A stretch of 63,612 nucleotides of DNA, filler included, from Licmophora abbreviata (lineage: Eukaryota): assembly GCA_900291995.1 (NCBI GenBank). It is 22 parts of 22 records of this genome, joined end to end, with 100 filler letters (N's around TTAATTAATTAA, not from the genome) between each part and the next. Parts side by side here need not be neighbours in the genome. Positions count along the whole stretch, not along the records: positions 1 to 6,350 come from OLMU01005038.1; positions 6,451 to 11,421 come from OLMU01005042.1; positions 11,522 to 15,523 come from OLMU01005043.1; positions 15,624 to 17,480 come from OLMU01005044.1; positions 17,581 to 20,073 come from OLMU01005045.1; positions 20,174 to 23,644 come from OLMU01005048.1; positions 23,745 to 26,483 come from OLMU01005049.1; positions 26,584 to 29,789 come from OLMU01005050.1; 14 more parts are not named here. One strand, written 5' to 3'. A model generated the notes under the pieces. It was not told where the DNA came from, did no database searches, and saw nothing but the letters and a program-made list of their open reading frames with translations. Below, one piece after another: positions 1-63,612 of the stretch. Both the position numbers and the translations under genes were made by a program. The stretch's first letter is position 1, and the number at the start of each line of letters is the position of its first letter.

Positions 1-182
1 GACGCGTCGGTGCGCGCCAGCCCGTGCAGCATCACCACGCAATCGGTGGCGCCGGGGCCGGGCTGATCGGCAGGGGGATCGGCAGGCTGATCGGCGGGGG
101 CGGTGTCCTGGGCTGCGAGGGGTGCGGCAAGGGGCGCGACCGTGAGCAGCAGCAGGGCAAGGGCGGTGAGCATTGCTTTCAT
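1..182 (-). CDS. Secreted alpha/beta-fold hydrolase (esterase/lipase-like), 5' part only
   Basis: Manual translation MKAMLTALALLLLTVAPLAAPLAAQDTAPADQPADPPADQPGPGATDCVVMLHGLARTD: signal peptide, Pro-rich linker, then VVxLHG motif; runs off the window. Confidence 0.6.
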   Translation of the reverse strand, partial: MKAMLTALALLLLTVAPLAAPLAAQDTAPADQPADPPADQPGPGATDCVVMLHGLARTDA

Positions 183-254
183 GGCGCCTGAGATAGGCGC
201 ATTTGGCCTCGGACAACAGCCCCAAACGCAGATCGGGGCGGTTTGGCGCGGATC

Positions 255-283
255 AAAAAAGGGCCGCCCCGAAGGACGGCCCC
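255..283 (-). terminator. Rho-independent terminator of groESL
   Basis: Hairpin GGGCCGCCC-CGAA-GGACGGCCC next to A6 (U6 on minus), just downstream of the groEL stop. Confidence 0.8.
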
Positions 284-309
284 GATCATTTTGCGCGATG
301 CGCGGATGA

Positions 310-1968
<1,659 letters not shown>

Positions 1969-2000
1969 CTATCAGTTCAGTATTTTTCGGTGAAAGCGGA

Positions 2001-2288
2001 TCAGGCCATAATGCCCAGGATGTCGCTTTCCTTCATGATGAGCAGCTCTTCACCATCGAGGGTGATTTCGGTGCCCGACCACTTGCCGAACAGAACCTTG
2101 TCGCCGGCCTTGACGGCCATTTCGATCAGTTCGCCACTGTCTTTGCGGGCGCCTTCACCGATGGCGACAACTTCACCCTCTTGGGGCTTTTCTTTCGCGC
2201 TTTCGGGGATGATAAGCCCGCCTGCGGTTTTCTCTTCGCTTTCAACGCGGCGGACGAGCACGCGATCGTGCAGCGGTTTGAATGCCAT
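2001..2288 (-). CDS. groES: Co-chaperonin GroES
   Basis: [12 protein letters not shown]...KTAGGLIIP...ESDILG; 95 aa, with RBS. Confidence 0.99.
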
Positions 2289-2340
2289 GTCTTTGGCTCC
2301 TTGGCTCAAAGTTATTACCTGATGGACCCTCATGGGGCCG

Positions 2341-2367
2341 TTAGCACTCACCCTGTTCGAGTGCTAA
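2341..2367. promoter_or_regulatory. CIRCE element (HrcA operator)
   Basis: Exact TTAGCACTC-N9-GAGTGCTAA upstream of groES. Confidence 0.97.
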
Positions 2368-2374
2368 CGACGGA

Positions 2375-2403
2375 TAGGTAAGGAGTTGCCAAGGGGCTGT
2401 CAA
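2375..2403 (-). promoter_or_regulatory. Putative groESL promoter
   Basis: Minus strand TTGACA-N17-TACCTA immediately upstream of CIRCE. Confidence 0.6.
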
Positions 2404-2458
2404 CGCCCCGTCGCGCATTTTTTGCACGCCGCAAGATTGCCCCCCGAGACAGGGGCCA

Positions 2459-2575
2459 CCAAAGTGTTTCGCGAGAAACCCAGATCACGGATTTTCGCGA
2501 CATGCACTGCGTCGTTCAACCGTTGCATGCGGTCCGTCTTTGGCTGATGCTCAGGGTAAAGGCGGAACGCTTCAG
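2459..2575. repeat. ~118-bp MITE/RIME-like dispersed element, copy 1 (degenerate)
   Basis: Aligns by eye over its full length with the reverse complement of 23208-23325. Confidence 0.85.
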
Positions 2576-2608
2576 CTTTCGTCAAACCCCTTGCCGGAGG
2601 CTTGTCCC

Positions 2609-3601
2609 GTGTCACGTATCCTGTTCGCCCTGCTGCTGTTTCTGGCCCCTGTGAGTGCCGTGGCACAAGCCACGCAATGCGACGGCACCGATCTGATCGC
2701 CGCCCTGCCCCAAGAGGCGCAAGCCGATCTGCGCGCCGAAGCGGACGCGATGCCCTACCCGCAAGGGCTTCTCTGGCGGGCGACGCGGGGTGATACCGAG
2801 ATCACGCTGTTTGGCACCTATCATTTCCCGCATGAGGCGACGGAGGCCCATCTCGAGGCGCTGCGCCCGCTCATCGCGGAGGCCGAGGCGGTCTATCTGG
2901 AGATCTCGAACGCCGATCAGGACGCGATGCAGGAGGCGCTGGCGGAAGATCCGTCGCTCATGTTCATCACCGAAGGCCCCACCCTGCCCGATCTGCTGGG
3001 CGAAGACGACTGGGCGCTCTTCGCCGAAGAGATGCGCGCCCGCGCGATCCCGCCGTTCTTTGCCGCGAGGTTCAAGCCGGTCTGGGCGGCGATGATGATG
3101 GGGATCGGCCCCTGCGAGGCGCGCAATGGCGCCATGGACGGGGACGGCATCGACCATCTGATTGGGGTGTATGCCGGCGAGCTGGGCAATCCGTCGCGCT
3201 CGCTTGAAAATTTCCGGGTGCTGATGGGCATGCTGGACGAGTTCGAGATGGACGAGCAACTTGAAATGATCCGGCTGTTCTTTGCCTGGACGGGCAGCCC
3301 GGACGACATGGCCTATACGCTGCGCCAGAGATATCTGGCCGAGGAGATCGCGTTGATCTGGGCCTATTCCAAGAGGGTGTCTCTGGACTTCGGGGGCGAC
3401 AGCGCGGCACGGGATTTCGAGCAGTTCGAAGAGATGCTGCTGACCCGGCGCAACACCGACTGGATCGAGGTGCTGAGCGCCGCCCCGGAACGTCGGCTGT
3501 TCGTGGCGGCGGGTGCGGCGCATCTGCCGGGCGAGACAGGCGTTTTGCGCCTGCTGGAAAACGAGGGGTTCACGATCGAGCGTCTGCCGTTCGATCCGTG
3601 A
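2609..3601 (+). CDS. TraB/GumN family protein
   Basis: GTG start after GGAGG; signal peptide; LFGTYH, RRNxDW, FVAAGAAHLPGExGV motifs. Confidence 0.85.
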   Translation: MSRILFALLLFLAPVSAVAQATQCDGTDLIAALPQEAQADLRAEADAMPYPQGLLWRATRGDTEITLFGTYHFPHEATEAHLEALRPLIAEAEAVYLEISNADQDAMQEALAEDPSLMFITEGPTLPDLLGEDDWALFAEEMRARAIPPFFAARFKPVWAAMMMGIGPCEARNGAMDGDGIDHLIGVYAGELGNPSRSLENFRVLMGMLDEFEMDEQLEMIRLFFAWTGSPDDMAYTLRQRYLAEEIALIWAYSKRVSLDFGGDSAARDFEQFEEMLLTRRNTDWIEVLSAAPERRLFVAAGAAHLPGETGVLRLLENEGFTIERLPFDP

Positions 3602-4244
3602 TCTCGGCCCGGCCTGCATCGCTGAGCGCATAGACGCCGCGCGCGACACGCGCGAACCAGCCGTGGTGGTTGTCGGCCATGATCCGTGTCGCACGCCCCA
3701 CACCGGTCGCGCGGGCCACCGCAGCCCCCTGCAAGGGGCCATGCGCCGCCAGATGCGCCACACAGCGCAGCGCGTCCTGCCGGTAGGCGGTCATCACCTG
3801 CCCCCGCGTGCCCCCGGAATTGGGATCGCCCTCGCGCGCTGCGAACTCGCCCAGAAGGGCGGCGCGGCGGCGGGCCGACCGGCGCTGCACAAAGGGTGCT
3901 GGATCGCAATGCAGCTGCACGAAGCCGTCCTCGGTGCGCACGCTGAGCACGCCCAGCCCGAGACGGCGGCAGAGGCCCAGATTGCCCTTGAACGCCCGCC
4001 AGCCCGCCCGGCCCCGCCAGCGCGGCACCGCGACATAGACACAATCGGTGATCGCCTGACGGGCCACGGCCTGTTGCAGAAGGGTCAGCGAAAAGCCGGT
4101 TTTCAACTCGACCACCACAGGCTCGGCGCCGTCGCGAATGGCCAGCACGTCAGCCGCGCCCACCTCGGCCTTGACGGTATAGCCGAGCGTTTCAAGCCAT
4201 GTCTTGACGGGGGGATACAGCGCGGTTTCGGCGGGTTTGCTCAT
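3570..4244 (-). CDS. DUF2161-family putative PD-(D/E)XK nuclease-like protein
   Basis: ETALYPPVK..GYTVKAEV..DV..VVVELK..LLQQA; C-terminal MTAYRQDAL...NHHGWFARVARGVY. Confidence 0.8.
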   Translation of the reverse strand: MSKPAETALYPPVKTWLETLGYTVKAEVGAADVLAIRDGAEPVVVELKTGFSLTLLQQAVARQAITDCVYVAVPRWRGRAGWRAFKGNLGLCRRLGLGVLSVRTEDGFVQLHCDPAPFVQRRSARRRAALLGEFAAREGDPNSGGTRGQVMTAYRQDALRCVAHLAAHGPLQGAAVARATGVGRATRIMADNHHGWFARVARGVYALSDAGRAEITDRTADARS

Positions 4245-4339
4245 CCTCGCAAAATGGCCGCAACGCGCATGGGTGACAAGCCCGCCCTGCCCTCATATAA
4301 GGCGCGCAAATCCGATCCAAACCCGTAAGGACAGTGACA

Positions 4340-5260
4340 ATGACGACGCTTGTTTTCGGCCACAAATCCCCCGACACCGATTCCACCGGATCGCCGATCC
4401 TGTGGGCCTGGTATCTGAGCGAGGTGACAGGCACCGACGCCGAGCCGGTTCTTCTGGGCGAGCCCAACACCGAGGCCGCCTTCATGCTGGAGCGCTGGTC
4501 GCTGCCCAAGCCGCGCATCATCACCGATGTCGAGCCCGGCCAGCCTTGCGTGATCGTCGACACCAACAACCCCGCCGAACTGCCGGGTGCGATCAACGAG
4601 GCCGATATTCAAGGGATCATCGACCATCACAAGCTGGTGGGCGGGCTGGAGACCAAAGGCCCGATCGACATCACCGTGCGCCCGCTGGCCTGCACCGCGA
4701 CGATCATGGTCGATCTGATGGGCGAGCATGCCGCCCGGATGCCCGACGCCATGAAAGGCGCGGCGCTGACCTGCATCCTGTCGGACACGCTTGAGTTCCG
4801 CAGCCCCACCACCACCGCGCATGACCGCGCCGTGGCCGAGCGTCTGGCCGCCGATCTGGGGGTCGATATCGCCAGCTATGCCGCCGAGATGTTCGCCGCG
4901 AAATCCGATGTGTCGGCGTTTTCGGATGCCGAGCTGTTGCGCATGGACAGCAAGGAATACGCGGTTGCCGGCACGAAATTCCGCGTCTCGGTGCTGGAGA
5001 CGACGGCGCCTGTCACGGTGCTCGATCGCAAGGACAGCCTGATGCAGAGCATGCAGACCGTCGCCGCCGAAGATGGCGTGGATCAGGTTCTGCTGTTTGT
5101 GGTGGATATCCTGAACGAAGAGGCCACGCTGCTGGTGCCCAACGATCTGGTCAAGACGCTGGCCGAGAAGAGCTTTGGCGCAAGCGTCGCGGGCGACCAT
5201 GTGGTGCTTCCCGGCGTGATGAGCCGCAAGAAGCAAATCATCCCCAACCTCGCTCTCTGA
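4340..5260 (+). CDS. ppaC: Mn-dependent inorganic pyrophosphatase (DHH family II)
   Basis: GHKSPDTDS, DHH, SDTL, SRKKQ motifs. Confidence 0.95.
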   Translation: MTTLVFGHKSPDTDSTGSPILWAWYLSEVTGTDAEPVLLGEPNTEAAFMLERWSLPKPRIITDVEPGQPCVIVDTNNPAELPGAINEADIQGIIDHHKLVGGLETKGPIDITVRPLACTATIMVDLMGEHAARMPDAMKGAALTCILSDTLEFRSPTTTAHDRAVAERLAADLGVDIASYAAEMFAAKSDVSAFSDAELLRMDSKEYAVAGTKFRVSVLETTAPVTVLDRKDSLMQSMQTVAAEDGVDQVLLFVVDILNEEATLLVPNDLVKTLAEKSFGASVAGDHVVLPGVMSRKKQIIPNLAL

Positions 5261-5281
5261 GCAAGGCCGGGTTTTGGTTCG

Positions 5282-5309
5282 AGGGGCGTCCCGAGGGGCG
5301 CCCCTTTTT
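5282..5309 (+). terminator. Rho-independent terminator of ppaC
   Basis: AGGGGCGTCC-CGAG-GGGCGCCCCT followed by a T run. Confidence 0.75.
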
Positions 5310-5320
5310 CTGTGTCTGGA

Positions 5321-5812
5321 TCAGAGCGCCTGTTTGGGCCGCACCACGTGGAAGGCGCCGTGCATGTAGGTGAGCGGCCGTTCCCCGGCATTGGAAATCC
5401 CCGACACCGCCCCGATGCAGATCTGATGCGTGGCGTGGTTGTAGGTTTTCTGCAGCGTGCAGGTAAAGGCCGTGGCCCGTGGCAGGATCGGCCCGAATTC
5501 GTTGGGCGTGGCGATGACGCCATGAAAGCGATCGGGGTTTTCATGGTCGAACGCCCCCGCGAAGCGCTGCGCCACATCCACCGCATCCTCGGGCAGGACA
5601 TTGACGGTGAAGGTGCCGTTATCGGCCACCGCAAGCGCGATCCGGCTATCGGCCTTGAGGCACACGAGCACCGCCGGAGGATCGGCGGAAAGCGAGGTGA
5701 AGGCGCTGACCGTCGCCCCCATCAGCCCGCCCGGCCCATCGGTGGTGACAACGGTCACCGTCGTCGCCACCTGCCGCATCGCCGCGACAAACGCATCCCG
5801 CGCGGCGGTCAT
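5321..5812 (-). CDS. Flavin reductase-like domain protein
   Basis: FVAAMRQVATTVTVVTT...GATVSAFTSLSADPP...THQICIG...PLTY. Confidence 0.9.
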   Translation of the reverse strand: MTAARDAFVAAMRQVATTVTVVTTDGPGGLMGATVSAFTSLSADPPAVLVCLKADSRIALAVADNGTFTVNVLPEDAVDVAQRFAGAFDHENPDRFHGVIATPNEFGPILPRATAFTCTLQKTYNHATHQICIGAVSGISNAGERPLTYMHGAFHVVRPKQAL

Positions 5813-6091
5813 GCCTGCACCCCGGTTTCGAGTTCTGGCCGTGTCATTCAATTTCCATTCCCTTGGTTTTCGCCGCGCGGCCCGATACGCCGATATGTGC
5901 GCGGCCATGCCTTGTGCAACAGATAGAGAGTTTGCCGCCGATGCCCAAATCTTTCTTGGGAAAACATTGCGGCCCGGTGTGGTCCGGTGGGTTCTGCGCC
6001 CCGGACCGCGAGATTTTTCAAGGTGGCCATTGGCGCACGGGCCTGCCATAGCTGAGGCGTTTTTCGTCCCCAAGCTGCGCAGGCCCGTTCC

Positions 6092-6350
6092 ATGACCCAG
6101 ATCATCCAGTCGCTCTCCGAGATTTCCGACCGTTACGACGCGCTCTTCGTCGATCTGTGGGGGTGCCTGCATAATGGCGTGACCGCCTTTCCCGAGGCGG
6201 TCGCGGCCTTGCGGGCCTATCGCGAGGGCGGCGGGACGGTGGTGCTGGTGACCAATTCGCCGCGCCCCCGCGCCGGGGTTGAAAAGCAGCTTGTGAGCTT
6301 CGACGTGCCGACCGATTGCTGGGATGTCATCACCACATCAGGCGACAGCG
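6092..6350 (+). CDS. HAD-superfamily hydrolase (class IIA, TIGR01459-like), partial
   Basis: FVDLWGCLHNG, VTNSPR, TTSGD; truncated by linker. Confidence 0.85.
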
Positions 6351-6450
6351 NNNNNNNNNNNNNNNNNNNNNNNNNNNNNNNNNNNNNNNNNNNNTTAATT
6401 AATTAANNNNNNNNNNNNNNNNNNNNNNNNNNNNNNNNNNNNNNNNNNNN
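6351..6450. other. Artificial 100-nt contig linker (first of 21)
   Basis: N-run, TTAATTAATTAA, N-run. Others start at 11422, 15524, 17481, 20074, 23645, 26484, 29790, 37524, 38815, 41134, 43878, 45466, 46616, 48727, 50358, 52397, 55076, 56894, 59585, 62292. Confidence 0.99.
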
Positions 6451-6513
6451 GTCTGCGACTGGTCGGTCAGCGAGGCGGCGATCGACAGCTTCGTGGACGC
6501 CGCCCGCTTCTGA
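6451..6513 (+). CDS. C-terminal fragment, possibly threonine-aldolase/beta-eliminating lyase family
   Basis: [20 protein letters not shown]; only 20 aa visible. Confidence 0.35.
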
Positions 6514-6528
6514 GCGGCCAGCCCCGCG

Positions 6529-6601
6529 TTTCTTCTGGCCTGAAATATCCCGGGGGAGTCGTTGAAATCCCCCAAGGATTTCAACGGCGGGGGCTGGCCC
6601 C
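6529..6601. repeat. REP-like composite repeat (22-bp motif, GTTGAAATCC/GGATTTCAAC hairpin, GGGGGC-N-GCCCCC hairpin)
   Basis: Reverse complement matches 24272-24321 plus 24438-24459. Confidence 0.8.
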
Positions 6602-6614
6602 CAAAATGCCCCGC

Positions 6615-7460
6615 TCAGACCTCGTCGAAAAACCGCTGCAGTTCCGAGGCCACCTGGCGCGGATGGGTGATCGGCGCCATATGGCCCGCACCACCGATCA
6701 TCGCGCGCGCAGCATGCGGCAGGCGCGCGGCCAACCCTTCGGTGATCGCTTCGGTGATCGCGGGCGAGGCGCTGCCGCCCAGCAACAGCACCGGGCAAGC
6801 GATCCGCTCCAAGGCGCCGGGGGCCAGCACCCCCGCCACATCCTCCATCAAGGCGGGCGCCGCCGCGTCGATCATGGGAATGTCGCGGGCCAGTGCGGCG
6901 CGGGCGGCGGCCGGCAGGCTGTCCCAGTTGCGCCCGTCGCCCCAGATGGCGGTGAATTCCCGCGCCGCGGTCACGGTATCGCCAGCGGCCATGGCGCGCA
7001 CATAGCCAGACATATCCGCCTCGTAGCGGTCTCGAGCCGCGGGATCACCGGCAAAGGCCACGGCGAAGAGCACCGGCTCGATCAGCACCAGCGACCGCAC
7101 CAGATCCGGGCGTTCCACCGCCAGCCGCAGGGACACGGTGGCCCCGAAGGAATGGCCCAGAAGATCGACCGTCCCGGTGGCGATCTCCCCCTGTGCCTCG
7201 GCGGCAAGATCGGTCGCGAAATCAAGCGCCATGGCGGTGCTGAGGCCCTGCACCTCGCCCATGCCGGCTTCCCATGGCGCCGTTTGCCCGTGCCCCGGCA
7301 GATCGAAGGCAATGAGCGTCATCTGCTCGGCGAGCCGGGCACCAAGACCGGCCCAGCTTCCGGCATGGGCCAGCGTGCAATGGATCGCGAGCGCCCGGCG
7401 TGGGCCGTGACCGAATGTCGTCCAATGGGTCTCGACCCCCGCCCGCAGATCGCGCGGCAT
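6615..7460 (-). CDS. Alpha/beta hydrolase
   Basis: DLPGHG, GHSFG nucleophile elbow, GAGHM. Confidence 0.92.
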
Positions 7461-7463
7461 GGC

Positions 7464-8063
7464 TCAGAGCTTGCCCGCCAGATGCAGATCCAGATCCGCC
7501 AGCCTGTCCTGTCCCCAGAAGCTTTGGCCGGTATCGACGACATAGAACGGCGCTCCGAACACATTGTCCGCGACCGCCCGTTCCAGATTGGCGGCGTAGG
7601 TTTCAGCGCCGCTCAGAAGCCCACTATCGGCCAGCGCCGGATCGAACCCCGCCGCCTGCAGACAGTCGCGGATGACCGCATCTTCGGCGATGTCGCGCTC
7701 TTCCAGCCAGCAGGCGCGCAGGATGCTGTGCACCAGCTTGCCCATGTCGCCGCCGCCCGCCTCTTGGGCGGCGATGATCGCATAGGACGAGGGGGCGGCA
7801 TTGGTCGGCCAATGGGCGGGCTGGAGGTTCAGCGCCATCTCCAGCTTGCGGGCCTGACGCGGCAATTCCTGATCGCGATACGCCCGGCGCGAGGGGTGGC
7901 GATCCTTGGGCGCCTGCCCCCCGGTGCGCGGGAAAAGCTGCATGATGTCCAGCGGGCGATAGGTGATGTTGGCGCCATGCCGGTCCGCGATCTCTTCCAG
8001 CCGGTTCCCCGCCAGATAGGCATAGGGCGACAGTGTCGTGAAATAATAGTCGATATAGGCCAT
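7464..8063 (-). CDS. 2-hydroxychromene-2-carboxylate isomerase / GST-kappa-like (DsbA fold)
   Basis: [14 protein letters not shown]...VFGAPFYVV...FWGQDRL. Confidence 0.9.
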
Positions 8064-8171
8064 TTTTGCGGACTCCCCCGTTGGCACAGCTTTGCCCGAC
8101 GCTACGCCCATGCTAAGCGGAGTTCAACGTCACGAATCTGTCATCTGCAGCCACTCCGGGGACATTCCTTC

Positions 8172-9188
8172 ATGCCGACAACGCCCGAGCCGAAACTTAT
8201 CACCGGCAACGCCAACAAACAGCTTTCCACGGCGATCGCCCGCCGCATGTCCATGCATCGCGGCGTGAATGTCGGACTCGTCGATGCCCGGGTCGAGCGG
8301 TTCAACGATCAGGAAATCTTCGTCGAGGTCTACGAGAATGTCCGGGGCGAGGATATGTTCATCGTCCAGTCCACCTCGAACCCGGCGAATGACAACCTGA
8401 TGGAGTTGCTGATCATGTCCGACGCGCTGCGCCGGTCCTCGGCCAAGCGCATCACCGCCGTGATCCCCTATTTCGGCTATGCGCGGCAGGATCGCCGCTC
8501 CAAGGCGCGGACGCCGATCTCGGCCAAGCTGGTGGCGAATATGCTGGTCGGTGCAGGGATCGAACGCATTCTGACGATGGACCTGCACGCCACCCAGATT
8601 CAGGGGTTCTTCGACATCCCCGTGGACAACCTTTATGCGGCACCGGTCTTTGCGCTGGATATCAAGCAGCAATTCAGCAGCGCGATGGATGACGTGATGG
8701 TCGTGTCACCCGATGTGGGCGGTGTGTCGCGGGCGCGCGAGCTGGCCAAGCGGATTCAGGCGCCACTCTCGATCGTGGACAAGCGCCGCGAAAAAGCGGG
8801 CGAGATCGCCGAGATGACCATCATCGGCGAGGTGGCCGGCAAGAAATGCATCATCGTCGATGATATCTGCGATACCGCCGGAACATTGTGCAAGGCGGCG
8901 CAGGTGCTGATGGATAACGGCGCCTCGGAAGTTCACGCCTATATCACGCACGGGGTTCTGTCCGGCCCCGCCGTGGAGCGGATCACCAAATCGGTCATGA
9001 AATCGCTGGTCATCACCGATACGATCCAGCCGACCGAGGCGGTCAAGGGCGCCGCGAACATCCGGATCATCCCCACCGCGCCGATCTTCGCGCAGGCGAT
9101 CCTGAACATCTGGAACGGCACATCGGTGTCGTCGCTCTTCGAAACCGAGACGCTGGAGCCGATCTACGAGGGTCAGTTCGGCGGCTGA
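8172..9188 (+). CDS. prs: Ribose-phosphate pyrophosphokinase
   Basis: [31 protein letters not shown]. Confidence 0.98.
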
Positions 9189-9257
9189 CGCCCCCACCGC
9201 GAAGCACGCCGGCCCCGCACGGGCCGGCAACGACCTTCCCAGCGGGCAGAGCGGGTG

Positions 9258-9608
9258 TCAGTAAAGCTGCCAGTCGTCCTCGTGCCGCACTTCGCCAATG
9301 GCCATCCAGCGGATACGCGAGCGCGCCACGCGGGTATCGCCCCATGTGCGGAACACGATGTCGAACCCGATTTCGGTGATCTTCTCGGCTGCCACATCGG
9401 CGCGCGCATTCGTGGCGCTGTCCATATCCCACATCGACAACGAGACATGCACCACGGGCGGGGTCTTGAACGGTTCGGAAAACAGCAGGCTCTTGCGGCG
9501 TGCACGGGGGCCATCGCCGGTCCACATGACGCCACCATCCTCGTAATCCGAGAACAGCACGTCTTCGCCTTGATCTATCCCGATGGTGCGGCTCGTAAGA
9601 TGCTTCAT
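9258..9608 (-). CDS. H-type lectin domain protein
   Basis: FSEPFKTPPVVHVSLSMWD...NARAD...ITEIGF...TWGDT...WMAIG pattern. Confidence 0.75.
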   Translation of the reverse strand: MKHLTSRTIGIDQGEDVLFSDYEDGGVMWTGDGPRARRKSLLFSEPFKTPPVVHVSLSMWDMDSATNARADVAAEKITEIGFDIVFRTWGDTRVARSRIRWMAIGEVRHEDDWQLY

Positions 9609-9664
9609 GTTCTCAACCTGTCATCGAAGCGAGACTAGTATCGGTTTGGGGCGAAATTTGGAAC

Positions 9665-9700
9665 CAAAAAAGGAAAAGGGCCCACAATGGAGCCCTTTTC
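9665..9700 (-). terminator. Terminator of the atp operon
   Basis: GAAAAGGGC...GCCCTTTTC stem with a U-rich tail on minus. Confidence 0.75.
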
Positions 9701-9722
9701 GACATCCGGAACCGGGCTGCGC

Positions 9723-10148
9723 TCAGTTGGGCGACAGGCCGATGTGATCGCCCATGGCAACCATGTCGGCCAAAAGCTTGGCCGCGTCGTCCACCGGGCC
9801 GGGCTCGTTGACGAAGGTTTCCTGCGCCTTGGCCAGCTTGTCGGTCGCTTCGTCCACCAGCGCCTTGTACTGCGCCTGCGTGATCTCGTCGCGCGGGATC
9901 GCACGCTCGGCAAGCACCGAGACGCTGCCGCCGTCGATCTCGGCGAAGCCGCCTGTCACGACGTAATCAGCGGTCCCGTTCGGACCGGTCACCGTCACGA
10001 TGCCGGGGCGCAGGGTCGTGATGAGCGGGCTGTGCTGGGCCATGGCCGTCAGGTCGCCTTCCGCGCCGGGAATGCGAACTTCGGTCGCGTCCACCGACAC
10101 CAGACGCCGCTCGGGCGACACCAGATCGAAATGCACTGTATCAGCCAT
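9723..10148 (-). CDS. atpC: ATP synthase epsilon subunit
   Basis: [27 protein letters not shown]. Confidence 0.97.
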
Positions 10149-10218
10149 TCATGGGCCTCCTTGTGAGGCCCCCGCAAGCGCCGGACGGTTGGTCCGGCAC
10201 GCACGGGGGCAGCAGTCA

Positions 10219-11765
<1,547 letters not shown>

Positions 11766-11785
11766 ATCTCGTCTCTCCGGTTTCG

Positions 11786-12670
11786 TCAGAGCGCCTCGGC
11801 GCCCGAAATGATTTCAATAAGCTCGTTCGTGATGACGGCCTGACGCGAGCGGTTATACTCGATTGTCAGCTTGTCGATCATATCGCCGGCATTGCGGGTG
11901 GCGTTGTCCATCGCGGACATCCGTGCACCCTGTTCCGAGGCCCCGTTCTCCAGCAAGGCGCTGAAGATCGCCGTGGCCACGCCGCGCGGCAGAAGATCGG
12001 CAAGGATCGCCTCCTCGTCGGGCTCATAGTCGTAGACGACGCCCGCTTCAGGGGCATCATCGGCGGCAGCTTGGTCCACTTCGAACGGGATCACCTGCTG
12101 CATCGTCGGGATTTGGCTCACGACGTTCTCGAACTTCGAATAGAAGATCTTGGCGACATCGAATTCGCCCGCATCGAAGCGGTCCAGAACCTCGGCGGCG
12201 ATCGCCTGGGCGTCCGCATATCCGATATTCTTGACCTCGCTCAGATCGACATGGTGGATGAAGTGATCGCGCAGGTCGCGCTTGAGCGCGTCGCGCCCCT
12301 TCTTGCCCACTGTGATGATCTTGACGGTCTTGCCCTTGGCCAGCAGTTTTTCCGCCTCGACCCGCGCCTTCTTGGCGATGTTCGAGTTGAAGCCACCGCA
12401 GAGACCACGCTCGGCGGTCATGACCACCAGCAGATGAACGTCATCCGACCCGGTCCCGCGCAACAGACGCGGTGCGCTGTCGCTGTCGCCCACAGAGGCG
12501 GCCAGCTTGCCCATCACCGCGTTGAAACGCTCGGTGTAGGGACGCGACATTTCTGCCGCGTCCTGCGCACGACGCAATTTCGCCGCGGCCACCATCTGCA
12601 TGGCCTTGGTGATCTTGCGGGTCGATTTGACCGACGCGATCCGGTTTTTCAGGTCCTTGAGATTCGGCAT
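11786..12670 (-). CDS. atpG: ATP synthase gamma subunit
   Basis: [29 protein letters not shown]. Confidence 0.99.
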
Positions 12671-12685
12671 TGCCTTATCTCCCCC

Positions 12686-14224
<1,539 letters not shown>

Positions 14225-14785
14225 TTATCCGACCTCTTTCATTGCATTCTGTAGGGAATTCAGGCGCGAGCGGATCGAGGTGTCGATCATTTTCGAGCCC
14301 ACCTTTACGACGAGACCGCCGATGAGACTTTCATCGACGGTCGCATTGATCTTGACGTCCTTGCCGACACGCGCGGTCAGCGTCTTGGCCAGCTTTTCGG
14401 ACTGCGCCTTGGTCAGCGCCTTGGCGCTGGTCACATCGGCGGTCACTTCACCCTTGTCGTCGGCGATCATGGCGCTGAGATGCTGCAGCAGCTGCGGCAG
14501 AACGAACAGACGACGCTTGCCCGCCATGACCGCCAAGCCATTGGCCATGACGGTCTCGAGCTTCATTTTCTTGGCGATCGCATCCATGACCTTGGCCTGA
14601 TCGGCCCGTGCCAGAACGGGCGACGAGATCACGTCGCGCAATTCCGCACTTTCGGCCAGTGCGGCACGCAGATCGTCGATGTTGGATTCAAGCTTGGGCA
14701 GAGACTTGCTCTCTTTCGCAATCTCGAAAATGGCGGTGGCATAGCGCTCGGCGATGCCGGAGGAGATCGAAGCTGGTTCGGACAC
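14225..14785 (-). CDS. atpH: ATP synthase delta subunit
   Basis: GTG start; ERYATAIF...[17 protein letters not shown]. Confidence 0.96.
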
Positions 14786-15214
14786 GTCCACCCTTCCGAT
14801 TTTCTGGCCCCGGGTTGCAGTACGACGGATCGCGCCGTCCCGGGGGAGTTGACAGGCGTTCAAGTTTTCAAAACACCGGAATTCGGCGTGGGTGTAGCAG
14901 AGCCTTGCGCACCTAGCAAGCTGCACGATCCGCGTTACCTGAAGCTGAATTTTCAATTATTTCAGATACTTGCCGATACTGCGACCGTTTGCGCTCATTT
15001 TACCTACCGAAAAAGTCGCGAATTTCCACATATTTCGCGATTCCTGTGCACAAGCCCTGTGCAAAACCGTCCCGCAGGCGTTAACGCTATCACCGAGCAG
15101 CCGTCTTTTCCTTGCATCACAAGGCGTGTATTCGGACGCTTTGGCAAGGCGCGGCAGTCCCACGGCGCGCCCGCGCTATCCGATCCGTCCCGCACCCGGC
15201 ACAAAAGGCCCTGA

Positions 15215-15664
15215 ATGACGCAACGCATCGCACCCGTTCTGACCCTTGCCCTGGCGCTCGTGATCGCCTGGGGCACGCTCAGCCCGCCCGGTGGCGCCGG
15301 CATCCCGTGGCCGCTGAGCGACAAACAGATCCACGCGCTGGCCTTCTGCCTTCTGGTACTGCCCGTGTCGCTGACGCGGCCTGCGTCGATCCGCTGGCTC
15401 GCGCCCACCGCCCTTGCGTATGGCGCGGCGATCGAACTGATCCAGCCGTTTGTGGGGCGCAGCGCGGAATGGGGCGATCTTCTGGCCGATGGGATCGGCA
15501 TGCGGTCGGGATCGTGCCGGGCCNNNNNNNNNNNNNNNNNNNNNNNNNNNNNNNNNNNNNNNNNNNNTTAATTAATTAANNNNNNNNNNNNNNNNNNNNN
15601 NNNNNNNNNNNNNNNNNNNNNNNTGCCGGGCCTGATCCGCGCGCGCCTTGGCCGCGCCGCCTGA
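15215..15664 (+). CDS. VanZ-like membrane protein (spans linker; probable 1-nt error near 15500)
   Basis: DKQIHALAF, IELIQPFVGRSAEWGDLLAD; a shifted frame continues AVGIVPGLIRARLGRAA*. Confidence 0.75.
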
Positions 15665-15687
15665 TCGGGTACCGGGGCGCGCGCCGC

Positions 15688-16434
15688 TCAGATCGGTTTC
15701 GCCTCGGGCTTGGGTTTGGGCTTGAGCGCCTCGAGCGGCTTGCGCACCGTCTCGCGCAGGCCCGGACCCGACGGTGCATGCACCCGCTTGGTGGCCTCCA
15801 CCAGCAGAACGCCCCCCGACAGCACAACCGACATCTTCACACCCAGGGCTTCCCAGAACATCGAGGTCTTGCGCCAGATCCGCCGCTCGGATGGTGGCTG
15901 ATAGAGCGTCGTGGCATGGCGCAGCGGCAGGAAGTTGTGCAGCTTGAGCTGGCTTTCAAGCTGCGACTGGCTGTAGGGTCGGCCAAAGCCGAACGGCGTC
16001 CGGTCCGTGCGCGACCACAGCCCTGCCCGGTTCGGCACGATGAACAGCGCCGATCCCCCCGGCCCCAGCACCCGCCAGCATTCCTCCAAAAGCGCACCGG
16101 GATTCTCGCTGGTCTCCAGCCCGTGCACCACCAGAAGCTTGTCCACATGCCCGGTTTCCAGCGGCCAGTTGGTTTCTTCGCACAGCACCGACACATTGGG
16201 CAGGCCCTGTGGCCAGGCGATCACCCCCTGCGGCCCCGGCATGAGGCCGATCACCCGACGGGCATCTGTGAGATAAGGCCTCAGGAACGGCACCGCAAAG
16301 CCATAGCCCGCCACCGTCTGCCCCTGCGCTTCGGGCCAGAAGGACAGCACTTCCTTGCGCACAGCCGCCTGCGCCGCACGCCCCAATTGGCTGCGATAAT
16401 AGAAGTTGCGAAGGTCCTGCACGTCGAGATGCAT
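15688..16434 (-). CDS. Class I SAM-dependent methyltransferase-like protein
   Basis: [12 protein letters not shown]...[10 protein letters not shown]...PNRAGLW; divergent from gloB. Confidence 0.85.
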
Positions 16435-16497
16435 TGCAGACGGGTCCATGATCGGTCACTCTTGACGCTAACATTAACCGGCAAAGGGGAAAACACC

Positions 16498-17265
16498 ATG
16501 GCCTTGCAGATCGAAACCATTCCCTGCCTGTCCGACAACTACGCCTTTCTGGCGCATGATCCCGACACCGGGCAGACCGCCGCGATCGACGTTCCCGACG
16601 CGGCCCCGATCCTCGCCATGCTCGAGCAGAACGACTGGACGCTCAGCCATGTGCTGTTGACGCATCATCACGCCGACCATGTTCAGGGGCTCGAGGCCCT
16701 GCTCGATGCCGCGCCCGCCAAGGTGGTGGGGGCCGCGGCCGATGCGCACCGTCTGCCGCCACTCGACATCGCTGTGGCGGATGGCGACAGCATCATCATC
16801 GGCAACCTCATCGCCGAGGTGATCGAGGTGCCGGGGCACACCGTGGGCCATATCGCCTTCTATTTCCCCGAAAGTGCCGCACTCTTCAGTGCGGACAGCC
16901 TGATGGCGCTTGGCTGCGGTCGGGTGTTCGAAGGCACGATGGACCAGATGTATGACAGCCTGTCGCGTCTGGCAGCACTGCCCTCGGACACGACCGTCTT
17001 TTCAGGCCATGAATACACGCAGGCCAATGCCAAATTCGCGCTGACCATTGACCCCGCGAACGCAGCGCTTACATCCCGTGCAGCCGCAATCGACGCGGCG
17101 CGCGAAAAAGGCCATCCTACCGTGCCCTCGAAACTGTCCGAGGAGCTGGCCACAAACCCGTTTCTGCGGGCGTCCGATCCGGACATTCAGGCCCATCTCG
17201 GCATGGTCGGGGCCGATCCTGCCAAGGTGTTCGCCGAAATCCGCGGGCGCAAGGATCGGTTCTGA
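16498..17265 (+). CDS. gloB: Hydroxyacylglutathione hydrolase
   Basis: DNY, THHHADH, PGHT, GHEYT, TNPFLR. Confidence 0.96.
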   Translation: MALQIETIPCLSDNYAFLAHDPDTGQTAAIDVPDAAPILAMLEQNDWTLSHVLLTHHHADHVQGLEALLDAAPAKVVGAAADAHRLPPLDIAVADGDSIIIGNLIAEVIEVPGHTVGHIAFYFPESAALFSADSLMALGCGRVFEGTMDQMYDSLSRLAALPSDTTVFSGHEYTQANAKFALTIDPANAALTSRAAAIDAAREKGHPTVPSKLSEELATNPFLRASDPDIQAHLGMVGADPAKVFAEIRGRKDRF

Positions 17266-17419
17266 CGAACCAGATGCCGCAAATGCAGTCTTCTGCCATC
17301 AAAAGTGACCGGGCGGCTCCAGAAAAAACTTGAAGAGTCGTCCATATCGACCAAACTTTAATACTATGAGGCCAAGGTCGTCGGCATCCCGCCACGGCCC
17401 AGATCAGAAGGAGCACGAC

Positions 17420-19845
17420 GTGCCTTCATTTTCGAACACGCTGGAACAGGCAATTCACGCGGCTTTGGCCTTGGCCAATGNNNNNNNNNNNNNNNNNNNN
17501 NNNNNNNNNNNNNNNNNNNNNNNNTTAATTAATTAANNNNNNNNNNNNNNNNNNNNNNNNNNNNNNNNNNNNNNNNNNNNCACGAGTTCGCGACGCTCGA
17601 GCATCTGCTGCTCGCGCTGATCGACGAGCCTGACGCCGCGCGCGTTCTCAAGGCGTGCAGCGTCGACACCGAGGATCTTCGCGGCACGCTCGTGGAATTC
17701 ATCGACGACGACCTGTCCAATCTCGTCACCGACATCGAAGGATCCGAGGCGGTGCCGACCGCCGCCTTCCAGCGCGTGATCCAGCGCGCGGCGATCCATG
17801 TGCAATCCTCGGGCCGGACCGAAGTGACCGGCGCCAATGTGCTTGTCGCCATCTTCGCCGAGCGCGAATCGAACGCGGCCTATTTCCTGCAGGAGCAGGA
17901 CATGACCCGGTATGACGCGGTGAATTTCATCGCGCATGGCGTGGCCAAGGACCCGGCCTATGGCGAATCCCGGCGCATCACCGGCGCCAGCGAAGCCGAG
18001 AGCGAGAACACCCGCCGCGAACAGGAACCCGAGGCTGTCGAAGCCGGGGAATCCGCGCTGGCCAAGTATTGCGTCGATCTCAACGAGAAATCCCGCCGTG
18101 GCGATATCGACCCGCTGATCGGCCGCGACTCCGAGGTCGAGCGCTGCATTCAGGTGCTCTGCCGCCGGCGCAAGAACAACCCGCTTCTGGTGGGCGATCC
18201 CGGCGTCGGCAAGACCGCCATCGCCGAAGGTCTCGCCCTCAAGATCGTGCGCGGCCAGACCCCCGAAGTGCTGTCCAATACCACGATCTTCTCGCTCGAC
18301 ATGGGCGCCTTGCTGGCGGGCACCCGCTATCGCGGCGATTTCGAAGAGCGGCTCAAGGCCGTGGTGAACGAGCTTGAAAGCCATCCCGACGCGGTTCTCT
18401 TCATCGACGAGATCCATACCGTGATCGGCGCAGGCGCCACATCGGGCGGCGCGATGGATGCCTCGAACCTGCTCAAACCTGCGCTGCAGGGCGGCAAGCT
18501 GCGCTGCATGGGCTCGACCACGTTCAAGGAATTCCGCCAGCATTTCGAAAAGGACCGCGCGCTGTCGCGCCGGTTCCAGAAGATCGACGTGGTGGAGCCG
18601 ACGACCGATGACGCCATCAAGATCCTCAAGGGTCTCAAGCCCTATTTCGAAGAGCATCACAGCGTCAAATACACCAATGACGCCATCAAGTCGGCGGTGG
18701 ACCTGTCGGCGCGCTACATCACCGACCGCAAATTGCCCGACAAGGCGATCGACGTGATCGACGAGGCGGGGGCTGCGCAACATCTGGTGGCCGCCTCCAA
18801 GCGCCGCAAATCCATCGGCGCCAAGGAGATTGAGGCTGTCGTCGCCAAGATCGCCCGCATCCCTCCGAAAAGCGTGTCCAAGGACGATGCCGAAGTGCTC
18901 AAGGATCTCGAAAGGACCCTCAAGCGCGTCGTCTTCGGTCAGAATCCCGCGATCGAGGCGCTGGCCAGCTCCATCAAGCTGGCGCGCGCCGGGCTGCGTG
19001 AACCCGACAAGCCGATCGGCAACTATCTCTTTGCCGGCCCCACAGGCGTCGGCAAGACCGAGGTCGCCAAGCAGCTCGCCGACACGCTGGGTGTCGAACT
19101 GCTGCGCTTCGACATGTCCGAATACATGGAGAAACACGCCGTGTCGCGCCTCATCGGTGCGCCCCCGGGCTATGTCGGCTTCGATCAGGGCGGTCTGCTG
19201 ACCGACGGGGTCGATCAGCACCCGCATTGCGTGCTGCTGCTGGACGAGATCGAAAAGGCGCATCCGGACGTGTTCAACATCCTGCTTCAGGTGATGGACC
19301 ACGGCACCCTGACCGATCACAACGGGCGGTCGGTGGATTTCCGCAATGTCGTGCTTATCATGACCTCGAACGCCGGCGCCGCCGAACAGGCAAAAGCTGC
19401 GATCGGCTTTGGCCGCGACCGCCGCGAGGGCGAGGATACCGCCGCGATCGAACGGACCTTCACCCCGGAATTCCGCAACCGTCTGGATGCGGTGATTTCC
19501 TTCGGTCCGCTCCCGAAAGAGGTGATCTTGCAAGTGGTCGAGAAGTTCGTGCTGCAGCTCGAAGCGCAGCTGATGGACCGCAACGTCTCGATCGAACTGA
19601 CGCAGCCTGCCGCCGAATGGCTGGCCGACAAGGGCTATGACGACAAGATGGGCGCCCGCCCGTTGGCCCGCGTCATCCAAGAGCACATCAAGAAGCCATT
19701 GGCCGAAGAACTGCTGTTCGGCAAGCTGGCCAAGGGTGGTCTGGTGCAGGTCGGCGTCAAGGATGGCAAGATCGACATGCGCATCGACGGCCCCAATCAG
19801 CCGCGCCTGTCGGGCAAGAAGCCACCCCTTCTGACCGCGGACTGA
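17420..19845 (+). CDS. clpA: ATP-dependent Clp protease ATP-binding subunit ClpA (split by linker 17481-17580)
   Basis: GTG-PSFSNTLEQAIH; two AAA+ modules GDPGVGKT and GPTGVGKT; IGF loop. Confidence 0.96.
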
Positions 19846-20073
19846 TGCGCCCGCTCCACGGGGCAGGGTTTGCCCTTGCGATCAGCCTCCTGTCGGCCGC
19901 CGTTCCCGCGGCGGCCGAACCGCCTGTGCTGTCATTGCCGATTGACTGCGTCCTCGGGCAGACCTGCTATGTCGAGGATTATGTCGATGCCGATCCCGGC
20001 CCCGGGCAGCGCGATTACACCTGCGGTCTCAAAAGCCGTGACGATCACCGCGGCACCGACATCGTGCTGTTGT
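19845..20073 (+). CDS. M23 family metallopeptidase, 5' partial
   Basis: Signal peptide; PIDCVLGQTC..YVD.DPG...HRGTD (HxxxD). Confidence 0.75.
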
Positions 20074-20173
20074 NNNNNNNNNNNNNNNNNNNNNNNNNNN
20101 NNNNNNNNNNNNNNNNNTTAATTAATTAANNNNNNNNNNNNNNNNNNNNNNNNNNNNNNNNNNNNNNNNNNNN

Positions 20174-21369
20174 GCCTTGGCATCATCCAGAAGCGCTCGA
20201 AGCTGGCCCAGCTGATCTCGCAGCGCCGCCACCTGCCGGTTCAAAAGCGCCTGTTGCTTCTGCGCTTCGCTCGCCAGCTCCTGCTGGTCGGCCAGCCGGT
20301 CCCGAGCCTGCGCCAGAAGGGCCGCGCGCGCCTCGGCTTCGGTCAGGGCGGTGTCGGCCTGCTCTTCGGCGGCCAGTTTCTCCGCCAGCGCCGCCGTCAG
20401 GCGCGTGCGCAGCTCGTCGGCCTCCATCGCTTCAGGTTCCACCGCCGACAGCCGTGCCTCAAGCTCGGCGATCCGCGCATCCTTGGCCGCCAGCGTCTCA
20501 TCGGCAGTGTCGCGCGCCGCAAGCGCCGCGGCCAGCCGCGCATCCAGATCCTCTTGCGCATCTTCGGCAGCCGCCAGCAGGGTCAGCGTTTCCTCGGCGC
20601 GGCGGCGTTGCTCCTCCAGCGCAAGGGTCATCGCGGTCAGTTCCGAATCCGCGTTCTGCAACCTTGCGCGCAGCGCCTCAGCGGCGGCGGCCTCGGCCAG
20701 ACGCGCCTGTTCCTCTTGGCTCAGTTCGGCCTCCAGATCGGCCACCTGCGCACTCAGTACGGCGCGCGCCTCGTCGCTTTGCTCGGCTTCGGTCCTCAGG
20801 TCCGCGATCAGCGCCTCCAGCGCCTCGCGGCGGGCGGCGGCCAGTCGCGCGGCCTCGGCCTGTGCATCCACCTCGCCGCGCAAATCGGCCAGCGCCAGTT
20901 GCAGCGCCTCCTGCTCGGACAAAAGCTCGGCGCGCTCACCTTCCAGATCGGCCACCTGCCCGAGGGCCTGATCGCGCGCGGCCAACAACCCGGCCACCTG
21001 TTCCTCGAAACTGGCGATGCGGGTGCGGGCCTCGTCCAAGGCCACCTCCTGCGAGGCGATCAGCGCCGCCTGAGCCTCTTGGCGCTCGCGTGCATCGCTG
21101 AGTGTGCTGCTCAACTCCCCGACCCGTTCGGTCAGCGTGGCATTGCGGTCCTGCTCCAGCCCCAGCGCCTCGGCCAGTGCGGCCACTTCGGCGGACAGCT
21201 CGTCCAATTCGCTCGCCTGTCCGCTGATGGTTTCGCGCAGCACGAATTGCACCACCATGAAGATCGTCAGAACGAACATCAGCACCAGCAAAAGCCCGGT
21301 CATCGCATCCACGAAGCCCGGCCAGATCGAGGCCTGGAACCGTGCACCTGTGCGCCGGGAAAGCGCCAT
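20174..21369 (-). CDS. MotB-like membrane protein with long coiled coil (probable C-terminal OmpA domain lost in gap)
   Basis: IWPGFVDAMTGLLLVLMF single TM with Asp, followed by >300 aa of A/E/L/R heptads. Confidence 0.8.
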
Positions 21370-21372
21370 CGC

Positions 21373-22581
21373 CTAGCTCTCCTGCCTGTCGCCCGGATCG
21401 CGCGCCGTATCACGAGCCGGGCTGCGCATCTGGTTGAACACCCGCGTCAGCGCCGCCAGATCGGTGCGTAACTCGGTCATCGTCTCCTGCCGGCCGGCGC
21501 TGATTTCTTCGAGGATGCGCAGCATCTGCACATCGATCGACCGGAGCCGCATCCGGCTTTCGGCATCGAAGTTGTCACCGCCATGGGCCTGACGCTCGTG
21601 CATGACCTCGATCAACCGCTCCTGCCCCTCGGCAACCCGGCCCAACGCGGCGGTGATCGGGTTTGTATCGCTCATCCGGTGCGTCAGACGTTCGATCGAA
21701 TCCGCCAGCACGCCCAGCTTTTCATCCACCATGGCGCGGCTGACATCCGATTGGGTCAGCATCATCTGCAGGCTTTCCATCTGCTCGGCCATCTGGTCCA
21801 GCACCGGGGCCATGGCATGCGCCTCGCCGCCCTGTTCGCCGTCACCGCTGGAAAAGCCCACCCGCGTGATGGTGGACATCCACTCCTCCAGCTCGCGGTA
21901 AAAGCGGTTCTGCCCGTGGCTTGCGAACAGCTCCAGAAGCCCCACCACCAGCGACCCCGCCAGCCCCAGCAACGACGAGGCAAAGGCCACACCCATCCCG
22001 CCCAGCTGCGCCTCAAGCCCGGTCATCAGGCGGTTGAACACATCCACGCCCCCCTCGCCCTCTTGCGGCGCAAGGCTGCGGATGGTGTCCACCACCGCCG
22101 GCACGGTGGTCGCAAGACCATAGAACGTGCCCAGAAGACCAAGGAAGATGAGCATGTTGACGATATACCGGGTGATCTCCCGCTCTTCGTCGATCCGCTG
22201 CGCCACCGAATCGAGGATCGACCGCGCCGATCCCGAGGCGATCTGCATCCGCTTGCCGCGCTGGCGCAGCAAGGTGGCCAGTGGCGCCAGCAATTGCGGC
22301 GCCTTGACCATCTCGTGGCCGGGATGCTGTGCGGCGAATCCTTCGATCCAGCGCACCGATCCGATCAGCTGAACCACCTGCCAGAAACAGGCCACCACCC
22401 CGATACAGAAAACGAACAGGATGAACCCGTTCAGCCACGGGTTCGCCTCGAAGACCGGCATCACCCTCGGCGCCGCCAGAACGGCCCCGGCCCCGGTTAG
22501 GCCAAGCACCACCAGCATCAGAACGATCTGGCGTACGGGACGTGAAAAATGCGGCTCGACCTCACGGTCCGGCTGGCCCAT
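21373..22581 (-). CDS. MotA/TolQ/ExbB-like membrane protein
   Basis: LGLLGTFYGL and GMGVAFASSLLG helices; long helical C-terminal tail. Confidence 0.8.
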   Translation of the reverse strand: MGQPDREVEPHFSRPVRQIVLMLVVLGLTGAGAVLAAPRVMPVFEANPWLNGFILFVFCIGVVACFWQVVQLIGSVRWIEGFAAQHPGHEMVKAPQLLAPLATLLRQRGKRMQIASGSARSILDSVAQRIDEEREITRYIVNMLIFLGLLGTFYGLATTVPAVVDTIRSLAPQEGEGGVDVFNRLMTGLEAQLGGMGVAFASSLLGLAGSLVVGLLELFASHGQNRFYRELEEWMSTITRVGFSSGDGEQGGEAHAMAPVLDQMAEQMESLQMMLTQSDVSRAMVDEKLGVLADSIERLTHRMSDTNPITAALGRVAEGQERLIEVMHERQAHGGDNFDAESRMRLRSIDVQMLRILEEISAGRQETMTELRTDLAALTRVFNQMRSPARDTARDPGDRQES

Positions 22582-22649
22582 CTGGACGGCTCCCGGCTCT
22601 GGCTTTCGTTGGGCCAACCCTACGCGCACGGACCGGTCAAGCCAAGGAT

Positions 22650-23180
22650 TTATACGCTCAACGCGCGCACTCTGCGCGCAAGCCAGTCCAACTCGGCATC
22701 GATGATGCCCAACTCGCCCAGATGTGCGGCGGTGTTGAACAGATATTCGGTGTTCGGCCCCCGCCCGCCGACCGCCCGCGCGATGATCCGCGCCTGTTCC
22801 TCAAGGTCCAGACCCCCGCAATACTGCACGTGATCGGGGTCGATCACATAGGTCACCGCATCGACCCTGCGCCCATCCGCCAGATCGATCTCGAGCATCT
22901 TCTCCAGATAGGCCGACGACACCAACTCACGCTCTCGCAGATAGGCCAGAACCTGATCGGACTGATCCTCCCCCACCGACAGCGCGACACCGTGGCATTG
23001 CGCCTCCACCTGCGCATCCAGCGCCAGCACCAGCCCCGGTTCTTCGGGCGTGCCGCGATGATGGATCGAGCGCATGCAGAAACTCCGGTGATAACCAGGC
23101 AGCGTCGCGATCACCCTGTCCTGCACCTCGAAGCCCGGGTTCCACACCAGCGATCCATAACCGAACACCCACATCTGCAT
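22650..23180 (-). CDS. chaC: Gamma-glutamylcyclotransferase, ChaC family
   Basis: WVFGYGSLVW, HRGTPEEPGLVL, YLRERE, GPNTEY. Confidence 0.92.
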   Translation of the reverse strand: MQMWVFGYGSLVWNPGFEVQDRVIATLPGYHRSFCMRSIHHRGTPEEPGLVLALDAQVEAQCHGVALSVGEDQSDQVLAYLRERELVSSAYLEKMLEIDLADGRRVDAVTYVIDPDHVQYCGGLDLEEQARIIARAVGGRGPNTEYLFNTAAHLGELGIIDAELDWLARRVRALSV

Positions 23181-23207
23181 TTTGCTGTTCCTCTGTCTTT
23201 CGACGTC

Positions 23208-23325
23208 TTAAAGCGTTCCGCCTTTGACCTGAGGCATCAGCTAAAGGCGGAACGCGTGCACCGATTTAACGGAACACTGCATTTCGCGAAAATCTGTGAT
23301 TCAGGTTTCCCGCGAAACGCTTTAA
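23208..23325. repeat. ~118-bp MITE/RIME-like element, copy 2
   Basis: TIR TTAAAGCGTT...AACGCTTTAA; internal hairpins GCGTTCCGCCTTT/AAAGGCGGAACGC and TTTCGCG/CGCGAAA. Confidence 0.9.
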
Positions 23326-23358
23326 ACACCATGCGCAGGCAGCATGAAAGAGGCGGGA

Positions 23359-24254
23359 ATGCTCAGAGGTCTTATCGGTCTGATGATGGTCGCGGCACTG
23401 GCGTGGTCAGGTTATTGGTTCTTCATATCCTCCAGTCTTCAGCAGGGCTTCGAGGACTGGTTCGACGCGCGCCGCGCCGAGGGCTGGATGGCCGATTACG
23501 GCGCGCTCGGCGTTCAGGGCTTTCCGAACCGGATCGACACGGTGATCGACGATCTTGACCTCGCCGATCCCGACACCGGCCTCGCCTGGAGCGCGCCGCG
23601 CTTCCAGATCAACGCCCTCAGCTACCGGCCCAATCACGTCATTGNNNNNNNNNNNNNNNNNNNNNNNNNNNNNNNNNNNNNNNNNNNNTTAATTAATTAA
23701 NNNNNNNNNNNNNNNNNNNNNNNNNNNNNNNNNNNNNNNNNNNNCAGAACGCCGCCACCTACCGCCTTGGTCTGGCCGCCGAGGGGCTGACGCCGTCGCT
23801 GCCATGGCGCAAAACGGTCGATCCCGACGGCTCACTGCCCGAAAGTTTCGATGCGGTCAGCGCCGACATGACGGTCGAGTTCGACAAGCCATGGGATCGC
23901 AGCGCCATCGAGGTCGCCCGCCCGCAACCCCTGCAAATCACCCTGAAACTGGCCGAGGCCCGTTGGGGCCGATTGGAGCTTCAGGCCGCGGGCGCGGTCA
24001 GCGTCGATGCGCAAGGCCTGCCCACCGGCGAGATCACCATCAAGGCCCGCAACTGGCGTGAGATTCTTCAGATTTCGGTGGCCGCCGGGGCGATCTCACC
24101 GGGCCTGGCCGGGGCGCTCGAGGATGGTCTGTCGCTCTTGTCGCAACTGTCGGGCAATCCCAACACGCTGGATATCCCACTGGGCTTTCGCAACGGGCGC
24201 ATGCTGCTTGGCCCCGTGCCGATCGGCCCTGCCGCGGTGTTGCGCCTGCGGTAA
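23359..24254 (+). CDS. DUF2125-family protein (split by linker 23645-23744)
   Basis: WSGYWF...GFPNRIDT...ADP; C-terminal LLGPVPIGPAA. Confidence 0.75.
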
Positions 24255-24271
24255 GCCGCGCTCCCAAAGAC

Positions 24272-24515
24272 GGGGGCCCTGCCCCCGACGTTGAAATCCT
24301 TGGGGATTTCAACGTGCCCCCTAAAGCGTTCCAACGTTCACCTGGGACATCAGCGAAAGGTGGAACGCGTGCAACGATTGGATGCAGCACAGCGTTTCGC
24401 GAAAGGATGCAAGGCAAGTCTTTCGCGAAACGCTTTAGGATATTTGCGGCCAGAAGAAACGCAGGCTGCGCCTGAGTTCCGCACCGGGCGCGGTTTCTTC
24501 TGGCCATAAATATCC
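24272..24515. repeat. REP-like composite repeat interrupted by the 118-bp element, plus an inverted 22-bp copy
   Basis: GGGGGCCCTGCCCCC, GTTGAAATCC..GGATTTCAAC, [insert], GGATATTTGCGGCCAGAAGAAA (24438-24459), TTTCTTCTGGCCATAAATATCC (24494-24515). Confidence 0.8.
24321..24438. mobile_element. ~118-bp MITE/RIME-like element, copy 3, with apparent TA duplication
   Basis: CTAAAGCGTT...AACGCTTTAG ends; nested in another repeat. Confidence 0.85.
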
Positions 24516-24542
24516 AAATCCCACCGGTCGAATTACAGACGG

Positions 24543-25178
24543 TCACCGGCAATAGGGGCCATATCCGTGATCGGCGGTGTCGAAGTGAAAATGATCGCGG
24601 TGGTGGCGATCGGATTCAGGGCCAAGAACCGTGCCGAAGGGGCCACAGGCCGAGCGGTGCAGCTTGCGCAGCACGCGCCCTTTACGGCCCTTGTCCCAAT
24701 CGTCCAGCACCGAGATTTCCGAGCCATCGGCCAGTTGGATCGCGGCGATGTCGATGGCGCGGCCCTTGGCATGTTCCGACAGGCGCGCGCCGGGCTGATG
24801 GTTGCGCGTCCGGCAGGCGTAATGCGCAGCCACCCTGATGCCGGTGACGCCGCCGCCCATGTTGCCCACCGTGGGCGTCATGTCGCGCTTGACCCAGTCG
24901 TTGAGGGTACGCGCCGTCTGGCAATTCATGATCGACCCCTGGCTGAGCGTGATCCCGCCGACCTCGCGCACGCGCACCGCGCTCGCAACCCCGCAGCCCC
25001 CCGAACTGGCCTGCGTGACGTCGGGATAGCTGCCCACGACCTCGCCCTTGATCGCGGGATTGCCGCAGACCGATCCGCGTGTGGAGGTCACCGGCTCGTC
25101 ACCGCCGCCGCCGCCACCACCACCGGGCAGCAGCGAACAGCCCATCAGAATGAGCGGGAAAAACAAGGCTTTACGCAT
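24543..25178 (-). CDS. Extensin-like C-terminal domain lipoprotein
   Basis: Lipobox LMGC; YACR..N...SEHAKGRAID; ACGPFGTVLGP..HRDHFHFD. Confidence 0.88.
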   Translation of the reverse strand: MRKALFFPLILMGCSLLPGGGGGGGGDEPVTSTRGSVCGNPAIKGEVVGSYPDVTQASSGGCGVASAVRVREVGGITLSQGSIMNCQTARTLNDWVKRDMTPTVGNMGGGVTGIRVAAHYACRTRNHQPGARLSEHAKGRAIDIAAIQLADGSEISVLDDWDKGRKGRVLRKLHRSACGPFGTVLGPESDRHHRDHFHFDTADHGYGPYCR

Positions 25179-25182
25179 TGGG

Positions 25183-26100
25183 TTACCCCTTTTTTACTCG
25201 TCCAAAATCCGGGGCGTCGGTATCCTGACCGGCCTCGATGATGCCGCGCCGGATGGCGCGGGTGCGGGTAAAATACGCGAAGAGGTGATCGCCGTCACCG
25301 GTGCGGATCGCGCGTTGCAGCGCGAACAGCTCTTCGGTGAAGCGCCCGAGGATTTCCAGCGTCGCCTCCTTGTTGTTCAGGAAGACATCGCGCCACATGG
25401 TCGGGTCACTGGCCGCGATCCGGGTGAAATCACGGAAACCCGCGGCGGAATACTTGATCACTTCGCTGTCGGTGACGCGGCGCAGGTCATCGGCCACACC
25501 GACCATCGTATAGGCAATCAGGTGCGGCGCATGGCTGGTGACGGCCAGCACCAGATCGTGATGCTCGGCGTCCATCTCGTCGGTCAGCGCGCCCATCCCC
25601 TGCCACAGATGCGCGACGCGCGCGACAGCGTCGCGGTCGCTGCCGGTATCGGGCACGATCAGGCACCAGCGGTTGTCGAACAATGCGGCAAAGCCCGACC
25701 GCGGGCCGGAATGTTCGGTCCCGGCCAGCGGATGGGCCGGAACGAAATGCACGCCTTGCGGCAAATGCGGCGCCACCGCCTCGATCACCGCCTTCTTGAC
25801 CGAGCCGACATCGCTGACCGTGGCCCCGGGCTTGAGCGCCGGGGCGATCTCGGCGGCGACAGCGCCCATGGCGCCCACCGGCACGCAGAGCACCACCAGA
25901 TCGGCGCCTTCGACCGCCTCGGCGGCGCTGTCGCAGACCCGGTCGCACAGCCCGATCTCGCGCGCGGTGGCGCGGGTCTCCGAGGAGCGGGCATAGCCCG
26001 TCACCTCGCCGGCAAGGCCGCCGCGTTTCATCGCCCAGAACATCGACGAGGCGATCAGCCCCAGACCGATCAGCGCGACCCTGTCATAGACCGGCGCCAT
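25183..26100 (-). CDS. tyrA: Prephenate/arogenate (cyclohexadienyl) dehydrogenase
   Basis: IGLGLIASS, DVGSVK, HPLAGTE, SHAPH, GFRDFTRIAASDP. Confidence 0.93.
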   Translation of the reverse strand: MAPVYDRVALIGLGLIASSMFWAMKRGGLAGEVTGYARSSETRATAREIGLCDRVCDSAAEAVEGADLVVLCVPVGAMGAVAAEIAPALKPGATVSDVGSVKKAVIEAVAPHLPQGVHFVPAHPLAGTEHSGPRSGFAALFDNRWCLIVPDTGSDRDAVARVAHLWQGMGALTDEMDAEHHDLVLAVTSHAPHLIAYTMVGVADDLRRVTDSEVIKYSAAGFRDFTRIAASDPTMWRDVFLNNKEATLEILGRFTEELFALQRAIRTGDGDHLFAYFTRTRAIRRGIIEAGQDTDAPDFGRVKKG

Positions 26101-27258
26101 CACTCATCCCCCATGAACTGCCCCACCGCATGGGCCACCCGGCGGCAGCTTGGCTCGTCGCCCACGGTGATGCGCAGGCAGTTGGGCAGCTTGTAGCCCG
26201 CCACCCGCCGCACGATCAGCCCTTCGGATTTCAGATAATCGTCGCAGGCCTCGGCATCGGCGCGGCTTGGAAAGCGGGCGAGGATGAAATTGGCCATCGA
26301 CGTGTCCGAGGCCACGCCATGCCCGGCCAGCGCCTCGGCAAGCCAGGCGCGCATGCGGGTGTTGTCGTTGCGGCATTTCTCGGCCCAGGCGGTGTCGCGC
26401 ACCGCGGCTTCGGCGGTGACAAGCGCCGCCTGGCTGAGATTGAACGGGCCGCGGATACGGTTGAGCACGTCGATCACATGGCCNNNNNNNNNNNNNNNNN
26501 NNNNNNNNNNNNNNNNNNNNNNNNNNNTTAATTAATTAANNNNNNNNNNNNNNNNNNNNNNNNNNNNNNNNNNNNNNNNNNNNCAGACCGCCCAGACCGT
26601 AAAGCTTCGAGAAGGTGCGCGTCATCACGACATTGTCGCGTCGGTCCACAAGGCCCGCGCCGCCGTCATAGCCCTCTACATATTCGGCATAGGCGCCGTC
26701 GATCACCAACAGCGCCTGCGGCGGCAGGCCGTCGGCAAGCCGGGTCAGTTCGCCCTCGCCGATCATCGTGCCGGTGGGGTTGTTGGGGTTGGCGACGAAA
26801 ACCAGCCGGGTCCGCTCGGTGCAGGCGGCGAGAATCGCGTCCACATCGGTCACCCGCTCGCGCTCGCGCACCTCGACGGGGGTGGCGCCATTGGCCATCG
26901 CCCCGATCTTGTAGAGCGCAAACCCGTGTTCGGTATGGATCACCTCATCGCCCGGCCCGGCATAGGCCTGACACAGAAAGGCGATGATCTCATCACTGCC
27001 CACACCACAGATCACCCGCGCGGGGTCCACGCCGTGCACCTGGCCGATCGCCTCTCGCAGCGACGCGTGATCGGTCGAGGGATAGCGATGCAGATCGAAC
27101 GCCGCCTTGCGAAACGCCTCCTTTGCGGCCTCGCTCGGGCCGAAAGGGTTTTCGTTCGAACTCAGCTTGACCACATTGGTCAGCCCCTCCACGTGGCTTG
27201 CGCCCCCCTGGTAGAGCTCGATATCCATGATGCCCGGCTGCGGCGTGATCTTCGTCAT
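26100..27258 (-). CDS. hisC: Histidinol-phosphate aminotransferase (split by linker 26484-26583)
   Basis: [30 protein letters not shown]. Confidence 0.93.
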
Positions 27259-27334
27259 GATCGGTTCTCCTTGCCCTCGGTGTTCTAGCCTTGCCCCTGT
27301 GACTTGACCAGCCGGAAAAGCCCGATCCCGTGGC

Positions 27335-27369
27335 AAAGAAAAAGGCCGCGGCGGTTCCCCGTCGCGGCC
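27335..27369 (-). terminator. Terminator of rpsD
   Basis: GGCCGCGGCGG/CCGTCGCGGCC stem adjacent to an A-rich run (U tail on minus). Confidence 0.75.
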
Positions 27370-27392
27370 CTCCCAAAGATATCTGCGACGCT

Positions 27393-28013
27393 TTAGTTCT
27401 GCGCGTAGAATTCGATGACGAGGTTCGGTTCCATGATCACCGGATAGGGCACATCGGCCAGACCGGGGGTGCGCACGAATGTCGCAACCATCTTGGAGTG
27501 ATCCACCTCGAGATAATCGGGCACGTCACGCTCGGCCAGTTGCACGGCCTCGAGAAGCACGGCCAGCTGCTTGGAGCGGTTGCGCACCTCGATCACGTCG
27601 CCTTCCTGCACGCGGTAGGAGGGGATGTTGACCTTGCGGCCATTCACGCGGACATGGCCGTGGTTCACGAACTGGCGGGCGGCGAACATGGTCGGCACGA
27701 ACTTGGCGCGATAGACCACCGCGTCCAGACGACGCTCCAGCAGACCCACCAGAAGCTCACCCGTGTCACCGCGCTGACGCTCGGCATCGCGGAAGATGCG
27801 GCGGAACTGCTTTTCGGTCAGGTCGCCATAATAGCCCTTGAGCTTCTGCTTTGCGCGCAGCTGCAGGCCGAAATCCGAAATCTTGCCCTTGCGGCGCTGG
27901 CCGTGCTGGCCGGGGCCGTATTCGCGGCGGTTGACGGGCGATTTGGGGCGACCCCAGATGTTTTCGCCCATGCGGCGGTCGATCTTGTACTTGGCAGACG
28001 TGCGTTTGGTCAC
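27393..28013 (-). CDS. rpsD: 30S ribosomal protein S4
   Basis: [29 protein letters not shown]. Confidence 0.99.
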
Positions 28014-28154
28014 GGCTGATCTCCTTCTATGTGGTTCAGAAGGGCGTTGTCCTCTGCGTTGCGGATCAGATCCGGGCGGCCGACAGGCATCCCCTTACGG
28101 GGGCCACCAACACCAATGAAAGCGCGCTTATACGCCCGTCGGGTCCAGAGTCAA
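28014..28154 (-). promoter_or_regulatory. rpsD promoter and structured 5' leader
   Basis: TTGACT-N16-TATAAG (28154-28127); leader has a GUAA-capped hairpin and a CCUUCU/AGAAGG stem over the SD. Confidence 0.6.
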
Positions 28155-28188
28155 CCCGCCATGCCAGCTGATCTCGGGGCGGCCCGGT

Positions 28189-29256
28189 TCAGGCCGCCTC
28201 GTGCATCAGGATCGCCGCCTCCGAGGTGCTCAGGCAGCGCCGCGCGAACCGGCCATAGCTCTCGGGCCGGTCTTGCAGATCGGGCTCGCGCTCCAGCAGG
28301 CGCTTGCGGTCCCTCTCGCTCAGCGTGGACAGGGCGGTGCCTGCCGGATGGAAACTTTCGGTCTCGACGCCATTGGCCCACAGGACCTGATGACGCGGCA
28401 ACAACAGATGAATATACGTCACCTCGCGCGCCATGACATCCACCACCACGGTCCGGTTGTTGACCAGATCGCGCGCCGCGACCAGCACCTCCGAGGTATT
28501 GAACAGCGCCTGCGCCACCCGGCCCTTGACCAGCATCCGGTGCCCCGGCGACACCAGCAATTCGCTCTGCGGCCGGTCGATGCCCAGCGCACCCGCGCTG
28601 ATCCGGATCGGGCGCAGATGCGGCATCGCGAACAGGCGCGCGCCGCTCATCCGGCGGCTGCCGACCCATTCGATCGGCTGCGCGCCATCGTCCTTGGTCT
28701 GCACCATGTCGCCTTCGCGCAGCGCTTCCACCAGCCTCGGACCCTCGGGCGTCTCGATCCGCGTGCCCGGTGTGAAACAGATCACGCCTCCGGTTTCCGG
28801 GCCGGTGCCCGACAGATGGTCCATCCGCTCCATGGTATGATGCACCACCCACATCTCGGTATGGGCGGGCGGGATACGGTCCACGAACATCAGCAAGGGC
28901 GGCATGCCGCCCCCGATCTCGATCACCGTGATCGTGTAACTCTGCGCGCCATCACTCACCACGAAACCGCAATCGATCAGCGGGTCGTCTACGGTAACTT
29001 CGTTCAGATTTCTGGTATTGGTCTTGACCGCGCCCACCAGGCGCCGCACCAGCCGCGCAGCCCGTTTGCGACAGTCGATCTCTCCGTTTGCCCCTTCAAG
29101 CCGCAGTATTTCGCTCGGTCCATCCACCCTCACGACATCACCCCTCCAGGACCATGAGGCCCCGACGTTAAGCGTGTGTAAAGGAGCGGCGCTCAAACCG
29201 TCCACTTCCGTCTGCGACCAGGAGATGACAAACGCGCCACGAAAGCACGTACTCAT
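28189..29256 (-). CDS. Hint-domain (bacterial intein-like, B-type) protein
   Basis: VICFTPGTRIETPEG, VSPGHRML, TYIHLLLPRHQVLWANGVETES. Confidence 0.9.
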   Translation of the reverse strand: MSTCFRGAFVISWSQTEVDGLSAAPLHTLNVGASWSWRGDVVRVDGPSEILRLEGANGEIDCRKRAARLVRRLVGAVKTNTRNLNEVTVDDPLIDCGFVVSDGAQSYTITVIEIGGGMPPLLMFVDRIPPAHTEMWVVHHTMERMDHLSGTGPETGGVICFTPGTRIETPEGPRLVEALREGDMVQTKDDGAQPIEWVGSRRMSGARLFAMPHLRPIRISAGALGIDRPQSELLVSPGHRMLVKGRVAQALFNTSEVLVAARDLVNNRTVVVDVMAREVTYIHLLLPRHQVLWANGVETESFHPAGTALSTLSERDRKRLLEREPDLQDRPESYGRFARRCLSTSEAAILMHEAA

Positions 29257-29343
29257 TGCCTGTATAACCTGCCTTTAGTTTTTTATTATCTAAAGATATA
29301 TCAGACGGCTCACACTCTGCAAAGCCTGTAAACCCCTAAACAA

Positions 29344-30381
29344 TCAGAATTTTATTCCCAGTCGCACAGAACCAACAAACTGGCTCTCGCGCTGCGCTTT
29401 GAATTCCTTGTCCAGCCAGGTCAGACCATAGAACAGCTCGGTGCCCCCCTCGCCCTGCCAATGCGCCCCGGCCCTGACCCTCGTGCGCGCATCGGTCAGC
29501 TGATACCCCCGGCTCTTTGGCAGGAATTCGCTATGCTCCACATGCGCGATATCGGCGCCGAGGATGAACGACAGGCCCAGACCCTCGCCCGGTATCGTGC
29601 GATAGCGTTGCCCAGACACCGGATCGCGCACCATAAGGCCCCCTTCGCCAAGCGACCCGATCACCATGTCGGCGCCCACTCGCAGCAAGGTCTCGGCGCC
29701 GACGCGCCCCTCGATGAAGGGCCGGATGCGCACCGGCCCGCCCATGCGGTATTCGCGCCCGATCTCGGCCACGGCAGTTGGAAAGACCTNNNNNNNNNNN
29801 NNNNNNNNNNNNNNNNNNNNNNNNNNNNNNNNNTTAATTAATTAANNNNNNNNNNNNNNNNNNNNNNNNNNNNNNNNNNNNNNNNNNNNAAAGACCTCGT
29901 TGCCGATCTGGGCGCGGCGCACCTGCAACGATGGATCGGTGCCATCGACCACATTATGAACCGTCCGCTGCACATCCGTCAGACCCGTCTGCGATCCGGT
30001 CACCACCAGATCACCGCCCAGCGCGACCTCGGTCTGTCCGGCGTTGAAATGCGTGTGCAGACCGAAGGACAGCGCATTGGCCAGCGGGCGGTCGCCCGGC
30101 GCGGGCCTGCGCAGGTTTTCGGGCGCGATGATCTCGGCGTTCAGCCGCAGTTCCAGCAGGTCGCCCGCGCGCTCGGGCGCCCGGCCCTGCCAGTCGCGGC
30201 TCCAGACATAGCTCGCCGCCACCGATCCGGTGCGCCAACGGTCATGGCCATCGCCAAACAGGTCGTTGGTCAAAAGACGGCCATGGCCCAAACGGTCATA
30301 GCCATTCGCATCCGCCGCACCCGGCGCCATCACGGCTCCGCCCAGCAGGCACAGTGTCAAGAAAGCATAGACGGGGCGCAT
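29344..30381 (-). CDS. Outer-membrane beta-barrel, lipid A-modifier LpxR family (split by linker 29790-29889)
   Basis: Signal peptide; NDLFGDGHDRWRTG; DRP; C-terminal Phe. Confidence 0.75.
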
Positions 30382-30563
30382 CCCCAAGTTCCCTTTACCT
30401 GTCGCCCCCCCGGACGCGAACCTTCTAGCAGGGATTATTCCTTCCGGTGATCCCTTTTTCGCAGGCGGTCTGCTGGCTGTGACCATTCTGCCGCAGGCTG
30501 AGTGGGCGGCGCAACGCACGCCCTGTTCACAGGCGCGATGCTCCGAGCCAACACCACCCCCGC

Positions 30564-30596
30564 ACCGACGCGATACCGACGTTATACCGACGCGAT
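30564..30596. repeat. 3 x 11-bp tandem repeat
   Basis: ACCGACGCGAT-ACCGACGTTAT-ACCGACGCGAT, followed by a degenerate GCCGA. Confidence 0.8.
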
Positions 30597-30646
30597 GCCG
30601 AACGGCGTTTTTGCCTTTAATCAATGCGTTAAGGGTGATTCGCCCC

Positions 30647-31231
30647 TCACAGCTCCCGCAACCAGAATTGCAGCGCATGTTCGGTTTCGCCCGGCTGGTC
30701 GATATCCTTCCAGCCAAACCGCGCCACCGCCCCCTCCAAAGGCGCATAGCCCCGCTTGCGCCAGAACGGGTCAAGCGGTTGATAGTCCTCGGGTTTGAGC
30801 GGGTGATCGGCGGGCCTTACGACACTGCAGAACGCAGAATAGCGCCGCCCCATCGCCCGCGCATGGGCCTCGCGCGCATCGAAAAACGCGTGCCCGATCC
30901 CCTGCCCGCGATATCCCGGCAGCAGCACGCTTTCGGCGCAATAGAAAACCTCTTTCAGATCAAGGCCTTGCCCCTCAAAGGCCGCCGCGAAATCTCCGGC
31001 GTGATCTTCCATCGGCGTCCCCGTCGACGCCCCCACCAGCCGATCCCCGTCGAAGGCGCCCACCAGAATGGCGGCCTCACTGTCCCGGTAGGTCTGCAGG
31101 TACCGCGCCTCATAGGCCGGATCGCCATCATAAAGATAAGGCCAGGCCCGAAACACCTCGATCCTCAACCGCGCGACATCTTCCAGCGCCCGCGCCAGAT
31201 CGTCTCCGGTCAGCCGCGCGACGCGGATCAT
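30647..31231 (-). CDS. GNAT family N-acetyltransferase
   Basis: LRIEVFRAWPYLYDG; ESVLLPGYRGQGIG acetyl-CoA motif. Confidence 0.9.
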   Translation of the reverse strand: MIRVARLTGDDLARALEDVARLRIEVFRAWPYLYDGDPAYEARYLQTYRDSEAAILVGAFDGDRLVGASTGTPMEDHAGDFAAAFEGQGLDLKEVFYCAESVLLPGYRGQGIGHAFFDAREAHARAMGRRYSAFCSVVRPADHPLKPEDYQPLDPFWRKRGYAPLEGAVARFGWKDIDQPGETEHALQFWLREL

Positions 31232-31232
31232 C

Positions 31233-31627
31233 TCAGCCCCCAACCTGCCGGATCCAGTCCGCCAGGTTGTAATAGGTCACGACGCGGGTTATCTTCCCGT
31301 TTTCCAACGAAAAAACGACCCCGCCGGCAAGCGGTAGGTCTGCCCACTGGCCCGTGGCAGCCCCTCGTCGGTCTTGAGGTAAGTGCCGTTGACGATGAAT
31401 TCCGCCGCCGCGCGCGTCCCGCCTTCGGCGTCGAAAATGACCATATCGGTCAGCTCCTCGCGATAGCAGCGGTTCATATGCTCGCAGAATGCCCGGAACG
31501 CCGCCTTGCCGCGCCGCACCTGCCCTTCATTGACATGATGCGCCACATCCTCGTCCAGACAGGTCAGCATCCCCTCGACATCACCACGCCCAAAGGCATC
31601 GAAATAGGCTTTGACTGTTGAATTCAT
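31233..31627 (-). pseudogene. Ketosteroid-isomerase-related (SnoaL/NTF2 fold) gene with 1-nt frameshift
   Basis: MNSTVKAYFDAF...RLPAGSFF, then T6 run at 31310-31315; adding one T restores SLENGKITRVVTYYNLADWIRQVGG*. Confidence 0.75.
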
Positions 31628-32085
31628 TCGATTTCCCTCGGTTCGCCCCACCGGTCCTTGAGGTGAGAGATGATCTGGTCGCGGGTCTGCCGATAGGCGT
31701 CCATCTTGGCCTCGCGCGTCTCGCCAAGCCCGGTCGGGTCCATGATCGGCCAATAGAGCACATCCAGATGAAACACCCGCGTCAGCTCCAGCGCCCTGCG
31801 CTGGCTGGCCGGGCTGAGCGCGACGATCAGATCGAAAGACGACAGGTCATCGCCCCATTGCTCCATCTCGTCGAAACTGCGTGTGCGGTGCCGGGCCAGT
31901 TCGACCCCGATCTCCTTGCAGACCGCGATCGAGAAACCGTCGATCTCCATATCGCCCTTGACGCCAGCGGACTGGACGTAAGTATCTGACCCATAGAACT
32001 TTTTCATGATGCCTTCGGCCATCGGCGACCGAACGGCATTATGGTCGCAGCAAAAGAGCACCGATTGTGGAAGCTCTTCGGCCAT
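31624..32085 (-). CDS. Low-molecular-weight phosphatase / ArsC-like protein
   Basis: VLFCCDHNAVRSPMAE (CX5R), SAG, W.IMDP. Confidence 0.88.
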   Translation of the reverse strand: MAEELPQSVLFCCDHNAVRSPMAEGIMKKFYGSDTYVQSAGVKGDMEIDGFSIAVCKEIGVELARHRTRSFDEMEQWGDDLSSFDLIVALSPASQRRALELTRVFHLDVLYWPIMDPTGLGETREAKMDAYRQTRDQIISHLKDRWGEPREIE

Positions 32086-32091
32086 GCGGTC

Positions 32092-32571
32092 TCAGCCCCC
32101 GAAATGCAGGACGCAAATCAGCGTGAACAGCCGCCGCGCCGTATCGGTGTCCACATCCGCCTTGCCCTCCAGCCGCTCCTCCAGAATGCGCGCACCCTCG
32201 TTGTGGATGCCGCGCCGGGCCATGTCGATCGTCTCGATCTGGGCGGGCGGCAGGTTCTTCACGGCGTCGAAATAGCTTTCGCAGATTTGCCAGTAATCCT
32301 TGACCACCTGCCGGAACGGGCTGAGCGACAGATGGAACTCCGCCGCCGGCTGATCGTTCTCGGTGCGGATATCGAACACCAGCCGCTTGTCGCGGATCGA
32401 CAGCCCCACCCGGTAAGGCCCATCCGGCGTCACCCGGTCATCGCGCTTGGGCAGCGCGAACGAGTTTTCCTCGATCAGGTCGAACATGGCGACCTTGCGT
32501 TCCTGTTCGATTTCGGGCGTGGGGGGCGGCAGGTTGGCGTCATCCAACTCTATATGACAGATACGCGACAT
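32092..32571 (-). CDS. UPF0262 family protein
   Basis: EQERKVAMFDLIEEN, KDYWQICESY, IDMARRGIHNEG, TARRLFTL; follows hisD. Confidence 0.88.
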   Translation of the reverse strand: MSRICHIELDDANLPPPTPEIEQERKVAMFDLIEENSFALPKRDDRVTPDGPYRVGLSIRDKRLVFDIRTENDQPAAEFHLSLSPFRQVVKDYWQICESYFDAVKNLPPAQIETIDMARRGIHNEGARILEERLEGKADVDTDTARRLFTLICVLHFGG

Positions 32572-32575
32572 GGTC

Positions 32576-33880
32576 TCAGTGCTCGTTCAGATGGTTGAGG
32601 CGCGCAGTGACCGACAGTCCATGCGCCTCGAGGCTTTCGGAAATGGCCAGCGTCTCGGCCGCGGGACCGATGGCGCGCAAGGCCGCAGGTGTCATGCGGG
32701 CCATTGTGGTCCGCTTCACGAAATCCATCACGCTCAGACCCGACGAAAACCGCGCCGAACGCGCCGTGGGCAGCACATGGTTCGGCCCGCCCACGTAATC
32801 GCCGATCGCCTCGGGGGTCCATGCGCCAAGGAAAATCGCCCCGGCATGGGGGATCTTGTCGGCCAGACCTTCGGCATCGGCCACGCATAATTCCAGGTGC
32901 TCCGGCGCGATGCGGTTGGCCAGCTCTGCGGCGCGGTCCATGTCCCTGACGGTGATGATCGCACCATTGTCGCGCCAGCTTGCCCCGGCGATCTCGCGCC
33001 GTTCCAGCGTATGCAGATAGCGCGTGATCGCCGCCTCCACGGCCTTGGCCATCGCCGGATCGTCGGTGATCAGGATCGACTGCGCGCTTTCGTCATGTTC
33101 GGCCTGACTCAGCAGGTCCAGCGCGATCCAGTCGGGGTTGTTGTCGCGGTCCGCGATCACCAGAATCTCCGAGGGTCCCGCGATCATGTCGATACCCACA
33201 CGCCCGAACACCCGCCGCTTGGCCGCCGCCACATAGGCATTGCCCGGCCCGGTGATCTTGTCCACCGGCGGGATGGTTTCGGTACCATAGGCCAGCGCCG
33301 CAATCGCCTGCGCACCACCGATCCGGTAAATCTCGTCCACTCCCGACAGCCGCGCCGCCAAAAGGACCAGCGGATTGACCTGCCCATCAGGCGTGGGCAC
33401 CGTGATGGCCAGCTGCTCGACACCCGCCACCTTGGCGGGCACCGCGTTCATCAGGACCGAAGACGGATAGGACGCAAGCCCCCCCGGCACGTAAAGCCCC
33501 GCCGCCGACACCGGCGTCCAGCGCCAGCCAAGCGTCGCGCCGGCCTCATCGGTCCAGCTGGCATCCTCGGGCAATTGCCGTTCGTGATAGGCGCGGATCC
33601 GGTCCGCCGCCACCTGCAGCGCCTCGCGCTCGTGGCGCGGCACATCAGCGATCAGCGCATCGACTTCCTCGGTCGAAAACCGAAGGGTGTCCGGTGTCAG
33701 CTCCAACCGGTCGAATTTCGCCGTCAACTCGATCAGCGCCGCGTCGCCGCGTGTGCGCACATCCGCAATGATCGCGGCAACCGTGTCATCCACATCGGCT
33801 GACTCTTCGCGCTTGGCCCCCAGCAGGGCTGCAAAGCGCGCATCGAAATCCGGGCTGTCGGCATCCAGAAAAACGGGCAT
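32576..33880 (-). CDS. hisD: Histidinol dehydrogenase
   Basis: GLYVPGG, GPGNAYV, AGPSE, SQAEH, APEH, GDYVGGPNHVLPT. Confidence 0.97.
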   Translation of the reverse strand: MPVFLDADSPDFDARFAALLGAKREESADVDDTVAAIIADVRTRGDAALIELTAKFDRLELTPDTLRFSTEEVDALIADVPRHEREALQVAADRIRAYHERQLPEDASWTDEAGATLGWRWTPVSAAGLYVPGGLASYPSSVLMNAVPAKVAGVEQLAITVPTPDGQVNPLVLLAARLSGVDEIYRIGGAQAIAALAYGTETIPPVDKITGPGNAYVAAAKRRVFGRVGIDMIAGPSEILVIADRDNNPDWIALDLLSQAEHDESAQSILITDDPAMAKAVEAAITRYLHTLERREIAGASWRDNGAIITVRDMDRAAELANRIAPEHLELCVADAEGLADKIPHAGAIFLGAWTPEAIGDYVGGPNHVLPTARSARFSSGLSVMDFVKRTTMARMTPAALRAIGPAAETLAISESLEAHGLSVTARLNHLNEH

Positions 33881-33971
33881 TTTTCGTCTCCTTGCAGGCC
33901 GAACCCTTAGAACGAAGTGTGGCGCTTCACAAGCCACATGGGCCACCTCGCCCAATCAAAACACCCCACCA

Positions 33972-33985
33972 TTGACGCCCGTCAA
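33972..33985. promoter_or_regulatory. FNR/FnrL-type binding site
   Basis: Perfect TTGAC-GCCC-GTCAA palindrome ~80 bp upstream of the cytochrome c start. Confidence 0.7.
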
Positions 33986-34064
33986 AGCATGAAGGCCGAC
34001 GGATGCAAAGATGGCATTGGCAGACGCATCAGCAAACGCGCGACCTGAACCAAGGGAGATAAGG

Positions 34065-34463
34065 ATGTTTTTTGCAAAGCAACACGGACTGGGAATTCTG
34101 GCAGCCCTGACACTGGCGGGGGCCGCAATCGCGGACGAGACCGGCAAGGACGAATACATGAGCAGTTGTGCCTCATGCCACGGCGAAGCCGCCGACGGCA
34201 ACGGGCCGCTGGCCGATCTGATGACGGTGACCGTGCCGCCGCTGACCAATCTCAGCGCACAGAATGACGGGGAATTCCCGATGCTGACCGTGATCCAGAC
34301 GATCGACGGGCGGCAAGGCATCAAGGGCCACGGCTATCCCATGCCGGTCTGGGGCAAGCGGTTCCAGGCGGATATGTCAGACGCCGGACCCTATGGCCGC
34401 GAAGTGATGGTGCGCGGGCGCATCCTGTCACTGGCGCTCTATCTGGAATCGATCCAGCAATAA
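34065..34463 (+). CDS. Monoheme class I c-type cytochrome
   Basis: Signal peptide; CASCH; distal MPVWG. Confidence 0.9.
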   Translation: MFFAKQHGLGILAALTLAGAAIADETGKDEYMSSCASCHGEAADGNGPLADLMTVTVPPLTNLSAQNDGEFPMLTVIQTIDGRQGIKGHGYPMPVWGKRFQADMSDAGPYGREVMVRGRILSLALYLESIQQ

Positions 34464-34468
34464 CGCCG

Positions 34469-34939
34469 TCAGGGATCGTGGCGCGGCACCTTGCGCGACG
34501 GCGCGCGATAGGGCCGCGTCACGTCTTTCAACGTGACCTCGAGCGCCTCGATCTCAAGCCGGATCGCGCCATCCCCCGCCAGCGTCAGCAGCACATGCCC
34601 CGCGCCTTCCTCGCCCGGCTCGAAGGTGACCGACAGCAGGGACAGGATGGTGTCACTGTCGCTCCGGTCGATACCCTGGCTCGCCACCTTCAGAACATTG
34701 TCGATCACCAGAACCGACTGCACCCGTTCGGGATCGTGCCGCCGGCGCCCCTCGTCTTCCCAGCGAAACCGGTTAAGTAGCAGCGCAAAGCGCCGCTCGG
34801 CCGGGCGCCACGTGATCTCGGTGATCGGAAAGATCGCATCCTGCGCAAGCGACGACATCACCTGCAGATCGTCCGGATCGAGCGCGCCAAGGTTCAGCGG
34901 CGCCTCGCGGCCCTCTTCGAATGTGGCGTCTTGTGTCAT
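34469..34939 (-). CDS. DUF2948 family protein
   Basis: [37 protein letters not shown]; follows murA. Confidence 0.85.
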
Positions 34940-36204
34940 TGCCCCGATACCCGCTCTATATGGGCGCCCACATTGCCAAGCTTCTCCTCGACCCTCTCAT
35001 ATCCCCGATCGAGGTGGTAGACCCGATTGACGATCGTCTCGCCCTCGGCGGCCAACCCGGCGAGGATCAGCGAGACGCTGGCGCGCAGGTCGGTGGCCAT
35101 CACCGGCGCGCCCTTCAGGCGCTCCACCCCGGTCACCCGCGCAACGCCGCCCTGCACGTCGATGCGGGCGCCCATCCGCATCAGTTCGGGCGCATGCATG
35201 AAGCGGTTCTCGAAGATCCGCTCTTCCAGAACGCTGGTGCCCTCGGCTGTGCACATCAGCGCCATCATCTGCGCCTGCAGGTCGGTGGGAAAGCCGGGGA
35301 AAGGCTCGGTGACCACATCGACAGCCTTCACCCGCCCATTGCCGCGCGTCACCAGCAGGCCCTTTTCGGTCTCGGTCACATCGATCCCGGCCTCGTGCAG
35401 CTTTTCGCAGAACGCTCCCACCAGATTCATGCGCCCGCCAAGGCATTCAACCTCGCCACCGCAGATCGCGGGCGCCAGCATATATGTGCCCAGCTCGATG
35501 CGGTCAGCGACAACCGGATGGGTCGCGCCATGCAGCCGGTCAACGCCCTCGATGGTGATCGTGCCGGTGCCCTCGCCGTCGATCTGCGCGCCCATGCGCC
35601 GCAGGCAGACAGCCAGATCGACAATCTCGGGTTCCCGCGCGGCATTCTTCAGAACGGTCGTTCCCTTGGCCAGCGTCGCCGCCATGAGCGCGTTTTCGGT
35701 GGCCCCCACCGACACCAGAGGAAACTCCACGATGCCGCCTTTCAACCCTCCGGGCGCGCGGGCATGCACATAGCCTTCCTTCAGCTCAAGCTGCGCGCCC
35801 ATCGCCTCGAGCGCGCGCAGATGCAGATCGACGGGCCGCGCGCCGATGGCGCACCCACCCGGCAGCGACACCACCGCATGACCATCGCGCGCCAGCATCG
35901 GCCCCAGCACGAGGATCGAGGCGCGCATCTTGCGGACGATCTCGTAATCGGCCACGTGATTGTCGAGCGCATGGCTCGACATCACCAGAACCTGCCCGCC
36001 CTGCAATTGCGTCACCTCGGCGCCGAGCGATTGCAGCAAAAGCGACATGGTCTTGATGTCACTCAGCCGCGGCGCATTGGTCAGCGTCAGCGGTTCTTCG
36101 CTCAGAAGCGTGGCGGGCATCAGCGTAAGACACGCGTTCTTTGCGCCGGCGATCGGGATCTGGCCCTTCAACGGACCGTTGCCCGTGACGATAATCGAAT
36201 CCAT
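34936..36204 (-). CDS. murA: UDP-N-acetylglucosamine 1-carboxyvinyltransferase
   Basis: [35 protein letters not shown]. Confidence 0.99.
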
Positions 36205-36209
36205 CTGCT

Positions 36210-36377
36210 CTAGTCCTTGTCCTCGGGGGCCTCTGGCCTGTCCGCCGCCTCGTCGCCGGATCGGGCGCGTGCCTGCGCCTTACGTCGAGCAAGATTGGCC
36301 TTCAAGGCCGATTTCAAACGGTCTTCCCGGCTTTGCGCCACGGTTGCGGCCTTTTTTATGGGGTCTTTTGGGTTCAT
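36210..36377 (-). CDS. Small basic hypothetical protein (55 aa)
   Basis: [55 protein letters not shown]; purine-rich RBS; stop 5 nt before the murA ATG. Confidence 0.65.
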
Positions 36378-36463
36378 TCTCCCTCTCTACAGCAGGGCTC
36401 AAAAAGCGTCCAGATTGGGCTTGCACCATTTGGAATTAGGGTCTAAGCACCGCGCCACACGTT

Positions 36464-36538
36464 GCTGCTGTAGCTCAGTGGTAGAGCGCACCCTTGGTAA
36501 GGGTGAGGTCGGGAGTTCAATCCTCCCCAGCAGCACCA
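36464..36538 (+). tRNA. tRNA-Thr(GGT)
   Basis: GCTGCTG acceptor stem, TAGCTCAGTGG D arm, CACCC-TTGGTAA-GGGTG anticodon arm, GTTCAA T loop, CCA end. Confidence 0.97.
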
Positions 36539-36564
36539 CCTCCCCTACGGCAGTTTGGCGCTGA

Positions 36565-37655
<1,091 letters not shown>

Positions 37656-37687
37656 AGCACCCAACCTTTGCATGGAAGGGGGCACTG

Positions 37688-38629
37688 TTGGCAAGGGACC
37701 GCGCAAAGGCTGACGACTACACCGGACCGCTCAAGCGTTTGCTGATCGGCGTCCTTTTGTTGTGCCTTGTCGCCCTGTTCCTTTTGTGGCGCATCGACAG
37801 CCCCCGGGTCGAACGGTTCCGCGCTCAGGTGATCGACACGGTCGTGCCCAGCTTCGACTGGGCCATGGCCCCGGTGACCGCGACGGTCAACATCCTCCGC
37901 GACTTCCAGAGTTATCAGCGCATCTATCGCCAGAACCAGGAATTGCGCCGCGAATTGCAGCAGATGAAAGCCTGGAGAGAGGCCGCTTTGCAGCTCGAAC
38001 AGGAAAACGCCCGCCTTCTGGACCTCAACAACGTGCAGCTCGATCCGCGCCTGACCTATGTCACCGGCGTCGTGATGGCCGATAGTGGCTCGCCCTTCCG
38101 GCAATCGGTGTTGCTGAATGTCGGCGGGCGCGATGGCATCGTCGATGGCTGGGCCGCGATGGACGGGCTGGGCCTCGTGGGGCGCATCTCGGGCGTGGGC
38201 GACAGGACCGCCCGGGTGGTGTTGCTGACCGACACCTCCAGCCGCATCCCCGTGACGGTGCAGCCCTCGGGCCAACGCGCCCTGCTGATCGGCGACAACA
38301 GTGCGGCGCCCTATGTGGATTTCATCGAAACCCCCGATCAGGTGCGCCCCGGCGACCGCATCCTCACCTCGGGCGATGGCGGGGTGTTCCCCGCCGGTCT
38401 GCTGGTCGGGCAGCTGACGCAGGATCCCGGTGGCCGGATGCGCGCCCGACTTGCCGCCGATTACGAACGGCTCGAATTTCTGCGCGTGCTGCGCAGCTAC
38501 GGCACCGAAACCATCGGCGATCCGGGCCGCCTGATCGCGCCGGCAAGCCTGCCCGAAAGCTCAGGCGGCCCCGATCCCGAAGCCGCGCCCGACACCGCCC
38601 CGACGCCTGCGGAGGCCGGCAATGGCTGA
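37688..38629 (+). CDS. mreC: Rod shape-determining protein MreC
   Basis: TM plus coiled coil; GLVGRI, TSGDGGVFPAGL. Confidence 0.95.
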   Translation: MARDRAKADDYTGPLKRLLIGVLLLCLVALFLLWRIDSPRVERFRAQVIDTVVPSFDWAMAPVTATVNILRDFQSYQRIYRQNQELRRELQQMKAWREAALQLEQENARLLDLNNVQLDPRLTYVTGVVMADSGSPFRQSVLLNVGGRDGIVDGWAAMDGLGLVGRISGVGDRTARVVLLTDTSSRIPVTVQPSGQRALLIGDNSAAPYVDFIETPDQVRPGDRILTSGDGGVFPAGLLVGQLTQDPGGRMRARLAADYERLEFLRVLRSYGTETIGDPGRLIAPASLPESSGGPDPEAAPDTAPTPAEAGNG

Positions 38630-39295
38630 GCGCAGACACCAAAGCCGCTGGGCCATGCGCATGCTCTTCGGGGTGCTCTGCCTCCTGCTGATCTTCCTGC
38701 ACCTCTTGCCGCTGCAACTCCTGCCGCGAGGCTGGGCCGGGCCAGATGTCATGCTCGCCCTGACCTTCGCATGGGTGCTCAGGCGCCCCGATTTCGTGCC
38801 GCCCCTGCTGATCGNNNNNNNNNNNNNNNNNNNNNNNNNNNNNNNNNNNNNNNNNNNNTTAATTAATTAANNNNNNNNNNNNNNNNNNNNNNNNNNNNNN
38901 NNNNNNNNNNNNNNAGGCGCCCCGTATTTCGTGCGCCCCTGCTGATCGCCGGGCTGTTTTTGCTGACCGATCTGCTGTTTCAGCGCCCGCCGGGCCTCTG
39001 GGCGGCGCTGGTCCTGCTCGGCAGTCAGACCCTGCGCGCCCGTGAACCGGGCCTGCGCGATCTGACCTTCGCGGTGGAATGGGTCAGCGTCGCCACGACG
39101 CTGGTCGCCATGACGCTTGGCTACCGCATCATCCTTGCGATCCTGATGGTGGATCAGGCCCCGCTCGGCCTCAGCCTGATGCAGCTGGTCCTGACGCTCA
39201 TGGTCTATCCCTTGGTCGCACTGATCTCTCACACCGCCTTCGGGGTCCGCAAGATCGCCCCCGGCGATATCGACGCATTCGAGAGCCGCGCATGA
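38622..39295 (+). CDS. mreD: Rod shape-determining protein MreD (split by linker; ends overlap)
   Basis: Hydrophobic; PDVMLAL..W..RRPD; lies between mreC and mrdA. Confidence 0.88.
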
Positions 39296-41133
39296 GACGC
39301 CCTCCCAAGGATAACGCCGAAAGCCAGCGCCGGATCACCCGGCGCGGCCTGATCGTGGGCGGCGCGATGGCCGGATTCGTCGGCCTGCTGGCGCTTCGGA
39401 TGCGCTTCATGCAGGTCGAGCAGGCCGATCAATTTCGCCTTCTGGCCGATGAAAACCGCATCAATATCCGCCTCATCCCCCCGGCGCGGGGCCGGATCTT
39501 CGATCGCGACGGCGCTGTCGTGGCGGAAAACGTGCCCAGCTACCGCATCACAATGGTCCGCGAAGAGGCCGGCGATGTCGACGAGGTGATTTCCCGGCTG
39601 GCCAGACTGGTCGAACTGGACCCCGCCGAACTCGAACGCGCCCGCCGCGCCCTGAACGAGCTGCGCGGCGACACGCCCGTCACCATCGCCGACCGCGTGA
39701 CATGGGAAGACATCAGCCGCGTCGCCGTCAACACCCCCGCCCTGCCGGGTGTGACCCCCGAAGTGGGCCTCTCGCGGCGCTATCCCCAAGGGCCCGATTA
39801 CGCCCATGTCGTGGGCTATGTCGGGCCGGTCAGCGAACGCGATCTGGAACGGATCGACGCGCCCGATCAGCTGCTGCTGATCCCGCGCTTCCAGATCGGC
39901 AAGATCGGCCTCGAAGCCCGGCAAGAGGACCTTCTGCGTGGCAAGGCCGGCACCAAGCGCGTCGAGGTGAACGCCTCGGGCCGTGTCATGCGCGAACTGG
40001 ACCGGGTCGAAGGCGAAGCCGGCGCCGATGTCCAGATCACCATCGACAACGACCTGCAATCGTACGTCCATGCCCGCCTCTATGGCGAAAGTGCCGCCGC
40101 CGTGGTGATGGATTGCGAAACCGGCGATCTGCTGGCCTGCGCCTCGGCGCCCAGCTTCGATCCCAACCTCTTCGTGCGCGGCATCTCGGTCGCCGATTAT
40201 AAGGCGCTTCTGGACAACAAGTATCGCCCCCTGCCCAACAAGGCGGTGCAGGGGATGTATCCGCCCGGTTCGACCTTCAAGATGGTCACCGCGCTCGCCG
40301 CCCTCGAGGACGGACAGGTCGATCTCAACGAAACCGTCTACTGCCCCGGCCATCTCGAGGTCAGTGGCCGCCGCTTTCACTGCTGGAAGCGCTCGGGCCA
40401 TGGCAACATGGACATGCACGGATCACTGGTCGAAAGCTGCGATGTCTACTACTACGATGTCGCCCTGCGCACCGGGATCGAAAAGATCAGCGCCATGGCC
40501 CGCCGCCTTGGCCTCGGCGAGCAGTTCGACCTGCCACTCACCTCGGTCGCCGCCGGCCTCATGCCCGACCGCGACTGGAAGCGCGCCAACCGCGGCGAGG
40601 AATGGGTGATCGGCGACAGCGCAAACGCCGCGATCGGTCAGGGCTTCGTTCTGTCCACCCCGCTGCAACTGGCGGTGATGACGGCCCGGCTCGCCACCAA
40701 CCGCGCCATCATGCCCCGGCTCGTCAAATCCATCGACGGGGTCGAACAACCGATCCGCCCGCCCGAAGATCTGGGCCTGAACGAAAACATCCTGCGCGAG
40801 GTGCGCAAGGCGATGTTCGACGTGTCCAACCATCGTCGCGGCACCGCCTATTCCAGCCGCATCATCGAAGACGCCTTCCGCATGGCCGGCAAGACCGGCA
40901 CCAGCCAGGTGCGCAACATCACCGCCGCCGAACGCGCGCGCGGCGTGACCCGCAATGCCGACCTGCCCTGGGAACGCCGCGACCACGCGCTTTACGTGAA
41001 CTACGCGCCCTATGACGCGCCCCGGATCGCCGTGGCGGTGGTGGTCGAACATGGCGGCGGCGGCTCGACCGCGGCCGCGCCCATTGCGCGCGACATCACC
41101 TTGCAGGCGCTTTACGGCGAAGACCCGCCGCTG
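39292..41133 (+). CDS. mrdA: Penicillin-binding protein 2, 3' truncated
   Basis: PARGRIFDR, YPPGSTFK, SCD, KTGT. Confidence 0.96.
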
Positions 41134-41233
41134 NNNNNNNNNNNNNNNNNNNNNNNNNNNNNNNNNNNNNNNNNNNNTTAATTAATTAANNNNNNNNNNN
41201 NNNNNNNNNNNNNNNNNNNNNNNNNNNNNNNNN

Positions 41234-41459
41234 GTGGGCCATACGGCATCTCGGCCATCTCCAGCGGCGCGCGCCCCGGATGGGACGACGCGAACGAGGA
41301 ATGCCCCGCCGGGTGCCAATCCTGCGTCAGGATCACGGCGCCGAACGCCTCCATCAGCGCATTGATCCCCGCCACGATATCGTCCCCTCCGGGCACCGCC
41401 AGCGCGCCGCCGGGACAGAAATCGTTCTGCATATCGATCACGATCAGGGCTTGGGTCAT
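41234..41459 (-). CDS. pncA: Nicotinamidase/pyrazinamidase, partial
   Basis: IDMQNDFCPGGAL, TQDWHPAGHSSF. Confidence 0.92.
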
Positions 41460-41564
41460 GCGGGTGGTCCTCCTTCAGCCGACAGGTGGTCAGATGCGCA
41501 GCCTGCGTCAATGGCGCCGGTTTGTCCACTTGCCGAAATCCGTGGCACTTAGTACATCGCGGCC

Positions 41565-42479
41565 ATGTACACGATCGCCGCCCTCTATCATTTCACACGG
41601 TTTGCCGACCCGGCCGGCCTTCAAGCCCCGCTCCTTCAGCTGTGCGAGGCCGAAGGGATCTCCGGCTCGCTCCTGCTGGCGCACGAAGGCATCAACGGCA
41701 CCATCGCCGGGCCGCGCCCAGGGATCGACGCGGTGCTCGCGCATATCCGAGCCCTGCCCGGTTGCTCGGATCTGGAGTGGAAGGAAAGCAGCAGCGCGTA
41801 TCAGCCCTTCCGCCGGCTCAAGGTCCGCCTGAAGAAAGAGATCGTGACCATGGGACAGCCCGACGTGGACCCGCGCGCCCGCGTCGGCCATTATGTCGAT
41901 CCCGTCGACTGGAACGACCTGATCCGCGCCCCCGATGTGGCGGTGATCGACACGCGCAACGATTACGAGGTGGCGATCGGCACGTTCGACGGCGCGATCG
42001 ACCCCGAAACCGCCAGCTTCCGCGATTTCCCAGCTTGGTGGGAGGCGAACAAGCACCGCTTTCACAACAAGCGCATCGCGATGTTCTGCACCGGTGGTAT
42101 CCGTTGCGAGAAATCCACCAATTACCTGCTCGGTCAGGGCGTCGAGGAGGTGTATCACCTCAAGGGCGGCATCCTGAAATATCTCGAAGAGATGCCCGAA
42201 GCCGACAGCACATGGAACGGCGACTGTTTCGTGTTCGACGCGCGTGTCTCGGTGGGGCATGGGCTGCGCGAAGGGCCGCATGTGCTGTGCTATGCCTGCC
42301 GCCGCCCGATCCTGCCCGAAGACAGGTCACGCTCCGAATATGAACACGGTGTCTCGTGCCATCACTGCGCCCATGAAACCAGCGCCGATGACAAGGCCCG
42401 TTTCCGGGAACGCCAGAAACAGATCGCCCTCGCCGAGGCGCGCGGCGCGCGCCACATCAAGATCGTTCACGAAGGCTGA
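41565..42479 (+). CDS. trhO: Rhodanese-related tRNA U34 hydroxylase (UPF0176)
   Basis: EGINGT, DTRNDYE, CTGGIRCEK, LKGGILKY, FVFDAR. Confidence 0.9.
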   Translation: MYTIAALYHFTRFADPAGLQAPLLQLCEAEGISGSLLLAHEGINGTIAGPRPGIDAVLAHIRALPGCSDLEWKESSSAYQPFRRLKVRLKKEIVTMGQPDVDPRARVGHYVDPVDWNDLIRAPDVAVIDTRNDYEVAIGTFDGAIDPETASFRDFPAWWEANKHRFHNKRIAMFCTGGIRCEKSTNYLLGQGVEEVYHLKGGILKYLEEMPEADSTWNGDCFVFDARVSVGHGLREGPHVLCYACRRPILPEDRSRSEYEHGVSCHHCAHETSADDKARFRERQKQIALAEARGARHIKIVHEG

Positions 42480-42544
42480 AAAATTTTTCGCAGAAAAATC
42501 ACAAACCCGAAAATTCGCAGAATTTTCTAGCGCGCACCGCCGTT

Positions 42545-43765
42545 TCAGGCCGCCACAGCCACCGGCTTGCGCGGCCGCGTGCGCATCAGGATCAGCACCA
42601 TGATCGCGATATTGAGCACGTTCCACACGATCCCGTTGATGAAGGCCATGTGATAGCTCCCCGTCACATCATAGATCCAGCCCGACATCCAGCCGCCGAG
42701 CGCCATGCCGAGGATCGTTGCCATGATGACGAATCCCACGCGCCGCCCGGCCTCCTGACTGGGCATGTATTCACGCACCACGAGCGCATAGCTGGGCACG
42801 ATCCCGCCCTGCGCCAGACCGAAGATCAGGCTGACCATGTAAAGCGACACAAGCCCCCCCGACGGCAGGTACAAAAACAGCGCCAGGCATTGCAGCGCCG
42901 ACCCGATCAGCAGCGTCACCACACCGCCCAGCCGATCCGCCAGCAGCCCCGACACCAGCCGCGAGGCCACGCCCCCCAGCAGCATCAGCGACAGCATCTG
43001 CCCGCCCACCGCCGGGCCATAGCCCAGATCGACGCACAGGCTCACGATATGGACCTGCGGCATCGACATCGCCACGCAGCATCCCACACCCGCGAGCCCC
43101 AGCATCAGCATCAGCGTGCGCGGCGGAAACCCCGCCGCCTTGGCGCGCAGGCTGGATGCGGCATCGGCCCGCTCGGTGGCGGACATCGGCACCCGGCGGC
43201 GCAGGAACATCGCAAGCGGCAGAACGGTTGCGACAGTCACCACCGCCAGCACCATATAGACCGCGCGCCAGCCCTGCTCGGCCAGCACCCCCGACAGGAT
43301 CACCGGCCAGAAGGCCCCCGACAGGTAATTGCCGCTGGCGGTGATCGCCACCGCGATCCCCCGCCGCTTGAGAAACCACAGCGACACATCCGCGATAAGC
43401 GGCCCGAAACTCGCCGCCGTGCCGAAGCCGATCACGAATTGCAGCGCCGACAGGATCAGCACCGACGGAGCAAGGGCCGCCAGCGCCGTCGACCCCGCGA
43501 TCAGCACCGCCGCCGCACTCAGCGCCAGCGTGATCCCGAACCGGTCCACGATTCGCCCGATCACCAGATTGCCCAGCGCGAAACCCACCATGGTCAGCGT
43601 ATAGGGCAAGGAGGCATCCGCCCTGTCGATCGCGAACTCGGCCTGCACCGCTGGCATGATGACGATGATCGCCCACATGCCCACATTGCCGATCGTCGCG
43701 ATCGCCAATGAGATGGCCAGCCTGGTCCAGGCATAGCGGCTGTCAAGAATATCCGCATCCGTCAT
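42545..43765 (-). CDS. MFS transporter
   Basis: ~12 TM; GRIVDRFG and GLLADRLG motif A. Confidence 0.92.
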   Translation of the reverse strand: MTDADILDSRYAWTRLAISLAIATIGNVGMWAIIVIMPAVQAEFAIDRADASLPYTLTMVGFALGNLVIGRIVDRFGITLALSAAAVLIAGSTALAALAPSVLILSALQFVIGFGTAASFGPLIADVSLWFLKRRGIAVAITASGNYLSGAFWPVILSGVLAEQGWRAVYMVLAVVTVATVLPLAMFLRRRVPMSATERADAASSLRAKAAGFPPRTLMLMLGLAGVGCCVAMSMPQVHIVSLCVDLGYGPAVGGQMLSLMLLGGVASRLVSGLLADRLGGVVTLLIGSALQCLALFLYLPSGGLVSLYMVSLIFGLAQGGIVPSYALVVREYMPSQEAGRRVGFVIMATILGMALGGWMSGWIYDVTGSYHMAFINGIVWNVLNIAIMVLILMRTRPRKPVAVAA

Positions 43766-43977
43766 GGCGTGACGTTAGTGCGGCGCGCAGGCGCGCACCA
43801 GTCCGATTTGCGCCCCCGGCCACATGTCGGTCGCGCCCTCGTTTCGCGGCCCTCTTTGCGGCAGGGCTTGGCCTCGANNNNNNNNNNNNNNNNNNNNNNN
43901 NNNNNNNNNNNNNNNNNNNNNTTAATTAATTAANNNNNNNNNNNNNNNNNNNNNNNNNNNNNNNNNNNNNNNNNNNN

Positions 43978-44936
43978 TGACATCCACGCCCCGCCCTGCC
44001 GATATCGCCCGCGATGTGCTCACCATCGAGCGCGACGCCTTGGGCACCTTGCTGGAGGCCCTGCCGCATGATTTCGACGCGGTGGTCGAGCTGCTGCTGA
44101 CGGTTCCGGGCCGGGTGATCGTGTCCGGCATGGGCAAATCGGGGCATGTGGCCGCCAAGATCGCCGCCACCATGGCCAGCACCGGATCGCCCGCGCAATA
44201 TGTCCATCCCGGCGAGGCCAGCCATGGCGATCTGGGCATGATCACCGCTCAGGACGCGGTGATCCTGATCTCCAATTCCGGCGAAACCCGGGAACTGGCC
44301 GACATCATCGCCCATACAAGGCGCTTTTCGATCCCGCTGATCGGCATCACCAAACGCGCCGACAGCACGCTCGGCACCCAGTCCGATCATCTTCTCGCCC
44401 TGCCCGACGCGCCCGAAGCCTGCGCCATCGGCATGGCCCCCACCACCTCGACCACGCTGACCATGGCGCTTGGCGATGCGCTGGCCGTGGCGCTGATGCA
44501 TCTGCGTGGCTTCGAACGTGAGAATTTCCTGGCCTTCCATCCCGGCGGCACGCTCGGGGCGCAATTGCTCAAGGTCTCCTCGGTGATGCATAGCGGCGCG
44601 GACCTGCCCGTGGTCCATGCCGACACGCCGATGGGCGACACGCTGCTGGAAATGACCGCCAAGGGCTTCGGCGTGGCCGCCCTGGTCGAAGAGGGTCGCC
44701 TGATCGGCGTCATCACCGATGGCGACCTGCGCCGCAATCTGACCAATCTGATGGAGCGCACCGCCGGCGAGGTGGCCACCCGCGGCCCGCGCACCATCTC
44801 GCCGGACGCGCTCCTGTCCGAAGCCCTCGGCGTGATGAATGCCAACAAGATCAGCGCGCTCTTCGCCGTGGATGACGCAGGCACCCTGCGCGGCCTCGTC
44901 CATATTCACGACGCCCTGCGCGCCGGCGTCGCCTGA
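43978..44936 (+). CDS. kdsD: KpsF/GutQ arabinose-5-phosphate isomerase (start at linker edge)
   Basis: GMGKSG, EASHGDLG, SNSGET, PTTST, HPGG, CBS pair. Confidence 0.9.
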
Positions 44937-44999
44937 AAGCGGCCCTTCGTGATCGCCCCCCGCAATGATCAAGGCAGTGGCGTTCCCGCGCCCGACTTG

Positions 45000-45117
45000 C
45001 TAAAGCGTTGCGCGAAAACCCTCAATAGCAGCCTTTCGCGAACCGCCGTGCTGCCTGCAATCGTTGCACGCGTTCCACCTGTCGCTGATCTCTCAGGTCA
45101 AAGGCGGAACGCTCCAA
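45000..45117. repeat. ~118-bp MITE/RIME-like element, copy 4
   Basis: CTAAAGCGTT start; GCGTTCCACCT...AAAGGCGGAACGC hairpin; same orientation as copy 1. Confidence 0.87.
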
Positions 45118-45153
45118 TCAGACCCGCAACCCCCTTGATCAGGTGACCAGACC

Positions 45154-45465
45154 ATGAGCGCAACCGCCAAGAAAACCGCCCCCCTGCCCGATGACATCAA
45201 GATGATGAAAGGCAGCACGCCGATCGTCAGCCTGACGGCCTATACCACGCCAATGGCCCGGATGATGGACGGGGTCTGCGATTTCGCCCTGGTGGGCGAT
45301 TCGGTGGGCATGGTGCTGCACGGGATGCCCTCGACCCTCGGGGTGACCATGGAGATGATGATCCTCCATGGTCAGGCGGTGGCCCGCGGGCTGACCACCA
45401 CCATGCTGGTGATCGACATGCCCTTCGGCTCTTACGAGGAAAGCCCCGAACAGGCCTTCGCCAAT
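45154..45465 (+). CDS. panB: 3-methyl-2-oxobutanoate hydroxymethyltransferase, partial
   Basis: [19 protein letters not shown]. Confidence 0.95.
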
Positions 45466-45565
45466 NNNNNNNNNNNNNNNNNNNNNNNNNNNNNNNNNNN
45501 NNNNNNNNNTTAATTAATTAANNNNNNNNNNNNNNNNNNNNNNNNNNNNNNNNNNNNNNNNNNNN

Positions 45566-45728
45566 CGCCATCGCCCGGCTCGAATTGGCGGGCTTCACAC
45601 AGGTCGACTATCTCGAGATCCGCGCCAATGACGACCTGTCGCTGCTCGACACCCCCAGCCGCCCCGCGCGCCTGTTCGCGGCCGCATGGCTGGCCGGTGT
45701 GCGGCTGATCGACAACATCGCGATCTGA
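45566..45728 (+). CDS. panC: Pantoate-beta-alanine ligase, 3' fragment
   Basis: VDYLEIR...ARLFAAAWLAGVRLIDNIAI*. Confidence 0.9.
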
Positions 45729-45742
45729 AAGCCCCTCCCCGG

Positions 45743-45819
45743 CTTCACCGTTCCCGAAATACTCATGTCGCAGCCTCTGCCACGGGGTGCAGGAGAGGAG
45801 TATTTTTGGAATGATGAAA
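45743..45819. repeat. Inverted pair of 22-bp REP-like motifs
   Basis: CTTCACCGTTCCCGAAATACTC ... GAGTATTTTTGGAATGATGAAA. Confidence 0.7.
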
Positions 45820-45830
45820 CGCAGCCCGGA

Positions 45831-46615
45831 TCAGTCGGTCAGAAGCTCGTGCAGCGCCAGCGCCATGACGGTCGCGGATTGCATCATGTCCTCGACCCCC
45901 ACCCATTCGTCGGGCTTGTGCGCCAGATCAAGGATGCCCGGCCCATAGGCGATGCAGTTCTTCAGGCGTCCGATGCGGTCGATATGTTTCTGGTCATAGG
46001 TGCCGGGGCTGACCACGTATTCGGCCTCACGGTCGAAGACGGCGCGGACGGCGCGCGCCACGGCGCCCACCACGGGGGCGTCGCGGCTGGTCATGGTGGG
46101 CAGCACCCGGTGCAATTCGCGAATGTCATAGTCGAACCCGGCCCGCCCCGCGCGCAGCGTCTCGAGTAGCGCGCGGATTTCGGCCTCGACCTCGGCGATA
46201 TCCTCTTCGATGAGAAAGCGGCGGTCGATCACCATGCGGCAGCGGTCCGGCACGCAAGGCGCAGGCAGGCCAGTGTCGTCCTCGGGCGGTTCGGGCGCGC
46301 CGCCATGGATCGAGTTGATGTTCAGCGTGGATTGCCGCGCGCCTTCGGGGACCACCGGCATCTCGGTGCGCTTTTGGGCGAGCGCCGGGAAAAGGCTGGC
46401 TTCCATCTCGGCGATCACGGCGCCCATGTGGCGCACCGCGCAATCGCCCAGAAACGGCATCGAGCCATGGGCGATCTCGCCCTTGGTTTCGATCTCGGCC
46501 CACCAGACGCCGCGATGACCCAGGCAGATGCGGTCGTTGTTGAGCGGTTCGGGGATGATGACATGCTGTACGCGGTCAGGGTCGAACCAGCCACGCTCGG
46601 CCAGATAGGCCACGC
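45831..46615 (-). CDS. M20 ArgE/DapE-family deacylase, 3' part
   Basis: IIPEP, GHRG, AHGSMP, GTYDQKH, YGPG..AHKPDE. Confidence 0.88.
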
Positions 46616-46715
46616 NNNNNNNNNNNNNNNNNNNNNNNNNNNNNNNNNNNNNNNNNNNNTTAATTAATTAANNNNNNNNNNNNNNNNNNNNNNNNNNNNN
46701 NNNNNNNNNNNNNNN

Positions 46716-46935
46716 CCAGCACCTCGGCCTGCAGCCCCGGCTGATCCGCCACGCCGCGCGCCGCAAGACAGCGCTCCACGAACTGTGCCGCCCCGTGGCC
46801 CACATAGCTGCGCGTCTGCTCGAGTGTCAGCGGCTCCAGCCCATGGCGCGCGATCACCGAGCCTGCAGCGGCGCAGATGTCGGGCGCGCTGTCCACCAGC
46901 GTGCCATCGAGATCGAAGATGACAGCGCCGCTCAT
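46716..46935 (-). CDS. gph: Phosphoglycolate phosphatase (HAD), partial
   Basis: IFDLDGTLVDSAPD; overlaps the rpe stop. Confidence 0.82.
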
Positions 46936-47621
46936 GCCATGGTCGCGCAGGCGGCCTTGATGGCGCGGATATTGTCACCATAAGGCGCCGGGTTGCTCAC
47001 GCTGCCGCCCTTGAACACCGCCGATCCCGCCACCAGCACATCGGCGCCGGCCTGGGTCATCAACGGGGCGGTTTCCGGCGTGATGCCGCCATCGATCTCG
47101 ATATGGATGGGCCGGTCGCCGATCATCTGGCGCAGGCGGCGAACCTTCTCGATCTGGCTGTGGATGAATTTCTGCCCCCCGAAGCCCGGATTCACCGTCA
47201 TCACGCAGATCAGGTCCACCATATCCAGCAGATGCTCGATATCGCCGATGCCGGTGCCGGGGTTCAGCGCCAGACCGGCCTTGCAGCCCGCGCCGCGAAT
47301 GGCCTGCAGGGTGCGGTGGACATGCGGTCCGGCCTCCAGATGGGCGGTCAGGATATCGGCGCCCGCATCGGCGAAGGCGTCGATATAGGGATCGACCGGC
47401 GCGATCATCAGATGCACATCCATCACCGTCTTGATATGCGGGCGGATCGCGGCGCACATCGGCGGCCCGAAGGTCAGGTTGGGAACGAAATGCCCATCCA
47501 TCACATCGACATGGATCCAATCCGCGCCCTCGGCTTCCACCGCCCTGATCTCGGCGCCGAAATTGGCGAAATCGGCGGACAGGATCGACGGGGCGATTTT
47601 CAGGGAACGGTCGAATGTCAT
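46932..47621 (-). CDS. rpe: Ribulose-phosphate 3-epimerase
   Basis: APSILSADF, HVDVMDGHFVPN, MTVNPGFGGQ, DGG. Confidence 0.98.
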   Translation of the reverse strand: MTFDRSLKIAPSILSADFANFGAEIRAVEAEGADWIHVDVMDGHFVPNLTFGPPMCAAIRPHIKTVMDVHLMIAPVDPYIDAFADAGADILTAHLEAGPHVHRTLQAIRGAGCKAGLALNPGTGIGDIEHLLDMVDLICVMTVNPGFGGQKFIHSQIEKVRRLRQMIGDRPIHIEIDGGITPETAPLMTQAGADVLVAGSAVFKGGSVSNPAPYGDNIRAIKAACATMA

Positions 47622-47753
47622 GACGGCACCTCCTTGGTCGTCCTGCACATGCGGCCTGATCGGGCCAAGGTCAAGACCCCGGCGGAATTGATCCCGCTCC
47701 ACTTTCGTGCCACGGTCACCGTCACCGCGCGACAGGCAGGAGACAGGACGCCG

Positions 47754-48726
47754 ATGAAAGGCATGATGCAGCATCGCCCGCTGAGGATCATCGACATCCT
47801 GATCCATGCCGCCGAAGCCTTTGCCGAACAGGGCATCGTCTCGGCCCGCGACACAGGCGACATCCACAGCCAGAGCTATCCGCAAACGCTCGCGCGCACA
47901 GCACGGGCCGCCCATGCGCTGCGCGCCTTGGGCATCGCGCAAGGCGACCGCGTCGCCACGCTGGCATGGAACGGCCACCGCCATGTGGAGCTCTATTACG
48001 CCATTTCCGGCATGGGCGCGGTGTGCCACACGCTCAACCCCCGCCTGCCCGCCGAACAGCTGGCCTATATGATCGCCCATGCCGAGGACCGCATCCTCTG
48101 TGTCGATGCCAGCCTCGTGCCCGTGGCCGAGACGCTGCGCGATGCGCTGCCCGAAGGGGTGCGCGTGATCGTGCTGACCGATGCCGACGCGATGCCCGAC
48201 ACGCCGCTTGATACGCTGTGCTACGAGGATCTGCTGCAGGGCCAGCCCGATACATTCGACTGGCCCCACCTGCCCGAGGACACCGCCTCGGGGCTGTGCT
48301 ATACATCCGGGACAACCGGCCACCCCAAGGGCGCGCTTTATTCGCAGCGCTCGACCGTGCTTCATGCGCTGACCGTTCCGCTGGCGCAGACCTCCAGCTT
48401 TGTTGCCGGGCGGCGGATGATGCCCGTGGTGCCGATGTTCCATGTCAACGCCTGGGGCCTGCCCTATACCGCGCCGCTCACCGGCATGACGCTGGTGATG
48501 CCCGGCCCGCATCTCGATGGCGCCAGCCTGTGGCGGCTGATGGAGGATCAACAAGTCTATTCCTCGTGGGGCGTGCCGACCGTCTGGGCCGGGCTCTTGT
48601 CGGAAATCATCGCGCAGGGCCGCGCGCCCACGGCCTTTCGCGACCTGATCGTGGGCGGATCGGCGGCCCCCCCGTCGATGATCGAGGCCTACGAAGGGTA
48701 CGGCGTCACCGTCTCGCAGGCTTGGG
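47754..48726 (+). CDS. AMP-binding acyl-CoA ligase (medium/long-chain, DmdB/AlkK-like), partial
   Basis: YTSGTTGHPKG, PMFHVNAWG, GVPTVW, GGSA. Confidence 0.88.
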
Positions 48727-48826
48727 NNNNNNNNNNNNNNNNNNNNNNNNNNNNNNNNNNNNNNNNNNNNTTAATTAATTAANNNNNNNNNNNNNNNNNN
48801 NNNNNNNNNNNNNNNNNNNNNNNNNN

Positions 48827-49371
48827 GCCAACTGGATCGCTGGACCAAGCAATATCGCGCGACGCAAACCGACGATCTGCCCGAGATGGACGCGCTGATC
48901 GGCTGGCTCGGTGCCAACATGCCCGCCGATGACGGCCAGCGCCGCCTCGTGCATGGCGATTACCGGCTCGACAACCTGCTGTTCGCGCCCGACAGCCCCC
49001 GGATCGCCGCCGTGCTGGACTGGGAGCTGTCGACCATCGGCCACCCCTATGCCGACCTCGCCGCCGTCATCATGCAATGGTCGATGCCCCACACCGCCGA
49101 AGGGCGCGGGCTGGCCGGGGTCGACCGCGCCGCCCTCGGGCTGTGGGAGGATGCGCGCTTCATCGACGCCTATTGCGCCCGGCGCGGCCTACCGGGGATC
49201 GAACGGTTTGAGTTTTACCTCGCCTTCTGTCATTTCCGCATGGCCGCGATCCTTCAGGGGGTCCGCAAACGTGCCCTTGATGGCAACGCGTCCGATCCCG
49301 AACGCGGCCTGCAACTGGGTGCATATGTTCCGCAATTCGCCCGTCAGGGGCTCGAGGCAACCCGCAGATGA
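48827..49371 (+). CDS. Phosphotransferase (APH/ACAD10-11 N-terminal-like), 3' part
   Basis: HGDYRLDN, VLDWELSTIGHP, FRMAAILQG. Confidence 0.88.
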
Positions 49372-49817
49372 CCGACAAAGACCAAGACCAGAACCAAGAC
49401 GCCGCTTCCGTTTCCCCCGACCTGTTCGAGCCGCCCTCGCCGCTGGCCACCCATCTGGGCATCGCCATGACCGGCTGGCGCAAGGGCTGGGCGCGCGTCG
49501 AGGCGCCGATGGTGCCCGAACTTCTGAACCGTCAGGGCCTGCCCCATGGCGGGCTGCATGCCACGCTTCTGGATACCGCGATGGGGTTTTCGGGCTGCTT
49601 CACCGGCGATCCGGACCTGCGGCAGATGGCTCTGACCCTGTCGCTCACGGTCAATTACCTGGGCCAGGCGCAGGGCAGCCGCCTGATCGCCGAGGCCCGC
49701 TTCACTGGTGGCGGCCGCAAGACCTTTTTCGCCGAAGGCACGGTGCAGGACGACACCGGCGCGCTGATCGCCACCGGCACCGGGGTCTTTCGCTATCGCG
49801 GCGCGCCCGGCGCCTGA
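49368..49817 (+). CDS. PaaI family thioesterase
   Basis: NRQGLPHGGLHATLLD hot-dog motif. Confidence 0.9.
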   Translation: MTDKDQDQNQDAASVSPDLFEPPSPLATHLGIAMTGWRKGWARVEAPMVPELLNRQGLPHGGLHATLLDTAMGFSGCFTGDPDLRQMALTLSLTVNYLGQAQGSRLIAEARFTGGGRKTFFAEGTVQDDTGALIATGTGVFRYRGAPGA

Positions 49818-49883
49818 AATTCGCCGTTTCCATTCCCCCGGCTTTCGCGTTTAAATACCGCCGGATTCACAAGAGGTCACACC

Positions 49884-50120
49884 ATGCGCCCCGTGTTCGT
49901 CAACATCCGCTGCAAACCCGGCACCTCCTACCGTGTGGCCGAGAATATCGCCCTGCGCGAAATCCATTCCGAGCTTTATTCGACCTCCGGCCCGTTCGAC
50001 CTTCTGCTCAAGCTCTACATTCCCGACGAACAGGACACGGGCAAATACATCAACGATCACCTGCTCGATATCGACGGGATCGAACGCACCGAGACAACGC
50101 TGACCTTCAAGGCGTTCTGA
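49884..50120 (+). CDS. Stand-alone Lrp/AsnC ligand-binding domain protein
   Basis: 78 aa; YSTSGPFDLLLK...IDGIERTET; no HTH. Confidence 0.85.
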   Translation: MRPVFVNIRCKPGTSYRVAENIALREIHSELYSTSGPFDLLLKLYIPDEQDTGKYINDHLLDIDGIERTETTLTFKAF

Positions 50121-50152
50121 CACATAAAAAACCTCAAGGGAGAGACGATCCG

Positions 50153-51409
50153 ATGACATTCAAATCACTCGTGGCCGCGGCCTGCATGGGCCTGATGGCC
50201 ACCGCCGCGACGGCACAGGACAGCTCGGTCAAGGTCGGCATGATCACCACCCTGTCGGGCGGCGGCGCCGGGCTTGGCATCGACACCCGCGACGGCTTCA
50301 TGCTGGCGATGAAAATGGCCGGCGACGCGGCCCCCGAAGTGGTGATCGAAGACGATCNNNNNNNNNNNNNNNNNNNNNNNNNNNNNNNNNNNNNNNNNNN
50401 NTTAATTAATTAANNNNNNNNNNNNNNNNNNNNNNNNNNNNNNNNNNNNNNNNNNNNGATCGAAGACGATCAGCGCAAGCCCGACATCGCGGTGCAGCTG
50501 GCCGACAAGATGATCCAGTCCGACAAGGTCGACGTGCTCACCGGCATCGTGTGGTCCAACCTCGCCATGGCCGTGGTGCCCGCCGCCACCGCACAGGGCA
50601 AGTTCTACCTGTCCACCAACGCCGCCCCTTCGGCGCTTGCGGGCAAGGGCTGCCATCCCAATTACTTCTCGGTCTCCTACCAGAACGACAACCTGCACGA
50701 GGCCGCAGGCGCCTATGTGAAGAATGCAGGCTACACCAACCACTTCATCCTCGCCCCCAACTACCCGGCAGGCCAAGACAGCCTCACCGGCTTCAAACGG
50801 CTCTATGGCGGGGATCTCGCCGGCGAGATCTACACCCAGCTGGGGCAGACCGACTACGCCGCCGAAATCGCCCAGATCCGGGCCTCGGGCGCCGATAGCG
50901 TGTTCTTCTTCCTGCCCGGCGGCATGGGGATTTCCTTCCTCAAGCAATATGCCGAAAGCGGTCTCGACATCCCCGTGGTCGGCCCCGCCTTCAGCTTCGA
51001 TCAGGGCATCTTGCAAGCCGTCGGCGACGCGGCCCTCGGCGTGATCAACACAAGCCAGTGGAACAAGGATATCGACAACGCCGCCAACGCAACCTTCGTC
51101 GAGGCGTTTCAAGCCGAATATGGCCGCCTGCCCTCGCTCTATGCGGCGCAAGGCTATGACACCGCCAACCTCCTGCTGTCGGCGCTGGCCAGCACCGACA
51201 TCTCCGATACCGAGGCGTTCCGCGCGGCCCTGAAATCCGCCGATTTCGACAGCGTCCGGGGTGATTTCTCGTTCGCCGCCAACAACCACCCGGTGCAGGA
51301 CATCTACGTGCGTGAAGTGATCAAGGAAGGCAACATCTTCACCAACAAGATCGTCGGTGTCGCGCTCGAGGATCACTCCAACGTCTACGTGGACGAGTGC
51401 AAGATGTAA
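50153..51409 (+). CDS. ABC (HAAT/Liv-type) substrate-binding protein (split by linker; ends overlap)
   Basis: Signal peptide; VKVGMITTLSG, APNYPAG, YAAQGYD; GATCGAAGACGATC on both sides of the gap. Confidence 0.9.
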
Positions 51410-51463
51410 CCTCTTTCGGGCGGGTGCCCCTCGCGCCCGCCCGCAACCGGAGACCGGTTTTTC

Positions 51464-52384
51464 GTGACAGTGCTGCTTTTCATCGAACAGGTCCTGAACG
51501 GGCTTCAGTTCGGGGTCATGCTTTTCCTCATGGCCGCCGGGCTGACGCTCGTGTTCGGGGTGATGGGGCTGATCAATCTGGCGCATGGCTCGCTCTACAT
51601 GATCGGCGCCTTTGCCGCCGCGGCCGTGGCCGGGGCGACCGGCTCTTTCCTGCTGGCGCTCGCGGCGGCGCTGACGGCGGCGGCCGCGGCGGGCGCGCTG
51701 GTCGAAATGCTGGTGATGCGCAGGCTTTATGACCGCGACCACCTCGATCAGGTGCTCGCCACCTTCGCGCTGATCCTGATCTTTTCGGAAACCACCCGCT
51801 GGGTGTTCGGGTCCTTCCCGCTGTTTCTCGACATTCCCGACTGGCTCTCGGGACCGGTCAGCCTGCCCGGCGGGATCGAGTATTCGCTCTATCGCCTGGC
51901 GATCATCGGGACGGGGCTTGCGGTGGCGGCTGCGCTCTTCTGGCTGATCTCTCGCACCCGGCTCGGCATCCGCATCCGCGCGGGCGAATCGGATCGCGAG
52001 ATGATCGCGGCGCTCGGCATCGACATTTCGCGGCTCTATACGATCGTGTTCGCGCTCGGCGCGGCCCTTGCCGGGCTCGCCGGGGCGATGGTGGGCGCGA
52101 TCCAGTCGGTGCAGGTCGGCATGGGCGAGCCGGTGCTGATCCTCGCCTTCGTGGTGATCGTGATCGGCGGCATCGGCTCGATTCGCGGCGCGCTGGTGGG
52201 CGCGCTGCTGGTTGGGCTGACAGATACGCTCGGCGGTCTGCTGCTGCCCGAGCTGTTCAAACTCTTCATGGACACGTCCTCGGCCTCCACCACCGGATCG
52301 GCGCTGGCGTCGATGCTGATCTATATCCTGATGGCCTGCGTGCTGATCTGGCGCCCCCGCGGCCTCTTCGGAGGCAGCGCATGA
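51464..52384 (+). CDS. ABC permease, LivH-like
   Basis: GLTLVFGVMGLINLAHG, VIVIGGIGS. Confidence 0.92.
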   Translation: MTVLLFIEQVLNGLQFGVMLFLMAAGLTLVFGVMGLINLAHGSLYMIGAFAAAAVAGATGSFLLALAAALTAAAAAGALVEMLVMRRLYDRDHLDQVLATFALILIFSETTRWVFGSFPLFLDIPDWLSGPVSLPGGIEYSLYRLAIIGTGLAVAAALFWLISRTRLGIRIRAGESDREMIAALGIDISRLYTIVFALGAALAGLAGAMVGAIQSVQVGMGEPVLILAFVVIVIGGIGSIRGALVGALLVGLTDTLGGLLLPELFKLFMDTSSASTTGSALASMLIYILMACVLIWRPRGLFGGSA

Positions 52385-53459
52385 CACCCCTCTCCCNNNN
52401 NNNNNNNNNNNNNNNNNNNNNNNNNNNNNNNNNNNNNNNNTTAATTAATTAANNNNNNNNNNNNNNNNNNNNNNNNNNNNNNNNNNNNNNNNNNNNAACA
52501 CGGCCCTTCTGCTGGGGCTTCTGGCAGTGCCGCTCTGGGCTTGGGCCGCGGACGAGCCCTTCACCATCACCCTTGCCACCCGCGTGGCGATCCTCGCGCT
52601 GGCCGGCGTTGGGCTCAACATCGCGCTCGGTTTGGGTGGGCTGGTCAGCCTCGGCCATGCCGCCTTCTTCGGGATCGGCGGCTATGCGATGGGCATCCTC
52701 GCCAGCCATGCCCAAAGCTTCAGCCCCCTCATGGAAAGCCCCATCCTGATCGAAGGGACCAAATCCATGCCGGTGATATGGCTTGTCGCCATCATCACCT
52801 CGGGCCTGGCAGCCCTGGTGATCGGCGCCCTGTCGCTGCGCACCTCGGGGGTCTATTTCATCATGATCACACTCGCCTTCGGGCAGATGTTCTATTTCTT
52901 CGCCATCTCATGGCCCGCCTATGGCGGCGAGGACGGGCTGTCGATCTATGTGCGCAACGACTTTCCGGGCCTCAACACGCTCGATCCGATCCAGTTCTTC
53001 GGGATCTGCTTCGGCGCCCTCGCCCTTGCGCTGTGGTTCAACGCCCGGCTGGCGCGCTCGCCCTTCGGACTTGCGCTCAACGCCGCGCGGCAAAACCCCA
53101 CAAGGGTCGAGACGATCGGCCTCAGCCCGTTCCGCCTGCGGCTCACCGCCTTCGTGATCTCCGGCGCGATCACCGGTCTGGCCGGCGCGCTCTTCGCCGA
53201 TCTCAACCGCTTCGTCAGCCCCACGATGTTCTCCTGGCAGATGAGCGGCGAGATCATGGTCTTCATCATCCTGGGCGGTGTCGCGCGGCTCTATGGCCCG
53301 GTCGCGGGCGCGGCGCTCTTCATCACGCTCGAACATATGCTGGGCGGGCTGTCCGAGTTCTGGATGATCTGGCTCGGCCTCCTTCTTCTGCTGGTGGTGC
53401 TCTTCGCGCGCGGCGGGGTGATCGGGCTTCTGGCGGGCAGACAGGTGGCCCATGACTGA
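52381..53459 (+). CDS. ABC permease, LivM-like (split by linker)
   Basis: GLVSLGHAAFFGIG, GVYFIMITLAF, GGEDG. Confidence 0.9.
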
Positions 53460-53560
53460 CGCCATTCTTGCCACAGAAGGGTTAACGAAAGCCTTCGGCG
53501 CCGTGCGCGCCTCCGACAATGTCAGCCTCGACCTGCGCCCGGGCGAAATCCATGCCATCA

Positions 53561-53592
<32 letters not shown>

Positions 53593-54201
53593 ATCGCGCA
53601 GATCTGCGGCGGCCTTGCGCCGGATGCAGGCCGCATCACCTTTCTGGGACAGGACGTCACCGGCCTGTCCACCCGCGCCCGCGCCCGCATGGGTCTGGCC
53701 CGCACCTTCCAGATCTCGGCGCTGGCGATGGAGGACACGGTCCTGCAGAACGTCACCCTGGGCGCCTTGGGCGCGCGCGGCGGCCCCTTGGGACTGATCC
53801 GCCCCGCATTGGCGCAACGCGACCTGCGCGACACAGCCCTCGCCGCCCTCGAGCGTGTCGGGCTGGCCGATCAGGCCGCCACTGTCACCGCCGAACTCAG
53901 CCACGGCCAACGCCGGCAACTCGAAGTCGCGGTCGCCCTCACCCTCGCCCCCCGCGCCTTCATCATGGACGAGCCGATGGCCGGCATGGGCGCCGAAGGC
54001 TCACGCCAGATGACGGGCTTTCTCGACAGCCTGCGCGACGAGGCCCCGATCCTGCTGGTGGAACACGACATGGACGCGGTCTTCGCCCTCGCCGACCGGC
54101 TCAGCGTGCTGGTCTATGGCCAGATCATCGCCACCGGCACGGTGGACGAGATCCGCGCCAACGCGGATGTGCGCGCCGCCTATCTGGGAGAGGGATCATG
54201 A
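53452..54201 (+). CDS. ABC ATP-binding protein, LivG-like
   Basis: GPNGAGKST, LSHGQ, DEP, EHD. Confidence 0.93.
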
Positions 54202-54259
54202 CTGCCCGCCCCATGCCCGCCCGCGCCACTTGGCGGCGTGCTTCGGATGCCTCCGGCGG

Positions 54260-54316
54260 GAGTATTTCGGGAACGATGAAAGCCTGTCTGCAGATTTCAC
54301 TGTTCTTCAAATACTC
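54260..54316. repeat. Inverted pair of 22-bp REP-like motifs between the two ATPase genes
   Basis: GAGTATTTCGGGAACGATGAAA ... TTTCACTGTTCTTCAAATACTC. Confidence 0.7.
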
Positions 54317-54349
54317 GAAAAGCGCCGCGACCCGCCACGGAGACCCGCA

Positions 54350-54742
54350 ATGAGTCTGCTTCGCCTTGACGCCGTCACGGCCAGCTATGGCGCGACACAG
54401 GCGCTTTTCGGGGTGTCGCTCGATCTGGCCGAGGGCGAGGTGCTGGCGCTCATGGGGCGCAACGGCATGGGCAAGTCCACCACCATCAAGACGATCTGCC
54501 GGATGATCCCGGTACGCTCGGGCCAGATCACATTTGACGGAACCGATATCCTGCGCCTGCCCTCGCACCGGGCGGCGCGGCTTGGACTGGGGCTGGTGCC
54601 CGAGGGGCGGCGTGTCTTTCCCAATCTCAGCGTGCATGAAAACCTGATCGCCGCCGCCCGGCCCGGGCATTGGGATGTCGCGCGGGTGACGGGGCTTTTC
54701 CCGAGGCTGGCCGAACGGCGCAGTCAGGGGGCTGCGACATTG

Positions 54743-54773
<31 letters not shown>

Positions 54774-55039
54774 GGCGCGCGTTGATGACCAATCCGCGTC
54801 TTCTGATCCTCGATGAGGCGACCGAGGGTCTGGCGCCGATCGTCCGGCAGGAAATCTGGTCGGCCATCGCTCGACTGCGCGCCGAGACCGGTCTGTCGAT
54901 CCTGCTGGTCGACAAGTCGCTGGCCGAGCTGGGCCGGGTGGCCGACCGAGCCGTGATCCTGCAGCGCGGCGAGTCGGTCTGGTCCGGGGCCTTCGCCGAT
55001 CTCACGCCCGAGATCACCACCCGACTGATCGGGGTGTAA
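54350..55039 (+). CDS. ABC ATP-binding protein, LivF-like
   Basis: GRNGMGKST, VPEGR, LSGGEQQM. Confidence 0.93.
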
Positions 55040-55175
55040 CCCGCAGCTCCAAGGCCTTTTGTGTACGGGATGGACNNNNNNNNNNNNNNNNNNNNNNNNN
55101 NNNNNNNNNNNNNNNNNNNTTAATTAATTAANNNNNNNNNNNNNNNNNNNNNNNNNNNNNNNNNNNNNNNNNNNN

Positions 55176-55758
55176 CCAGCCATGCGCGCACCCGGTCTTC
55201 GGGGCTCTCGTGCCATGTGATATCGGTGACCGCCGAGACGATATCGGCCCCCGCCTCGAAGGCGCCGGGCGCGCGGTCCACGCTCATGCCGCCGATGGCG
55301 ACCAGCGGGATATTCCCGATCAACCCCTTCCATTCGCTCAGTTTTTCCAGCCCTTGCTGGTGCCATTTCATCTTCTTGAGCTTGGTGGGATAGATCGGGC
55401 CAAGCGCCACATAATCGGGATCATGGCCAAGCGCCCGGTCCAGCTCGTCGCGGTCATGGGTGCTGATGCCGATCCGCAGACCGGCCCGGCGAATCGCCGC
55501 CATGTCCGCCACATCCAGATCCTCCTGACCCAGATGGATACAGTCACAGTCCAGATCCATCGCCAGCTTCCAATAATCGTTCACGATCAATGTGATACCG
55601 GAATTCCGACAGATCGTTTTCGCTTTGGCGATCTGATCGCGCAGCTCTGGCTCGGGCTGGTCCTTGATCCGCAACTGCACCAGTTTGATGCCAAGGGGCG
55701 CCATCCGTTCCAGCCAGCTCACATCGTCGAAAATCGGGTAGAACCGGTCCAGCGTCAT
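55176..55758 (-). CDS. thiE: Thiamine-phosphate synthase, 3' end truncated
   Basis: VQLRIK, IVND, HLGQED, GISTH, VAIGG. Confidence 0.95.
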
Positions 55759-56528
55759 TCCAGAAAGGCCTTTCCTATCAACGGGGTAGAGGGGGCCGCC
55801 ATGTCACGCGGCTCCATCGGGTCGGCCTCATGCGCAAGCCTCCCGGCCTCGACCGCGCGGGCGAACCCTTCGGCCATGGCCGCAGGATCCCCGGCCTTGG
55901 CCACGGCGGTGTTGAGCAGCACGGCGTCAAACCCCATCTCCATCGCCTGAGCGGCCTGACTGGGCAGGCCAAGCCCCGCATCCACCACCATCGGCACATC
56001 GGGAAACTGCGCCCTAAGTGTCCGTAAACCATAGATATTCGTGAGCCCTAGGCCCGTCCCGATCGGGGCACCCCATGGCATCAGAACCTTGCAGCCCGCC
56101 TCAAGCAGCCGGTCGGCCAGCACGATATCCTCGGTGGTATAGGGAAACACCTCGAAGCCATCATCGGTCAGGATGCGGGCCGCTTCGACCAGTCCGAAGG
56201 GATCGGGCTGCAGCGTGTCGGCATGGCCGATCACCTCGAGCTTGATCCAGTTGGTCTCGAAAAGCTCGCGCGCCATCTGAGCCGTCGTCACCGCCTCGCG
56301 CACTGAATGGCAACCGGCGGTATTGGGCAGCACCTTGACGCCAAGCTGGCGCACCAGTTCCCAGAAGGCGGCACCGGCGCGCTCGGTGCCCGCTTCGCGC
56401 CGGACCGACATCGTGGCGATCCCCGCGCCCGAGCGGCGAAACGCCTGTTCCAGAATGGCGGGCGACGGATAAAGCGCCGTGCCCAGCATCAGGCGCGATT
56501 GCACCTCGGTTCCGTAAAACGTCACCAT
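55755..56528 (-). CDS. thiG: Thiazole synthase
   Basis: [31 protein letters not shown]. Confidence 0.97.
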
Positions 56529-56531
56529 GTC

Positions 56532-56729
56532 TCAGCCCCCCTGCCTTGGCGCGACGATCTCAAGCCGGTCGCCGTCCTGCAAGGTCGTGGCCGCGCGGCT
56601 TGTCGCAGGCACAAAGGCCTCGTTCACCGCCGTCGCAACCTTGGCCTTACCATAGCCCAGTTCGATCAGCGCGGCATCGAGCGTCGTGCCCGAGACCTCG
56701 TGGCTGTCACCGTTCACCGTGATCTTCAT
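56532..56729 (-). CDS. thiS: Sulfur carrier ThiS
   Basis: 65 aa; ITVNG...DGDRLEIV..QGG. Confidence 0.96.
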   Translation of the reverse strand: MKITVNGDSHEVSGTTLDAALIELGYGKAKVATAVNEAFVPATSRAATTLQDGDRLEIVAPRQGG

Positions 56730-57752
56730 CCATCACCTCCGGAATTGTGCCATCCAGCACCAGATCCGCCACCATCCGCGCCAGCGCGGGCGCCAGAAGA
56801 AAACCGTGGCGAAACAGGCCGTTGACAAGGATCGTATCGCCCCGCCGCCGAATGCGCGGCAGGTTGTCGGGAAAGGCCGGTCGCGCATCCACANNNNNNN
56901 NNNNNNNNNNNNNNNNNNNNNNNNNNNNNNNNNNNNNTTAATTAATTAANNNNNNNNNNNNNNNNNNNNNNNNNNNNNNNNNNNNNNNNNNNNATAGGCC
57001 GCGCTGAACAACTCGGTCACCGAGCGCAGGGTCGCGCGATGCCGTTCGCCGCTTTCGATCTGGGTGGCGCCCAGCATGAACACCCCGTCGCCGCGCGGCA
57101 CGATATAAAGCGGATGGCGCGGATGCAGCAGGCGCACGGGGCGGCGCAAGTCTATATCCGGAGCGCGCAGCACCGCCATTTCCCCCTTTACCCCACGCAG
57201 ATCGCTCAGCACATCCCGCGCCGCCAGTCCCCGGCAGTCGATCACCAGCCCGCTCGCATCATCGGCGCGCTCGAGCACCGGCACATTCCGGTCATCCAAC
57301 CGCTGGCGCAGCTGCGCGAGCGCGGCGCGCGGCGCGATATGCGCCTCGTCGGGGAAAAACAGCGCCCGGTCGAAGCGCCCTTCCAGCTGCGGTTCCTTCT
57401 CGGCCAGGGTCATGCGGTCGAGCCGTTCGTGCCGTTCGGTCCGGCGCGCGAAGCGGTCAAGCTCGCTGCGGTCGCGGCCAAGGGCCACGACAAGCGAGCC
57501 TTCGTGGCTCACGTCGACGCCCTGCGCCTGCCACCAGCCCGCCGCTTCCTGCCCCAGCCTGACAACGGGTTCTTCGGCTGACTCCCCTTCGCAGAATGGC
57601 GCAAGCATCCCCCCGGCCCACCACGAACAGGCATGTGCGCCGGGGCTGGGCTGCGGATCGACAAGACGCAAATCGATCCCACGCGCCACAAGTTCGGTGG
57701 CAACGCACAGACCGGCGACACCGGCCCCGAGGATAGTGACACGCGCACTCAT
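56707..57752 (-). CDS. thiO: Glycine oxidase (split by linker 56894-56993)
   Basis: GAGVAG, AGGMLAP, RGVKGE, YIVPR, NGLFRHGFLLAP. Confidence 0.92.
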
Positions 57753-58567
57753 GTCCAAAGCTCGTAGAAGTGATGCACCGGGCCATGCCCCTGCCCCACA
57801 TGCAGGCTGTCGGCAGCGGCGATCGCCCCCTGCAGCCAGCCATGCGCGCGGCGCAGCGCTTCATCCAGCGGGTGGCCATGCGCGAGCTCCGCCGCAATCG
57901 CCGAGGACAGCGAACAGCCCGTGCCATGGGTATTTCCCGTGGCGATGCGTGTGACCTCGATGCGCAGCGTGCCTGCATCACTCACCAGCAGGTCCGTGCA
58001 AACCGGTCCTGCGGAATGCCCCCCCTTCATCAGCACCGCCCTCGGCCCCATCGCCAGAAGCGCATGGCCCTGCGCCTCGGCCTCTTCCAGAGTGCTTGCC
58101 GGCGCGCGCCCCAGAAGGCGCGCCGCTTCGGGTAGGTTCGGGGTGAGGATCGTGGCGCGCGGCAGCAGCAGCTCTATCACCGCGTCGACGGCCTCATCGG
58201 CCAGAAGCGGATCACCGGACTTGGCCACCATGACCGGATCAAGCACGATCGGGCCGCCGTAGCCTGCAAGGGCATGCGCCACGGTTTGCGCGACCGACGC
58301 GGTGCCCAGCATCCCGATCTTGATGGCATCGGGCGGGATGTCCGTCAGGACCGACGCGATCTGCGCGGCGATCATCGCTTCCGACACAGGCTCCACCGCC
58401 TGAACCCCGATGGTGTTCTGCGCGGTGATGCCGGTGATCGCGCTTGCGCCATAGACCCCGCGCGCCGAAAAGGTCTTAAGATCGGCCTGAATGCCCGCAC
58501 CTCCGCCACTGTCGGAGCCTGCGATCGTCAGCGCCTTGGGCGGGCTGGCCTTGGGTGATGGTGTCAT
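57749..58567 (-). CDS. thiD: HMP/HMP-P kinase
   Basis: IAGSDSGGGAGIQAD, DPVM, TPNLPEA, THGTGC. Confidence 0.97.
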   Translation of the reverse strand: MTPSPKASPPKALTIAGSDSGGGAGIQADLKTFSARGVYGASAITGITAQNTIGVQAVEPVSEAMIAAQIASVLTDIPPDAIKIGMLGTASVAQTVAHALAGYGGPIVLDPVMVAKSGDPLLADEAVDAVIELLLPRATILTPNLPEAARLLGRAPASTLEEAEAQGHALLAMGPRAVLMKGGHSAGPVCTDLLVSDAGTLRIEVTRIATGNTHGTGCSLSSAIAAELAHGHPLDEALRRAHGWLQGAIAAADSLHVGQGHGPVHHFYELWT

Positions 58568-58630
58568 CGTGCGCTCCCCCGGTGTGGGAAGACGGATGGT
58601 CCGACGCTTGGCGCTGTGGCCTCAGGTCAG

Positions 58631-58716
58631 GTCCGTTCCCTACGCCGGCATTGTCCGGATCAGGTTCGATGGGTTGGCTGCGCCTCTCAGCCCCATGACG
58701 GGACACCCCAACGGAT
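58631..58716 (-). ncRNA. TPP riboswitch (THI element)
   Basis: Minus strand: CCGTTGGGGTG...CTGAGA...ACCC..CGAACCTGATCCGG.CAATGCCGGCGTAGGGAACGG upstream of thiD. Confidence 0.96.
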
Positions 58717-58768
58717 ATGGGGCAACCTAGAACCATGCCGAACGAAGTTCAAGCGGCACAAAGCGGAT

Positions 58769-60828
58769 TTACGTCTCGAGCCCAAGGGCCTTGCGGCGGC
58801 GATTGGCCCAGACGGTGATCAGATGATCCACCATCAGCCCCATGAACGCCACGGCCAGCCCTAGAACCAGCCCCTTGCCCACATCGCTGGACGACAAGGC
58901 GCGCTGCATTTCCTGCCCAAGATCCTGCGTGCCGATGAAGGCGGCGATAATGACCATGAAGAGCGAGAACATCACCGACTGGTTCACCCCCACCATGATC
59001 GTCGGCAAGGCCAGCGGCAGCCGCACCGACCACAAGGTCTGCCGCCGCGAGGCACCCGACATATTCGCCGCCTCGATTTGCGCCACGGGTACATTGCGCA
59101 GCCCTTCGATCGTGTAGCGGATCAGCGGGACCGCCGCGAACAACACCACCGCGCCCACCACCGCCACGTCATTGACACCGAACAGCATGATGACCGGGAT
59201 GAGGTAGATGAAGCTTGGAAAGGTTTGCAGCGTGTCACAGATCAGCAGAACGGCGCGCGCACGGCTTTCGCTACGGCTGCCCCAGATGCCAAGCGGGAAC
59301 CCGATCAGCGTGGCCAGAAACACCGCGAAAGTGACCGTGTAGACGGTAATCATGGCGCGGTCCCACCATCCCGTCATGGCGATCAGGCCGAAATATGCCA
59401 GACAGATCAGCGCCGAGCGCCGCCCGCCAATGGCCCAGCCCACTGCCATCAGGAACACCAGCACCGCCGAGAACGGCAACCACAGCATCGCATCGCGCAG
59501 CGGGATCAGCACCCAGACGATCAGAAACCACCTGAGCCACTGGGTCACCGGATCGAGGACCATGATGACCCAGTCCATCATCGCNNNNNNNNNNNNNNNN
59601 NNNNNNNNNNNNNNNNNNNNNNNNNNNNTTAATTAATTAANNNNNNNNNNNNNNNNNNNNNNNNNNNNNNNNNNNNNNNNNNNNCCGCCAGACTGAACGC
59701 GTCGCGTCGCCCAATCTCGTGCAGAACCGGGAACATCACAGACAGACCCCAGAAAACACCGACCAGAACAGCCCAGATCAACAACAAACGGTGACGGATC
59801 CGCCATGAGGTGCCCTTTTCGATATGCTCCGGCTGGCGCGTGGCCCAGGCCTTGGAACACCGGTCCAGCATGACCGCCAGCAGCACGATCGTGATGCCGA
59901 TTTCGATCGAGCGACCGATCTTGAGCGCCTGTAGAAGTTGCAGCAATTTCTGCCCCAGTCCCGGCATCCCGATGAAGCTTGCCAGAACGACCATTGCAAG
60001 GCACTGCATGATGACCTGATTGACGCCCACCAGAATTTCGGTCCGCGCGGTCGGCAGGCGCACATGGCGCAGCAATTGCCAGCGCGTGGCGCCCGCCATA
60101 TGCCCCGCCTCGATCACTTCGGGCGGGACTTTTTGAAGACCCAGCAGGGTCATGCGGATCATCGGCGGGACCGAGAAGATGATCGTGACAATCGCGCCGG
60201 CCTTGGGCCCGACCCCGATGAACACCACAACCGGGATCATATAGGCGAAATGCGGCAGCGACTGCGCGACATTCAACAGGGGATTGAGCACCATCCGAAA
60301 CCCTGCGCTGCGCCATGCCATCGTGCCAAGGACCAGCCCGAGCAGGATCGACAAGGGGGCTGCCACGATGATGACCGACAGGGTCTCCATCGTCCATTCC
60401 CACTGGCCCATCACCGCCACCCAGACAAAGGTCAGCCCGGCGAACATCGCCAGCCGCCAGCCGCTCAGGTAATAGCCGATCATGGCGGCGGTAACGGCGA
60501 TCACGCTCCAGGGGATCGGGCCGAGTCTCGGCCAGCGGTTCTTGCCGTAAAGCAGGTTGGCCGTGATATCCAGCAGCCACTCCACCCCATCGGCGAAGGC
60601 GCGGGTGACATGGATCAGGCCAAGATCTTCACGCAGAAAGTCGAAAAAGGCGTTGATCCAATCCGCAAATGGCCAGACCATCCATGCGGCTGGACGCACA
60701 AGACCCTCGGGCAGAACGCCCTTGCCGACCGTGAGGACCAGCGCCGCCATCAACAGGATCTGGGCCACACGCATCCGCACATCATGACGGGCATCGACAT
60801 GATGCGCGTTTGTCGACACTGCCGTCAT
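58769..60828 (-). CDS. tmoV: Fused double-permease of quaternary-amine ABC transporter (TmoV-like), split by linker
   Basis: Two ProW-like halves, each with EAA loop and GVNQ motif; no stop before the gap. Confidence 0.7.
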
Positions 60829-61856
60829 TCTGTCGCTCCCAGAAGGACATCCAGCGCCTTTTGCCGGTCCAGCCCTCCGATGATCGTGCCATCCGGTCCG
60901 GCCACCGGCAGGATCAGACGGTCATCATTGACCAACAGCCGCGCCAGCTGGGATATCGTCTTGCCGCCATCCACGGCCGCGCCGGTCAGGTCATGGCCAT
61001 TTACGGGTTGCATCATCGCGCTGGCATGAACCACGCGGGCTTTCTCGATATCCTCGATGAACTTCGCGACATACTCTGTCGCAGGTTCCATCACGATACG
61101 GTCGGGCCGGTCGCATTGTTCGACAGCACCGTCCTTCATAATCGCGATCCGGTCGGCAAGGCGCAGCGCCTCGTCGAAATCATGGGTGATGAAAACGATG
61201 GTCTTGCCCAACAGCCCCTGCAGGCGCAGGAATTCGTCCTGCATCTCGCGGCGGATCAGGGGATCGAGCGCCGAGAATGGCTCGTCCAGAAACCAGATAT
61301 CCGGTTCGATCGCCAGACTGCGGGCGATTCCGACGCGCTGTTGTTGGCCACCGGACAATTCGCGCGGGAAATAATCCTCGCGGCCACCCAACCCCACCAG
61401 CTCGATCACCTCGAGGGCGCGGGCACGGCGGGTGTGGATATCCTGCCCTCGCATCTCAAGCGGAAAGGCGACGTTCTCGAGCACCGTGCGGTGCGGCAGA
61501 AGACCGAAGCTCTGGAAGACCATACCCATCTTGTTACGGCGCAGGTCGATCAGCTCTTTCTCGGACAGATCGCCGATCACCTGCCCCTCGACCCGGACCT
61601 CGCCCCCGGTGATCTCGATCAGGCGCGACAGGCAGCGCACAAGCGTCGACTTGCCCGATCCGGAAAGGCCCATGATGACCAGCATTTCGCCCTTGGAAAT
61701 GTCCAGTGACACATCCCTCACGGCGGGCACATATCCATCGGCGCGGATTTGGTCGAAACTGGCGGCTGGATCGAGACCCGCAAGATAGGCGCCTGGCCGC
61801 GGCCCGAACAGTTTCCAGACATTACGACAGGACATCACCATATCGGTGTCGGTCAT
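60825..61856 (-). CDS. tmoW: Quaternary-amine ABC ATP-binding protein (TmoW/ProV-like)
   Basis: GLSGSGKST, LSGGQQQRV, DEPFSALDPLIR. Confidence 0.75.
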   Translation of the reverse strand: MTDTDMVMSCRNVWKLFGPRPGAYLAGLDPAASFDQIRADGYVPAVRDVSLDISKGEMLVIMGLSGSGKSTLVRCLSRLIEITGGEVRVEGQVIGDLSEKELIDLRRNKMGMVFQSFGLLPHRTVLENVAFPLEMRGQDIHTRRARALEVIELVGLGGREDYFPRELSGGQQQRVGIARSLAIEPDIWFLDEPFSALDPLIRREMQDEFLRLQGLLGKTIVFITHDFDEALRLADRIAIMKDGAVEQCDRPDRIVMEPATEYVAKFIEDIEKARVVHASAMMQPVNGHDLTGAAVDGGKTISQLARLLVNDDRLILPVAGPDGTIIGGLDRQKALDVLLGATE

Positions 61857-61881
61857 CTAAGGGTCTCCTTGCGCAGATCAT

Positions 61882-61909
61882 GTCGCCCCGCCAGGCATGG
61901 CGGGGCGAC
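61882..61909. other. Intercistronic stem-loop after the SBP gene
   Basis: 12-bp perfect stem GTCGCCCCGCCA-GGCA-TGGCGGGGCGAC. Confidence 0.7.
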
Positions 61910-61934
61910 CAGTCAGGATTTGAAAGACAGGGAC

Positions 61935-62291
<357 letters not shown>

Positions 62292-62391
62292 NNNNNNNNN
62301 NNNNNNNNNNNNNNNNNNNNNNNNNNNNNNNNNNNTTAATTAATTAANNNNNNNNNNNNNNNNNNNNNNNNNNNNNNNNNNNNNNNNNNNN

Positions 62392-63589
62392 TCACTCTTC
62401 CATCGGATGTATAGCTGCTGGGTCGTTCGTTCATGGTTGGAAACCGACCGTCGCCGTACTGAGGCATCTGCTGCCTCTGATGGAGCGACGCATTCCCATT
62501 TAGATCGCCTACTAACGTGTCCGCTTCAGATATCTCATGGTTCGAACCAAGCTGTTCCAGACCAGCATCCGACGGACAGGCAAAAGTTGCGTGGTCGTTC
62601 AGATTGTGCGCTGATGCCTTTTCGTCCACAACAAATCCTGCTGCGGCAGTCACCATGACTACTTCGGGAGCAGAGCGGGTCTGTCTCGATCTCGACCTGT
62701 TTTGCTGTCTTCCTGGTTGCCTTTTCCGGGCTTCCTTTGGATCGGAAGACTTATTCTTCCTTCCGAAGAATTTCGCTCCAAAGGACCTGGACGGTTTCTT
62801 TATTTCTTTTCTTGTCGAGTTCCGCCATGGTGCCTTTGTGTTGTCCGTAGGCAGTGGTGTCTTTCTTTGGTTCGGCGGACTGTTCGTATTCTTCTTCTGC
62901 TGCTGCTGCTGCTGGTGGTGGTACGAAGACACCGGCGTTTCGTTATTTGTATCCCGTTTCTGGCGGAATCTAGCCGTCTCAGACTCGGAATATTCTGCAT
63001 CCATGAGAGACGGCAGTCGTCGAGCGCCAGGATCATCCCGGATATCCTGCTCTTTGGAATCATCATCATCTTCTTCCTCCTCCTCCTCCTCCCCTTCTTC
63101 TTCATCTTCCTCCATGAACTCTTGGTCATAATCATCATCATAATCGCCATAGTCATCGTCATTCTCACACCAGTCACGAGATTCGTAAGAGAAATTCCTT
63201 TCCAGAGGTTCTTCCTCATCCCTCCACTGAGGTCGTACGGAGCTCTCATCGTCTCCCCAGCTCATAGATGCTCGCTGTCCACCTTGCAGTATATATTTGT
63301 TATAACCGACATCTCTGGACGGCGTGTAGCGCATGCGATACATATCCGAGTCATCTGCAGAGTCCTCCGAGTGGTAGTCCTTGGCTGTGGGAACACGGAC
63401 CAAGTCATGGGGCTGGAGTTTGCTCCCGCCGGAACGCTGTAGCAGCTGTCCCACGAAACCTCCTCGTTGTGGCTTGGGCCGCGGTGCCAAATCCCAACTG
63501 TCCGCAGCACCTAACGATGACGACTGGATGTTCCTCGCAGTTGAAGAGTTGGGTCCTCCCATTCGTCGATTCCTGGATCGTGACCTCAT
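62392..63589 (-). CDS. Low-complexity disordered protein of eukaryotic type (probable contaminant), partial
   Basis: Much lower GC; poly-E/D and poly-Q tracts; RS/K-rich; no bacterial codon bias. Confidence 0.6.
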
Positions 63590-63612
63590 GGATATTCCTA
63601 TGATACTACTAC

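What the first reader, a model, noticed from the sequence alone, without database searches (positions are those of the whole stretch)
2459..45117. Dispersed 118-bp two-hairpin MITE/RIME-like element, four copies in ~62 kb
Seen: four intergenic copies (2459-2575, 23208-23325, 24321-24438, 45000-45117) of 117-118 bp, in both orientations. Ends are inverted (TAAAGCGTT...AACGCTTTA), with two internal palindromes (GCGTTCC.CCT..AGG.GGAACGC and TTTCGCGA..TCGCGAAA). Stems are conserved while loops diverge, which suggests selection on structure. Known: rhizobial RIMEs and Brucella Bru-RS repeats have a similar two-palindrome layout, and IS630/Tc1-type MITEs duplicate TA. Inference: a high-copy non-autonomous element, possibly uncharacterised in roseobacters. 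Three copies lie within ~40 bp of start codons (TraB/GumN, chaC/DUF2125, panB), so it may also act as a 5'UTR or promoter module.
Basis: partly seen in the sequence, partly recalled or inferred. Interest (0 to 1): 0.75.

Follow-up and report, generated by a model that had tools for sequence, protein, structure and literature searches.

The report
Roseovarius hitch-hiker transposon with IS630 partner
The four repeats are copies of a 112-base non-coding jumping element of marine Roseovarius bacteria whose two ends match the two ends of a specific insertion sequence, which points to the enzyme that moves it and may explain how a long-known class of two-hairpin repeats in related bacteria spreads.

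Summary
Real. The four copies (68-81% alike) belong to a 112-bp two-hairpin element of a Roseovarius: at least 40 places in this assembly, present in 67 of 147 Roseovarius genomes, no Rfam match. It is mobile: orthologous sites in relatives are empty, the net gain is 114 bp (112 + a duplicated 2-bp target), and the target is YTAR. A partner was found: a ~1,056-bp IS630-family insertion sequence of roseobacters whose 3' end matches element end A (26-27 of 30 nt) and whose 5' end matches end B (24-25 of 30), including the single GANTC site. The layout is that of the alphaproteobacterial CIR/RIME/Bru-RS repeats, whose mobility mechanism a 2008 review leaves open; 12 of 22 ends of other such repeats also match this IS630 clade. 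Against: no intact partner in this assembly, none found in 12 of 18 high-copy genomes, GANTC decays in copies, no transposition assay. A promoter/5'UTR role is not supported. The scan noted the same reading before on another genome (e1-1256648). Verdict: new member of a known kind, with a testable partner enzyme.

The parts
2459..2575 (-). Copy c1: 111-bp core 2462-2572 flanked by CA/CA on the + strand (duplicated non-TA target); upstream of a TraB/GumN-family gene
   Evidence: site empty (CTAG) in G025, G077, G081, filled with CA/CA in G063
23208..23325 (+). Copy c2: TA 23209-23210, 112-bp core 23211-23322, TA 23323-23324; between divergent chaC and DUF2125 genes
   Evidence: intergenic 178 bp vs 61-69 bp in 63 of 78 relatives; 114-nt skip in one contig; filled in G025
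23209..23238 (+). End A (c2): matches the 3' end of the IS630 partner, including the stretch that carries the transposase stop codon; 5' arm and loop of the left hairpin
   Evidence: consensus end A vs IS 3' end 26/30, 27/30
23295..23324 (-). End B (c2): matches the 5' end of the IS630 partner; loop and outer arm of the right hairpin
   Evidence: consensus end B vs IS 5' end 25/30, 24/30
23298..23302 (.). GANTC (CcrM-type) site in the loop of the right hairpin; the only GANTC of the consensus, intact only in c2 among the four window copies
   Evidence: 12 of 30 own copies intact; 66 of 108
24321..24438 (+). Copy c3: TA 24322-24323, core 24324-24435, TA 24436-24437; inserted inside a different, REP-like repeat between convergent DUF2125 and extensin-like genes
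   Evidence: site empty in G025, G077, G081
24272..24460 (+). Second repeat family interrupted by c3 (host of the insertion; not part of the element)
45000..45117 (-). Copy c4: core 45003-45114, end A decayed; between a SIS/CBS gene and panB
   Evidence: filled at the same site in G025 and G063, absent in G077, G081, G067

Best explanation
A non-autonomous miniature transposon (MITE) of 112 bp moved in trans by the DDE transposase of one clade of ~1,056-bp IS630-family insertion sequences. Shown: sharp symmetric ends, YTAR target, 2-bp target duplication, empty orthologous sites, end-specific sequence match to the IS. Inferred: the transposase dimer binds the outer ~30 bp at each end, cuts the element out and inserts it at the TA of YTAR; the two hairpins arise because each half is an IS end followed by an inverted, partly decayed copy of an end (either two ~52-bp mini-elements joined head to tail, or inner duplication); the GANTC in the right loop is inherited from the IS 5' end, which carries 2-4 such sites, and is not selected in resting copies. 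Copies sit near start codons because YTAR is rare in 64% GC coding DNA.
For: Ends conserved and flanks random in 30 own copies. 127 distinct sites: 97 TA/TA, Y before in 120, R after in 111; identical non-TA dinucleotide on both sides at 3 sites vs 0.71 expected, p 0.026; one copy lies inside an IS630 gene in G088 with TC on both sides where six homologues read through without TA. Empty sites. IS630 in G040: end A 26/30 to its 3' end, end B 25/30 to its 5' end; 29 of 30 IS5-family control loci reach 14-19/30, the 30th (25) holds a mini-element in its flank. Over positions 7-28 against 52 IS ends: 19/22 and 17/22, shuffled best about 9, p 0.0005. A blind DNA search of 301 family genomes with the element retrieved an IS630 by its end alone (G510; 27/30 and 24/30). 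Family call NF033545; named copy annotated IS630 family transposase on Pseudosulfitobacter plasmid NZ_CP022416. Six full-length IS copies in G203 lie in different flanks, each with Y-TA at both ends. Forms of 92, 62, 52-53 and 26 nt keep both outer ends. Unrelated interiors between the same ends in other roseobacters.
Against: No intact partner in the own assembly: one fragment at a contig end, 70% DNA identity, 3' end only 18/30. The transposase query found no match in 12 of 18 Roseovarius genomes rich in the element, and the best-matching IS lies in G040, which holds only 2 end motifs: no co-occurrence. The copy in the closest relative G025 looks degenerate. 4 of 7 sites with non-TA on both sides have different dinucleotides, and 23 sites have TA on one side only. 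No transposition assay.
Confidence: 0.85

Rival explanations
1. A domesticated cis-regulatory or small-RNA module (promoter, 5'UTR hairpins, CcrM-controlled switch) kept for function, as speculated for CIR.
For: Stable hairpins; 12 of 38 pairs show two-sided change, 0 of 500 shuffles reach it; copies near start codons; CcrM homologue in the assembly and GANTC at 0.53 of expectation in the window; rhizobial RIMEs are reported to be transcribed (PMC3738161, passages).
Against: Presence/absence differs between 96-98% identical relatives; 63 of 78 relatives keep a 61-69 bp chaC/DUF2125 spacer without it; copy number runs from 0 to 131 end motifs within the genus; GANTC decays faster than the median position (G 0.14, A 0.14, T 0.19 vs 0.046); covariation is dominated by one subfamily change (pair 11-43, 15 of 32 rows); forms lacking either hairpin exist.
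Confidence: 0.07
2. A MITE moved by an IS5-family (IS427/IS711-type) transposase, which also duplicates TA in YTAR.
For: IS711 duplicates TA in YTAR and is associated with Bru-RS repeats (PMC2266754, passages); IS5-type genes occur in 76 of 147 Roseovarius genomes.
Against: None of 30 fetched IS5-type loci has an IS end resembling the element (14-19/30, one explained exception), whereas IS630 ends match end for end. Only 30 loci of more than 200 matches were examined.
Confidence: 0.04
3. A REPIN/PATE-like element moved as single-stranded DNA by an HUH enzyme that recognises the two hairpins.
For: Two subterminal hairpins is the layout such enzymes use (recalled knowledge).
Against: Symmetric inverted ends and a 2-bp target duplication are not HUH features (recalled); the ends derive from an IS630. 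HUH genes were not searched.
Confidence: 0.04

Closest known systems
CIR1-CIR4 (Caulobacter CcrM-associated intergenic repeats; Chen and Shapiro 2003, seen only as summarised in PMC2229807)
   Same: About 110 bp, intergenic, TA at the termini, two long inverted repeats joined by a linker, GANTC in a terminal loop of one hairpin.
   Different: The review lists CIR as having no TIR, TSD unknown and mobility mechanism unknown; here TIRs, the 2-bp duplication and a partner IS are found. GANTC is not well conserved here (12 of 30; 66 of 108). Sequence identity to Caulobacter CIRs could not be tested.
RIME (rhizobia) and Bru-RS1/2 (Brucella)
   Same: Size and two-palindrome layout (Bru-RS 103-105 bp, PMC2267715 table; RIME layout recalled). 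104-108 bp two-hairpin elements with YTAGAGC ends were found on S. meliloti pSymB and an S. mexicanum replicon; calling these RIME is my inference.
   Different: Ends read TAAAGCG, not TAGAGC; inner end copies are more decayed; interior sequence is not alignable. No Brucella sequence was examined.
RUP of Streptococcus pneumoniae with IS630-Spn1
   Same: 107-bp TA-targeting MITE assigned to an IS630 by end similarity (PMC2229807): the same kind of evidence and proposed mechanism.
   Different: RUP folds by pairing its two ends; this element has two internal hairpins and a GANTC site; different phylum.
IS630-family insertion sequences (NF033545, PF13358)
   Same: Partner: ~1,056 bp, two ORFs joined at an A7 slippery site, DDE motif, YTAR target, transposase stop within the 3' end.
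   Different: The element encodes nothing; it keeps about 30 bp of each IS end. I could not check ISfinder for a name of this IS.

Membership tests
MITE (IS630-mobilised) | Terminal inverted repeats | tested here: met
   AAGCGTT at both ends, about 10 of 11 matching
MITE (IS630-mobilised) | Target-site duplication, TA | tested here: met
   114-bp net gain at empty sites; 97 of 127 TA/TA; TC/TC inside a gene
MITE (IS630-mobilised) | Dispersed, multi-copy, polymorphic insertion | tested here: met
MITE (IS630-mobilised) | Ends shared with an autonomous IS630 | tested here: met
MITE (IS630-mobilised) | Partner present in the same genome | tested here: inconclusive
   fragment only in G000; 6 of 18 high-copy genomes have a clade member; drafts lose IS copies
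MITE (IS630-mobilised) | Transposition by that enzyme | not testable with these tools
   needs an assay
CIR | About 110 bp, two hairpin arms with linker, TA termini, intergenic | tested here: met
   all four window copies intergenic; one intragenic copy in G088
CIR | GANTC in a terminal loop | tested here: met
   sole GANTC of the consensus, in the right loop
CIR | GANTC highly conserved among copies | tested here: not met
   12 of 30 and 66 of 108 intact; above-median divergence
CIR | Sequence similarity to Caulobacter CIR1-4 | not testable with these tools
   original paper not held; no labelled CIR sequence obtained
RIME / Bru-RS | Sequence similarity to the described consensus | tested here: inconclusive
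   no match outside Roseovarius among 72,556 plasmids incl. rhizobial replicons; only layout and first 6-7 nt shared with pSymB elements; labelled consensus not available
Rfam RNA family | Covariance-model match | tested here: not met
   none at gathering threshold nor over the element at E up to 5

The most novel reading that the evidence does not exclude
The whole class of alphaproteobacterial two-hairpin repeats (CIR, RIME, Bru-RS and this family) are MITEs of a single IS630 clade with TARAGC ends; their CcrM site is a relic of the IS 5' end, whose 2-4 conserved GANTC sites lie over the transposase promoter and binding region, so that CcrM hemimethylation gates transposition of the IS and its MITEs to the replication window of the cell cycle, as Dam does for IS10/IS50 (recalled analogy).
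Probability: 0.35. Interest if true: 0.7.

Novelty: new member of a known kind. Interest (0 to 1): 0.45.

Why it matters
The element itself is one more bacterial MITE. What adds value is the partner: reviews from 2008 to 2024 that I could read list CIR-type repeats without a transposase and suggest regulatory or gene-conversion roles for their CcrM site. Here an IS630 clade matches both ends with the right polarity and supplies the GANTC, which turns a 20-year-old open point into a direct assay, and suggests methylation control of an alphaproteobacterial IS family. Practically, insertions fall into promoter regions of housekeeping genes and differ between close strains, so they are strain markers and a source of expression variation in roseobacters.

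Tried and rejected
Rfam: no match. Orphan end motifs in the own assembly (17 stretches) were decayed or short copies or chance matches, not long elements. IS630 hits in the own assembly: three lie on contigs of 26-52% GC, probably other organisms. IS5/IS427 partner: no matching ends in 30 loci. Class-wide loose pattern: 170 of 301 genomes match but most listed matches in AT-rich genomes are chance, and the reversed control is a commoner word in GC-rich DNA, so counts are unusable; only hand-picked multi-copy families were used. Gene-context heuristic is crude, miscalls some starts and counts c4 twice; used only to say that no fixed end or distance appears. Sequencing runs: only contigs, so no statement on expression; the 114-nt skip rests on one contig with 25 letters on its short side at 85% likeness. 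Sequence look-up in earlier findings: nothing. Chen and Shapiro 2003 not held; Halling and Bricker 1994 and the RIME papers were not looked up by id. Literature searches for a prior IS630-CIR/RIME link or a Roseovarius element found none in this library, which lacks most subscription papers and ISfinder; supplements were not read.
Full report
OBSERVATION. c2 and c3 face one way, c1 and c4 the other. Each folds into two long hairpins on both strands (z -1.6 to -8.0). No Rfam family covers them. The window is a gapped scaffold of a Roseovarius: ChaC is 85% identical to R. halotolerans and the seven best of 80 kept relatives but one are labelled Roseovarius. It lies in a 29-Mb mixed assembly of 7,734 contigs, so I cannot show that every copy there is from one organism.

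COPY NUMBER AND RANGE. c2 as query gave 46 matches in the assembly (40 of 41 candidates scored); 6 are self-palindrome hits, leaving 40 places, a lower bound. Thirty distinct full-length copies, the four window copies included, are 81-97% identical to their consensus, with sharp ends and random flanks. 67 of 147 genomes of the genus match; an end motif occurs 0 to 131 times per genome against 0 to 14 for the reversed control. In 301 genomes drawn from the family 12 match, mostly weakly and with only 2 candidates scored per genome. Among 72,556 plasmids 2 match, both Roseovarius; 107 metagenome stretches hold a 30-nt end pattern.

IT MOVES AND DUPLICATES TWO BASES. None of 80 orthologous chaC loci holds the element. 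The chaC-DUF2125 spacer is 178 bp here, 61-69 bp in 63 of 78 measurable relatives and 74-150 bp in the other 15; the window minus the element with one TA kept matches the relatives' spacer. One contig of another run skips the same 114 nt (weak). G025, 96-98% identical at three loci, shares c2 and c4 but has empty sites at c1 and c3. At 127 distinct sites not chosen for their flanks, 97 are TA/TA, 120 have Y before and 111 R after; 3 carry the same non-TA pair on both sides (0.71 expected, p 0.026), 4 carry different non-TA pairs, 23 have TA on one side only. In G088 a 112-bp copy interrupts an IS630 gene with TC on both sides where six homologues read through without TA. So the element proper is 112 bp and the dinucleotide comes from the target.

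THE PARTNER. Of 30 IS630-type loci fetched from the genus (best per genome out of 244 matches) most belong to one clade of 1,052-1,061 bp with TARAGC ends. The member in G040 matches element end A over 26 of 30 nt at its 3' end and end B over 25 of 30 at its 5' end; it has two ORFs joined at an A7 slippery site and a DDE motif and scores as NF033545. End A includes the bases that carry the transposase stop; end B includes the first GANTC of the IS, whose 5' 70 nt hold 2-4 GANTC sites in every clade member whose 5' end could be placed (one further locus, L330, gave no such end) and. Scored on positions 7-28 only against 52 distinct IS ends, the best matches are 19/22 (3' ends) and 17/22 (5' ends), shuffled best about 9, p 0.0005. 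Independently, the element as a blind query over 301 family genomes pulled out an IS630 in G510 by its end (27/30 and 24/30; transposase 88% identical). A named copy is on Pseudosulfitobacter plasmid NZ_CP022416. Six full-length copies in G203 show Y-TA at both ends in different flanks, the same target as the element. Thirty IS5-type control loci reach 14-19/30, except one whose flank holds a mini-element. Against: the own assembly holds only a distant fragment (70%, 18/30); the transposase query found nothing in 12 of 18 element-rich Roseovarius genomes; G040 itself has almost no element. MITEs that outlast their partner and draft assemblies that drop IS copies can explain this (established knowledge), but co-occurrence is not shown.

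ANATOMY. Each half is an outer IS-like end of about 30 bp followed by an inverted, partly decayed copy of an end, which makes the two hairpins; a 20-bp linker joins them. Stand-alone forms of 92, 62, 52-53 (either hairpin) and 26 nt keep both outer ends. They may be building blocks or deletion products between the inner and outer repeats; I cannot order them. Other roseobacters carry 106-nt elements with the same ends and unrelated interiors, so the ends, not the hairpins, are the common need. Pairing is kept (92.5% of cells; 12 of 38 pairs with two-sided change; 0 of 500 shuffles), but one inherited change supplies 15 of 34 such cells and DNA-level symmetry predicts the same pattern. The left loop is better conserved than its arms, as expected if it is IS-end sequence.

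REGULATORY IDEA. The host assembly has a CcrM homologue (partial, E 2e-132 to NF050803, below the whole-protein cut-off; E 2e-112 to PDB 6PBD) and GANTC is at 0.53 of expectation in the window, the lowest of nine pentamers. But the element's GANTC is intact in 12 of 30 and 66 of 108 copies and three of its four fixed bases vary more than the median. With a crude gene set covering 84% of the window, 27 of 42 YTAR sites lie outside genes or at stop codons, which explains the nearness to start codons without a function. Expression could not be tested.

COMPARISON WITH KNOWN ELEMENTS. Delihas 2008 (PMC2229807, passages) describes CIR as about 110 bp, two arms and a linker, TA termini, GANTC in a terminal loop, TSD unknown, mobility mechanism still to be ascertained, and RUP as assigned to IS630-Spn1 by end similarity. 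Passages of PMC10969869, PMC3184786 and PMC3372372 mention CIR without a transposase; PMC2267715 tabulates Bru-RS; PMC2266754 gives the IS711 YTAR target; PMC3738161 reports RIMEs as transcribed. The original CIR, RIME and Bru-RS papers I did not see. The element works like RUP and is built like CIR; it meets the CIR layout, fails the conserved-GANTC criterion, and sequence membership is untested, so I file it as a CIR-type IS630 MITE, not as a CIR. For the wider claim I took 11 two-hairpin elements from S. meliloti pSymB, S. mexicanum and five unnamed alphaproteobacteria: 12 of 22 ends match the IS630 clade at p up to 0.005, 3 at 0.01-0.03, 7 not. These rows are not independent, the polarity is clean only in part, and G203, which holds both, has its GANTC end matching its own IS 5' end at 16/22. 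Seven literature searches found no description of this family or of the IS630 link in the held library.

VERDICT. A real, recently mobile MITE, new member of a known kind (confidence 0.85 for IS630 mobilisation). Interest 0.45: ordinary as an element, useful because it names a testable enzyme and an origin for the CcrM site of CIR-type repeats.

Noticed in passing
window 24272-24460 (+), 6550-6602 (-), partial near 24495-24515 (-): A second, REP-like repeat family (GC-rich palindrome, then a GGATATT...AGAAGAA tail). c3 is inserted into it; a 92-nt copy in G025 (L439) sits at the same position of another copy, and a related MITE in G472 (L547) is also flanked by it: a possible insertion hot spot.
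   Followed up: partly
L364 601-652 and L365 605-656 (NZ_CP022416, NZ_CP022417): Two copies of the IS630 in one strain are 100% identical over 1,005 bp but differ in the first ~52 bp of the 5' end, as if 5' ends are exchangeable modules.
   Followed up: no
5' ends of IS630 clade, e.g. L320 210-280: 2-4 GANTC sites in the first 70 nt across members of 45-100% transposase identity, in genomes where GANTC is depleted.
   Followed up: partly
L543, L544, L546, L547: Further ~106-nt MITE families with the same IS630-type ends but unrelated interiors in other Rhodobacteraceae.
   Followed up: no
G288 (L448 3443-3549): An unnamed alphaproteobacterial genome with 142 matches to the loose two-end pattern against 10 for the control; one fetched copy is a 107-nt two-hairpin element.
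   Followed up: partly
window 2341-2367: CIRCE-type inverted repeat upstream of groES-groEL (name recalled), about 90 bp from c1; conserved in relatives.
   Followed up: no
window 58620-58720 (-) and 36464-36535 (+): TPP riboswitch (RF00059) and a tRNA gene.
   Followed up: no
whole window; 21 gaps such as 23645-23744: The window is a scaffold of short contigs joined by 100-nt N linkers with a TTAATTAATTAA core, from a bacterium inside a 29-Mb mixed assembly with contigs of 26-67% GC.
   Followed up: no
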